From IMG/VR virus record IMGVR_UViG_3300045988_055361: a stretch of DNA of 35,948 nt; one strand, given 5' to 3'. Below are positions 1 through 35,948 of the stretch, one piece after another. The position numbers and the translations under genes are program-made. The notes beneath the pieces are model-generated. The model was not told the origin of the DNA, searched no databases, and was given only the letters and a program-made list of their open reading frames with translations. Numbering within the stretch: position 1 is the first letter of the stretch; each line of letters opens with the position of its first letter. Source of the DNA: a virus.

Positions 1-79
1 GAACGCAAGGCATCACCAAGACAAATCGTATTATTGAGCAAGATCTATACAGGTGAGAATCTTGAAAAGCTGTTAAGGA
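1..79. repeat. Terminal direct repeat; bases 1-79 are identical to 35870-35948, which indicates a circular or terminally redundant assembly
   Basis: Base-by-base comparison of both ends shows a 79/79 match. An ORF reads continuously across the junction. Confidence 0.95.
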
Positions 80-177
80 TGAACAATATTGAAAAGTTGG
101 AAGATATGCCGATGTCGAAGGCAAGTGAGTTGATCAGTAAGAACATGAAGCATAGAAAGGTGGACAGTCATGAGTAA
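1..177 (+). CDS. erf: ERF-family single-strand annealing protein, C-terminal part; continues from 35429..35948 across the circular junction
   Basis: Position 1 is in frame with the ORF starting at 35429. It reads ERKASPRQIVLLSKIYTGENLEKLL...KVDSHE and stops at TAA 175-177. Confidence 0.8.
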   Translation, partial: ERKASPRQIVLLSKIYTGENLEKLLRMNNIEKLEDMPMSKASELISKNMKHRKVDSHE

Positions 178-457
178 AATTGAACAATTTGTAGTATGCC
201 AGCACACTGGCAATAGTAAAAAATACCTGTTTTATTCACCTGTTTATTCCAATATTGAGGAAGGTGACGAGGTTCTGGTTGATACGCAATTCGGAGAAAA
301 AAAGGCAACCGTGCTTGCAGTTTGCATGTCATGTGGTGAGGATGTGAAAAGAGCATTGCGTGTTCTTGCAGGTGCAGAAGACGAGCCAATCAAAAGAGTT
401 ATCGGCAAATATAATTTTGTTAAATTTGACTACAGCGAGGATGAAAACAATGAATAA
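170..457 (+). CDS. Hypothetical phage protein (95 aa)
   Basis: ORF with an AAGGTGGA RBS 6 nt upstream of the ATG. It overlaps the erf stop (ATGAGTAA). No recognisable motif. Confidence 0.6.
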   Translation: MSKIEQFVVCQHTGNSKKYLFYSPVYSNIEEGDEVLVDTQFGEKKATVLAVCMSCGEDVKRALRVLAGAEDEPIKRVIGKYNFVKFDYSEDENNE

Positions 458-764
458 TATTATTGAAAGAACAGGCTCAGACGTTACTTTTTCTGAAGAA
501 GTCTGTGAGAAAATCATCAGCCTTGAGAAACAGGCGAAAGAGATTAAGAAACAGCAGGACAGCATGAAGAAAGAAATTCTTGATGCTATGCAGAAGTACG
601 GCGTATTGAAGCTCGACAACGAGTTTCTGAAGATTGCATTCATTCCAGAGCATGACACAGAAAAGTTTAACGTCAAGACTTTTAAGGAAGAGAATCCTGA
701 CGTATACGACTTGTACGCAAAAATCTCAAAAGTAAAACCATCCATCCGCATCACGGTGAAATGA
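450..764 (+). CDS. Hypothetical coiled-coil protein of the recombination module (104 aa)
   Basis: The track ORF is 360..764. The ATG at 450 has a GAGG 9 nt upstream. The N-terminal half is Lys/Glu-rich and helical. Position resembles the Gp157-like genes next to ERF/exonuclease, but that family assignment is not verified. Confidence 0.55.
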   Translation: MNNIIERTGSDVTFSEEVCEKIISLEKQAKEIKKQQDSMKKEILDAMQKYGVLKLDNEFLKIAFIPEHDTEKFNVKTFKEENPDVYDLYAKISKVKPSIRITVK

Positions 765-1354
765 TGGAGACATTCAGCATTAAAGGCGGTACGCTTGAAT
801 ATTTCGATGATACTCATACATATCTGTATGAGGGGCTTATGTTGCCAAGTGTCACGCAAATTCTTAGTGTGCGATATAAAAACGACTATGCAAGTGTACC
901 ACCTGCCGTGTTGAATAATGCGTCAAAAAGAGGCACGGCAGTACATAAGGCAATCGAGAACTTTAATGTTTCGGGCTGTGATGATGGAAGCGAAGCAGTG
1001 CGAAACTTTAAGTTTTTGCAGAAGCAATATGGATTCGAGGTTCTGGACAGCGAGTTGCCGATTGTGATTTTCAAGGATGATATGCCGATTGCGTGTGGCA
1101 GACTTGACATGACGATGTTGATTGACGGGCAGACAGGAATTGCGGATATTAAAACCGTCAGCGCATTGAATAAGGAAAAGATCGCATATCAGCTGAACTT
1201 ATACAGAATCGGATTGATGCAAAGCTACGGAGTTGATGCAAAATTCTTGAAGATCATACATCTCAGGGATGGCATCAGGAAAGTTATTGACAGCCCTGTA
1301 AACGATGGCATGGCATGGGAATTAATAGAAGAATTTTTGAATGAAAAACGATGA
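761..1354 (+). CDS. PD-(D/E)XK (RecB/Cas4-like) nuclease
   Basis: Motifs in the expected order: HTYxxxG..LPSVTQIL, GTAVHKAIE, GRLDM (D), IADIKT (D/ExK) and QLNLY (QxxxY). Confidence 0.75.
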   Translation: MMETFSIKGGTLEYFDDTHTYLYEGLMLPSVTQILSVRYKNDYASVPPAVLNNASKRGTAVHKAIENFNVSGCDDGSEAVRNFKFLQKQYGFEVLDSELPIVIFKDDMPIACGRLDMTMLIDGQTGIADIKTVSALNKEKIAYQLNLYRIGLMQSYGVDAKFLKIIHLRDGIRKVIDSPVNDGMAWELIEEFLNEKR

Positions 1355-1373
1355 AATATGAGGAGAAAAAAAT

Positions 1374-1799
1374 ATGAATAAAAGGTGTAATGAACGAGTT
1401 GAAAATGTAGATTTTGAAAAGTTAAGAAAATGTTTAAAAAATCACGGAATCAAGCAATCAGAATTATCTATAGTGTGCGGATATAATCGAAGCTATGTCA
1501 GCAAACACGTATTACGCGACCATAGCCTGAACAAACACGTTAGTAATGTATTGACTAATGCTTATAAGATTGATCCTAGCGAGTATATGGATACACAGTT
1601 AAAAGAAGTAACCAACACAGCGGATGAAATGGTCAACGCAGAAGATGATGATAGGTATACATTTGCTTTTTCGTTTGATGGGAAATTTTTAAAAAGATTG
1701 GCGCTAAAATCCATAGAAGAGAATATCTCTGTTCAGGATTTTGTGTTTAAATGCATCATCGAAGGACTTGGCGACAAAATTTCGGAGGAAAAGAAATGA
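1374..1799 (+). CDS. Putative DNA-binding protein with an N-terminal HTH-like and a C-terminal ribbon-helix-helix-like region
   Basis: GAGGAG RBS. The segment GIKQSELSIVCGYNRSYVSKHV looks HTH-like. The C-terminal segment FLKRLALKSIEENISVQDFVFKCIIEGL looks RHH-like. Confidence 0.45.
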   Translation: MNKRCNERVENVDFEKLRKCLKNHGIKQSELSIVCGYNRSYVSKHVLRDHSLNKHVSNVLTNAYKIDPSEYMDTQLKEVTNTADEMVNAEDDDRYTFAFSFDGKFLKRLALKSIEENISVQDFVFKCIIEGLGDKISEEKK

Positions 1800-2221
1800 A
1801 TACATGTGTACTTATTGGACGTACTACAAGGGACATTGAACTAAGAAGGACAGGCAATGGAACGGCTGTTGCAAGTTTCACACTTGCAGTCAACAGGGAC
1901 TTCAAGACAAATGACGGGCAGGAAGCAGATTTCATTCAGTGCGTGGCATGGAAAAAGACGGCTGAACTTTTAGAGCAGTACGTTCATAAAGGAAATAGAA
2001 TTGCAGTTAATGGCTCTATCAGAACAAGGAATTATGAAGATACTCATGGGAGAACAGTGTATGTTACAGAAGTGTTGGTTAATCATGTTGAGTTCCTAGA
2101 AACTAAGAACCGTGAAATGCCATCTGATAGCCCTAGTGTTCAAAATAATAGCAATCCTTATAATGGCTTGGGGAATCCAGGATACGGATACGATATAGAT
2201 TCGTCTGATTTACCATTCTAG
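1796..2221 (+). CDS. ssb: Single-stranded DNA-binding protein
   Basis: OB-fold SSB signature (MNTCVLIGRTTRDIELRRTGNGTAVASFTLAVNR...ADFIQCVAWKKTAE) and an acidic C-terminal tip, DIDSSDLPF. The ATG at 1796 overlaps the upstream stop (ATGA). Confidence 0.9.
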   Translation: MNTCVLIGRTTRDIELRRTGNGTAVASFTLAVNRDFKTNDGQEADFIQCVAWKKTAELLEQYVHKGNRIAVNGSIRTRNYEDTHGRTVYVTEVLVNHVEFLETKNREMPSDSPSVQNNSNPYNGLGNPGYGYDIDSSDLPF

Positions 2222-2232
2222 GTTGTAATGGC

Positions 2233-2682
2233 ATGATAGGAAATGCGAAAGCTATCATCCAGTGGTTGTTCGACCAGCAGGATGCAGAAAAACTGTATGA
2301 GATCAAAGAGAAGAAATCGAAAAGATCATTGACAGCCAATGCGTACTACTGGTCTTTACTCAACCAACTGGCTAGCGTTATGAGAATGGATAACCAAGAA
2401 TGCCACTTTCTTATGCTTAAACGATATGGGCAGTATGAGGTTGTTAGCATTCGCTCAGATGTGAGCCTACAAGGATTTTTCAAGTATTATGAGGAGATAG
2501 GCAAAGGAACGGTAAACGGCAATGAGTTCACGCATTACAAGATTTATAAAGGCAGTTCTCAGATGGATTCTAAGGAGTTTGCTATATTGCTTGATGGCGT
2601 AAGAAGCGAATGCGAAGAGGTAGGAATACCGACGCTTACTCCTTCAGAAATTGCACAGCTTAAATTTATAGGGGGTGATTAA
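2233..2682 (+). CDS. NinB/Orf-like recombination mediator (NinB / HNHc_6-like family)
   Basis: KRSLTANAYYWSLLNQLA resembles the lambda NinB core RSLDQNRKLWACLGDV. The later segment SSQMDSKEFAILLDGVRSECEEVGI resembles STSRMRVGEFAELLELIQAFG. Confidence 0.55.
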   Translation: MIGNAKAIIQWLFDQQDAEKLYEIKEKKSKRSLTANAYYWSLLNQLASVMRMDNQECHFLMLKRYGQYEVVSIRSDVSLQGFFKYYEEIGKGTVNGNEFTHYKIYKGSSQMDSKEFAILLDGVRSECEEVGIPTLTPSEIAQLKFIGGD

Positions 2683-2997
2683 TTGAGAGATTCAATTATG
2701 CCTAATGGCATGTATCAGGCTAACGGCCACACATATTATTACAGCAATCAGCGTTATGAGGGCACACATAGGCATGAGATTTTTTTCGGCACTGCCAACA
2801 GGAAAAAATCAATCAAGTATGGTCTTGTCGTATTCATCAGACCTGAAGATCACAACATGTCTGAGTATGGCGTGCATTGCAGAAAAGGGCATGAATTTGA
2901 TATGTATCTGAAAAAGTTGGGGCAGGAACGAGCGATGGACGAGTATGCATGGACAACAGATGAATTTATCGACATTTTCGGAAAATCTTATCTTTGA
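2683..2997 (+). CDS. Small conserved phage protein, possibly a degenerate HNH / RecA-dependent-nuclease-like (Ref-like) protein
   Basis: The HRHEIFFGTANRKKSIKYGLVV...GVH...LKK...Q...EFIDIFGKSYL pattern recalls small phage HNH-like proteins. TTG start at 2683 follows a GGGGGTGA RBS, with an alternative ATG at 2698. Confidence 0.4.
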   Translation: MRDSIMPNGMYQANGHTYYYSNQRYEGTHRHEIFFGTANRKKSIKYGLVVFIRPEDHNMSEYGVHCRKGHEFDMYLKKLGQERAMDEYAWTTDEFIDIFGKSYL

Positions 2998-3007
2998 GGT
3001 GACTTAT

Positions 3008-3406
3008 TTGTACAGAAAGTATCACAACACGAAGACGATTGCTGATGGCATCAAGTTTGATTCAAAGCTTGAAGCTGAACGGTATGCTCAGTTGAAGATT
3101 CTGGAACGTGCGGGGGTTATAAGAGGGTTGGAATTACAGCCTTCTTTTGAGCTTATACCATCATTCAAGAAGAATGGCAAGACATGGCGTAGAACCGTGT
3201 ATAAAGCCGATTTCAGGTACATCTTGTGTGAAGATGATAGTTATATCATCGAAGACGTAAAAGGCTCTACAGCGGTAATTACGGACGTTTTCCGTTTAAA
3301 GCAAAAACTATTCGAATATAAATATCCAGACTACACAATCAGCATCGTTACGAGTAAAGACATCAAGAAGTTTCAAAAAGAAACGAAAGTCGGCAAAATG
3401 TGTTGA
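3008..3406 (+). CDS. DUF1064-family protein (PD-(D/E)XK-fold, Holliday-junction-resolvase-like)
   Basis: KYHNTKTIADGIKFDSKLEAERYAQLKILERAGVIRGLELQPSF...YKADFRY...IEDVKG matches the DUF1064 pattern. TTG at 3008 lies 6 nt after GAGGTGA. The track ORF extends back to 2945. Confidence 0.7.
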   Translation: MYRKYHNTKTIADGIKFDSKLEAERYAQLKILERAGVIRGLELQPSFELIPSFKKNGKTWRRTVYKADFRYILCEDDSYIIEDVKGSTAVITDVFRLKQKLFEYKYPDYTISIVTSKDIKKFQKETKVGKMC

Positions 3407-3431
3407 CTTAATCATATTATGATGATAGTAT
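3403..3431 (+). promoter_or_regulatory. Sigma-70-type promoter upstream of the replication module (TTGACT-N17-TAGTAT)
   Basis: TTGACT at 3403-3408, a 17-nt spacer containing ATATTATGA (shared with the promoters at 4405 and 5514), and TAGTAT at 3426-3431. A TGTTTCAAAAAGAAAC-type box at 3370-3384 precedes it. Confidence 0.5.
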
Positions 3432-3456
3432 TAAAGAGTAGTAAAAATCTACACCA

Positions 3457-3564
3457 CCTATTCAGTAGTTCGCGCCTGCTGAATGGCATGGCATGAAATT
3501 GAATAGGTACAGCAGACCGTATAGCATTTAGAGCGCGAAACTAAATGTTATACGGTTTTCTGCT
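3457..3564 (+). ncRNA. Structured leader with two stem-loops whose loops are mutually complementary (TTCGCGC / GCGCGAA)
   Basis: Hairpin 1 spans 3457-3486: an 11-bp stem with one bulge and one G-T pair, and loop TTCGCGC at 3469-3475. Hairpin 2 spans 3511-3564: 6+15-bp stems, with loop AGCGCGAAA at 3532-3540. The region has no ORF and lies between promoter 3403-3431 and the rep gene. Confidence 0.45.
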
Positions 3565-3620
3565 ATTAGAAAGGCAATCACATGACAAATTGTAAAGCAG
3601 AAAAGAAAGGAAATAAAAAC

Positions 3621-4370
3621 ATGAGCAAAGTAAAAGAAGAGAATTATATCAGCATATCTGGTTGGATGGTTACAAGGCTAGGGCTGAAAGGAAACGAGCT
3701 TCTTGTGTATGCGATCATATATGGATTTTCACAGGATGATGAGACAAGGTTCACAGGCAGTCTACAATATCTTGCGGATTGGACAAATTCAACAAAGCAA
3801 AGCTGCATAAAATGCCTAAAGTCATTGGCTGAAAAAGGATATATCACAAAGTATGAAAAGATCGTGAATGGTGTAAAGTTTTGCGAATATCAAGCAGTTA
3901 AACTTAAGTCTATGGTAGTAAACAAAGTTGAACATGGTATTAAACAAAGTTTAACGGGGGGTATTAAACAAAGTTCACCTAATATTCTAGATAATAATAC
4001 TCTAGATAATAATATAGTTAGTAAGAAAGAAAGAAAGAGCAAGTCGAAATCGTATGATGAACAGATTGCAGGATATACACAAAATGAAGAACTTCAAAAT
4101 GCATTGAAAGCATTTGTACAGATGAGATCATTTATCAAGAAACCTATGACAGAGTATGCTTTTAAACTCATGTTGAAGAAACTTGATGAACTGGGGAATA
4201 ACGACACGACAAAGATTGCTATTCTTAATCAGTCAATAACGCATAACTGGCAAGGAATCTTCCCTTTGAAGAATGAATATACAAAGCAGGAGAAACAGCC
4301 AGAGAAGAAATACGACCAGAATGGCTACGAATCCGAAGAGGATCTCATGAAAATGTTCTACGGTAAATAA
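3621..4370 (+). CDS. Replication initiation / replisome organiser protein (N-terminal winged-helix, DnaD-like C-terminal domain)
   Basis: The N-terminus (LKGNELLVYAIIYGFSQDDETRFTGSLQYLADWTNSTKQSCIKCLKSLAEKGYI) is typical of phage Rep/HTH_36. The C-terminus (AFVQMRSFIKKPMTEYAFKLMLKKLDEL...ILNQSITHNWQGIF) looks DnaD-like. ATG at 3621, with an alternative at 3582. Confidence 0.7.
   Translation: MSKVKEENYISISGWMVTRLGLKGNELLVYAIIYGFSQDDETRFTGSLQYLADWTNSTKQSCIKCLKSLAEKGYITKYEKIVNGVKFCEYQAVKLKSMVVNKVEHGIKQSLTGGIKQSSPNILDNNTLDNNIVSKKERKSKSKSYDEQIAGYTQNEELQNALKAFVQMRSFIKKPMTEYAFKLMLKKLDELGNNDTTKIAILNQSITHNWQGIFPLKNEYTKQEKQPEKKYDQNGYESEEDLMKMFYGK
3919..4014 (+). repeat. Iteron-like direct repeats inside the rep gene linker; candidate origin of replication
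   Basis: TAAACAAAGTT occurs at 3919, 3941 and 3965 (spacing 22 and 24 bp). The last two copies extend to GGTATTAAACAAAGTT. TCTAGATAATAATA follows at 3986 and 4001, and the region is AT-rich. Confidence 0.5.
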
Positions 4371-4436
4371 TGTTTCAAAAAGAAACAAAATGTGATAAAA
4401 AGTATTGCAATCGTTATTATATTATGATATTATAAT
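4371..4436 (+). promoter_or_regulatory. 66-bp promoter module, copy 1: palindromic TGTTTCAAAAAGAAACA box plus TTGCAA-N17-TATTAT
   Basis: Near-identical to 5480-5545. Box at 4371-4387, -35 at 4405-4410 and -10 at 4428-4433. It starts right after the rep stop codon. Confidence 0.6.
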
Positions 4437-4463
4437 GTTGTAGAAAGAGAGAGGTACAAAGAT

Positions 4464-4622
4464 ATGACATACGAACAAGCAGTTGAAAAAGCATACAGAA
4501 ATAGGAACTGGTCAGATGGTTACATCGTTGAAAAAGATGGCGATTACGAAGTCGCTTACAATGGCCATGATCTCGAATGCGCAATGGCTAATGGATGGAA
4601 ATTTGTAGGTTTGAGCAAGTAA
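4464..4622 (+). CDS. Hypothetical small protein (52 aa; below the ORF-track cut-off)
   Basis: ATG at 4464 preceded by AGAGAGAGG. Reads MTYEQAVEKAYRNRNWSDGYIVEKDGDYEVAYNGHDLECAMANGWKFVGLSK and stops at TAA 4620-4622. It fills the gap between the promoter and the loader gene. Confidence 0.5.
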   Translation: MTYEQAVEKAYRNRNWSDGYIVEKDGDYEVAYNGHDLECAMANGWKFVGLSK

Positions 4623-4656
4623 GAAAGAACATGAAAATATTAGGAGGAACAGAAAA

Positions 4657-5478
4657 ATGAAAAGCATATACGATATATTTAAGAATGAAAATCCGACGGT
4701 GGAAGCGATAAAGCGTATGCTTGCCACTTGTGATGAATCGGAGTATATCAAAGGTAATATGATTTACTGCAAAAAATGCAATGAGCCACGAAGAGAATGG
4801 CTGTCGCTGATTGGTGGATATGTTCCAGTGATGTGTTCATGCATGATTGCAGAGCAAAAGAAACAGGACAGACTGGCACGAATTGAAAAATACAGGAACA
4901 CAGGCTTTCCTGACAGAGGACTTCAGAAATGCCGATTTGATAACGACGATCATAAGTCAAAGAAGGCTAGCGACATGTGTAGGAATTATGCCAAAAAATT
5001 TGAAGATTTCAGAAAAGCAGGTAAAGGGCTTATTCTGTTTGGCGGAGTTGGAACAGGCAAGACGTTTCTTGCATCATGCATTGCAAATGAATTGATTGAC
5101 AATGGTATGCCGTGTCTTGTGACAAATTTTGCACGTATCATCAATACATTGCAGGGAATGTATGAAGGAAAGCAGAAATATCTGGACAGCCTGAACGAGT
5201 TTGATCTTCTGGTCATTGATGATCTGGGGATTGAGCGAAACACGGAGTTCGTAAACGAGCTGGTGTATAACATCATTGATGCAAGATACAGAAGCGGAAA
5301 GCCGATGATCATTACAACGAATCTTAAATATTCAGATCTGTACCATACAGAAGATACAAGCAAAGCCAGAATCTACAGCCGTATTATTGAAATGTGTCTT
5401 CCTGTACTTGTCAGCGGAGAGGATAGAAGAAAGAGCAAGATGCAGGACTCAAGACTGATGGATATATTAAATGGTTAA
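4657..5478 (+). CDS. DnaC/IstB-like AAA+ ATPase (helicase loader) with an N-terminal Cys-rich region
   Basis: Walker A (LFGGVGTGKTFLASCIANE), Walker B (FDLLVIDDLGIE) and sensor-like PMIITTNL. The N-terminus carries CKKCN...MCSC. AGGAGG RBS. Confidence 0.85.
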   Translation: MKSIYDIFKNENPTVEAIKRMLATCDESEYIKGNMIYCKKCNEPRREWLSLIGGYVPVMCSCMIAEQKKQDRLARIEKYRNTGFPDRGLQKCRFDNDDHKSKKASDMCRNYAKKFEDFRKAGKGLILFGGVGTGKTFLASCIANELIDNGMPCLVTNFARIINTLQGMYEGKQKYLDSLNEFDLLVIDDLGIERNTEFVNELVYNIIDARYRSGKPMIITTNLKYSDLYHTEDTSKARIYSRIIEMCLPVLVSGEDRRKSKMQDSRLMDILNG

Positions 5479-5479
5479 A

Positions 5480-5545
5480 TGTTTCAAAAAGAAACAAAAT
5501 GCGATAAAAAGTATTGCAATAGTTACCATATTATGGTATTATAAT
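5480..5545 (+). promoter_or_regulatory. 66-bp promoter module, copy 2
   Basis: Box at 5480-5496, TTGCAA at 5514-5519 and TATTAT at 5537-5542. It differs from copy 1 at only a few positions. Confidence 0.6.
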
Positions 5546-5586
5546 AATGCAAAGAGGGAAGGGAAATCCCCAAGGAGGAACGTAAA

Positions 5587-6063
5587 ATGTTAAATGCAGA
5601 AAAGTATAAGGATGAGTTGTTAAAAGTTATCAACGAGAATGAACAAGATTTTATCGCCTTTGATGACAGAGATAATAGCGTTAAAAATTGTAATACAATG
5701 GTATGCAAGGATTGCAAATTTACTAGAACCAAAGCAAAAGCGCTGTGTACACAAACTAAATTGAAGTGGCTTCTGTCTGAATATAAAGAGCCTATCAAGT
5801 TAACTAAATTAGAATATGATATTTTGAAACATCTTTCAGACAATACAAAATATTTGTACATTACAAGAGACAGATGCAACGGGCTTTTTCTTTACGGCAT
5901 GGAGCCAACTAAAGGTGATGGCTATTGGAATGGCAAATATTATGCTGGCATGTCAGCGTTTAATAAATTATTCCAATTCATTCAGTGGGAAGACGAGAAA
6001 CCCACTTCAATTAAAGAGGTTTTAGAAAATTGTGTTGTTGAGAATATTAAGGAGGAACAATAA
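5587..6063 (+). CDS. Hypothetical protein (158 aa)
   Basis: AAGGAGG RBS and a long ORF. No recognisable motif. Confidence 0.6.
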   Translation: MLNAEKYKDELLKVINENEQDFIAFDDRDNSVKNCNTMVCKDCKFTRTKAKALCTQTKLKWLLSEYKEPIKLTKLEYDILKHLSDNTKYLYITRDRCNGLFLYGMEPTKGDGYWNGKYYAGMSAFNKLFQFIQWEDEKPTSIKEVLENCVVENIKEEQ

Positions 6064-6064
6064 T

Positions 6065-6520
6065 ATGCCAAATTGGTGCGTTGGAAATTTAAGAGTTCGT
6101 GGAACAAAAGAAAATATGACAAAATTCATTCTTGAAGGTTTGCATCCTGTTGGATTTCTTGGTGAAGAACATCCAAAGTTATCGGTAAATGAATATGGTG
6201 ACATTGATTCAAATGAAACATGTTGGATTGAAAACACAAGAAGGGGATTTGTAAAAGGTGTAGAAGTTTATCTTTCTGAATATGAAAATGATGAAATCTT
6301 TGTTGCAGTCTTTGATTCTAAATTTGCATGGGGAATTTCAGCAGATGAACTTCTGAAAACATGTAAAAAATATCATGTTGATATGAAAATACATGGTTTT
6401 GAAAAAGAAATGGAATTCAATCAAATCATTGAAATTGTTGATGGAAAAATTCTGAAAGATGAAGAACTTAACTTTGAAGATTATCAATGGGACTGTATCT
6501 GTCCAGACATAGGAGGATAA
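6065..6520 (+). CDS. Hypothetical protein with an MPNWC N-terminus (possibly DUF1281 / Api92-like ferredoxin-like domain)
   Basis: ATG at 6065 follows AAGGAGGAAC. The N-terminus MPNWCVGNLRVRGTKENMTKF resembles the MxNWCxNxLxxxG family seen on phages and plasmids. This is from memory and not verified. Confidence 0.5.
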   Translation: MPNWCVGNLRVRGTKENMTKFILEGLHPVGFLGEEHPKLSVNEYGDIDSNETCWIENTRRGFVKGVEVYLSEYENDEIFVAVFDSKFAWGISADELLKTCKKYHVDMKIHGFEKEMEFNQIIEIVDGKILKDEELNFEDYQWDCICPDIGG

Positions 6521-6526
6521 AAATAG

Positions 6527-6889
6527 ATGGAACCACAGGAATTATATAAGATATTCGATACTATTGTGTCGAATTGCTCTTCACTTGAAAATGTATGCGA
6601 TACATGGGGTGATCAGCACATGCTCACTGTCGCAATGGAAGAAAACGCCGAATTGATACAAGCAATATCTAAAATAAAACGTAATGGATTCGACCCAATC
6701 AATGCTTCACATTTAGATGAAGAAACTGCAGATGTATTGATATGTATCTGTGAGTTATTTGTGATGGATTATCTAGATGTCCATGAAATTGCTAAAATCA
6801 TAGAAAGAAAAGTAGAAAGATCTATACAAAGAACTCAGGACTATGTAAAGAAATTAGAAGAGGAGGCTAAGTATAATGGCAGTTTTTAG
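6527..6889 (+). CDS. MazG-like nucleotide pyrophosphohydrolase
   Basis: Paired acidic helices, EENAELIQAI and LDEETADVLICICEL (the EExxE...ExxD pattern of all-alpha NTP-PPases). AGGAGGA RBS. Confidence 0.6.
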   Translation: MEPQELYKIFDTIVSNCSSLENVCDTWGDQHMLTVAMEENAELIQAISKIKRNGFDPINASHLDEETADVLICICELFVMDYLDVHEIAKIIERKVERSIQRTQDYVKKLEEEAKYNGSF

Positions 6890-7208
6890 TGCAGAAAAGG
6901 TTCAGGAAATTGTAGAAGAAAAGGAAGCTGAATATAAGAAGCTAGAAGAAAAATATTCATATTTGAAAGAAGAACTAGAAGATTTAAAGGCTGAATATGA
7001 AGATTTAGAAGATAGATGCAAAAGTTATGAAAAAGCAAACAAGTGTTTGCTAGCTATCTGCAACCAAGATGAAGAAAAGATTGAAGATCTTCATAAATTC
7101 AATAGAAAACTTGTTAAAAGCAATAAAACAGCTAACAGAGATTTCTTTATTCTTGCAGTAGCCTATGCTTCTACACTGATGCTGATGATTTACTTGTTTA
7201 TCAGATAA
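6876..7208 (+). CDS. Hypothetical coiled-coil protein with a C-terminal transmembrane anchor
   Basis: Glu/Lys-rich heptad-like sequence, then FFILAVAYASTLMLMIYLFI. GAGGAGG RBS. Confidence 0.55.
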   Translation: MAVFSAEKVQEIVEEKEAEYKKLEEKYSYLKEELEDLKAEYEDLEDRCKSYEKANKCLLAICNQDEEKIEDLHKFNRKLVKSNKTANRDFFILAVAYASTLMLMIYLFIR

Positions 7209-7224
7209 AAAAGGAATGATACAG

Positions 7225-7389
7225 ATGTTTTTATTACACATATTAGAAAACGTATTTTCTATATTTGCTATTACCGTGCTTATTCTTTGTGTTCTTATTG
7301 TAATATTAGTAATTGCTATTGCAATATTCGTTATAATGTCGGTAATTGTAAATGGACTTGCAGAAGATAAGGAGAACAATAACTTATGA
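7225..7389 (+). CDS. Small hydrophobic membrane protein (54 aa; below the ORF-track cut-off)
   Basis: ATG at 7225 follows AAAGGAATGA. Reads MFLLHILENVFSIFAITVLILCVLIVILVIAIAIFVIMSVIVNGLAEDKENNNL and stops at TGA 7387-7389. Confidence 0.45.
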   Translation: MFLLHILENVFSIFAITVLILCVLIVILVIAIAIFVIMSVIVNGLAEDKENNNL

Positions 7390-7471
7390 CAATAACAGAG
7401 CGTACAATTACGGCATTGATCACTGTATAAGTGCTATTGAAAAAATTTTAAAAAATGCGAGGTGGCTGAAG

Positions 7472-7735
7472 ATGAAACTAAATGAATTATTAACTAACAT
7501 CAAAGGAAAAATTCCTATCATTCTAAAGATAAATGATCTCGAAATTGATGCTGTGACTTTTCGAGGAACTAAGTCATCTGTATGTTTATCAGAGGAATAT
7601 ACAAAAGGCAAAAAAACATACGGCAATGCAATCGTAACTAACGTTGGTATTGCGGAAGAAGCATCAGAACCTCATATTCTAATTGAGGCAGAAACCACAA
7701 CGTGGCGATGGACTAAAAAGGAGTGGATTAAATAA
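7472..7735 (+). CDS. Hypothetical protein (87 aa)
   Basis: ATG at 7472 preceded by GAGGTGG. The track ORF extends back to 7352. Confidence 0.5.
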   Translation: MKLNELLTNIKGKIPIILKINDLEIDAVTFRGTKSSVCLSEEYTKGKKTYGNAIVTNVGIAEEASEPHILIEAETTTWRWTKKEWIK

Positions 7736-7736
7736 C

Positions 7737-7892
7737 ATGAATAACTATTTAACAAAAAAAGTAGTCTACTTCACTTATCATCAGTTTTTGAACGAACTGG
7801 AAGAATTGAAAAAGAAATATTACGTTATTGGCTACACTGTCAAGTCACAAGAAAATACTGCAGATGTTCAGCTAATCGAAAAATATATATAA
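7737..7892 (+). CDS. Hypothetical small protein (51 aa)
   Basis: ATG at 7737 preceded by AAAGGAGTGG. Reads MNNYLTKKVVYFTYHQFLNELEELKKKYYVIGY... Confidence 0.45.
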   Translation: MNNYLTKKVVYFTYHQFLNELEELKKKYYVIGYTVKSQENTADVQLIEKYI

Positions 7893-8069
7893 AATATAAG
7901 TATATCCCTATATTGATATACCAATTAAAAAAACATTAGTTACACGGACTAATCAAAACGTGGCTCATAAGAAAATTCTATTAAATACCTATTTAGATTT
8001 TGTTTCTATAATCTCATTTTCAATATAGGGATTCATTGATATTTACGAATGATAAAGGAATGATTTTGA

Positions 8070-8255
8070 ATGAAAAAATTGAATAAAAACATGGCGTTAT
8101 GCCTTTTATCAGACATATGTATATTAGTTATTCTATTTTCTATGATAACAACAGGCAATAACTGGAATTCAATAGAAGTTAAAAGATACTTCTGCGGTTC
8201 TCTGTTCATGAATATGCTGTTCGTGCAGTATTTTCTTGTTACAGGAGGCAGATAG
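8070..8255 (+). CDS. Hypothetical membrane protein (61 aa)
   Basis: Two hydrophobic segments. Weak AAAGGA RBS. Confidence 0.4.
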   Translation: MKKLNKNMALCLLSDICILVILFSMITTGNNWNSIEVKRYFCGSLFMNMLFVQYFLVTGGR

Positions 8256-8256
8256 C

Positions 8257-8484
8257 ATGAAAACTATTAAAGTTTATGAAAAGATGTTGAAAGCAATGCT
8301 TGAATTGCTTTATAAAACAAGTGATTGTTTAGCTATAAAAATAGCATTGGCAGACATAAATATGGAAGAATATCCACCTTGCAATATGGGAGAATGTGAT
8401 GAAGCATTTTGTCCATGTTGCAATGCTAAAAATTTATTCAAATATTTAACAGATCAGTGGGAGTATGGAGAATATGATGATTAA
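8257..8484 (+). CDS. Hypothetical Cys-rich protein (75 aa)
   Basis: AGGAGG RBS at 8243-8248 and ATG at 8257. Carries a CNMGECDEAFCPCCN cluster. Confidence 0.5.
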   Translation: MKTIKVYEKMLKAMLELLYKTSDCLAIKIALADINMEEYPPCNMGECDEAFCPCCNAKNLFKYLTDQWEYGEYDD

Positions 8485-8822
8485 GGTAGATGAAAAGAAA
8501 TTAGATGCACTATTAGAAAATAAACAAAGTATAAAAGAATGGCTTAAAGAGGAAGATTAATTATATGGATATTATTGGAATATTACTCGTAGCAGTATCA
8601 ATAGTTTTGATAGCAATCGGATGCTTTTGGAAAGATAACTAAATAAATATAAAAAAATGGCTCGTGAAGTCGTTCGAGGGTGTCAGCACAAAACGCAATA
8701 CTTATAATATGACTTATAATTTCCCAATACTTTTACTGAAAATCGTTTCTCCTAATACTTAGTGTTGGCATTCTCAAACGACTTCATGAGTTAGATAACT
8801 ATATATAAATGAGAGGTAAAAA

Positions 8823-8993
8823 ATGGCAAAACTTGTGAAAATGAAGTACAAAACGCTCGGTGGTGATATAAAGGTCAACACGTATAATGCGACAATATCA
8901 AAAAAGATTGTGGCTGAATCTGGACTTGATCCTGAAAAAGAAATCACAGTGAAGGCAGAAAACGGAAAAATTATTATCGAGCAAAAAAAATAA
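8823..8993 (+). CDS. AbrB/SpoVT/MazE-like swapped-hairpin DNA-binding protein (56 aa; below the ORF-track cut-off)
   Basis: GAGAGG RBS and ATG at 8823. The segment ATISKKIVAESGLDPEKEITVKAENGKIIIEQKK fits the AbrB-type 'IPKxxxxxLGLxxGDxVxIxxxxGxIII' pattern. Confidence 0.55.
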   Translation: MAKLVKMKYKTLGGDIKVNTYNATISKKIVAESGLDPEKEITVKAENGKIIIEQKK

Positions 8994-9007
8994 AAGAATG
9001 GCAAAGA
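8964..9007 (+). repeat. Direct repeat, left copy (44 bp, 2 mismatches; 35-bp exact core 8973-9007) bracketing the modification cassette
   Basis: GGAAAAATTATTATCGAGCAAAAAAAATAAAAGAATGGCAAAGA. This covers the 3' end of the AbrB-like gene, its stop, a spacer and ATGGCAAAG of the next gene. Confidence 0.9.
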
Positions 9008-9936
9008 AATATGTGGTAAATTATATGGAAGAAAATGAATTATTACTATTCGACAGAATAGAAATGATAAAAAAGACAATCAAGAAATATGGAGAAGCAA
9101 ATTTCTATATTTCTTTTTCAGGTGGTAAAGACAGTACAGTATTACATCATTTAATTGATGAAGCGATACCTGATAACAAAATTCCTAGAGTATTCATTAA
9201 TACAGGGATTGAATACAGTGAAATACGGAAGTTTGTTGAGACATTAAAAGAAAACGATTGTAGATTTGTTATCTTCAATTCAGGAATAAATATAAAAGAA
9301 ATGCTAAATGAAAAAGGATATCCGTTTAAATCTAAAGAGCATAGTTGCAAGCTATCAATGTTCCAAAAGAAGGGAACGGAAACAAAATCTGTAAGTAAAT
9401 ATATCAACGAAAAGAGTTTTGGATGTCCTAAAATTCTGAAATATCAATTTACAGATGAATTTGATTTAAAGGTTAGCGACAGATGTTGCTACGAATTAAA
9501 GAAACATCCAATACAACGATATGAAAAGGAATCAGGAAGAAGCATTTCAATACTTTGCTTAAGAATGAGTGAGGGTGGTCAAAGAGCAAATCACGGAGGA
9601 TGTGTTGTGTTTAACAACAACCGTGAGTTGAAAAAGTTCAAGCCTTTAAATCCATGTGATGATGATTTTATCGAATGGTACATAGAAAGAAATGAGATTG
9701 AATTGTGTAAATTGTATTATCCACCTTACAACTTTAAGAGAACAGGTTGTAAAGGGTGTCCATATTCAATAAATCTTCAAGAACAACTTGAGGTTATGAA
9801 GAAATACTTCCCAAACGAGCGTAAGCAATGCGAATTGATTTGGAAACCTGTTTATGACGAGTACAGAAGAATCGGATACAGGTTGAAAAGCCAGCATTAT
9901 GATTCAGAGCTGTTTCCAGAAGGAGAATCTCAATGA
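8998..9936 (+). CDS. PAPS-reductase-family (PP-loop ATPase, DndC/IbrA-like) protein
   Basis: PP-loop SFSGGKDSTVL, and Cys clusters CCYELKKHP and RTGCKGCPYS. Confidence 0.8.
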   Translation: MAKKYVVNYMEENELLLFDRIEMIKKTIKKYGEANFYISFSGGKDSTVLHHLIDEAIPDNKIPRVFINTGIEYSEIRKFVETLKENDCRFVIFNSGINIKEMLNEKGYPFKSKEHSCKLSMFQKKGTETKSVSKYINEKSFGCPKILKYQFTDEFDLKVSDRCCYELKKHPIQRYEKESGRSISILCLRMSEGGQRANHGGCVVFNNNRELKKFKPLNPCDDDFIEWYIERNEIELCKLYYPPYNFKRTGCKGCPYSINLQEQLEVMKKYFPNERKQCELIWKPVYDEYRRIGYRLKSQHYDSELFPEGESQ

Positions 9937-10631
9937 AACTCTATAACATGAATTGTTTGAATTATCTGCAATCAGAACAATTCGTTAAAGACGTGATGGG
10001 AGGGCAACCTATTATTGTCACCGACCCTCCATTCAACATTGGGTATCACTATAGAACCTACAAAGACATGATGAAAGAGCAAGATTATTTAGACTTCCTA
10101 AATAAAGTGCTCACGATTAATAAAACTCCGTACGTTGTTATTCATTATCCTGAATCACTCTATAAGATTGCATTATTCAACGGTGAGACTCCTTCTAGAG
10201 TCTGCTCATGGGTGTATAACTCGAACACTGCTAAACAACACCGTGACGTAGCTTTCTTCGGTGTAGAGCCTAATTTTAAACAGGTGTTACAACCGTATAA
10301 GAATCCAACGGATAAACGAATTATGAAACGTATTGCGGAAGGCAAATTAGGATGCAAACTCTATGACTGGTGGAATATCAATCAGGTCAAGAACGTGTCG
10401 AAATCAAAAACAAAACACCCTTGTCAAATGCCTGTCGAGGTCATGAAAAATATCGTAGGTGTACTTCCTAAAAACTCCATCATAATCGACCCTTTCATGG
10501 GTAGCGGAACAACTGGTGTTGCTTGTAAAGAATTAGGGTATGAGTTTATCGGATGTGAAATTGATACAGAGTATTTCAATATAGCAAAAGAAAGATTGGA
10601 GAACATTTCGGTCGAAAAAAATCACGAGTGA
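9933..10631 (+). CDS. DNA methyltransferase, N6A/N4C beta-class (N6_N4_Mtase family)
   Basis: The catalytic motif IV (IVTDPPFNIGY) precedes the AdoMet motif I (IIDPFMGSGTTGVACKELGYEFIGCEID). The start overlaps the upstream stop. Confidence 0.85.
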   Translation: MKLYNMNCLNYLQSEQFVKDVMGGQPIIVTDPPFNIGYHYRTYKDMMKEQDYLDFLNKVLTINKTPYVVIHYPESLYKIALFNGETPSRVCSWVYNSNTAKQHRDVAFFGVEPNFKQVLQPYKNPTDKRIMKRIAEGKLGCKLYDWWNINQVKNVSKSKTKHPCQMPVEVMKNIVGVLPKNSIIIDPFMGSGTTGVACKELGYEFIGCEIDTEYFNIAKERLENISVEKNHE

Positions 10632-10635
10632 AAAA

Positions 10636-10679
10636 GGGAAAATCATTATCGAGCAAAAAAAATAAAAGAATGGCAAAGA
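10636..10679 (+). repeat. Direct repeat, right copy (exact core 10645-10679)
   Basis: GGGAAAATCATTATCGAGCAAAAAAAATAAAAGAATGGCAAAGA. It encodes an orphan ...KGKIIIEQKK* tail followed by a 17-codon MAKRTWNRLRRSMKKHE* stub. Confidence 0.9.
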
Positions 10680-10715
10680 GAACGTGGAACAGATTAAGAA
10701 GGAGTATGAAGAAGC

Positions 10716-10907
10716 ATGAATAATTCACATGTATTAACAGAGGTTAAAGACATTCTTGTCAAAGATTTCATTCCAAAGTACAAAACTATCGAACTAATTG
10801 AAAGCAGAGAAATATTTCCGTTCGGAAAGCCTATAGGCTTGTTTAAATTTGAAAAAGTAAAAAAAAGACTACGGAGACAGAAAAATTGTTTCTGTTATGG
10901 ATTTTAA
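10716..10907 (+). CDS. Hypothetical protein (63 aa)
   Basis: ORF with AAGGAG 11 nt upstream. No motif. Confidence 0.4.
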   Translation: MNNSHVLTEVKDILVKDFIPKYKTIELIESREIFPFGKPIGLFKFEKVKKRLRRQKNCFCYGF

Positions 10908-10949
10908 TGATACTCACACAACGTCAATAGTTATAGAGGTACTTAAATC

Positions 10950-11312
10950 ATGAGTGGTGGAAGTCATAACTATATAGCAAATGAGATAGACGAAGCATTG
11001 TTTGGAAATTGTATAGACAATCGTTACAAAAATGTTTGTGATGAAAAAATCGCGAGAATTGCAAGAAACTTGAATCCGATGTATGACAGAGAACTATCTG
11101 AACTCATGGCAGATGTAATGTGTTTGCTACATGGCTTGGAATGGTTCGATTCATGCGATATCGGAGAAGAAAAATATAAAGAGTGTGTGAACAAATTCAA
11201 GGCAAAGTGGTTTACGAGAACAGAAAAAGATAGATTGAATAGCTATCTTGAAGATTTGAAAAGCTATTATGAAGAGTTAGTGGAAGAGTTAAAGGAAAAA
11301 GAAAATGATTAG
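10950..11312 (+). CDS. Hypothetical acidic protein (120 aa)
   Basis: AGAGG RBS and a long ORF. No motif. Confidence 0.55.
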   Translation: MSGGSHNYIANEIDEALFGNCIDNRYKNVCDEKIARIARNLNPMYDRELSELMADVMCLLHGLEWFDSCDIGEEKYKECVNKFKAKWFTRTEKDRLNSYLEDLKSYYEELVEELKEKEND

Positions 11313-11336
11313 CGATGTACATTGAAATTACGATTG

Positions 11337-11363
11337 AAAAAAAGGTATTAAAACCCTTTTTTT
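11337..11363 (+). terminator. Weak A/T-rich hairpin with a T-run (possible terminator between early and late regions)
   Basis: AAAAAAAGG-TATTAAAAC-CCTTTTTTTT. The stem is almost entirely A-T, so stability is doubtful. Confidence 0.3.
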
Positions 11364-11431
11364 TGGTAATAATTAGAGTATAATTACAGTAGAGAAAGAG
11401 GGCAAAAAATGTTAGCAAAGGAGGGCAAAAA

Positions 11432-11635
11432 ATGGTATTTTCCAATAAAACATATGACATTCTAAAGTGGGTGGCACTTGTAGGGACAAACGCATTTTCA
11501 GCGTTAATTATCACGCTCGGAAAAATCTGGGGATGGGATTGTGCAGAAGCGATTGCAGGAACTATTTCAGCAATTGGTACTTGCATTGGTGCATGTTTAC
11601 AGATAAGCTCAGCAAACTACAACAAGGGCGAATAA
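11432..11635 (+). CDS. Holin (Dp-1-type holin family)
   Basis: 67 aa. KTYDILKWVALVGTNAFSALIITLG...AIAGTISAIGTCIGACLQISSANYNKGE resembles the Dp-1 holin (YDVAKNVV...AITGTIALLATFAGTVLGVSSRNYQK). It lies upstream of the endolysin. Confidence 0.65.
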   Translation: MVFSNKTYDILKWVALVGTNAFSALIITLGKIWGWDCAEAIAGTISAIGTCIGACLQISSANYNKGE

Positions 11636-11983
11636 ATGAATCCTGAAACAAGCGTAAGCATAGCATTACTCATTTCTTTGACATCACTTGCATGTACGTT
11701 AATAAATACATTTGCAGGTGGAAAAAAACGTCAGGAAGAACAGGCAGAGCGTGAAAAGAATAGGCAGATGGACATCGAAAAAAATTTTGTAAAAATCAAC
11801 GTGAAACTTGACGAATTCTATGATACGTCAAAGAAAATGATGGCAGAAAATAGTGAAAAGACTGAACAGTTGAAAAATGTATCAGAACAACTCGTCCTTG
11901 TAACGGAACGTGTAAAAACACTATATAAATACAAGGATGATCACGAAGCAAGAATCAAGGAACTTGAAGATAAGGTCAAATAA
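11636..11983 (+). CDS. Membrane-anchored coiled-coil protein, putative lysis accessory or second holin component
   Basis: N-terminal TM segment ([22 protein letters not shown]) followed by a charged coiled coil. It lies between the holin and the endolysin. Confidence 0.4.
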
Positions 11984-11996
11984 GGAGGAACAAAGC

Positions 11997-13031
11997 ATGT
12001 ACGGTATTGATATTTCAAAACATAACGGCAATATTAATTTAGAGCCATATAAAGGGCAGTTTGTAATTATCAGGGTTGGATATGGTCACTTTCATCTGGA
12101 TGAAAAGTTTGAAAGAAACGTGGCTGAATGTAAAAGGTTAGGTATTCCATTTGGGGTTTACCATTATTCATATGCATTAAATGAAGCAGAAGCAGAGGCA
12201 GAAGCAAGAGGAGTGCTTAATGCAATTGCAAAATACAAGAATGATATCAAGGTTGGAGTATGGTTTGATATGGAGGATGCAGACGGATATAAAAAGAAGC
12301 ACGGCTTCAAGTTCTCTAATTCAACAATTGCGCCGATTTGTTTTAAGTTTTGTAAGATGATTGAGGATGCAGGATATTATTCAGGCATTTACACTTCTAG
12401 TTCATGGCTTGACTATGTAAAAGGTTTAAATGATAGATTTGATAAATGGGTTGCTAATTGGGGGAAGAATGATGGTACACAGCACACAAACACTTCTCAA
12501 TATGGAACATTACAGCAGTACACTTCTAAACCATTAGACAAAGATGTAATGTATGCAGACCTTTCAAGATATTCAAGAGGTAACACAACACAACCTCAGC
12601 CAAAACCAATTGATCAGATTGCTAATGAAGTAATTGCAGGGCAATGGGGTGATGGAGCTGACAGAAAGAAACGCTTAACCGATGCAGGATATGACTACAA
12701 TGCTGTTCAGAACGCAGTGAATGCAAAGCTGACAAAGAAATCTAATGAAGAGATTGCACAGGAAGTCATTGCAGGAAAGTGGGGCAATGGTGATGATCGC
12801 AGACAGCGCTTAACAAGTGCAGGATATAACTACACAGCAATACAAGCAATTGTTAGTAAGTTAATGAATGCTAACAAAGCAAGCGAAGCAGTATATTACA
12901 CTGTTAAGAGTGGCGATACATTAAGTAGCATTGCTTCTAAATACGGAACAACATATCAGAAGTTAGCAAAGATCAATGGTATTGCTAATCCAAACAAGAT
13001 ATATACTGGACAGCGTTTAAGAGTGAAGTAA
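11997..13031 (+). CDS. Endolysin: GH25 muramidase + 2 CW_7 repeats + C-terminal LysM
   Basis: GH25 N-terminus ([15 protein letters not shown]...VIIRVGYG...GVYHYSYA...WFDMED). Two CW_7 repeats ([34 protein letters not shown] / [34 protein letters not shown]). LysM segment ([30 protein letters not shown]...IYTGQRLRV). AAGGAGG RBS. Confidence 0.9.
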
Positions 13032-13411
13032 TGGCACAAGGCTATTATTCATGTAGTAGATGTGGGAAGATACATCCGAAAGGATATGTCTGTCATGTAG
13101 ATAAGAAGCACTACAAGTACAGCTACAAAGAATCAAGACTGAGAAGCAAGAGCGCATGGACAGAGAAGAGCAAACAGATTAGAGAAGATGCAAACTATCT
13201 ATGTGAAGTGTGCAAAGACAAAGGCATATATAACTACAGAAATGTAGAAGTACATCACATAGAGAAGTTGAAAGACAATCCAGACTTATGGTTGGATGAT
13301 GATAACCTGATATGCTTATGCAAAGACTGTCACAGGTTAGCTGATGCAGGAATGATTGACAAAGAGTATTTGAAGAAGCTAGCAAGGCAGAGAATAGACA
13401 GGCTTAAATGA
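13031..13411 (+). CDS. HNH endonuclease (terminase-associated type)
   Basis: CEVCKDKG...VEVHHIEKL...DDDNLICLCKDCHR, plus an N-terminal CSRCGK...C. Located just upstream of the cos/terminase region. Confidence 0.85.
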   Translation: MAQGYYSCSRCGKIHPKGYVCHVDKKHYKYSYKESRLRSKSAWTEKSKQIREDANYLCEVCKDKGIYNYRNVEVHHIEKLKDNPDLWLDDDNLICLCKDCHRLADAGMIDKEYLKKLARQRIDRLK

Positions 13412-13506
13412 TCCCCCCCATGGTAACGGGCATTGTCAGGTGTTACACCAAGATGAAACGCTCATACGCAAGAACACAAAAATAATAAAATACTAAGATT
13501 TTTTGG

Positions 13507-13551
13507 AAAAACGGCTAAATTAACGCTATAATGTGAGCATAAGCCGTTTTT
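13507..13551 (+). terminator. Hairpin (10-bp stem AAAAACGGCT/AGCCGTTTTT, 25-nt loop) with a T-run; possible terminator after HNH
   Basis: Stem arms at 13507-13516 and 13542-13551. The loop is unusually large and contains CTATAAT. Confidence 0.35.
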
Positions 13552-13639
13552 TGTTTCAAAAAGAAGCGAAAATCATGCGAAAGTGTTCCACGTGGAACAT
13601 GAGCGGGCGATATAAGAAAGGAAGGGAATAAAAATGTGA

Positions 13640-13768
13640 AACAAGAGAATCAATATCGTTTATAAGAAAGTCGATGACTTAATTCATTACGAGAACAATC
13701 CGTGAAACAATGATGAAGCTGTTGACTCTTAGGCTTGCTGATAACAAAGTCGGAGAAATTGGCTAAAA
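13640..13768 (+). pseudogene. Remnant of the 5' end of a ParB-domain (ParB-methyltransferase-type) gene
   Basis: Reads KRINIVYKKVDDLIHYENNP*NNDEAVDS*. This matches the canonical ParB N-terminus (Y-x-x-N-P-R-x-N-D-x-A-V) with TGA in place of the Arg codon. A frame change and further stops follow (..LADNKVGEIG*). There is no start codon. Confidence 0.55.
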
Positions 13769-13821
13769 AAGGCCTTAAATTAAATAAAAGCATCATGTGA
13801 TGGTTTGAAAAGGAGAATGAG

Positions 13822-14019
13822 ATGAAAATGACAAATAAGAACCTAAGTTTTAAAAGAATAGGTGCTTCAAGTGCTGCAAGTTGGGCTTGGGGAACATCTT
13901 TAATCATGGGACAACAAATAGCTCAAGAGAAAGGTATAATCGCATGGATTATATGGGCTGTTTGTAATACCTTAACGCTTGCATTATTTGGATGGCTATA
14001 TAACAATAAAAAAATATGA
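13822..14019 (+). CDS. Hypothetical 2-TM membrane protein (65 aa), possibly a truncated fragment of a larger membrane protein
   Basis: AAGGAG RBS 6 nt upstream. Reads GASSAASWAWGTSLIMG...IIAWIIWAVCNTLTLALFGWL. This is the first gene of the AT-rich block. Confidence 0.45.
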   Translation: MKMTNKNLSFKRIGASSAASWAWGTSLIMGQQIAQEKGIIAWIIWAVCNTLTLALFGWLYNNKKI

Positions 14020-14542
14020 AAATAAAAATATATTAGAACCTTTAGAAAATGTTAAATTTGTTGATAGAGATTTATTAAAACCAAATAATTACAACCCAAA
14101 TAAAGTATCAGAACAAAATCTTGAATTATTAGTTCAGTCTATATTAGTAAATGGTTGGACTATGCCAATAGTTATAAGACCTGATTATACAATTATAGAT
14201 GGTTTTCATAGATGGACTGTATCAGGTAGAGAGCCATTAAAAACATTATTAAAAAATAAAGTTCCAGTTGTTATTGTAGACCATAAAGATCATGCAGAAG
14301 ATGTTTATGGAACTATTACACATAATAGAGCGAGGGGAACTCATTTATTAGAACCAATGAAAGCAATTGTGAAAGAATTATTAGATGAAGGAAAATCAAC
14401 AAAAGAAATATGTAAGGAATTAGGAATGAAACCAGAAGAAGTATTTAGATTATCTGATTTCACAAGGGAAGATTTTTTAAAAATGATGATTAAGGATCAA
14501 AAGACTCATAATAAATCATATCAAATAAAAAATTTCAAGTAA
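13979..14542 (+). CDS. ParB/Srx-like nuclease-domain protein (IbrB-like)
   Basis: NYNPNKVSEQNLELLVQSILVNGWTMPIVIRPDYTIIDGFHRW...THNRARGTH. There is no in-frame ATG near the 5' end: TTG at 13979/13988 are the only candidates and there is no obvious SD. It overlaps the upstream ORF by 41 nt. Confidence 0.7.
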   Translation: MHYLDGYITIKKYENKNILEPLENVKFVDRDLLKPNNYNPNKVSEQNLELLVQSILVNGWTMPIVIRPDYTIIDGFHRWTVSGREPLKTLLKNKVPVVIVDHKDHAEDVYGTITHNRARGTHLLEPMKAIVKELLDEGKSTKEICKELGMKPEEVFRLSDFTREDFLKMMIKDQKTHNKSYQIKNFK

Positions 14543-14564
14543 AAAATTTATAGGAGGTGATAAT

Positions 14565-14936
14565 ATGGCAAAAATGACTTTAGCCGAACAAGCACAAGAA
14601 ATTTTAAGAATTGCAGAAGAAAGTGGAGTACAAAGTAATTACTTTTTTATAACTACTTTCAAAAGATATCAAATGCAATTAGTTATGTTATATGAATTAG
14701 AAAAATCTATAAAAGATGATGGAATATTAGTTGAAAAAGAATATGTTAAAGGTAGAAAAAATTTATATTCTAGTCCAGCAGTAAAAGATTATAATGCAAC
14801 AACAGATAGTGCAAATAGAACAGTAGCAACTCTTATGAAGATCATTAAAAATTATAATGTAAGTGATACAACCAAAGAAGAAGACCCGCTCATGAAGATT
14901 ATTAATGGTGGTGACGATGATGGCAGTGACGAGTAG
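14565..14936 (+). CDS. terS: Terminase small subunit (P27/Terminase_4-like)
   Basis: AGGAGGTGA RBS. FKRYQMQLVMLYELEKSIKDDGILVEKEY..GRKNLYSSPAVKDYNATTDSANRTVATLMKI fits the P27-family pattern. It lies immediately upstream of, and overlaps, terL. Confidence 0.65.
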   Translation: MAKMTLAEQAQEILRIAEESGVQSNYFFITTFKRYQMQLVMLYELEKSIKDDGILVEKEYVKGRKNLYSSPAVKDYNATTDSANRTVATLMKIIKNYNVSDTTKEEDPLMKIINGGDDDGSDE

Positions 14937-16605
14937 TAAGGCTTACGAATATTGCAAAAGCTCTATCAGGAAGAAAACAACTCCTAAATACGTCAAAAAG
15001 CAGATGCGAGATTGGATGCGAATTGCAGAAGGAAAAAACGCAAAGTACTTTGTATCTGAAAAAAAGGTTCAGCAGATTGAAAACATTCTGAAACTGCTTA
15101 TCATGCCAAAAGGATTGAAAGCAGGACAGTCTATGTATAAGTGTGCCACTGGCTATCAGTGGTTGATCTATACAGCCATGCTATGCACTGTATATCGTGA
15201 CAAGCCGAAAAAGCGAAGATATGAAACAGGGCTGTTGGAAATTTGCAGAAAAAATTTTAAAACGTACACAGTCGGAACAATCTTTATTATTCTGTTTTTG
15301 ACAGAGCCAAGGTTCTCAAAGTTCTTTTCAGTTGCGCCAGATGGTGCATTGTCGAGGGAAATAAAAGAAGCAATCTCAGATACAATCAAAAGCAGTCCGC
15401 TTATATATGAGTACAAAGGAACGAAGCGTTTCAAGCTGTTAAGGGACTACATTAAGTTCAAGCCGAATGAAAACACGTTGATTCCGTTAGCGTACAGTAA
15501 TAACCGTATGGACGGACGTATGCCGAATGCATTTATTGCAGATGAAGTTGGAGCATTGCCGAACGGTTATCCTGTTGAAGCCATGAGGTCTGGACAGCTT
15601 AACGTTGTTAACAAACTAGGGTTCGTTATCAGCACGAAATATCCGACAATCGACAATCCTTTCGAGGACGAGGTTGCATATGCCAAGAAGGTTCTTGATG
15701 GCATTGAGAAAGACGATACTATTTTTGCACTTCTATATGAGCCAGACAAATCAGACTGGGAAACAGACAATCTTGTTTTGAAACAGGCGAATCCTGCGTC
15801 ATTGGAAATCCCTGAAATTTGGAATGATCTTGTAAAGAAAAGAGCAAGAGCCATTGCCATTGAGAACGAGCGAGAAAACTTTGTTACAAAGCACTGCAAT
15901 ATTATCTATCAAGGTCAGGGAACTGAAACATTCATTGATGTTAAAGATGTTCAGGCGTGCAAGGTTGCAGATATTGATTGGTCTGGAAGGGTTGTATATT
16001 TAGGCGTTGACCTTTCAGAATCAAACGATAATACATCTGTTGCCATGGTTTCTGTAGATGATGATGATAACATTCTTGCAGAAAGTTTTGCGTTCATTCC
16101 ATCAGACAGAATCACAGAAAAGACCATATCAGAACGTGTGAACTATCAGGAACTATTGAAGAGTGGAAAGGTGATTGCGTGTGGTGACAGAGTTATTTCT
16201 TATGCGTTTGTTGAACAGTTCATATTGAGTCTTGAGAGCCGTTATAACGTGCAAATTCAGGCAATTGGATATGACAGGTGGAATGCATTGTCTACGGCAC
16301 AAAAACTCGCAAATGAGGGATATAACACGGTTCAGATAAAGCAGTATTCAAGTGTCTTGCATTCTCCGACAAAGAGGATGAAAGAGGCAATCCTTACGCA
16401 GAAATTCAAATACACAGAGAACAAACTTCTTGAAATCAATTATCAGAATGCGAAATGTGCATATGACACAAACAAAAATATGTATGTCAACAAGAAAAAG
16501 AGCAACGGCAAAGTTGATATGGTTGTATCACTTATCAATGCGATTTACCTTCTTGAGCAGGATTATTTCTTGAATGAAGGTGACTTCACATTCCAGATGA
16601 TTTAA
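14905..16605 (+). CDS. terL: Terminase large subunit (Terminase_1 family)
   Basis: 566 aa. GYQWLIYTAMLCTVY...RRYETGLLEICRKNFKTYTVG (the RKNGKS-like Walker A region), IADEVGAL (Walker B) and a C-terminal RNaseH-like nuclease region (YLGVDLSESNDNTSVAMV...GYDRWNA). ATG at 14917/14920 follows GGTGGTGA and may be the true start. Confidence 0.9.
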   Translation: MVVTMMAVTSSKAYEYCKSSIRKKTTPKYVKKQMRDWMRIAEGKNAKYFVSEKKVQQIENILKLLIMPKGLKAGQSMYKCATGYQWLIYTAMLCTVYRDKPKKRRYETGLLEICRKNFKTYTVGTIFIILFLTEPRFSKFFSVAPDGALSREIKEAISDTIKSSPLIYEYKGTKRFKLLRDYIKFKPNENTLIPLAYSNNRMDGRMPNAFIADEVGALPNGYPVEAMRSGQLNVVNKLGFVISTKYPTIDNPFEDEVAYAKKVLDGIEKDDTIFALLYEPDKSDWETDNLVLKQANPASLEIPEIWNDLVKKRARAIAIENERENFVTKHCNIIYQGQGTETFIDVKDVQACKVADIDWSGRVVYLGVDLSESNDNTSVAMVSVDDDDNILAESFAFIPSDRITEKTISERVNYQELLKSGKVIACGDRVISYAFVEQFILSLESRYNVQIQAIGYDRWNALSTAQKLANEGYNTVQIKQYSSVLHSPTKRMKEAILTQKFKYTENKLLEINYQNAKCAYDTNKNMYVNKKKSNGKVDMVVSLINAIYLLEQDYFLNEGDFTFQMI

Positions 16606-16634
16606 TTGCTAAAAACGTGCATTTATGCTAATAT
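16606..16634 (+). promoter_or_regulatory. Sigma-70-type promoter-like sequence between terL and portal (TTGCTA-N17-TAATAT)
   Basis: TTGCTA at 16606-16611 and TAATAT at 16629-16634. A TGTTTCAAATAGAAA box (16648-16662) follows. Confidence 0.4.
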
Positions 16635-16687
16635 GTATGTGTAAAAATGTTTCAAATAGAAAATACTAACGAGGGGCGGTAACGAGA

Positions 16688-17953
16688 GTGGCACTATTTA
16701 AGAAAAGAATCAAGAACAAAATAAATCTTAACGATCAAAGTGTTCAGCTTGACGATGTGCTGTTGTCGGCATTGCTCAATAATGAGACCATCACAAGGGA
16801 TAAGGCGCTGACACTTCCTGCCGTATCAGGTGCCGTGGATTTCATCAGCGGTTCGATTGCATCCATGCCTGTTAAACTGTACAAGTACAAGAACGGCAAG
16901 GTTGAAGAAGTGCAGAGAGACAGCCGTGTACGAATGTTGAACGGTGACACAGGAAACACGCTTGACGGTTTCCAGACAAAAAAAGCCATGGTCGAGGATT
17001 ACTTACTCGGAAAGGGTGGATATTGTTATATCCAGAGAGACAGACAGAACAACGTAACGGCGCTGAAATATATTCCAGATATGAACGTTACCGTGTGGTC
17101 AAATTCAGACCCGATGAACCGTTTCGTGCAGTTCTATGTTGGCACAAATAAAATTTATCCATGGAACATGGTCAAGTTGTTGAGGAACACCAAAGATGGA
17201 GCAAGCGGAAAGGGATTGACGGAAGAAATATCTAAGGCTCTTGAAACAGCATACAGTACGTTGGTATATCAGCTTGGACTGGTTCAGACAGGCGGTAATA
17301 AAAAAGGATTCTTACAGGCAGAGCGCAGACTTGGACAGGAAGAAGTGGACAAGCTCAAAGAAGCATGGAAGAGGTTATACGCCAACAACACCGAATCCGT
17401 CATGGTTCTGAACAACGGCATCAAGTTTCAGGAGTCGTCAAATAGTTCAGTCGAAATGCAGTTGAATGAGAGCAAGAAGACTTTACAGGATGAAATAAAT
17501 GGAGTATTCCATATTCACAGTGACTTCAACCTGACATTCAAGGAAGCAATATATCCGATTATTAAAGCATTTGAGACAGCTATAAACAGCACACTGCTGT
17601 TGGAGAAAGAAAAGAAAAACTTCTTCTTTGAGTTCGATACAAAAGAAATTGTGAAAGCAAGCATCAAGGAAAGGTTCGACGCTTACAAGGTTGCGAAAGA
17701 AACAGGACTTATGACTATCAATGAGTTGCGCCGAATGGAAAATCTCAATTATATTGAGGGTATGGACGTGATCAATGTTGGTCTTGGCGCAGTATTGTAT
17801 GACACCAACACAGGAATATATTACACGCCAAACACTGGACAGGTGACAGGTGGAAATGAAGAAGAAGAAACGGCTGAGAAAGTTGAAGAAACTGAAAAGG
17901 GGGCAGATGATGAATTACAAGTACTTGAAGAATCTGACGAAAACAAGCGCTGA
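16688..17953 (+). CDS. Portal protein (HK97-type Phage_portal family)
   Basis: GTG start after GAGGGG. ALTLPAVSGAVDFISGSIASMPVKLYKY... is typical of HK97-family portals. Its size and its position after terL also fit. Confidence 0.85.
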   Translation: MALFKKRIKNKINLNDQSVQLDDVLLSALLNNETITRDKALTLPAVSGAVDFISGSIASMPVKLYKYKNGKVEEVQRDSRVRMLNGDTGNTLDGFQTKKAMVEDYLLGKGGYCYIQRDRQNNVTALKYIPDMNVTVWSNSDPMNRFVQFYVGTNKIYPWNMVKLLRNTKDGASGKGLTEEISKALETAYSTLVYQLGLVQTGGNKKGFLQAERRLGQEEVDKLKEAWKRLYANNTESVMVLNNGIKFQESSNSSVEMQLNESKKTLQDEINGVFHIHSDFNLTFKEAIYPIIKAFETAINSTLLLEKEKKNFFFEFDTKEIVKASIKERFDAYKVAKETGLMTINELRRMENLNYIEGMDVINVGLGAVLYDTNTGIYYTPNTGQVTGGNEEEETAEKVEETEKGADDELQVLEESDENKR

Positions 17954-18677
17954 TTTTTATGTTTATGGCGATATCGTTGATGAAAACGAACCTGACTGGT
18001 TTGGTGAAAAGTCAGAAACAGCAGTTGACACGAACACATTTAAGGCAGAGCTTGACAGTCTGACAGGAGTGACAGATTTTAATATCTACATCAACTCAGG
18101 CGGTGGCTCAGTGTTTGCAAGTTCCGCAATGGTAAGTATGCTGAAGAGATTCAGACAGAACACAGGAGCGAAGATTCATGCATATATTGATGGATTGTGT
18201 GCAAGTGCAGCAACGTATCTTGCCATGGTTGCAGATGATATGAATATTTACAAAAATTCTGTGCTGATGATTCATAAGCCAATGACGTTTGCATATGGAA
18301 ATGCTAATGAGTTACAGCATAGCATTGACACATTGAATCTGATTGAAAGCGGAACGATGTTGCCAATGTATGAAGCAAAGGCAAAAGAAGGGATCACAGC
18401 AGAGAATATCGCAGAACTGGTTGGCAACGAAACATGGTTCTGTGGAAATCCTGATGATGATATGTACATCGGAAATTATTTCAATGTGAACGCATTGGAC
18501 AGTGTGAAGGACGTACAGGCATGTGTAACGGACTTATTCAGAAATTACAAGCATGTGCCAGATGCATTAAGAAAGCCAAAACAGGTTAAAAAGCCTGTTG
18601 AGGATCGTGTGCTTGACTATTCAGCATACGAGAATATTATTAGTTCATTAAAGGAAAACGGAGGGGTGAATAAATGA
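17907..18677 (+). CDS. Prohead maturation protease (ClpP/S14 family)
   Basis: DFNIYINSGGGSVFASSAMVSMLKRF...IHAYIDGLCASAATYLAMVADDMNIYKNSVLMIHKP (ClpP-like Ser/His region). ATG at 17907 follows GAAAAGGGGG. The track ORF starts at 17850. Confidence 0.85.
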   Translation: MMNYKYLKNLTKTSADFYVYGDIVDENEPDWFGEKSETAVDTNTFKAELDSLTGVTDFNIYINSGGGSVFASSAMVSMLKRFRQNTGAKIHAYIDGLCASAATYLAMVADDMNIYKNSVLMIHKPMTFAYGNANELQHSIDTLNLIESGTMLPMYEAKAKEGITAENIAELVGNETWFCGNPDDDMYIGNYFNVNALDSVKDVQACVTDLFRNYKHVPDALRKPKQVKKPVEDRVLDYSAYENIISSLKENGGVNK

Positions 18678-19810
18678 ACGTAAAAGAACTCATTGAAAAT
18701 CGAAATTCAAAAGTCGCTCAGATGGAGAAATTGCTAACAACTGCAAAGGCAGAAAACAGATTACCATCTGAAAACGAAAAGAAGCAGTTTGCAAACCTTG
18801 AAAAAGAGGTAAAGGACATTGATGCAACTGTTGCTATGTATGATCAGATGGCAGAAATGAGCGTGAAGAAGGTGCCAAGCGCACCTGTTGAAATGACAAA
18901 TGCAGAAAAAGATCACAAAGCATTCGAGAATGCAATTCGTGGCATTGTGAATACCGACACACCAACAATGCCAGCAGATGCAAAAACACTTATTCCGACA
19001 ACTGTATGGAATGAAATCATTTCACAGGTTATCGAAATCTCACCTGTGTTCTCAATGGCAGACCGTTATAACATCACTGGCAATCTAGTATTACCAAAAT
19101 ATGATGCACAGAACAGTTCAATCGTGATGCAGTATGCAGATGAAGGAACTACAGCAGAATCTGGAAAGGTTGTTATCAGCCAGATCACTCTTGGTGGATT
19201 CCTTGCACGTTGCCTTGCAAAAATTTCAAAAAGCTTGATTAACAATTCCAACTTTGACATCATTGGCTTTGTTGAAGCAAAGATGGCACAGGCAATCGCA
19301 CTGTATTTCGAACATGAGATTCTATTCGGTACAGATGGAAAGGTTGAAGGTCTGAAGGGCATTACATCAGATATGACTGTTACAACTGCCGCAGCCACAA
19401 AGATTACATCTGACGAGCTGATGGATGTGCAGGATAAGGTAATCGACAACTATCAGGCTAATTCTGTTTGGATCATGAATCGTGATACTCGAAATGCAAT
19501 CAGAAAATTGAAGGATAATGACGGCGATTATTTATTGAATCGTGATTTTACAGCAAAGTGGGGCTATACACTTCTCAACAAGGATGTTTATTGTTCTGAT
19601 GCGATGGACAAGATGCTTGCAGGAAAAACAGCAATTTATTATGGTGACTTCTCTGGTTTAGCTGTGAAGGTTTCCGAAAATGCTAATATGCAGGTATTGC
19701 AGGAAAGATATGCAGAAGAACATTTACTTGGAATTCTAGCTTTCGTTGAGTGGGATGCAAAAGTTGCAGATACTCAGAAACTTGCAAAACTTGTCATGAA
19801 GGATGCATAA
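18674..19810 (+). CDS. Major capsid protein (HK97 family) with an N-terminal delta/scaffold domain
   Basis: N-terminal coiled coil (ELIENRNSKVAQMEKLLTTAKAENRLPSENEKKQFANLEKEVKDID), then a capsid-like body. It follows portal-protease, and the GGAGGGG RBS is strong. Confidence 0.85.
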   Translation: MNVKELIENRNSKVAQMEKLLTTAKAENRLPSENEKKQFANLEKEVKDIDATVAMYDQMAEMSVKKVPSAPVEMTNAEKDHKAFENAIRGIVNTDTPTMPADAKTLIPTTVWNEIISQVIEISPVFSMADRYNITGNLVLPKYDAQNSSIVMQYADEGTTAESGKVVISQITLGGFLARCLAKISKSLINNSNFDIIGFVEAKMAQAIALYFEHEILFGTDGKVEGLKGITSDMTVTTAAATKITSDELMDVQDKVIDNYQANSVWIMNRDTRNAIRKLKDNDGDYLLNRDFTAKWGYTLLNKDVYCSDAMDKMLAGKTAIYYGDFSGLAVKVSENANMQVLQERYAEEHLLGILAFVEWDAKVADTQKLAKLVMKDA

Positions 19811-19833
19811 ATCATTAGAAAGAGGTGAGCAAT

Positions 19834-20133
19834 ATGAAAGCAAACAAGGTTAGTGATATTACAGAAGAAAACGTCGCAGATTATTTGAGACTGGACGAAG
19901 TAAATGACAGTGAAATAAATACATTGACCACGCTTATTTCTATTGCAACCTCATATATCAAGAGTTATACAGGACTTGACGATGCTAGCGTTGACAAATA
20001 CCCTGAATTTGTGATTGTAGTGCTTATTTTCTGTCAGGACATGTGGGATAACCGAACAATGTATGTTGACAGTAAAGACTTGAACAACACGGTGCAGAGC
20101 ATTCTCGCAATGCACAGTGTCAATCTGTTGTGA
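19834..20133 (+). CDS. Head-tail connector (gp6-like)
   Basis: VADYLRLDEVNDSEINTLTTLISIATSYIKSYTG matches the gp6-like connector pattern. ATG at 19834 follows AGAAAGAGG. Confidence 0.7.
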   Translation: MKANKVSDITEENVADYLRLDEVNDSEINTLTTLISIATSYIKSYTGLDDASVDKYPEFVIVVLIFCQDMWDNRTMYVDSKDLNNTVQSILAMHSVNLL

Positions 20134-20143
20134 GGTGTGAACC

Positions 20144-20470
20144 ATGTTAAATGCAGGGAAGTATTCAAAGCGTATCAAGATATATAAGACCGTCATTGTT
20201 ACTGATGATGATGGCTTTCAGACAGAACAGAAAAATGTGATTCTTACACCATATGCATATGTGAGAACAACAAAAGGATTTACGCTGATTGCGAATAATT
20301 CTGATTTTGAGAAAGCATACACCAACTTCACAATTCGTTATCCGAAAACAAAAATCACAAGAGATATGCTGATTGATTTTCATGAAAAAACTTATTCCAT
20401 TGAATATCTCAACAACGTTGATGAAAACAGCGTAGAATTAGAAATTCAGGCAAAGGAAGTGACTCACTGA
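20144..20470 (+). CDS. Head-tail adaptor / head-closure protein (Phage_H_T_join-like)
   Basis: Pattern KRIKIYK....DDGFQTEQ....TPYAYVRTTKG...FTIRY......YSIEY..NVDE....LEIQAKEV. Confidence 0.65.
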   Translation: MLNAGKYSKRIKIYKTVIVTDDDGFQTEQKNVILTPYAYVRTTKGFTLIANNSDFEKAYTNFTIRYPKTKITRDMLIDFHEKTYSIEYLNNVDENSVELEIQAKEVTH

Positions 20471-20898
20471 TGGCAAAGATTGTTTTTGATATTGATGACA
20501 GCGTGCTGAAGGATATATCTTATATTGACAAGCAGTTTGATCACATCTTTGGTGGTATGACACAAGCAGGCGCAGAGGTAGTTCACAAGAACGTTATTTC
20601 GGCACTTCCAGAGGCGCTGAAAAGTTCAGGCTTCACAAAAAACGTGAAGCTGTCACGTGTGTATAAAACTCCATCAGATGATGGTATCAACACGAAAGTT
20701 ATGATCACTGGATATTTCAAAAACAGGGAAGGCAAGAAGACTCCTGCACCACTTGTTGCTAATATGTTCGAGTATGGCAGTGATAAAAGGAGATATCCAA
20801 AGCATCCATTTTTCCGAAAGTCTTTCAAAAAGTCACAAATCATGAAAGCAATGGAAGAAGCGCAGAAGAAGTTGAGCGGGGGACTGTTAGATGAATAG
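20470..20898 (+). CDS. HK97 gp10-family tail-component protein
   Basis: AGAEVVHKNVISALP... and ANMFEYGSDKRRYPKHPFFRKSF fit the gp10-like pattern (A..vEfG......a.PFlr.a). Confidence 0.6.
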   Translation: MAKIVFDIDDSVLKDISYIDKQFDHIFGGMTQAGAEVVHKNVISALPEALKSSGFTKNVKLSRVYKTPSDDGINTKVMITGYFKNREGKKTPAPLVANMFEYGSDKRRYPKHPFFRKSFKKSQIMKAMEEAQKKLSGGLLDE

Positions 20899-21238
20899 CC
20901 TCATTGAAAAAACATTGAGTGGTTTCACGGTCAACGGCAAAAAAATTCCAGTCAAGTTCTTACGATACAACGGAAGTTCAGAAACATACATCACTTACAT
21001 GATGACAGATGCGGACAGTGTGCTGCATGGTGATGATGAACTGCTGAACTACGTTGAATATTATGATTTTGATATTTACTCAAAAGGCAATTACAAGCCG
21101 ATTATCAAGGCGTTAAAAGGATTGCTTAAAGCTGTCGGGTTTATGTGGGAACCTGACCGTTCATCCGAAGATATGTATGAGGACGATACGAAGTATTACC
21201 ACAAGACATTATGTTTTTCAATCGAAAGGAGCGAATAA
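20891..21238 (+). CDS. Tail completion / tail-terminator-like protein
   Basis: Called from its position between the gp10-like gene and the major tail gene, and from its size. No firm motif. Confidence 0.45.
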   Translation: MNSLIEKTLSGFTVNGKKIPVKFLRYNGSSETYITYMMTDADSVLHGDDELLNYVEYYDFDIYSKGNYKPIIKALKGLLKAVGFMWEPDRSSEDMYEDDTKYYHKTLCFSIERSE

Positions 21239-21795
21239 TGGCTAAGATCGGGTTAAATAACTTCCGATATTCAAAACTTACGGAATCGGAAGAAGGTACA
21301 GCAACATATGATGGCGCGAAAAAGCCAGCCAAGGCTATTTCGTGTAAGGTGGATATCACCAACAATGATGCGGCTTTGTATGCCGATGATGTATTGGCAG
21401 AAAGTGATACATCTTTCCAAAAGGGCTCTGTAACAGTAGAAATCGACAATGAAGATGTGCAGACAATGGCAGACCTTCTAGGACATAAGGTGTCTTCAGA
21501 AGGTTCAGAACTTGTCAGAAATGCAAACGATGTTGCGCCATATGTTGGTTTCGGAAGAATCGTTACAAAGATGGTGAACGGAGCTTACAAGTACACAGTA
21601 GAATTCTTGTGCAAAGTTAAGTTCTCAGAGCCATCACAGGATGATTCTACAAAGGGCGAAAGTGTATCATTCAGCACAACTGAACTTGCAGGAACTGTTG
21701 CAACATTGGCTGATGGCACATGGTCAAAGTCAGAGACGTTTGATACAAAGACTGAAGCTGTCACATATCTTGAAGGACTGATGGCAAAGGCTTAA
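21238..21795 (+). CDS. Major tail protein (phi13-type)
   Basis: MAKIGLNNFRYSKLTESEEGTATYDGAKKPAKAISCKVDITNNDAALYADD is typical of Firmicutes siphovirus major tail proteins. A strong terminator and then the G/GT chaperone follow it. Confidence 0.8.
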   Translation: MAKIGLNNFRYSKLTESEEGTATYDGAKKPAKAISCKVDITNNDAALYADDVLAESDTSFQKGSVTVEIDNEDVQTMADLLGHKVSSEGSELVRNANDVAPYVGFGRIVTKMVNGAYKYTVEFLCKVKFSEPSQDDSTKGESVSFSTTELAGTVATLADGTWSKSETFDTKTEAVTYLEGLMAKA

Positions 21796-21812
21796 GTCTA
21801 AAAAGAATATTA

Positions 21813-21843
21813 AAGACAGGGATAGTCCCTGTCTTATTTTTTT
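21813..21843 (+). terminator. Rho-independent terminator after the major tail gene
   Basis: AAGACAGGG-ATAGT-CCCTGTCTT followed by ATTTTTTTT. Confidence 0.8.
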
Positions 21844-21855
21844 AGGAGGGTAAAC

Positions 21856-22209
21856 ATGAAGGAAGTATCAAAGACACTTGAATACAAAGACAAGAAATAC
21901 AAACTAGTTTTCAATCTTAATGTGATGGAAGTTATTCAAGATAAGTACAGAACACTTGAAAACTGGGGCAAACTCACAGATGGTGCAAAAAACAATGGCG
22001 AGCCAAACGCAAAGGCTGTTATCTTTGGAATCACGGCAATGCTGAATGAAGGAATTGACATTGACAATGAGGAAAATGGCACGAGTGAAAAGATGCTTAC
22101 TAACAAGCAGGTCGGCAGAATGATCACGGAAATTGGCTTGAAATCATCCGCACAGTTAATGAATGGTGTTGTCGTTGACAGCACTAAGAGTGCCGAAAAA
22201 AACGCATAA
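21856..22209 (+). CDS. Tail assembly chaperone (gpG-like, zero-frame product)
   Basis: Lies between the major tail and tape-measure genes. Ends ...SAEKNA* with the slippery site A_AAA_AAC at 22197-22203. Confidence 0.8.
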   Translation: MKEVSKTLEYKDKKYKLVFNLNVMEVIQDKYRTLENWGKLTDGAKNNGEPNAKAVIFGITAMLNEGIDIDNEENGTSEKMLTNKQVGRMITEIGLKSSAQLMNGVVVDSTKSAEKNA

Positions 22210-22439
22210 TACCCGATGAAGATGAACCAGAGCCAATAGACTTTACATGGTTCTACTTTATCGGGCGTAACAAACTCGGTTTTACATTCCATGAGGTTGG
22301 CAGATTGACAATGACAACTTTCAACCTGTTCTATAAGCATTACAAAAACGATTTTGACTTCGAGTTGATGCTTGAAAAGACAGGAACAACATACGCAAAA
22401 GCATATGAAAAATCACAACATGAAGATGATTGGTTTTAA
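21856..22439 (+). CDS. Tail assembly chaperone, -1 frameshift-extended form (gpGT-like)
   Basis: The -1 frame is open from the slippery heptamer to TAA 22437-22439 (..KKRIIPDEDEPEPIDFTWFYFIGRNKLGFTFHEVGRLTMTTFNLFYKHYKNDFDFELMLEKTG...DDWF). It has no start codon of its own. Confidence 0.75.
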
Positions 22440-22451
22440 GGGGGTGAGTGC

Positions 22452-24881
22452 ATGGCATTAGGTGGAACAATCAAGCTACAAGGCGAGAGCGAATATAGAC
22501 GAGCATTGAAACAGATTACACAGAACTTGCGAGAAGTTTCTTCTGAAATGAAGATCGTCACAAGTACATACGACAAGAACGACACAAGCACCGACGCATT
22601 GACTGCCAAGAGTGACGTGCTGAACAAGCGACTTGAAGAGCAGAAATCAAAGCTGAAGTTAGTGTCTGACCAGTACAAACAGTATCAGGATGCTGTTAAA
22701 AAGTCAGCAGACGAGCATACACAACTAGGCGAAAAGTTGGAAAATGCAAAGGGAAAGCTCGCAAGCATCGAAGCGCAGTCTGGTAAAAACACCAAGGAAT
22801 ATGAAGAACAGAAAAGGGTTGTTGATGAACTTCAAAAGCAGTATGACGAAAGCACAACGGCTCAGGACAACAACAAGAAATCACTATCACAGCTTGCAGT
22901 GCAGATGAACAATGCAAAAGCCGATGTTATCAAGACAACAAAAGAGATTGACAATCTCGGCAAAGAATCTGATGGTAGTACAAAACAGGTTGATGAACTG
23001 TCGAAGAAGATGGGCGACGCTGATGGTGCATCAAAAAACCTTAACGATGGTTTTACAGTACTTAAAGGTACGATGGCTAATCTTGCATCACAGGCAATCA
23101 GCAAGATTGTTGATGGATTCAAGGGACTTGTAGATGGTGCGGTTGACTATCAGAAGTCCATGGAGTATTACACAACATCATTTACGGTCATGACAGGTTC
23201 AGCAGATAAGGCAAGCGAGACGGTTAAGAAACTTTCTGACATTGGAGCAACAACGCCATTTGATATGCCACAGTTAGCAGATGCAACATCATTGCTGATG
23301 AACTTTGGCTTTAATGCTGATGATGCTGTCGGCAGTATGATGATGCTTGGTGATATTTCTCAGGGTAATGCAGACAAGCTGGATTCCATTACGAGAGCGT
23401 ATGGGAAAATGAGTTCGGCGCAGAAAGTATCGCTTGAAGACATAAACATGATGATTGATGCAGGATTCAACCCGTTACAGGAAATCTCAGAACATACTGG
23501 AGAAAGCATGTCAAGCCTTTATGACAGAATATCAAAGGGCAAAATGTCAGTTGATGAGATCACGGAGTCTATGAAGCGTTCAACGTCTGAAGGTGGCAAA
23601 TATTTTAAGTCAATGGATGCACAGTCTCAGAATTTGGATGGCAGACTTTCTACATTGAGTGATACTATCAATTCAAAACTTGGCGAAGCATTACAGCCGA
23701 TTCTGAAAAAAGCCTCTGATGAATGGATTCCAAACATCACAAATGCAATCGACAATATGGATATTGATTCTGTCGTTTCTGTTATTGATGATATCATTTC
23801 TGGTGTTGGTGATTTATTCGGATTCATTATGGACAATGGCGATACAATCATTTCACTTGTTGCAGGAATCGGTACAGCAATGATGACGTGGAAGGTAGCA
23901 AGCATGATTAACGGCGTGGTTGGAGCAGTTAAAGCATTTCAGGTTGCTAATGAGGGTGCATCTGTTGCACAGGCATTATTGAATGGTGTCATGAATGCCA
24001 ACCCAATCATGTTGGTTGCAACGTTGCTTGCAGGACTGATAGCAACAATCGTCACATTGTGGAACACAAACGAGAATTTCCGCAATGCTGTTATAAGTGT
24101 GTGGAATGCATTCAAGGACACTGTCGGAAATGCGATTAAATCGGTAGGTGGATTCATAGGCAACCTCATATCGTGGTTTCAGGCTCTTCCTGGGCGTATT
24201 GGTGCATTCCTTGGTGAAGTTATAGGCAATGTACAGAATTGGGCTTCTAACATGGTTTCTAGGGCTTCTGAAGCAGGTTCTAACTTTGTTGGCAGGGTTG
24301 TATCATTCATCCGTGGTCTTCCGTCTGCTGTATGGAATTGGCTGTCAAGTACATTGAATAACGCATGGAACTTCGCAGGACAGTTGGCACGAGCGGGTGC
24401 AAATGCCGCATCTGGACTTGTAAATAACATTGTCGGGAAAATCAGAAGTCTTCCAGGGCAGTTGTATAATTGGGGTGTTGATATGGTTCAAGGTATCGCA
24501 AACGGTATCAGGAGTGCAATCCATAAAGTCACAAGTGCAGTCAGAGATCTTGCAAACAAAATCAAGTCGTTCCTTCATTTCTCAAGACCTGATGAAGGCC
24601 CATTGGCTGAGTATGAAAGTTGGATGCCTGACATGGTTGATGGATTGAGCGATTCTTTAAGAAAGGCAAGTCCAGAACTTATCAGTCAGACAGAAGCATT
24701 GGCGAGTGGAATGTCTGACGCATTCAATGCTAATGGTGGTATTTCAGCAAGTGGTGGAAGAAGCTACGATTCTATGGTTGCGGCATTCAAGGATGCTTTG
24801 TCACAGGTCAAAATTGAAATGGACGATGAAGAAATGGGTCATTTCGTTGATAAAACCGTTACAAAGCTTATTTATACTTAA
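22452..24881 (+). CDS. Tail tape measure protein
   Basis: 809 aa with an N-terminal coiled coil. TP901-type core (TTPFDMPQLADATSLLMNFGFNADDAVGSMMMLGDISQGNADKLDSITRAYGKMSSAQKVSLEDINMMIDAGFNPLQEI) and hydrophobic, Gly-rich segments. Confidence 0.9.
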   Translation: MALGGTIKLQGESEYRRALKQITQNLREVSSEMKIVTSTYDKNDTSTDALTAKSDVLNKRLEEQKSKLKLVSDQYKQYQDAVKKSADEHTQLGEKLENAKGKLASIEAQSGKNTKEYEEQKRVVDELQKQYDESTTAQDNNKKSLSQLAVQMNNAKADVIKTTKEIDNLGKESDGSTKQVDELSKKMGDADGASKNLNDGFTVLKGTMANLASQAISKIVDGFKGLVDGAVDYQKSMEYYTTSFTVMTGSADKASETVKKLSDIGATTPFDMPQLADATSLLMNFGFNADDAVGSMMMLGDISQGNADKLDSITRAYGKMSSAQKVSLEDINMMIDAGFNPLQEISEHTGESMSSLYDRISKGKMSVDEITESMKRSTSEGGKYFKSMDAQSQNLDGRLSTLSDTINSKLGEALQPILKKASDEWIPNITNAIDNMDIDSVVSVIDDIISGVGDLFGFIMDNGDTIISLVAGIGTAMMTWKVASMINGVVGAVKAFQVANEGASVAQALLNGVMNANPIMLVATLLAGLIATIVTLWNTNENFRNAVISVWNAFKDTVGNAIKSVGGFIGNLISWFQALPGRIGAFLGEVIGNVQNWASNMVSRASEAGSNFVGRVVSFIRGLPSAVWNWLSSTLNNAWNFAGQLARAGANAASGLVNNIVGKIRSLPGQLYNWGVDMVQGIANGIRSAIHKVTSAVRDLANKIKSFLHFSRPDEGPLAEYESWMPDMVDGLSDSLRKASPELISQTEALASGMSDAFNANGGISASGGRSYDSMVAAFKDALSQVKIEMDDEEMGHFVDKTVTKLIYT

Positions 24882-24893
24882 GGCGGTGAAAAT

Positions 24894-25595
24894 ATGAGAA
24901 ATTATGTTATTCAAAATGGAAAAGACAGCCGATATTTAAAAGGATTGCTGATACAGGAATTGCCACCGATTACAAAGCCATTGATGCGTACAAGCATTGA
25001 GCAGATAGACGGGCGTGACGGTGATGTGATCACAAGGCTTGGATATTCAGCTTATGACAAAAAAATGAAAATCGGTCTGTTCGGCGACTATGATATTGAT
25101 GATATTATTACGTTTTTTAATTCAAGCGGAACGGTCACGTTTTCAAATGAGCCAGAAAAATACTACGTGTACGATATTCTTGATGCGATTGATTACGAAC
25201 GACTTATGAGGTTCAGAACGGCTGAGATCACGTATCATGTACAGCCATTCAAATACAGCAGTATCGAGAAACTGAAGGTGTTCAGCAATCCGACAAGTGC
25301 TATCACAGTAAGAAATAACGGCAATTATGTATCAAAGCCAGTTATTCATATCAAAGGAGCAGGGATTATCAATCTGTCATTGAATGGCGTGCAGTTGTTC
25401 CGTATTGACTTGAGTACGACAAATTCCATCACAATAGACACGGGAAGGCTTGAAGCGTACAATGATGATGTACTGATGAACCGATACGTTGTCGGCGATT
25501 ATGACAAGTTTGTTCTTAAAGTTGGAGCTAACTCCGTGTCATGGGATGAAGCATTGACATATATTGCGTTTGAAAAGAATTCGAGGTGGATATAA
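24894..25595 (+). CDS. Distal tail protein (Dit, Sipho_tail family)
   Basis: Immediately follows the TMP. LPPITKPLMRTSIEQIDGRDGDVITRLGYSAYDKKMKIGL is typical of Dit N-termini. Confidence 0.7.
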   Translation: MRNYVIQNGKDSRYLKGLLIQELPPITKPLMRTSIEQIDGRDGDVITRLGYSAYDKKMKIGLFGDYDIDDIITFFNSSGTVTFSNEPEKYYVYDILDAIDYERLMRFRTAEITYHVQPFKYSSIEKLKVFSNPTSAITVRNNGNYVSKPVIHIKGAGIINLSLNGVQLFRIDLSTTNSITIDTGRLEAYNDDVLMNRYVVGDYDKFVLKVGANSVSWDEALTYIAFEKNSRWI

Positions 25596-25930
25596 TGAAA
25601 ACAAATTTTGAAATGATCAGGGGTGACACGTTGAGCTTTGCTTTTGAAGTTGAGTTTGACGAAGCACCGCAGAAATTAGAAAAGGCAGATTTTACATGCA
25701 AAACGAATTTTGACGATGATGATGTAGTGTTTCATAAGGAATTAGAAAATGGAATCAACTTTTCAAAACAGGACGGAACAAAGCTGTATTACATTGTTCG
25801 TATTGCACCAGAGGACACAAAAAATCTTGAGAAAGGAATGTATTATTATGACTTGCAAATCGAACTAAATGGGGATGTATTTACCATTCTCAATGGGGCG
25901 CTTAAAATAGAAAGTGATGTGACAAGATGA
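25595..25930 (+). CDS. Hypothetical tail-associated protein (111 aa)
   Basis: ATG at 25595 follows GAGGTGGA and overlaps the Dit stop. The RGDTLSFAFEV... beta-rich sequence has no firm assignment. Confidence 0.5.
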   Translation: MKTNFEMIRGDTLSFAFEVEFDEAPQKLEKADFTCKTNFDDDDVVFHKELENGINFSKQDGTKLYYIVRIAPEDTKNLEKGMYYYDLQIELNGDVFTILNGALKIESDVTR

Positions 25931-26784
25931 GCAAATATTATAGAGTGAAAACATTGATGCTGAAAGGCCAGAAAGGCGATACAGGGTACGGTATTTCAAA
26001 TGTTAAGATGAATGATGATTATACTTTAACTATCACAATAGAAAACGGGATGCATTTCAATACACCGCCAATCCGTGGAGAAAAAGGCGAGCGAGGTGCT
26101 TGCATTAGGTCTGCTGAACGGCGTGACGACTACTCACTACTGTTTACTCTTGATAATGGCGAAACAATTGAGACTACAGCAATTCTCGGCAAAGAATTTG
26201 AAAATATCCGCACATTAGAAGCATCTGCAACCAGTGCAAGTAAGATTGCAACTAGTGCTAGTACAAGTGCAAGTGCATCAGCACAGAGTGCAAGCCAAGC
26301 ATCAATTTCTGCAAGCGAAAGTGCAAGCAATGCAAGTACAAGCGCAAGTGCATCAGCACAGTCAGCAAAAAATGCAAGTCAGAGTGCTACAAATGCACAA
26401 GAGAGTGCAATCAGTGCAAGTACAAGTGCAGATACTGCAACATCTAAGGCTACAGAAGCAAGTACATCAGCTACAAAAGCAAAAGAATCTGAGACGAATG
26501 CAAAATCATCAGAAACAAATGCATCTAACAGTGCGAAAGAAGCTGAAGCAAGTGCAGTAAATGCTAAAGCATCTGAAACTAAAGCCGAGGAATATGCCAA
26601 CAATTTACAAAATTCAACTGAAGCCATTAGTCAACTAAAGGAAGATTTAGTTGCAAACTCAAAAGAAGATGCTAAAACTAAACGTAGTTTATCGGCGTTG
26701 TGGGCTTTGAATAATGGTATCTCTTATAGATTTGAAACGGACACAGAAAAAGCCTATCAAAAGGGAAGTTCCGAGTGGTGCTAA
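25927..26784 (+). CDS. Tail fibre, N-terminal segment (short collagen-like triplets plus a Ser/Ala-rich coiled rod)
   Basis: VKTLMLKGQKGDTG, GEKGERG, then about 130 aa of SAxxAxxSA-type repeats. It ends 6 codons after ...TEKAYQK, where the +1 frame continues as EVPSGAKLGAVNKI... Confidence 0.7.
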   Translation: MSKYYRVKTLMLKGQKGDTGYGISNVKMNDDYTLTITIENGMHFNTPPIRGEKGERGACIRSAERRDDYSLLFTLDNGETIETTAILGKEFENIRTLEASATSASKIATSASTSASASAQSASQASISASESASNASTSASASAQSAKNASQSATNAQESAISASTSADTATSKATEASTSATKAKESETNAKSSETNASNSAKEAEASAVNAKASETKAEEYANNLQNSTEAISQLKEDLVANSKEDAKTKRSLSALWALNNGISYRFETDTEKAYQKGSSEWC

Positions 26785-28399
26785 GTTAGGTGCAGTAAAC
26801 AAGATTTGTGGAAGAACGATTGTATATAACCAATTATTTACAACTGAAAATTATGATAGTGATAGTTTAAAAATCACATATGCAGACAACGTTATTACAA
26901 TAAATGGTTCTACAAGTAACAATTGGATCAATTTTAGCCCACTAGATGAAAATTCAAATATTATCGCTAAGTTTTATATTAAAATGACCATTATAAAGAA
27001 TGATGACAAGTTATCATTTAACTACGGTTGGTTAAATAGAAGTTGCTATACTGATTCAATATCCACAGGAAGTTCGTCAGCCATATATAATCAAACAACT
27101 AGCCAGTTAGAAAAAGAACCGTCAACAGGTATTTCATGGGATGGTTCATTGGGTAGCGTAACGTTCAATGACGTTAAAATCCAAATAATCGTTGTTAACC
27201 TAACAAAGATGTTCGGAGAAGGCAACGAGCCTTCAACTCCAGAAGAATTTGAAGCAATGTTTCCAAATGATTATTATCCTTACAATGAAGGAACGCTTAT
27301 GAGTATGAGCGTAAACGAGGTTGTTGAAAAAGGTAGAAATTTATTCGATTGTTACGGATTCTCTGCCAAGGGTATGACAAGTTTAAATGATGAAAGAGTA
27401 CTTGCCAATAGTTATGGAACGACAATTTCCACAACTGAGCCAACAAACAAGATTGTTGTAGTGCAGACACAAGCACCTAACAGTTATAAAACTTCTGCTG
27501 ATAACGGATATTTCTGCACAGGTGTAAAAGATATGAAGCCGTCAAAAAGTTATGTATTCTCATTTGATTTCACGCCTACAAAGAAACTTATTGCAGATGG
27601 TCAACTTTCATTTCTTGTAAACGGAAGACTTTCTCAAGGTACTATCACTGTAGGCGAATTAAATGTTAAGAAAAGGCTTTCTATCCAAATTGATTACAGT
27701 GTAGTAGATAACAGACAATATTTAGAGGTTCGATTAGGTGGCATGAGTGGTATTTTTGAGAATTTCCAATTAGACGAAGGGAGCACGGCTACATCATACA
27801 CACCATATCACGAAAGCACATTTCCAATACCACAAGCAATCCAAAATTTAGACGGTTACGGTTGGGGCGTTAACAACGTGTACAACTATGTCGATTATGA
27901 AAACAAGAAGTTTTATAAGTACGTCAATAGGGTTGATTTAGGTACATTTAATTTCACTTATGTAACTTATGGAAATGATAACCGATTTTACCTTTTCAGA
28001 ATTTCACTTCCAAACGGCATGGAAAAAGATGATAATGCATACTTACACACTAACAATTTACTATGCAGTAAATATACGGATGCGCCATGGGAGACTATAT
28101 GGGCGAGTGGAACTGATAAAACAATAACACGAACTAGTAGCACAATTAACATAACAGATTCATCATTTAGTGACGCAGAAAAATTTAAGCAGTCACTACA
28201 AGGCGTTTACCTTTATTATGAACTAGCAGAACCTGTTGTTACTGATATATCAGATATTATCGGAGATACATTCCAAGAACCTTTTAATGTTGAGAGTGGG
28301 GGTTCTTTGACTTTTAAGAACACAAATGGAGACGGCTACCAACTTGCAGTTTCAAGCGATATTCAGTACGTTGTATCACTGAAAGAGGTGACATCATAA
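26714..28399 (+). CDS. Tail fibre, C-terminal (receptor-binding-like) segment; probably the continuation of 25927..26784 in the +1 frame
   Basis: 561-aa ORF with no convincing RBS at its first ATG. It overlaps the upstream ORF by 71 nt. Beta-rich, Asn/Thr/Tyr-rich sequence typical of distal fibre domains. Markedly more AT-rich than the N-terminal segment. Confidence 0.65.
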   Translation: MVSLIDLKRTQKKPIKREVPSGAKLGAVNKICGRTIVYNQLFTTENYDSDSLKITYADNVITINGSTSNNWINFSPLDENSNIIAKFYIKMTIIKNDDKLSFNYGWLNRSCYTDSISTGSSSAIYNQTTSQLEKEPSTGISWDGSLGSVTFNDVKIQIIVVNLTKMFGEGNEPSTPEEFEAMFPNDYYPYNEGTLMSMSVNEVVEKGRNLFDCYGFSAKGMTSLNDERVLANSYGTTISTTEPTNKIVVVQTQAPNSYKTSADNGYFCTGVKDMKPSKSYVFSFDFTPTKKLIADGQLSFLVNGRLSQGTITVGELNVKKRLSIQIDYSVVDNRQYLEVRLGGMSGIFENFQLDEGSTATSYTPYHESTFPIPQAIQNLDGYGWGVNNVYNYVDYENKKFYKYVNRVDLGTFNFTYVTYGNDNRFYLFRISLPNGMEKDDNAYLHTNNLLCSKYTDAPWETIWASGTDKTITRTSSTINITDSSFSDAEKFKQSLQGVYLYYELAEPVVTDISDIIGDTFQEPFNVESGGSLTFKNTNGDGYQLAVSSDIQYVVSLKEVTS

Positions 28400-28542
28400 T
28401 GACAGATTTACAAATTAAAATGATGGAAAAATTAGGTTTGTCAAAAGAGGACTTTGAACCTATCAACAAGGAAGAATTACTTGAAGAAGCATATTTGAAA
28501 TGTGAATATAATTCTATTTTAATCGAACAACTAATGGGGTAA
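28399..28542 (+). CDS. Hypothetical small protein (47 aa; below the ORF-track cut-off)
   Basis: ATG overlaps the fibre stop (TAATG). Reads MTDLQIKMMEKLGLSKEDFEPINKEELLEEAYLKCEYNSILIEQLMG. Confidence 0.4.
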   Translation: MTDLQIKMMEKLGLSKEDFEPINKEELLEEAYLKCEYNSILIEQLMG

Positions 28543-28547
28543 TAAAT

Positions 28548-28685
28548 ATGATTTACAGACTAATGAAAAATAAGATTAAACGCGAAGGTTTGACAGAAGA
28601 AAACAAGAATTTATTAGATGTATACCTTTTGGGTAAAAGGATTACACAATCACAGTACGAAGAATTAATGCGATTAGCAAATTAA
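28548..28685 (+). CDS. XkdX-like small protein (45 aa; below the ORF-track cut-off)
   Basis: Reads MIYRLMKNKIKREGLTEENKNLLDVYLLGKRITQSQYEELMRLAN. The pattern (..VY.L.G.IT..QY.EL) resembles the XkdX family found beside fibre genes. Confidence 0.45.
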   Translation: MIYRLMKNKIKREGLTEENKNLLDVYLLGKRITQSQYEELMRLAN

Positions 28686-28721
28686 AAAGGATCACTGAAG
28701 GACAGAAAGAGATGTGATAAA

Positions 28722-29447
28722 ATGAGCGAATATTTCATAAAACCAATCGTAAAAACATTGATGCTTAAAGGTCAGGAAGGGCAGAGCATCAAGGAAATCA
28801 AAAAAACTAGCACAAGCGGGCTGACTGATACTTACGAAATATCACTTACTGATGGGACTAAAAAACCATTTACAGTAAGCAACGGCAAAGGCATTGTATC
28901 AATTGCGAAGACATCAACAATCGGATTATTAGATATATACACGATTACATATAATGATGGAACAACATCAACATTTAATGTAAAGAACGGTGACATTGCA
29001 GACCTACTTGACAGGACTTATCCAGTTGGCTCTATTTATATGAGCGTAAATAGTACGGAACCATCAACATTGTTTGGCGGTACGTGGGAAAGGCTGGGAG
29101 GACGTTTTCTAATTGGTGCAGGAACAAATACGGAGATAAATTCTAATGGAGAATATGGCGATCTTGGGCGTGGAGACCCAACCTTTGCAGGCGGTGAAAC
29201 AGGTGGTCAATACTATCATCAATTAACCATTGACGAAATGCCTAAACATACACATAATATTAAATCATCTTCAACTGATGGTGATGATAAAAAAACTTGG
29301 GTTTTGAAAGACCACATGCCTAACACGAGTCTGGAAAGACTACCATGGCAATGGGGTGGAAAAGCTGTTTCATATGAAGGCAGTGGAAATAAACATAACA
29401 ATATGCCACCATATTTAGCTGTTTACATGTGGAAAAGAACGGCATAA
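28722..29447 (+). CDS. Second tail fibre / receptor-binding-like protein with a C-terminal HxH 'collar'-type domain
   Basis: The N-terminus (VKTLMLKGQEGQS) is paralogous to that of 25927. The C-terminus reads YPVGSIYMS...FGGTWERLGGRFLIGAG...GGETGGQYYHQLTIDEMPKHTHN...NNMPPYLAVYMWKRTA, the conserved phage fibre-tip/collar pattern. Confidence 0.7.
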   Translation: MSEYFIKPIVKTLMLKGQEGQSIKEIKKTSTSGLTDTYEISLTDGTKKPFTVSNGKGIVSIAKTSTIGLLDIYTITYNDGTTSTFNVKNGDIADLLDRTYPVGSIYMSVNSTEPSTLFGGTWERLGGRFLIGAGTNTEINSNGEYGDLGRGDPTFAGGETGGQYYHQLTIDEMPKHTHNIKSSSTDGDDKKTWVLKDHMPNTSLERLPWQWGGKAVSYEGSGNKHNNMPPYLAVYMWKRTA

Positions 29448-29479
29448 AGATATAACATGGCAAGAAAGGAGGTTTAAAG

Positions 29480-31141
29480 GTGATTAGAGTATTTTCTCCT
29501 ACAGATAAGACATTTACATCAAATGGTGATGCGGTTATCCGACCATTCAAGGCAAAAGTACATAAAGAGGACAACGGAAAATTCTATCTGAATATTGAGG
29601 CAGACATATCATATGTTGACATTCTGACAGCAAATAGAATCATCGTTGCAGATACGCCACAGGGCTCACAGGCATTTCGCATTAAAAATCCAGAAAAGAC
29701 AAAACACAAGATCACGTTCAAGGCACAGCATATATCGTATGATGCTCAAAACTATGTGATCGCAGACAGTTATGTTGTTGATAAGAATTGCAATGATGCA
29801 ATGAACCATCTGAACAGGGCTACAGACAATCCTAGCCCGTTTCAGGTGATGTCTGATATTACCATGGTAGATTCATATAGATGTGTTAGAACATCGCTGT
29901 ATGACGCTTTTAGCACGGTTTTGGAGCGTTGGGGCGGGCACTTTGTACGTGACAATTACAGGTTCGGTATCATGAGTACTATCGGGCGTGATAACGGGGT
30001 TACAGTACGATACAAAAAGAATCTGAAGGAAATGACATGCACGGCAAACTGGGATAATGTTGTGACAAAACTTATGCCAGTTGGAAAAGACGGCTTGATG
30101 TTGGATGAAGTCTACCTTTACAGCAAGACACAGTACGATATTCCATTTACAAAAGTCGTGTCTTTCAATCAAAATGTTGACCAAGACCTTTACAAAGATG
30201 CTGACGGCAATCTTGATGAAGTGGCATACAATAACGCACTGATTGAGGATTTAAGGAAGCAGGGGCAGGCATATGTTGATGAAAATTGCACGCCAAAAGT
30301 GAATTACACCTTAAAAGCAAACGTTGAAAAGCTGACTGATATAGGCGATACAATCGAAGTTATTGACGAACCAATGGGTGTGGATATCGTGACACATGTT
30401 ATTTCGTATGAGTATGATTGCATTCTGGGAAAGTATACGGAACTTGAATTTGGGAATTTTCAGCAGAAAGTTTCCGACCTTATGGGAACAGTAAGCTCAA
30501 CAATTCAGCAGATTGTGGAACAAAACAATGCAAACTTACAGGTGGTATTCTCAGATGCAATTCAGCAGGCACAGGAATCAATACTTGGTATGATTGACAG
30601 TTCGTATGTGGTTTATGAAGGTGACAAGATTCTGGTTGTTGATGCATTACCAAAAGAAGAAGCTCACCACGTTATTATGATTAATAGCGGTGGTATTGCA
30701 TTTTCAAGCACTGGAATCAATGGAACATTCGAGAGTGCATGGACGATTGATAATGTGCTAAATATGCAACATATAAATGTGATTAATCTTGTTGCTGACA
30801 TGATAAAAGGTGGAACTTTAAAACTTGGCTCTAACCTTAACCAGAACGGACAGATTGAGGTATATGATGAAGCGAATAATCTGATTGCAAAACTAGACAA
30901 AAACGGGCTGATTATGTATGGGCTTGACGGCTCATATCTGGTAGTCAATAATTCAGTTGGTTTTGCAGGATATGACCGCACAGGAGCAAAGACATTCTGG
31001 GTTTCAGGTGACGAGTTCCACCAGAAAAAATCTGTAATCGAGGAAGAGATCACGTTATGCAACAAGGCAAGATTTATTCCGATAACTGTTAAAGATGGCG
31101 ATACTGTTACAAATGACGGCATCGGTATAGTAGGGGTATGA
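29480..31141 (+). CDS. Tail-associated protein Tal (phage minor structural protein, N-terminal region family)
   Basis: GTG start after AAGGAGG. MIRVFSPTDKTFTSNGDAVIRPFKAKVHKEDNGKFYLNIEAD...FRIKNPEKTKHKITFKAQHISYD...LERWGGHFVRDNYRFGI...GVTVRYKKNLKEM fits the TIGR01665-like pattern. Confidence 0.7.
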   Translation: MIRVFSPTDKTFTSNGDAVIRPFKAKVHKEDNGKFYLNIEADISYVDILTANRIIVADTPQGSQAFRIKNPEKTKHKITFKAQHISYDAQNYVIADSYVVDKNCNDAMNHLNRATDNPSPFQVMSDITMVDSYRCVRTSLYDAFSTVLERWGGHFVRDNYRFGIMSTIGRDNGVTVRYKKNLKEMTCTANWDNVVTKLMPVGKDGLMLDEVYLYSKTQYDIPFTKVVSFNQNVDQDLYKDADGNLDEVAYNNALIEDLRKQGQAYVDENCTPKVNYTLKANVEKLTDIGDTIEVIDEPMGVDIVTHVISYEYDCILGKYTELEFGNFQQKVSDLMGTVSSTIQQIVEQNNANLQVVFSDAIQQAQESILGMIDSSYVVYEGDKILVVDALPKEEAHHVIMINSGGIAFSSTGINGTFESAWTIDNVLNMQHINVINLVADMIKGGTLKLGSNLNQNGQIEVYDEANNLIAKLDKNGLIMYGLDGSYLVVNNSVGFAGYDRTGAKTFWVSGDEFHQKKSVIEEEITLCNKARFIPITVKDGDTVTNDGIGIVGV

Positions 31142-31142
31142 T

Positions 31143-32861
31143 ATGGCTACATCAGGAACATTCAAAACATCAGCATACGAAGGTGCGTGCTTGCAGTTCG
31201 ACTGGATGTTAAAAAATCAGAGTGTCGCTAACAATCAATCCGTCATTTTATGGACGTTGAAGGGTGCAGGGATTAAGTCGGGTTATTGGTACATGGCAGG
31301 TCCTTTCAAGTGCGTTATAAATGGGACTACAGTTTATCAGTCAAACACAAGGATTAAATTATACACTGGAACGGTTGTGGCATCTGGAGAGCTTGCAATC
31401 GGTCATGATACCAACGGTTCAAAGAGTTTTTCAGCATATGCAGAATGTGCAATTTATACAACGGCGGTGAACTGTAAAGGTTCTGGAAGTTGGAGCCTTC
31501 CAGACATTGGCAGAGCATCAAAGCCAAGCTTAAACACATGGCCGAACAATTCTCCAAACTTTAATATTGGCGATACTATTGCTGTACACATGAACCGAAA
31601 ATCATCAGTATTTACGCATACAGTGGTGCTGAAGTTGGGTTCATACAGTTATACAATCGGAACAGGTGTTACGGATAATATTTCACTTGATACAGACAGG
31701 ATTGCATCGAATCTTTATGCACAAATGCCAAACAGCAATGAAATGACAGGCGAAATTGAGGTCACAACGTACAGTGGCAGTGCGGTTATAGGTACGTCAA
31801 GCTGTACAATCATTGCGCACGTTGTAAATTCTAATCCAACATTTAATGTTGAATATGAGGATTCAAATTCTAAAACGGTTGCAATCACAGAAAACAATCA
31901 GTACATTATCAGGAATAACTCGACATTAAAAATCAGCGTAAGCAATGCGCAGGCATTAAACAGTGCCACATTGAAATCAATTACTGCCGTAGTAAATGGA
32001 AATGCTTATACAGGCACTTTAAGTGGCTCTACAGGCACAATCAATGTCGGTGTGGTAAATGTATCACACGACACTGAAGTGACCGTTAAAATCGTTGATT
32101 CAAGGGGAAATGCGGGGCAGAAAGAGATCACGGTGCTTGTGTATGATTGGGCATTACCAAGTGCAATTATCAAGCTGAACCGAAAGAGCAACTATTATTC
32201 AGAAACCATCTTAAATGTAAATGCAAACTATGCGTCAATCGGTGGGAAAAATGAGGTAACGATTAAGTACCGCACAAAGAAGGTTGCAAACAGCACATTC
32301 AGCACTTACACGACAATTCAGAATAATGTTGATGCAAACTTTACAGCTGATAATTCGTATGAGTGGAATGTTCAGGTTGAGGTTTCCGACAGAATAGGAA
32401 AAACAACATACAATCTGATTCTTCCAAAGGGAATCCCGATTACGTACACGGACATCAAGAAATACAGCTTCGGCGTGAATTGTTTCCCAAAGCACAATAA
32501 CAGTCTTGAAGTGAATGGCGTTTGCATTAGCGGTCAGGTTCTTTACAGCAGTACAAATGGAACAGCAGGAACTGTCACATTATCAGACAGTGCGGAAAAT
32601 TATACTTATCTTGAAATCTTTTATAGATCATCAGGTGATAATGCTTGCGGAAGTGTTAAGGTATTCAGTCCAAATGGAAAACTTGTGCATTTAGGTACGA
32701 TTCACTATATTGCAGATTATGACTATGAAAAGTTTGCTCTTGTGAATGTGGCGGGGTCAATGATCACATTCAGTCAGAATTACCAGATTATTCTTAAAAG
32801 CAACGGATCAACATATTCAGCAGAAAATGCGATTTTTATAACCAGAGTGGTTGGATATTAA
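31143..32861 (+). CDS. Baseplate/tail structural protein (DUF859-like N-terminal domain; candidate receptor-binding component)
   Basis: The last late gene. The N-terminus (TSGTFKTSAYEGACLQFDWMLKNQSVANNQSVILWTLKGAG...INGTTVY...ASGELAIGHDTNGSKSF) resembles the siphovirus DUF859 pattern. From memory, not verified. Confidence 0.5.
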   Translation: MATSGTFKTSAYEGACLQFDWMLKNQSVANNQSVILWTLKGAGIKSGYWYMAGPFKCVINGTTVYQSNTRIKLYTGTVVASGELAIGHDTNGSKSFSAYAECAIYTTAVNCKGSGSWSLPDIGRASKPSLNTWPNNSPNFNIGDTIAVHMNRKSSVFTHTVVLKLGSYSYTIGTGVTDNISLDTDRIASNLYAQMPNSNEMTGEIEVTTYSGSAVIGTSSCTIIAHVVNSNPTFNVEYEDSNSKTVAITENNQYIIRNNSTLKISVSNAQALNSATLKSITAVVNGNAYTGTLSGSTGTINVGVVNVSHDTEVTVKIVDSRGNAGQKEITVLVYDWALPSAIIKLNRKSNYYSETILNVNANYASIGGKNEVTIKYRTKKVANSTFSTYTTIQNNVDANFTADNSYEWNVQVEVSDRIGKTTYNLILPKGIPITYTDIKKYSFGVNCFPKHNNSLEVNGVCISGQVLYSSTNGTAGTVTLSDSAENYTYLEIFYRSSGDNACGSVKVFSPNGKLVHLGTIHYIADYDYEKFALVNVAGSMITFSQNYQIILKSNGSTYSAENAIFITRVVGY

Positions 32862-32917
32862 ATGAAATCATGATATACTATGAGTGCAGTGTTTTCATGT
32901 TCACTGCATTCCTTTCT

Positions 32918-32953
32918 CAGCTTGTCGGAGGTATTCGGCGGGCTGTTTTTTTT
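32918..32953 (+). terminator. Rho-independent terminator of the late operon
   Basis: CAGCTTGTCGG-AGGTAT-TCGGCGGGCTG (11-bp stem including G-U pairs) followed by T8. Confidence 0.6.
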
Positions 32954-32966
32954 ATTTGCAAAATTC

Positions 32967-33000
32967 TATACTAACTTGTCATAGCCTACAGGTTAGTATA
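32967..33000. other. Candidate attP core: imperfect inverted repeat TATACTAACTTGT-N8-ACAGGTTAGTATA
   Basis: Perfect 9-bp arms (TATACTAAC/GTTAGTATA), extendable to 13 bp with 1 mismatch, around an 8-bp centre. It lies in ORF-free DNA between the late terminator and the int terminator. Confidence 0.4.
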
Positions 33001-33011
33001 TGTTAGTAAAG

Positions 33012-33038
33012 AAAAAATCACCGTTGCATTCGGTGATT
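33012..33038 (-). terminator. Rho-independent terminator downstream of int (minus strand)
   Basis: On the minus strand: AATCACCG-AATGCAA-CGGTGATT followed by TTTTTT. Confidence 0.6.
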
Positions 33039-33120
33039 GATTGATGTATATTATAGATGTAATTTCGTTGAAATTGGTCATAAATTCTCCTAGTAAAGGG
33101 CAGGCAGAAATGTCTGCTTT

Positions 33121-34455
33121 TTACTTGAAGAAAACTTCTATTTTGTCAGGTGAAACATGGACAGAATCAAGGACATTGCGCCATAGCGTGCGCTTGTTCT
33201 CACGTGTGAGGTTCTCATATATTGAACGCCAACCGCTGTTCAAAAATTGGTTAAGATGATCAGTACTTTGAGGTTTGAAAGATTCAAGCCTTTTTATTTT
33301 GTCTTCCGTTTCAGCGTACAGACGTTCATAGGTACTTACAGGCATACGTTTTTTAATAAAAATGTAGTTCAAGTTATCAAGCTCTTTTCTTAGCTCTTTT
33401 AATTCCTTTTCAGTTGTGTTTTTTGTTTCAGAAGTAACGCTTGATATTGTGGCTATATGATCTTTAAGCAGGTTATCCAGATTAGACAAAAGATATTTTT
33501 CCGTTGCAAGTTCCGCATAGTGTTTTTTGTGGCTGCACGTATGCACCGAGTGGGCATTGTTGCATCTATAGTAATAATATCGCTTGCCACCTTTTGGATG
33601 GCTCACTCCAACCAGTTTAGAACGGCATTCTGGGCATCTTAAAAGTCCAGTGAATAAATATGTATGTCGTTGTATTCCCGTGCGTATATTGGCTTGTAAT
33701 GCTGTCTGAACGGCATTGTATGTGTCTTTCGTGATGTATGGTTCAGCGTAGTTGGAGTTTCCACGGTATGATCCTGCATAAAATTCATTCTTTAAAATGT
33801 GCATGTATGACATGTAAGGTCGAGACAGTCCGTATTTCTGGTTGACGTATTCGACAGTGTAATGGACTGATTGATGCAGGAGAAATGATTCGAAAATGTC
33901 TTTCACGATTGGTGCCTTTGAATTGTCAATCACAATGCGTTTATTGCCGTTTTCCGTGACAATCCTGTAGCCGAAAGGAACATTACCAGTGATAGGTTGA
34001 CCTTGGGCAATCTTGTATTCAAATACGGCTTTGATGCGTTCAGAGCCTTTTTTTAATTCATGTTCTGCAAGATTGACTTTCAGGTTGAACATAAACAATC
34101 CGTTCGCAGTGGACGTGTTTATATCATCCTCACAAATGGAAATCATGGCGACATTGTTCTGTTGAAGAAGTTCAAGCATTTTATTAGCTTCAAGGACGTT
34201 ACGTGACAGGCGGTCAAGGCGTGTGAAAGCTATGGCATCCAGATTACGAAGATTTGACAGCATGGATTGCAGTTGTGGGCGCTTCATGGTGCTTGCTGAG
34301 TAGCCTTCGTCTACATAAATATGTTGAAGGATATGATCATTGTCGTTGCACCATTGCGTTATTTCTTCGGTCTGTGCCTGTATTGAGTAGCCATATTTCT
34401 TTTGTTCGTCAGTGGAAACACGAGCATATCCTGCCACTCGCAGTTTTTTTCTCAT
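33121..34455 (-). CDS. int: Large serine recombinase (integrase)
   Basis: N-terminal resolvase domain (RVAGYARVSTDEQKKYGYSIQAQ...DEGYSAS...RLDRLSRN), recombinase domain, zinc ribbon (CPECRSKL...YYYRCNN) and a C-terminal coiled coil. ATG at 34455 follows GGAGGG. The track ORF extends back to 34524. Confidence 0.9.
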   Translation of the reverse strand: MRKKLRVAGYARVSTDEQKKYGYSIQAQTEEITQWCNDNDHILQHIYVDEGYSASTMKRPQLQSMLSNLRNLDAIAFTRLDRLSRNVLEANKMLELLQQNNVAMISICEDDINTSTANGLFMFNLKVNLAEHELKKGSERIKAVFEYKIAQGQPITGNVPFGYRIVTENGNKRIVIDNSKAPIVKDIFESFLLHQSVHYTVEYVNQKYGLSRPYMSYMHILKNEFYAGSYRGNSNYAEPYITKDTYNAVQTALQANIRTGIQRHTYLFTGLLRCPECRSKLVGVSHPKGGKRYYYYRCNNAHSVHTCSHKKHYAELATEKYLLSNLDNLLKDHIATISSVTSETKNTTEKELKELRKELDNLNYIFIKKRMPVSTYERLYAETEDKIKRLESFKPQSTDHLNQFLNSGWRSIYENLTRENKRTLWRNVLDSVHVSPDKIEVFFK

Positions 34456-34630
34456 AAAAAATCCCTCCGATTGATTGAAAATAAAAAAAGCAGTCCATAC
34501 TAGCCATTGAAAGGCGGTGAGCATATGGACGCTGAAAGTTTCTATTCTTTGCTGTTTAATCTTTATGCTGAACAGGAAGATCTCAAAATTGAGTATGAGT
34601 TAGACAACTCTTTTTTTTCGACAGATGGTT

Positions 34631-34972
34631 TCAATCAGAAACATTCTTGCTGTCTAGGTACAACTTCATTATCTTCAGATACAGTTCATCCTTCTCAGGT
34701 TCAGGAAGATCGTGAAACAGAGACTCGATACGCAGTGTGAGGTCTGTCGCTTCATCATAGCTTGACGTATCAATTCCAAAGTAAGATATATCAATTCCGT
34801 AAACCTCGCAAAAACGTTTCAAAGTTGAAAGGGTTAAAGACCGCTTTCCAGACTCAATATTTGATATGGCAGGTCTTGAAAGCCCGACAAGTTCAGCAAG
34901 CTCAGACTGTTTAAGGTCACGTGAGGTACGTAGTTCTTTGAGTTTCCTTCCTATTGATTTATTGTTGATCAT
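34631..34972 (-). CDS. XRE-family CI-like repressor (113 aa, no peptidase domain)
   Basis: HTH segment IGRKLKELRTSRDLKQSELAELVGLSRPAISNIESGKRSLTLSTLKRFCEVYGI. It is divergent from the Cro-like gene. AGGTGG RBS. Confidence 0.8.
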   Translation of the reverse strand: MINNKSIGRKLKELRTSRDLKQSELAELVGLSRPAISNIESGKRSLTLSTLKRFCEVYGIDISYFGIDTSSYDEATDLTLRIESLFHDLPEPEKDELYLKIMKLYLDSKNVSD

Positions 34973-35057
34973 TATTATTTACACCACCTAAAAAAGTTTA
35001 TATTTCGATGATAACACAACGTAGCTATTTGAAACAATAAAAAATAATCATCATTTG

Positions 35058-35071
35058 ATGAAAAGTAGTTG
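35058..35071. promoter_or_regulatory. Candidate operator palindrome TCATCA-TT-TGATGA, 7 bp upstream of the cro-side -35
   Basis: Perfect 6-bp arms within the divergent CI/Cro intergenic region. Confidence 0.35.
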
Positions 35072-35078
35072 CAATTTG

Positions 35079-35106
35079 ATTACAAGGGTTTATAATGTAA
35101 TGCATG
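35079..35106 (+). promoter_or_regulatory. Early rightward promoter (TTGCAA-N16-TATAAT)
   Basis: TTGCAA at 35079-35084 and TATAAT at 35101-35106. It is followed by AAAGGGGG and the Cro-like ATG at 35121. Confidence 0.6.
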
Positions 35107-35120
35107 AAAGGGGGCACGAA

Positions 35121-35315
35121 ATGAAAAGAGCAGAATTGAAAGCATTCAGAATTTCAAAGGGTTATACTCAGAAGGATGTTGCAGAAATGCTTGGAATATC
35201 AACGAGCCATTATGCTTGTATTGAGCAAGGAACGCATAATCCTTCTACAGAGCTTGTCAAAGTGTTCTGCAAAGTGTTTGGATATGAATATGCAAATTTG
35301 ATAATTGGGAGCTGA
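35121..35315 (+). CDS. Cro-like XRE-family HTH regulator (64 aa)
   Basis: Reads LKAFRISKGYTQKDVAEMLGISTSHYACIEQGTHNPSTELVKVFCKVFG. ATG at 35121 follows AAAGGGGG. The track ORF starts at 35055. Confidence 0.75.
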   Translation: MKRAELKAFRISKGYTQKDVAEMLGISTSHYACIEQGTHNPSTELVKVFCKVFGYEYANLIIGS

Positions 35316-35319
35316 AAAA

Positions 35320-35442
35320 ATGTTAGATATCGTAGCAGAAATCGTAAAAAGAGGGCAAGCAGAAGAATTAAGAAAAATTATTGAACAGTATGAAATTGAT
35401 GTTTCAAAAAGAAAGGAAAACAAGAAAAATGAAAGGATTTGA
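35320..35442 (+). CDS. Hypothetical small protein (40 aa; below the ORF-track cut-off)
   Basis: ATG at 35320. Reads MLDIVAEIVKRGQAEELRKIIEQYEIDVSKRKENKKNERI and overlaps the erf start. Contains a TGTTTCAAAAAGAAA box. Confidence 0.3.
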   Translation: MLDIVAEIVKRGQAEELRKIIEQYEIDVSKRKENKKNERI

Positions 35443-35948
35443 AAACATTACACCAGAAATCGCAACAGATTTAATTGAGTTGGTAAATCAGTTAAGAGGA
35501 CTTGAAAAGTCAGCACAGGTCAACTATTCTGTGCAAAATCGAAAAACAGGGGAATGGATGCGCAAAGCATTTGATTATGTACCACTAGACAACATTTTAA
35601 ACAAGATAAAGGAAAATAAGAATTTTGCAATGCTCCAACCTATTGGCATTGACGAAAACGGAGTGTGTGGAGTTAAGTGTATTCTAGTACACAAGAGCGG
35701 TCACGTATTTGAAACAAGTACTTATCCGTTTGCAGTAAAGGAAGGTGCTAAAATACAGGACGAGGGCGCAGAGATCACATACCGCAAGCGTTATTCATTG
35801 GGCGCATTCCTTGGCATGGCAACAGAGGAAGATACTGATGGCAATGATAACGAAGCAACTAACAGCACGGAACGCAAGGCATCACCAAGACAAATCGTAT
35901 TATTGAGCAAGATCTATACAGGTGAGAATCTTGAAAAGCTGTTAAGGA
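35429..35948 (+). CDS. erf: ERF-family single-strand annealing protein, N-terminal part; continues at 1..177 through the circular junction
   Basis: FDYVPLDNILNKIKE...CILVHKSGHVFETSTYPF...QDEGAEITYRKRYSLGAFLGMATEEDTDGN matches the ERF core (GsAiTYarRYsL..lLGi..eDDDg). The reading frame is continuous with position 1. Confidence 0.8.
   Translation, partial: MKGFENITPEIATDLIELVNQLRGLEKSAQVNYSVQNRKTGEWMRKAFDYVPLDNILNKIKENKNFAMLQPIGIDENGVCGVKCILVHKSGHVFETSTYPFAVKEGAKIQDEGAEITYRKRYSLGAFLGMATEEDTDGNDNEATNSTERKASPRQIVLLSKIYTGENLEKLLR
35870..35948. repeat. Terminal direct repeat, right copy (identical to 1-79)
   Basis: 79/79 identity with the window start. Confidence 0.95.

Follow-up and report, generated by a model that had tools for sequence, protein, structure and literature searches.

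At the stoperators of mycobacteriophage L5, elongating RNA polymerase is blocked in an orientation-dependent manner. The C1 repressor of phage P1 acts at dispersed, asymmetric 17-bp operators, which bring many transcription units under one immunity repressor. The repeats of cluster O mycobacteriophages are 17-bp dyads (TGTTCGG-NNN-CCGAACA) found in more than 30 copies (PMC4351075), and the chromosomal parS centromere of the ParB (Spo0J) system has the 16-bp palindromic consensus TGTTNCACGTGAAACA (PMC7022226). We describe a dispersed, oriented box in the genome of a circular, about 35.9-kb temperate siphophage of the gut (the window, meaning the whole 35,948-nucleotide stretch analyzed). From sequence comparison, we propose that the box is a putative, stoperator-like site for the phage's own CI-family XRE-HTH repressor, a reading to which we assign a probability of roughly 0.55.

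Box copies and promoters in the window

The box has the consensus N-GTTTC-AAAWA-GAAA(C/A)-N over 17 bp (6+5+6), and the motif is real. The exact pattern TGTTTCAAAWAG has 6 matches in the window (4371+, 5480+, 13552+, 16648+, 35025-35036 on the minus strand, and 35400+) versus 0.00 expected from 100 dinucleotide shuffles, which bears out the enrichment claimed in a preliminary description of this DNA. Of the seven copies counted there, six are these exact matches and one is AGTTTCAAAAAGAAACG (3369-3385), a 17-mer with two mismatches; the immunity-region copy had been misplaced, and a related eighth dyad, GGTTTC-AATCA-GAAACA (34627-34643), kept in about 40 relatives, is added here. The window holds 7-8 copies in all, and contig 045331 holds at least 10. 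Arms are fully complementary at 4371 and 5480 and at 5/6 positions at 3369 and 34627, inner TTTC/GAAA pairing is retained in about 80% of box contexts, and the 6+5+6 layout has the dyad symmetry of CI/Cro-type operators (~14-18 bp, for an HTH dimer). The sites at 4371 and 5480, formerly called perfect palindromes, are 6+5+6 inverted repeats with an asymmetric center (TGTTTC-AAAAA-GAAACA). The 14-mer TGTTTCAAAAAGAA, said to occur at three independent loci, is indeed repeated, at four sites (4371, 5480, 13552, and 35400), which are not all independent, because 4371 and 5480 both lie in one duplicated 82-nt cassette.

The copy at 3369-3385 (plus strand) lies within the last 12 codons of a resolvase-like open reading frame (ORF; 2945-3406), 5' of a promoter-like sequence (TTGACT-17-TAGTAT with a TG extension; 3403-3431, plus strand) that precedes the O-like rep gene. 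Box TGTTTCAAAAAGAAACA at 4371-4387 (plus strand) begins on the final base of the stop codon of rep, within the cassette at 4369-4450, and its center is at about -61 of the promoter TTGCAA-17-TGaTATTAT (4405-4433, plus strand). The same 17-mer at 5480-5496 (plus strand), 1 nt past the stop codon of the DnaC-like loader gene and within the cassette at 5478-5559, is followed by TTGCAA-17-TGgTATTAT (5514-5542, plus strand). These three copies share A-tracts 10 bp apart and a 17-nt spacer to the -35 hexamer, the phasing expected of a UP element or other A-tract DNA upstream of a promoter; the pattern does not apply to boxes without a downstream promoter.

A conserved late-region promoter (TTGGAA-18-TATAAT; 13503-13532, plus strand) lies ~35 nt inward of the left cos end, inferred at about 13466-13471, with box TGTTTCAAAAAGAAGCG (13552-13568, plus strand) at about +14. 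The idea that a homologous promoter follows the box holds for 3369, 4371, and 5480 and not for 13552, where the promoter is upstream. In the terL-portal gap, box TGTTTCAAATAGAAAAT (16648-16664, plus strand; right arm noncomplementary) sits at about +7 of the promoter-like TTGCTA-17-TGcTAATAT (16606-16634, plus strand) and 7 nt ahead of the Shine-Dalgarno sequence of portal. The last copy, TGTTTCAAAAAGAAAGG (35400-35416, plus strand), is in the end of a 40-amino-acid ORF, 13 nt before the erf ATG, and its 3' end supplies the Shine-Dalgarno sequence. No box copy in the window overlaps a core promoter.

The immunity region and the CI-family repressor

The proposed binder, a CI-like, generic XRE-type HTH protein (113 amino acids; recognition helix SRPAISNIESGKR), is encoded at 34631-34972 (minus strand). 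The dyad at 34627-34643 lies at the cI-int junction, over the stop codon of cI, and joins box arms to another center. The immunity-region copy exists, at 35025-35036 (17-mer 35020-35036, minus strand), not at 35035-35046 where it was first placed. This copy, a hybrid dyad, reads TGTTTC-AAATA-GCTACG on the minus strand and CGTAGC-TATTT-GAAACA on the plus strand, so its reported orientation in the cI direction is ambiguous, the plus strand offering GTAGC-TATTT-GAAACA; equivalent sites in lineages L245, L248, and L173 have the A-rich center on the lytic strand. The hybrid dyad stops 32 nt short of the -35 hexamer of the downstream P_R (TTGCAA, 35069-35074; TATAAT, 35091-35096; plus strand), and the Cro-like HTH gene lies at 35121-35315 (plus strand). 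A direct repeat of the 35021 site, GTTGCAATTTGATTACA (35068-35096, plus strand), overlaps the P_R -35 hexamer; no full box lies over P_R in the window, where only the half-site-like GTTGCA overlaps the hexamer. Overlap with a core promoter of the switch, a feature of CI/Cro operators, is thus absent from the window and present in the cultured Butyrivibrio phage Bo-Finn, in which one dyad covers the P_R -35 hexamer. Most of the lineages examined have box-like dyads between cI and cro, and boxes flank P_R in L405 and L406, one upstream and one in the cro leader.

The core NGTTTCAAAWAGAAA turns up again in relatives, which include many uncultured phages, at both orthologous and nonorthologous gene boundaries, and nearly all of these copies are on the lytic sense strand; orthologous sites are conserved in >40 related contigs, and other lineages carry boxes at nonorthologous boundaries. 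Co-orientation with genes, noted earlier from the window, extends to the relatives, where exact matches are on the terL strand in 75/75 cases (1.15 Mb). Usually, a stop codon, the box, and a Shine-Dalgarno sequence follow one another in short intergenic gaps of lytic operons (commonest in AT-rich lineages: stop codon, AA, box, 1-10 nt, Shine-Dalgarno sequence); boxes also lie between divergent cI/cro promoters and between intrinsic terminators and promoters.

Loci with the CI family (n = 109; 1.85 Mb) gave 444 box matches, 372 on the lytic strand and 72 on the cI strand, the latter being immunity hybrid and int-upstream copies, and control loci from related phages without the CI family (n = 45; 0.55 Mb) gave 0. 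All of the 14 newly fetched CI loci carry boxes (1-4 each, all on the lytic strand), and box and CI family occur together in at least 10 mosaic lineages. Two predictions of the CI reading came true: the L062/L063 lineage and the L091/L077 contigs were first known from structural-gene boxes or from box plus parS, and CI homologues were later found in them. The co-occurrence is confounded, in that the same lineages share Cro, serine integrase, and tail-fiber (host-range) genes, so a host factor or Cro could produce the same pattern.

Site specificity tracks the repressor helix. In at least 8 lineages, CI helix SR(P/S)A(I/M/V)(S/C)N accompanies GTTTC arms; helix ARSTMSN (L249 and L402-404) is paired with GTTGGC or GTTGC arms (e.g., GTTGGC-AAATA-GCTAAC), and the Bo-Finn helix KRSTISN with dyads TGTTGC-AATAT-GCAACA; R(P/S)A goes with GTTTC arms and RST with GTTGC arms, in two independent switches only. 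Each Bo-Finn early cassette has two 17-bp dyads, 31 bp apart, of which the proximal one overlaps the -35 hexamer. Counting against CI are the hybrid GTTGC/GAAAC sites of Bo-Finn, by which the half-site distinction is not absolute, and, in one relative (L042), a late-site dyad that has diverged to GCTTT-AAAAA-GAAGC.

The CI protein would read one strong half-site (GTTTC) and the A-tract center together with a weaker second half-site. Its sites would stand 5' of transcription and translation units across the genome. The repeated early promoters have a box ~61 bp upstream, and the late and terL-portal promoters have one a few bases downstream; others fall directly between a stop codon and the ribosome-binding site that follows it, and still others surround the cI-cro switch and the junction of cI with int. 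When CI occupies the boxes of a lysogen, it might silence lytic genes in two ways, by cooperative binding together with weak half-sites that lie near the promoters in helical phase, and by forming a polar roadblock to transcribing polymerase as at L5 stoperators. We infer both the binder and its repressing or roadblock effect. The box-to-(-35) spacer is 17 nt in 74/84 sequence variants, and among the others three variants have 7 nt and one has 27 nt, a shift of one helical turn in either direction. Only 84 of the 244 distinct variants have a strong downstream promoter; roughly two thirds have none, so the CI reading would need roadblocking or looping, proposed by analogy. Nor does a simple symmetric dimer operator account for the strict sense-strand orientation.

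The preliminary description had suggested an operator for a dimeric phage regulator (CI, Cro, or the ORF1374 HTH protein) serving all transcription units. An operator of this kind gains comparative support, and the evidence favors the CI-like protein; ORF1374 is excluded as the binder because other box-bearing lineages have no homologue of it, and Cro is less likely. Replication-origin iterons for the O-like Rep were also considered and rejected: L245, L246, L247, and L251 carry boxes without the window's Rep.

The parS neighbor and other candidate readers of the box

A parS-type palindrome, TGTTCCACGTGGAACA (13584-13599), lies 15 nt downstream of the 13552 box. It fits the parS definition at 14/16 positions, with symmetric T>C/A>G changes, and relatives carry TGTTCCACGTGAAACA, an exact fit to the consensus. 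The composite is recurrent: unexpectedly, a canonical parS palindrome lies 13-15 nt 3' of the box in at least 4 nonorthologous slots. Box and parS centers are about 31 bp apart, or three helical turns. The box itself was rejected as a parS, since its 17 bp and AAAWA center do not fit the definition. Box, 13-15-nt spacer, and parS might form one functional unit, the CI-bound box serving as a one-sided boundary or co-loader beside a clamp site of host ParB (Spo0J), an arrangement that we consider unlikely. If it were true, prophage silencing or phage-genome fate would be coupled to the host chromosome-partition machinery, and the boxes would also be polar roadblocks, a stoperator system independently arisen in phages of Firmicutes (the inferred hosts).

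It is quite unlikely that a host protein reads the box, whether ParB at a degenerate half-parS or another host factor, such as the alpha C-terminal domain of RNA polymerase at phased A-tracts, and that the CI link reflects shared hosts. The left half of the box, TGTTTCA, is a parS half-site, the neighboring parS sites fit such a role, one orthologous slot holds a box, box plus parS, or parS alone depending on the lineage, the A5 tract of the box is in 10-bp phase with A-tracts of the promoter upstream region, and tail-fiber genes are common to CI lineages. However, the GC content of box-bearing phages (0.26-0.41) implies diverse hosts, yet one core is kept; the boxes are missing from related phages without the CI family, and outside this phage group neither bacterial genomes nor metagenomes show enrichment of the exact 17-mer, which is not a general bacterial site. 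The conserved core AAAWAGAAA also reaches past anything parS-like, and the center is 5 nt in the box versus 4 nt in parS.

A Cro-like protein, or Cro with CI as in lambda, could instead read the box and lower early transcription and cI expression in lytic growth. The cro gene adjoins cI and co-occurs with it in every lineage, box-like dyads are present close to the start of cI and the P_RM region, and L405 and L406 have a box within the cro leader. Cro recognition helices are diverse, however (STSHYAC, SESHYSG, SKNHYSN, TPSQYSK, and AKITYVN), despite an invariant box core, whereas the CI helix is nearly invariant; because the Cro helix varies so widely and the core does not, we regard this reader as improbable.

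An RNA-level role, already named as the alternative in the preliminary description, would make the box a small hairpin or linear motif for processing, stability, antitermination (nut/boxB-like), or translational control of the cistron that follows. It agrees with the sense-strand placement of the boxes, the ambiguous immunity-region dyad excepted, and with the stop codon-AA-box-Shine-Dalgarno context of AT-rich lineages, and right-arm variants GAAGCG, GAAGCA, and GAAACG still pair via G.U, as do L249-type arms (GUUGGC/GCUAAC). The predicted hairpin reaches -3.8 kcal/mol at best, however, and -0.3 or 0 at 16648, 35400, and the immunity copy; the stem is absent or only 4 bp long in 3/7 copies, unlike nut/boxB, and the right arm is variable and not constrained to pair. 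Boxes upstream of P_R between divergent promoters and right after strong terminators would not be transcribed in sense, Rfam gave no match to the box, and the fixed 17-nt spacing with its one-helical-turn variants points to a DNA-level property. The hairpin alternative is not supported, and we rate an RNA role as highly improbable.

That the box has no trans-acting partner and is conserved junk or a homology linker, spread by duplication of the 82-nt cassette and recombination, is scarcely credible: one duplicated cassette accounts for three window copies, breakpoints in homology between relatives cluster near boxes (4.5-fold enrichment), and variable genes lie downstream of the rep and loader boxes, but most breakpoints are at gene boundaries without boxes, and in many lineages cassette-free boxes have unrelated flanks, conservation being confined to the 11-14-nt core, which argues for selection on the core itself.

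Comparison with known systems

The box and parS have identical outer arms (TGTTTC...GAAACA) and differ in the center (5 nt and A-rich versus ACGT), in length (17 bp versus 16 bp), and in that the box is asymmetric and oriented. With lambdoid, 434, and P22 CI/Cro operators, the box shares the 17-bp dyad geometry, a Cro/CI (XRE) HTH repressor, and copies between cI and cro; unlike those operators, most window copies are far from the switch, none is on a core promoter, and orientation relative to genes is fixed. The likeness to P1 is that of one repressor with scattered operators, which in P1 overlap promoters, and C1 is not known to be related in sequence.

Cluster O repeats share 17 bp, TGTT...AACA arms, an A/T center, a mostly intergenic location, and an encoded protein with a ParB-like domain (PMC4351075); in contrast to the box, they follow no orientation rule, are not near promoters, and have invariant arms, and their phages are not obviously temperate. 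From the cluster A stoperators (L5 gp71 sites), the box differs in copies per genome (7-10 here versus about 23-36), in being a partly symmetric 17-bp dyad rather than a 13-bp asymmetric site, in its repressor, a small XRE-type CI of Firmicutes-type phages, and in a window P_R without a full motif copy. As stoperators are described in PMC4351075, what the two share is a short motif in many copies dispersed over a temperate phage genome, a link to the immunity repressor, and placement in short intergenic gaps, here those of lytic operons, with an orientation that follows transcription.

Genome and box copies of the window

The first and last 79 bases of the window are identical (1-79 = 35870-35948, an exact direct repeat), and it is therefore a circularly closed contig with a unit of 35,869 bp (G+C content, 37.5%) whose circular junction is spanned by erf. 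The gene set is that of a temperate siphophage, comprising a repressor-like cI (34631-34972, minus strand) divergent from a cro-like gene (35121-35315, plus strand), genes for Erf, an exonuclease, SSB, NinB and a resolvase, an O-like Rep protein (3582-4370), a DnaC-like loader (4657-5478), holin and endolysin, an HNH endonuclease (13031-13411), a ParB_N-domain protein (13979-14542), terS ahead of terL (14905-16605), portal and tail genes, and a serine integrase (33121-34524, minus strand). No tRNA genes were found. Among deposited phages no close relative was found at the DNA level; dozens of near relatives are present in IMG/VR. Host clues diverge: terL (~76% identity) and the antireceptor (~59%) resemble those of Lactobacillus delbrueckii group-b phages, which carry no boxes, whereas CI shares 41% identity with a protein encoded by Butyrivibrio phages Bo-Finn and Arian, and Butyrivibrio phages are the cultured relatives of this uncultured gut/rumen siphophage group. 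A 50-nt direct repeat (94% identical; 8958-9007 and 10630-10679) flanks a gene pair of 1.67 kb, one member specifying a PAPS-reductase-like protein and the other an N6/N4 DNA methyltransferase; the arrangement suggests a cassette acquired or duplicated through recombination. In-gene tandem repeats lie at 12603-12834 and 26235-26452; the endolysin has two 135-nt CW_7-type cell-wall-binding repeats, and a tail protein gene has three Ser/Ala-rich repeats of ~75-84 nt each.

The box, a 17-bp dyad (6+5+6) with a GTTTC left arm and an A-rich center, is named here by start coordinate. TGTTTCAAAWAG has six exact matches in the window versus none expected from shuffles, which confirms the enrichment, and searching with the 17-mer at up to three mismatches also finds 3369-3385 and a center-variant dyad at 34627-34643. 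The motif is real, strongly nonrandom, and kept in evolution. The preliminary description, which listed seven sites and suggested an operator for a phage dimeric regulator, had the sites right, subject to five corrections: the immunity copy placed at 35035-35046 lies at 35025-35036, the supposed perfect palindrome is an inverted repeat about an asymmetric A5 center, the 14-mer reported from three loci occurs four times, three copies share one 82-nt repeated cassette (3367-3448, 4369-4450, 5478-5559), and the promoter assigned downstream of the 13552 box was found upstream of it.

In each of the three cassettes, 17 nt of A-rich DNA, with A-tracts in 10-bp phase with the box center, separate the box from a downstream sigma-A-type promoter (TTGCAA/TTGACT, 17 nt, TGnTATTAT), the box center lying near -61. 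A conserved promoter, TTGGAA-18-TATAAT, sits a short way inside the inferred left cos end, and the 13552 box begins ~14 nt past the inferred start of this promoter. Several virome contigs of IMG/VR relatives start at that end, ~85 nt upstream of this late box (window ~13466-13471), and one of them has an Illumina adapter fused to GGAAAGAACACAAAA there (L038:1-33); from the adapter fusion and contig starts, we infer that the physical end of the genome (cos) falls between the HNH gene and the late promoter. The 16648 box lies ~7 nt past the inferred start of TTGCTA-17-TGcTAATAT, just ahead of the portal ribosome-binding site, and the 35400 box lies 13 nt ahead of the erf start codon, its 3′ end providing the Shine-Dalgarno sequence. 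No core promoter of the window is covered by a box, and many intercistronic boxes have no promoter near them.

The plus-strand sequence of the immunity copy is GTAGC-TATTT-GAAACA; at a distance of 47 bp, a similar sequence overlaps the -35 of P_R, the promoter toward cro. Equivalent sites in related loci L245, L248, and L173 have the A-rich center on the lytic strand, so a copy pointing "in the cI direction" is not meaningful. In two relatives, L004 (5800-6140) and L254 (10006), a deletion with one end at the 3′ edge of the box in the immunity region has removed cI; in L004 int is gone as well, the L254 junction has AGCTA(C/T)G microhomology, and both phages are probably virulent derivatives. 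Between int and cI (window 34525-34640; L402:10342-10455; L405:1345-1437; L406:10382-10477), the three lineages with gene calls have a lytic-strand open reading frame of 30 to 37 amino acids, with a box (in the window, the 34627 dyad) at or just beyond the cI stop codon; in L406-408, a further box faces int.

Distribution of the box and the CI family

Within the window family, orthologous copies are kept, with the core alone constant and the flanks diverging. In other lineages, the box occupies nonorthologous places, straight after stop codons or terminator T-runs, 1 to 30 nt ahead of ribosome-binding sites, or ~17 nt upstream of unrelated -35/-10 hexamers. Co-orientation with transcription, claimed for the window, holds across 1.15 Mb of terL-oriented loci, where exact matches fell on the terL strand in 75 of 75 cases. 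At the late site of one relative (L042, 2253 region), GCTTT-AAAAA-GAAGC replaces GTTTC-AAAAA-GAAGC(G), the diverged arms still being nearly self-complementary.

When genes were compared for co-occurrence with the box, the CI family traveled with it. Lineages with a CI 62 to 74% identical and other replication and structural modules have two to five boxes per early region, and phages with unrelated repressors have none. Overall, 444 matches were counted in CI-family loci (n = 109) and 0 in control loci with related structural genes and no CI of this family (n = 45). Two predictions set from boxes held: the L062/L063 lineage, known only by three structural-gene boxes, proved to encode a CI homologue, with a fourth box located after cro, and CI homologues were found on contigs L091 and L077 also. 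A further 14 CI loci (G+C, 0.26 to 0.39) each had one to four boxes, on the lytic strand throughout.

In lineages with GTTTC arms, the recognition helix of CI hardly varies, reading SR(P/S)A(I/M/V)(S/C)N. An ARSTMSN helix occurs in one metagenomic lineage only (L249, L402-404), where GTTTC boxes are absent and equivalent positions carry GTTGGC-AAATA-GCTAAC or GTTGC-AAATA-GCAAAC. Bo-Finn (L409), a cultured Butyrivibrio phage whose CI helix reads KRSTISN, carries seven or eight dyads of 17 bp (TGTTGC-AATAT-GCAACA or variants of it), one of them over the P_R -35 and some of them hybrid GTTGC/GAAAC sites; each early cassette has two dyads 31 bp apart, of which the proximal dyad overlaps the -35 hexamer. 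Neither a repressor nor the dyads are mentioned in the published account of Bo-Finn.

The best explanation, to which we give slightly better than even odds (about 0.55) from these sequence comparisons, is that the box is a dispersed, oriented operator set of the phage CI-family repressor. CI, Cro, and the helix-turn-helix protein of ORF1374 had been proposed as binders; CI stands by co-occurrence, ORF1374 is dropped because other box lineages have no homologues of it, and Cro is a weaker candidate because its helices vary widely among lineages with the same box core.

Alternative readings of the box

A host factor may instead read the box, as the co-occurrence of CI is confounded by Cro, integrase, and tail-fiber genes common to the same lineages; however, bacteria do not carry the exact box as a general site. 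The 22-mer (box plus AAAATG) has only two matches in bacterial genomes, one inside coding sequence, and 17-mer matches in metagenomes are mostly single and scattered, on which grounds a general bacterial regulon site was rejected. The other 22-mer match (L100, Eubacteriales MAG JAUNGJ010000050.1, ~2065-2086, minus strand) is separated by 4 nt from the downstream Shine-Dalgarno sequence of a gene with, by eye, an iron-type alcohol dehydrogenase-like N terminus; no phage genes were detected in the 2.5-kb stretch examined, and it could be chance or a host copy. A literature search for the box sequence found nothing relevant.

An RNA-level signal, suggested earlier from the potential hairpin, is not supported. 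The predicted hairpin is weak (-3.8 kcal/mol for the best copies; -0.3 or 0 for 16648, 35400, and the immunity copy), and pairing does not constrain the right arm. Boxes occur between divergent cI/cro promoters, upstream of P_R, where sense transcription is not expected, and likewise between strong terminators and the next promoter. Of 84 distinct sequence variants, 74 have a 17-nt spacer between box and -35, four have 16 or 18 nt, three have 7 nt, and single variants have 27, 25, and 4 nt; these lengths are consistent with a face-of-the-helix relation, although 10-bp indels could come from slippage between 10-bp-spaced A-tracts. Because of the weak hairpin, free right arm, positions outside sense transcription, spacer phasing, and lack of a match to any Rfam family, the box would appear to function at the DNA level.

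Other readings were rejected. A promoter for an alternative sigma factor or a phage RNA polymerase, or an antisense -35 (TTGAAA), has no conserved -10 at a fixed distance, and no candidate RNA polymerase gene was seen, by inspection, among the large open reading frames. A recombination linker was set aside since most breakpoints, though enriched at boxes, fall elsewhere. Rep iterons or an origin fail because the window Rep does not co-occur with the box, and the window ParB-like protein (13979-14542) is a DGxHR-type ParB_N protein rather than canonical ParB and is absent from many relatives with box and parS. Nor is the box an intrinsic terminator (the U-tract is missing and plus-strand terminators in the window are few), a known RNA family (none matched), or a mini-ORF "MFQKE..." beginning at the box, its ATG/TTG overlapping the upstream stop, which is frame-shifted by 10-bp deletions and removed because the base before TG at the late site is A, T, C, or G.

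Box-parS composite and relation to known systems

Fifteen nucleotides downstream of the late-region box, TGTTCCACGTGGAACA (13584-13599) matches the chromosomal parS (ParB/Spo0J centromere site) consensus TGTTNCACGTGAAACA; in these phages the palindrome is TGTTCCACGTGGAACA or TGTTTCACGTGAAACA. Box and parS have common arms but differ in center and length. The composite (box, 13 to 15 nt, parS) recurs at at least four nonorthologous slots: in the late leader of the window family (window 13584-13599), upstream of the tape-measure gene (L091:15141; L077:13717, with a degenerate box), downstream of cI (L412 ~4745), and in L425 (composite at 3852, palindrome at ~3820). By lineage, the tape-measure slot holds box alone, box plus parS, or parS alone. 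In the low-GC metagenomic CI-family lineages examined, parS has a box 13 to 15 nt upstream; high-GC relatives (L085, L088, L090, L094) have two or three perfect parS sites without boxes, two of these sites inside a gene, and Bo-Finn has a perfect parS at ~1960-1975, ahead of the late region. Box and parS centers are ~31 bp apart, the two-operator spacing in Bo-Finn. The composite raises the question of whether temperate phages recruit the host ParB clamp.

If CI binds the boxes, one small XRE repressor would run genome-wide, orientation-dependent silencing in a large group of uncultured siphophages, a design recorded, to our knowledge, mainly for mycobacteriophage L5-type stoperators and P1 C1. 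The box would then be a sequence signature of immunity groups in metagenomic phages and an entry to control of early, late, and integrase expression, and Ala/Thr at helix position 3 versus GTTTC/GTTGC would form a natural helix/half-site pair for helix-turn-helix specificity. The orientation rule of the boxes is strict; this, promoterless intercistronic copies, and core promoters left uncovered in the window match L5 stoperators as summarized in PMC4351075. Because these three features match, CI at the boxes might, by analogy, act through a roadblock or cooperative silencing. The box system differs from, yet is akin to, known dispersed-operator and stoperator systems.

Follow-up and report, generated by a model that had tools for sequence, protein, structure and literature searches.

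Probable two-parent recombination origin of a repeat-flanked PAPS-reductase-family and DNA methyltransferase gene pair in a gut siphophage

How does a pair of phage genes come to be bracketed by a long direct repeat that carries the end of the neighboring gene? The question is raised by a 35,948-nt stretch of viral DNA (IMG/VR record IMGVR_UViG_3300045988_055361; hereafter, the window), in which a repeat at 8958-9007 and 10630-10679 brackets a 1.67-kb block containing a PAPS-reductase-family PP-loop gene and a beta-class DNA methyltransferase gene, and nothing else. A first-pass annotation read this block as a discrete insertion at a module boundary. We favor, with a probability of roughly 0.7, the reading that short-homology recombination between two parental phages built both the block and the repeat, and that the gene pair most likely protects the phage DNA from restriction.

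The ~36-kb window represents a temperate siphophage of a gut Firmicute, encoding a large serine recombinase, a cI-type repressor, ERF and SSB. Megablast of window positions 7500-12500 against GenBank phages gave no match, so that the phage has no close cultured relative in that collection. The block resides between an AbrB-like gene and the holin gene, an interval that is a hypervariable accessory slot throughout the phage family. The slot starts with a long inverted-repeat element (8658..8792, + strand; arms of ~31 bp; RNA fold -47.2 kcal/mol, z -6.5), which contains a promoter-like site (GTGTCA-17-TATAAT, 8680-8708) and is missing from roughly half of the family. A covariation test of this element across 21 relatives yielded 0 compensatory changes and many G.U/G.C switches, and an Rfam scan of the whole window matched no family.

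The conserved left anchor of the slot is the putative AbrB/MazE(SpoVT)-fold gene (8823..8993, + strand; 56 aa), in which the C-terminal ENGKIIIE is the best-conserved stretch, E46 and G48-E53 being unchanged even in relatives with as little as 39% identity. The window protein scores 16.5 bits against SymE_toxin, below the gathering score of 29; among 13 family members, 11 match this model (best 1.2e-4) and 6 match MazE_antitoxin PF04014 (best 6e-6). GTDB genomes encode only 39-51% identical relatives, in Eubacteriales, Clostridia and Lachnospiraceae MAGs. The conserved right anchor is a terminator-like hairpin, GAAAAAAAGGTATTAAAACCCTTTTTTTT (11335..11366, + strand), which closes the slot just 5' of the holin gene (11432) and is conserved in the relatives L005, L006, L026, L030 and L064; its stem is weak and A/T-rich, and it was not listed by the automated scan. 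Between the block and the hairpin lie o63 (10716..10907, + strand), shortened in the window by an A8 run (in relatives, the run is A7 and the product is 79-86 aa long), and o120 (phrog_6724; 10950..11312, + strand), a frequent slot cargo.

That near-identical repeats flank the two-gene block was correctly recognized in the first-pass annotation, although the repeat is slightly longer than the 44 bp reported, with 47/50 identical nucleotides and an exact core of 35 nt (8973-9007 and 10645-10679). The window contains only these two copies, and 0 of 100 dinucleotide shuffles yielded even one match. The left copy (8958..9007, + strand) comprises the true 3' end of the AbrB-like gene (..ENGKIIIEQKK; allele GAAAACGGAAAAATTATTATC), its stop codon at 8991-8993 and the linker TAAAAGAATGGCAAAGA, with a 4-nt spacer before an ATG at 8998. 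The AbrB-like 3' end and the spacer were thus identified properly, but this ATG is not the family start of the PAPS gene: every homolog begins at M10 (nt 9025), and codons 1-9 (MAKKYVVNY) come from the junction itself. The right copy (10630..10679, + strand) consists of an orphan AbrB tail (EKGKIIIEQKK and stop, 10630-10665; allele GAAAAAGGGAAAATCATTATC) and the linker; a 17-codon 'MAKR' ORF (10670-10723, + strand) comes next, its ATG at 10670. Here, the orphan tail was likewise seen correctly, but the ORF, previously taken for a truncated stub, is the native leader of o63 with its RBS (GAAGGAG); it is identical in L006, but with AAG in place of its ATG in L005, L037 and L052, the ORF as such is not conserved.

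An exact scan of IMG/VR and GTDB genomes with the 35-nt core returned nothing; relatives differ by at least 1 nt within the core, and protein-guided searches were therefore used instead. The proposed search for empty sites with one repeat copy succeeded: in L005, L006, L052, L036, L037 and L048, the AbrB-like gene leads straight into the o63 leader. With ~92-94% identity to the window, L006 and L052 count as separate phages. The slot arrangements across 39 IMG/VR relatives include AbrB followed by the holin gene, by o63 and o120, by o120, by the methyltransferase gene and o63 (L026), or by o63, the methyltransferase gene and the terminator (L039/L064). The same linker serves as the joint for at least 8 different downstream modules, with breakpoints spread over ~20 nt of it. 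The methyltransferase gene circulates alone at three slot positions in sister phages (L026, L039, L064), and L030 is a deletion derivative from which it has been removed. The PAPS gene occupies this slot in 0 of the 39 relatives, and the PAPS and methyltransferase block was absent as a unit from these relatives, from 80 methyltransferase loci and from 11 PAPS loci. Compared with related genomes, the block is therefore an insertion at a module boundary, as the first-pass annotation held, but not the discrete two-gene cassette that it envisaged. Excision of the block by recombination between the repeats is plausible; our searches found no deletion derivative of this phage that lacks it.

The differences between the two copies bear on the origin of the repeat. 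All three positions at which the copies differ coincide with natural AbrB-tail alleles, the right-copy allele matching L033/L036/L048 and the left-copy allele L021/L035, and a linked combination, GGG + ATC, occurs in L033, L036, L048 and L052. Because these differences equal pre-existing alleles of the AbrB-like gene, two parents are indicated: the copies appear to be alleles of two parental phages as opposed to a target-site duplication, and the reading of the repeat as a simple duplication of the junction is not supported. Sites that are polymorphic in the family also tolerate later mutation, so that the allele argument is strong but short of proof.

An alternative history, in which slippage or template switching within one lineage copied the AbrB tail and linker locally and the three differences arose as later mutations, would dispense with a second AbrB-carrying parent and would also give a staggered duplication around an insertion; the A/T-rich homopolymer runs in the repeat favor slippage. 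We nonetheless consider it unlikely, given that all three differences, including the linked combination, are family alleles, and that L006 is identical throughout the 35-nt core and over the initial ~120 nt 3' of the right copy, with little sign of decay.

An assembly chimera was also examined as a source of the repeat and rejected. The sequences joined at the right end of the block share only 9 nt, an overlap that would not suffice for a k-mer assembler, and the same arrangement is seen across several assemblies, the identical PAPS protein being encoded in four contigs of 20-50 kb, all with the same neighboring genes. In run ERR414296, the Logan k=31 contigs end within the 35-nt core, as a real repeat predicts.

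Dissection of the block revealed three novel joints. At J1 (9007..9008, + strand), which created the first nine PAPS codons, the family linker ..GGCAAAGA meets AATATGTGGTAAATTAT, donor sequence that lies upstream of the PAPS gene; GGCAAA is likewise the motif at which, in L026 and L030, the AbrB stop is joined to the leader native to the methyltransferase. At J2 (9933..9937, + strand), which coincides with an ATGA stop/start overlap, methyltransferase codon 6/7 is fused to an RBS (GAAGGAG) and ATG from the PAPS side; the native first five or six codons are missing, the sister-phage start being MKEKTQKLYNMNCL (MKEKTQ...) with its own leader AAAGGCAAAAAATATG. At J3 (10630..10638, + strand), the methyltransferase stop and the left half-stem of the terminator are fused to the orphan AbrB-gene tail through a 9-nt microhomology, GAAAAAGGG, common to a natural AbrB-tail allele and to the methyltransferase stop/terminator left stem, as seen in L064, which has the methyltransferase-stop/terminator arrangement, and in L005, which retains a 32-nt methyltransferase 3' remnant ahead of the terminator. 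This microhomology is A-rich and could be a coincidence.

The two genes also appear to differ in ancestry, judging from their unlike divergence from their nearest relatives and from the flanks. The methyltransferase gene is 93-94% identical at the nucleotide level to those of sister phages, the same divergence as that of the flanks (92-94% to L052), with the G8 tract of the sister alleles interrupted in the window. The closest homologs of the PAPS gene reach only 85-87% identity; they occur as stand-alone genes in unrelated phages, and a methyltransferase is nearby in only a minority of cases. The block is thus composite, with novel joints at three places, and does not qualify as a discrete mobile cassette.

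These features bear directly on the possibility that the block was delivered by target-specific insertion, at a transposon-like or att-like site, with a target-site duplication of ~44-50 bp. Direct repeats flanking the block exactly, the existence of one-copy empty sites, and a single linker that serves many modules as a joint, as an attachment site would, are all compatible with such delivery. However, no transposase or integrase is encoded in or beside the block, the sole recombinase (the serine integrase) being 22 kb away on the other strand; the same block was never found elsewhere among the relatives and loci surveyed; its two genes are of different ancestry and both have modified starts; the repeat copies match two pre-existing alleles at their three differing sites; and the breakpoints of other modules are scattered along the linker as opposed to falling at one position. 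In addition, known transposase target duplications are far shorter than 50 bp. This history is very improbable, and we regard it as already largely refuted.

Under the favored two-parent reading, the block would have been assembled with no transposon or integrase delivery, through recombination at short homologies, illegitimate or relaxed homologous, between related phages, co-infecting or resident. On the most economical course of events, the slot-circulating methyltransferase gene would initially have been last in the slot, with a stop codon that continued into the stem of the terminator. A PAPS gene from a more distant phage pool would then have been joined upstream, with J1 falling in the linker past the AbrB stop and J2 removing the first five or six methyltransferase codons. 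Finally, a single unequal crossover between GAAAAAGGG at the methyltransferase end and the same 9-mer in the AbrB tail of a second phage (with the arrangement AbrB-o63-o120) could have formed J3; such a recombinant keeps its own AbrB-like gene on the left and gains the AbrB tail and linker of the second parent on the right, hence the 50-nt direct repeat. Our searches found no parent phage with the order AbrB-PAPS-methyltransferase-terminator, which makes the sequence of the three events a reconstruction. The phage's own ERF-type annealing protein probably helped in the assembly; Erf-family recombinases efficiently recombine short, diverged homologies (PMC3945230).

The encoded proteins belong to the classes initially assigned to them. 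The methyltransferase (9933..10631, + strand; 232 aa) matches PF01555 N6_N4_Mtase with 105.9 bits (cut-off 26.7; E 4e-30) and PADLOC Type II MTase models with E-values up to 1e-30. Because motif IV (TDPPF, residues ~30-34, N-terminal) precedes motif I (FMGSGTT, ~188-194, C-terminal), it is a beta-class N6A/N4C enzyme; we found no cognate endonuclease near the gene.

The PAPS protein (8998..9936, + strand; 312-aa ORF) matches PF01507 PAPS_reduct with 70.2 bits (cut-off 22.5; E 3e-19) and phrog_424 (E 2e-29). Invariant in 30 homologs are S41-G-G-K-D-S46, the cysteine pattern CC...CxxC...C (C163-C164...C251xxC254...C278) and the further cysteines C143, C202 and C237; the SGGKDS motif and the cysteine pattern, with the fold matches described below, support the PP-loop/Fe-S-type description of the first-pass annotation. 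The near-invariant C278 (QCELIW), 24 residues past the CxxC, may, by its spacing, be equivalent to the catalytic ECGLH cysteine of APS/PAPS reductases. The AF2 model (pLDDT 87.9) has PP-loop enzymes as its top Foldseek matches throughout, the best folds being the assimilatory APS/PAPS reductases 2goy, 7lhr and 1sur (E ~1e-7, target TM 0.66-0.70, 13-18% identity), and a partial NCBIfam alignment places residues 159-278 on the C-terminal half of the CysH/APS-reductase models. PDB sequence searches with the single sequence and with a profile gave matches at the PP-loop level only, in which the Fe-S/catalytic cysteines were not aligned to APS reductase. With PADLOC, residues 14-117, that is, the N-terminal half only, match BrxP (46 bits) and SspD (26 bits), and no DndC model matches at E <= 0.01. 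The stand-alone phage family to which the protein belongs is large (>4,600 clusters at E <= 1e-20) and comes predominantly from gut phages. PAPS reductases are also encountered in variable or Aca-regulated regions.

The structural matches, together with the cysteine spacing, which we take to resemble that of the Fe-S ligands and catalytic cysteine of APS reductase (2goy), are what would be expected if the PAPS gene were an auxiliary metabolic gene encoding a genuine APS/PAPS reductase for host sulfur assimilation, next to the methyltransferase gene by accident. PHROG 424 is filed under auxiliary metabolic genes, the literature also uses this reading, and the two genes rarely adjoin elsewhere, so that their pairing may be accidental. 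Against this stand scores far under the curated CysH/APS-reductase cut-offs (TIGR00434, TIGR02055 and TIGR02057: 33.1 vs 165.1, 28.1 vs 235.3 and 17.2 vs 254.2 bits). As far as is known, CysH-type reductases have a degenerate version of the SGGKDS PP-loop, and the canonical version is found in DndC-type and thiolase enzymes; the window protein retains the canonical ATP-pyrophosphatase form. Compared with CysH, it also has ~90 extra residues and the additional invariant cysteines, and the niche of its homologs is an early/accessory region beside HNH, dUTPase and Sequestin genes, one homolog directly adjoining a Sequestin-family gene. A PAPS-domain protein has, moreover, been shown to act against Dnd (Piel et al. 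2022). We therefore judge the metabolic role quite improbable.

The ATGA overlap suggests that the PAPS and methyltransferase genes are co-transcribed and translationally coupled, and the most likely function of the pair would be to shield the phage's DNA against restriction by the host. Base methylation would be the contribution of the methyltransferase, and the PP-loop/Fe-S enzyme may counter or mimic phosphorothioate-based (Dnd/Ssp/BREX-4-type) or related defenses. Pairing of the two is not obligate, a notion we rejected on their co-occurrence within 4 kb in 3/80 methyltransferase loci and 0/11 PAPS loci, and on adjacency in 0/6 Pfam-annotated neighborhoods. The first-pass annotation considered the role of such a pair in phages not established, which is outdated: p0018 of Vibrio phage 44E38.1, a PAPS-reductase-domain::Dam fusion, is experimentally part of an anti-Dnd counter-defense (Piel et al. 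2022 Nat Microbiol; preprint 10.1101/2021.05.05.442762). JSS1_004, another candidate for a 'phage PAPS reductase that evades Dnd', was discarded, being a T7 gp0.7-like kinase; the correct reference is Piel et al. 2022.

As the closest tested analogue, 44E38.1 likewise unites a PAPS-reductase-family domain and an adenine-type DNA methyltransferase, encoded in a small variable region by which otherwise syntenic phages differ. Its authors judged the fusion chimeric, the Dam part being 96% identical to the stand-alone methylase of a sister phage (Piel et al. 2022), much as the window methyltransferase is 93-94% identical to those of sister phages, and exchange by recombination between related SSAP-encoding phages would apply to both. 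The window differs in having two separate, coupled genes in place of a fusion, a beta-class N6_N4 (PF01555) methyltransferase in place of one of the Dam/D12 class, a Gram-positive gut host in place of Vibrio, and a function that is predicted only; tblastn gave no match to 44E38.1 among the 34 phage records matched.

With DndC, SspD and BrxP, the PAPS protein shares the PP-loop ATP-pyrophosphatase core, the canonical SGGKDS and a richness in cysteines consistent with an Fe-S cluster, but the window lacks a partner ATPase (DndD/SspC/BrxC), DndE/SspB and a cysteine desulfurase. The Pfam gene lists of this phage's contig and 6 other neighborhoods contain no DndD/DndE, SspB/SspC or BrxC partner, and known PT systems require a partner ATPase for PT synthesis (PMC12914056). 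The IbrA-like regulation also suggested for the enzyme finds no counterpart here: Pfam identifies PF01507 only, with no DUF3440 of the IbrA type, and a ParB_N protein (13979-14542) is 3.3 kb off in the packaging module and not an IbrB-like neighbor. The methyltransferase, for its part, resembles orphan phage beta-class enzymes (CcrM/YhdJ-like) in having no endonuclease nearby, for which the usual reading is self-protection from host restriction, and differs from them in its recombination-remodeled 5' end. More speculatively, and on balance doubtful, the stand-alone phage PAPS family might be a self-sufficient or host-hijacking PP-loop/Fe-S nucleic-acid modifier that places or imitates a sulfur-based mark on DNA against the phosphorothioate-sensing defenses common in gut Bacillota; the window would then capture the birth of a two-layer operon, combining backbone/sulfur modification with base methylation, convergent with the independent vibriophage PAPS::Dam.

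Overall, we regard the locus as a clear and fairly ordinary case of phage mosaic evolution, with the repeat as the scar of recombination between two related phages. As in the mosaicism attributed to short boundary sequences and Rad52-like SSAPs, and in moron/anti-defense hot spots, there is an anchored variable slot with gene-boundary joints at short homologies, gains, losses and remnants among close relatives, and ERF plus SSB (De Paepe et al. 2014, PMC3945230). The window example is unusually explicit but of the same kind: the joint left a 50-nt duplication that keeps both parental alleles, with the crossover readable to 9 nt, so that module exchange is recorded at near nucleotide resolution. 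Together with its sister phages, which offer empty sites, other placements of the genes, remnants and one deletion derivative, the locus provides a natural test case for whether ERF-type annealing proteins shuffle accessory genes at short boundary homologies. With it, the pairing of a PAPS reductase and a methyltransferase has two independently assembled instances, of which only the vibriophage one has been studied experimentally. Stand-alone phage 'PAPS reductases', which are very abundant, are often annotated as auxiliary genes of sulfur metabolism, and the canonical PP-loop and genomic niche found here argue against that annotation. More broadly, the hot spot between the AbrB-like gene and the terminator, in a large family of gut phages, is a place to harvest candidate anti-defense genes.

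The window carries a 50-nt direct repeat, at 8958-9007 and 10630-10679, whose copies are identical at 47 of 50 positions and share an exact core of 35 nt (8973-9007 and 10645-10679). These are the only two copies in the 35.9-kb sequence, and none of 100 dinucleotide-preserving shuffles matched the repeat. The left copy comprises the true 3' end of a 56-aa AbrB/MazE-like gene, hereafter the anchor gene (8823-8993, + strand), which ends in ..ENGKIIIEQKK*, and continues through a short linker to the ATG at 8998. The right copy starts inside a methyltransferase stop codon and encodes an orphaned ..EKGKIIIEQKK* tail (10630-10665) ahead of the same linker and the ATG at 10670. The copies flank two ORFs overlapping by ATGA: a PAPS-reductase-like (PAPS-like) ORF (8998-9936; PF01507 PAPS_reduct, E 3e-19; phrog_424, 2e-29) and a methyltransferase (MTase) ORF (9933-10631; PF01555 N6_N4_Mtase, E 4e-30), the latter of the beta class because motif IV (TDPPF) precedes motif I (FMGSGTT). 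The first-pass annotation described this two-gene block between near-identical repeats correctly, the repeat being slightly longer than it reported.

It had also read the block as an insertion at a module boundary and suggested looking in related phages for sites with a single repeat copy. Using exact protein-sequence look-ups for contigs that encode the identical 56-aa protein and lack the block, we found such empty sites in the sister phages L005 and L006. In both, one repeat copy is followed directly by GAGAACGTGGAACAGATT...ATGAATAATTCACATG, the leader and start of the downstream gene o63, which the window has immediately after its right copy; L006 is identical to the right copy and its flank over ~120 nt. 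L052, the closest overall relative of the window (92% identity in the left flank, 94% in the right), has an empty site as well. The 1,672-bp block is therefore an insertion relative to these phages, and the module-boundary reading is the right one. What had been taken for a 17-codon MAKR stub is instead the native o63 leader; the MAKR ORF is not conserved, because its ATG reads AAG in L005, L037, and L052.

The block resides in an accessory slot that extends from the anchor gene to the terminator and holin gene. Across the 39 IMG/VR loci surveyed that have a relative of the 56-aa gene, the conserved anchors are this gene and the terminator-holin junction, and the cargo between them varies freely. 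The slot is empty of genes in L023, L024, L027, L028, L031, L041, L042, and L044, and holds o63 (10716-10907 in the window) and o120 (10950-11312) in L019, L034, L037, L046, L048, and L052; some other loci contain only o63, only o120, or other small genes. The MTase lies immediately 3' of the anchor gene in L026, and 3' of o63, immediately 5' of the terminator, in L039 and L064 (the other end of the L038 contig). The linker TAAA(AGAA)(A/T)GGCAAAGA, directly 3' of the anchor stop codon, contains the joints of at least 8 different downstream modules. Conservation of the anchor protein peaks in the stretch covered by the repeat, with E46 and G48-E53 invariant even in relatives of 39-51% identity, and this stretch therefore offers homology between diverged phages. 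The 56-aa protein plausibly adopts an AbrB/MazE fold; model matches in the family were to SymE_toxin (11 of 13 members) and PF04014 (6 of 13), the window protein itself falling below threshold. Clostridia and Lachnospiraceae MAGs contain only distant relatives of this gene.

In several relatives, o63 has an ATCGAGCAAAAA... (..IIEQK) tail of its own that resembles the AbrB tail plus linker; these are L026 (6168-6190), L039 (5390-5430), and also, as a second m1 motif, L025, L032, L036, L049, and L050. The boundary sequence is thus repeated behind another gene and seems to move together with modules. Within o63, the window has an A8 run at ~10860-10867 where L005, L006, L037, and L052 have A7, so that the window ORF ends at 63 aa, not 79-86 aa, and the overlap with the o120 start is lost. 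The Logan assembly of the same run (L008; ERR414296, SAMEA2338680) likewise has A8, so that the extra A reflects a genuine frameshift or else a homopolymer error common to both assemblies.

The two genes of the block have different histories. The MTase is 92.6-94.3% identical at the nucleotide level to MTases of sister phages, whose flanks are equally diverged. The best matches of the PAPS-like gene are only 85-87% identical and all belong to unrelated phages: L009, a phi29-like podophage with a protein-primed polymerase; L012, L144, and L145, which are 50-kb siphophages; and L016. The slot contains a PAPS gene in none of the 39 family relatives. Within 4 kb, a PAPS homolog of any kind is present at only 3 of 80 MTase loci, and this MTase family at none of 11 PAPS loci; in none of six Pfam-annotated neighborhoods does the PAPS gene adjoin a methyltransferase, the sole case nearby being in L012, 1.2 kb upstream. 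Adjacency of the two gene families is rare. Losses occur too, as evident from L030, which has the L026-like arrangement minus ~1.3 kb: the MTase, o63, and most of the last slot gene are deleted, leaving the MTase start codon and ~8 codons fused to the tail of that last gene (5184-5300). In L009, the PAPS-reductase gene (1-920; 81-85% identical) is terminal on an 18.8-kb contig, 45 nt from its end; its presence in a phi29-like podophage means that the gene moves between very different phage types. Two close PAPS homologs, P0001 and P0002 (369 aa), have their first ~73 residues, PP-loop included, tandemly duplicated, by internal gene duplication or as an assembly artefact.

Of the original description of a discrete cassette, insertion at a module boundary holds, but the block is not a single unit: it is a composite with three novel joints. 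The first, J1, lies at 9007|9008. At E <= 1e-20 the PAPS-like protein has homologs in 4,614 clusters, of which 30 were aligned; all homologs start at the position of window M10 (MEENELLLFDR, nt 9025), and upstream similarity to other PAPS genes begins only ~12 nt 5' of 9025; the nine N-terminal codons MAKKYVVNY arise because the linker ATG happens to be in frame. At J2 (~9936), homology of the window MTase begins at AAACTCTATAAC; in L026, L039, and L064 the MTase start is MKEKTQKLYNMNCL, preceded by its own AAAGGCAAAAAATATG leader, and the start codon and RBS (GAAGGAG) of the window MTase derive from the PAPS side. J3 falls at 10630-10638. In L064, the slot terminator (TGAAAAAGGGTATAAAAACC-T run) directly follows the MTase stop, and L005, which lacks the MTase, retains at that spot a 32-nt MTase 3'-end remnant fused to the slot terminator (1445-1476; 1 mismatch against window 10607-10638), a fossil of an earlier order with the methyltransferase last in the slot. 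The window has the same TGAAAAAGGG, then AAAATCATTATCGAGC..., the anchor-gene tail. Here, GAAAAAGGGAAAATCATTATCGAGC is a natural anchor-tail allele (L033, L036, L048), L052 has GGGAAAATC, and GAAAACGGAAAAATTATTATC of the left copy is another natural allele (L021, L035). Because both copies carry natural tail alleles, all three differences between them are family polymorphisms. The crossover itself can be narrowed to a microhomology of 9 nt.

Separately, the sister-phage MTase alleles contain a G7-G8 homopolymer at codons ~22-24 (L026 5261-5268, L039 5505-5512, L064 ~91-97), with a +1 frameshift just 5' of it in L026; in the window the tract (~9993-10002) is interrupted (GATGGGAGGG). The tract may be phase-variable or a sequencing artefact.

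The simplest reading of the repeat is recombination between related temperate phages at short homologies rather than transposition. One parent, with the order anchor-PAPS-MTase-terminator, would have recombined at GAAAAAGGG with the tail of the anchor gene in another parent of the order anchor-o63-o120-terminator, so that the recombinant would carry one complete anchor gene plus the tail and linker of the second parent, that is, a direct repeat. No phage with the arrangement predicted for the first parent was found. A transposon-like origin fails, given that the block contains no recombinase and does not recur as a unit in the 39 relatives, 80 MTase loci, and 11 PAPS loci surveyed, that the copies are non-identical allelic variants, and that the breakpoints of other modules are spread across the linker. 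Replicative duplication within a single lineage, followed by mutation, is possible but fits the allele pattern less well than recombination between two phages. The window phage has its own SSB and an ERF-family single-strand annealing protein, and Rad52-like recombinases of this kind have been found to recombine short, diverged homologies far better than RecA does (PMC3945230); we infer the J1/J2/J3 order and the role of ERF.

The window is a temperate siphophage genome, and the ENA scaffold ERZ28597509 scaffold_673 (35,881 bp) represents the same phage. It encodes a large serine recombinase, a cI-type repressor, and ERF, SSB, DnaD-like, and IstB-like replication genes; 3' of the region of interest are genes for a Dp-1-type holin, a GH25/CW_7/LysM endolysin, HNH, ParB_N, terminase, portal, ClpP, and capsid. 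Cultured phages offer no close match at the DNA level, and neither tRNA genes nor Rfam families were found in the window. The lysis cassette (11432-13031; Dp-1-type holin, a 115-aa ORF, and GH25+CW_7+LysM endolysin) separates the early/accessory genes from the HNH-ParB_N-terminase packaging genes (13031-16605) rather than following the tail genes.

Upstream of the anchor gene, a 260-nt gap contains an inverted repeat (8658-8792, + strand) with ~31-bp arms around ~75 nt, enclosing a promoter-like site (GTGTCA-17-TATAAT, 8680-8708). Of 37 distinct upstream sequences from family loci, 21 contain the element, which folds as RNA at -47.2 kcal/mol (z -6.5) and has no Rfam match. Across the 21 family sequences, the stem shows no compensatory changes, 28 one-sided G.U/G.C/A.U switches, and ~5 broken pairs, and the loop has a variable 13-16-nt insertion. 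It may serve as a stem for RNase III-type processing, as a structured leader, or as an invertible promoter.

For the PAPS-like protein, a confident predicted model (pLDDT 87.9, pTM 0.83) has assimilatory APS/PAPS reductases as its best structural neighbors (2goy, 7lhr, 1sur; E ~1e-7, target TM 0.66-0.70); the Fe-S tRNA thiolases TtuA and NcsA come next. The sequence misses every curated CysH and APS-reductase cut-off by a wide margin, does not match DndC models, and matches BrxP and SspD over the PP-loop half only. Invariant in the 30 aligned homologs are the canonical PP-loop SGGKDS, C163-C164, C251-x-x-C254, C143, C202, and C237, with C278 near-invariant. A canonical PP-loop is a sign of an adenylating ATP-pyrophosphatase (DndC, thiolases, QueC) rather than a CysH-type reductase, and we infer from that motif that this protein may have the former activity. 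The MTase assignment is ordinary.

A PAPS-domain::Dam fusion of Vibrio phage 44E38.1, judged chimeric, experimentally lets a sister phage escape host Dnd (preprint, Piel et al. 2022), and PAPS reductases in variable and Aca-regulated phage regions have been noted as candidate anti-defence genes (PMC13551039). The PAPS and MTase theme is thus not new, having an experimentally studied precedent, but compared with that fusion, the window pairing was assembled independently. Known phosphorothioation systems require a partner ATPase (PMC12914056), and none is present here. The pair are candidate anti-restriction genes, and a metabolic role in sulphur assimilation is less likely. In L163, a 65%-identical PAPS-reductase homolog (4428-4880) lies directly 5' of a 'Sequestin' gene (PF21825); dUTPase_2 and HNH genes are close by, and the neighborhood fits an anti-defence role.

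Stand-alone phage 'PAPS reductases' are very abundant. The feature itself belongs to a known kind of phage evolution: it is a scar left by recombination in an accessory-gene hot spot that the whole family shares. The locus is unusually readable, given its three joints and the alleles of both parents, along with the empty sites, the remnants, and the deletion derivative.
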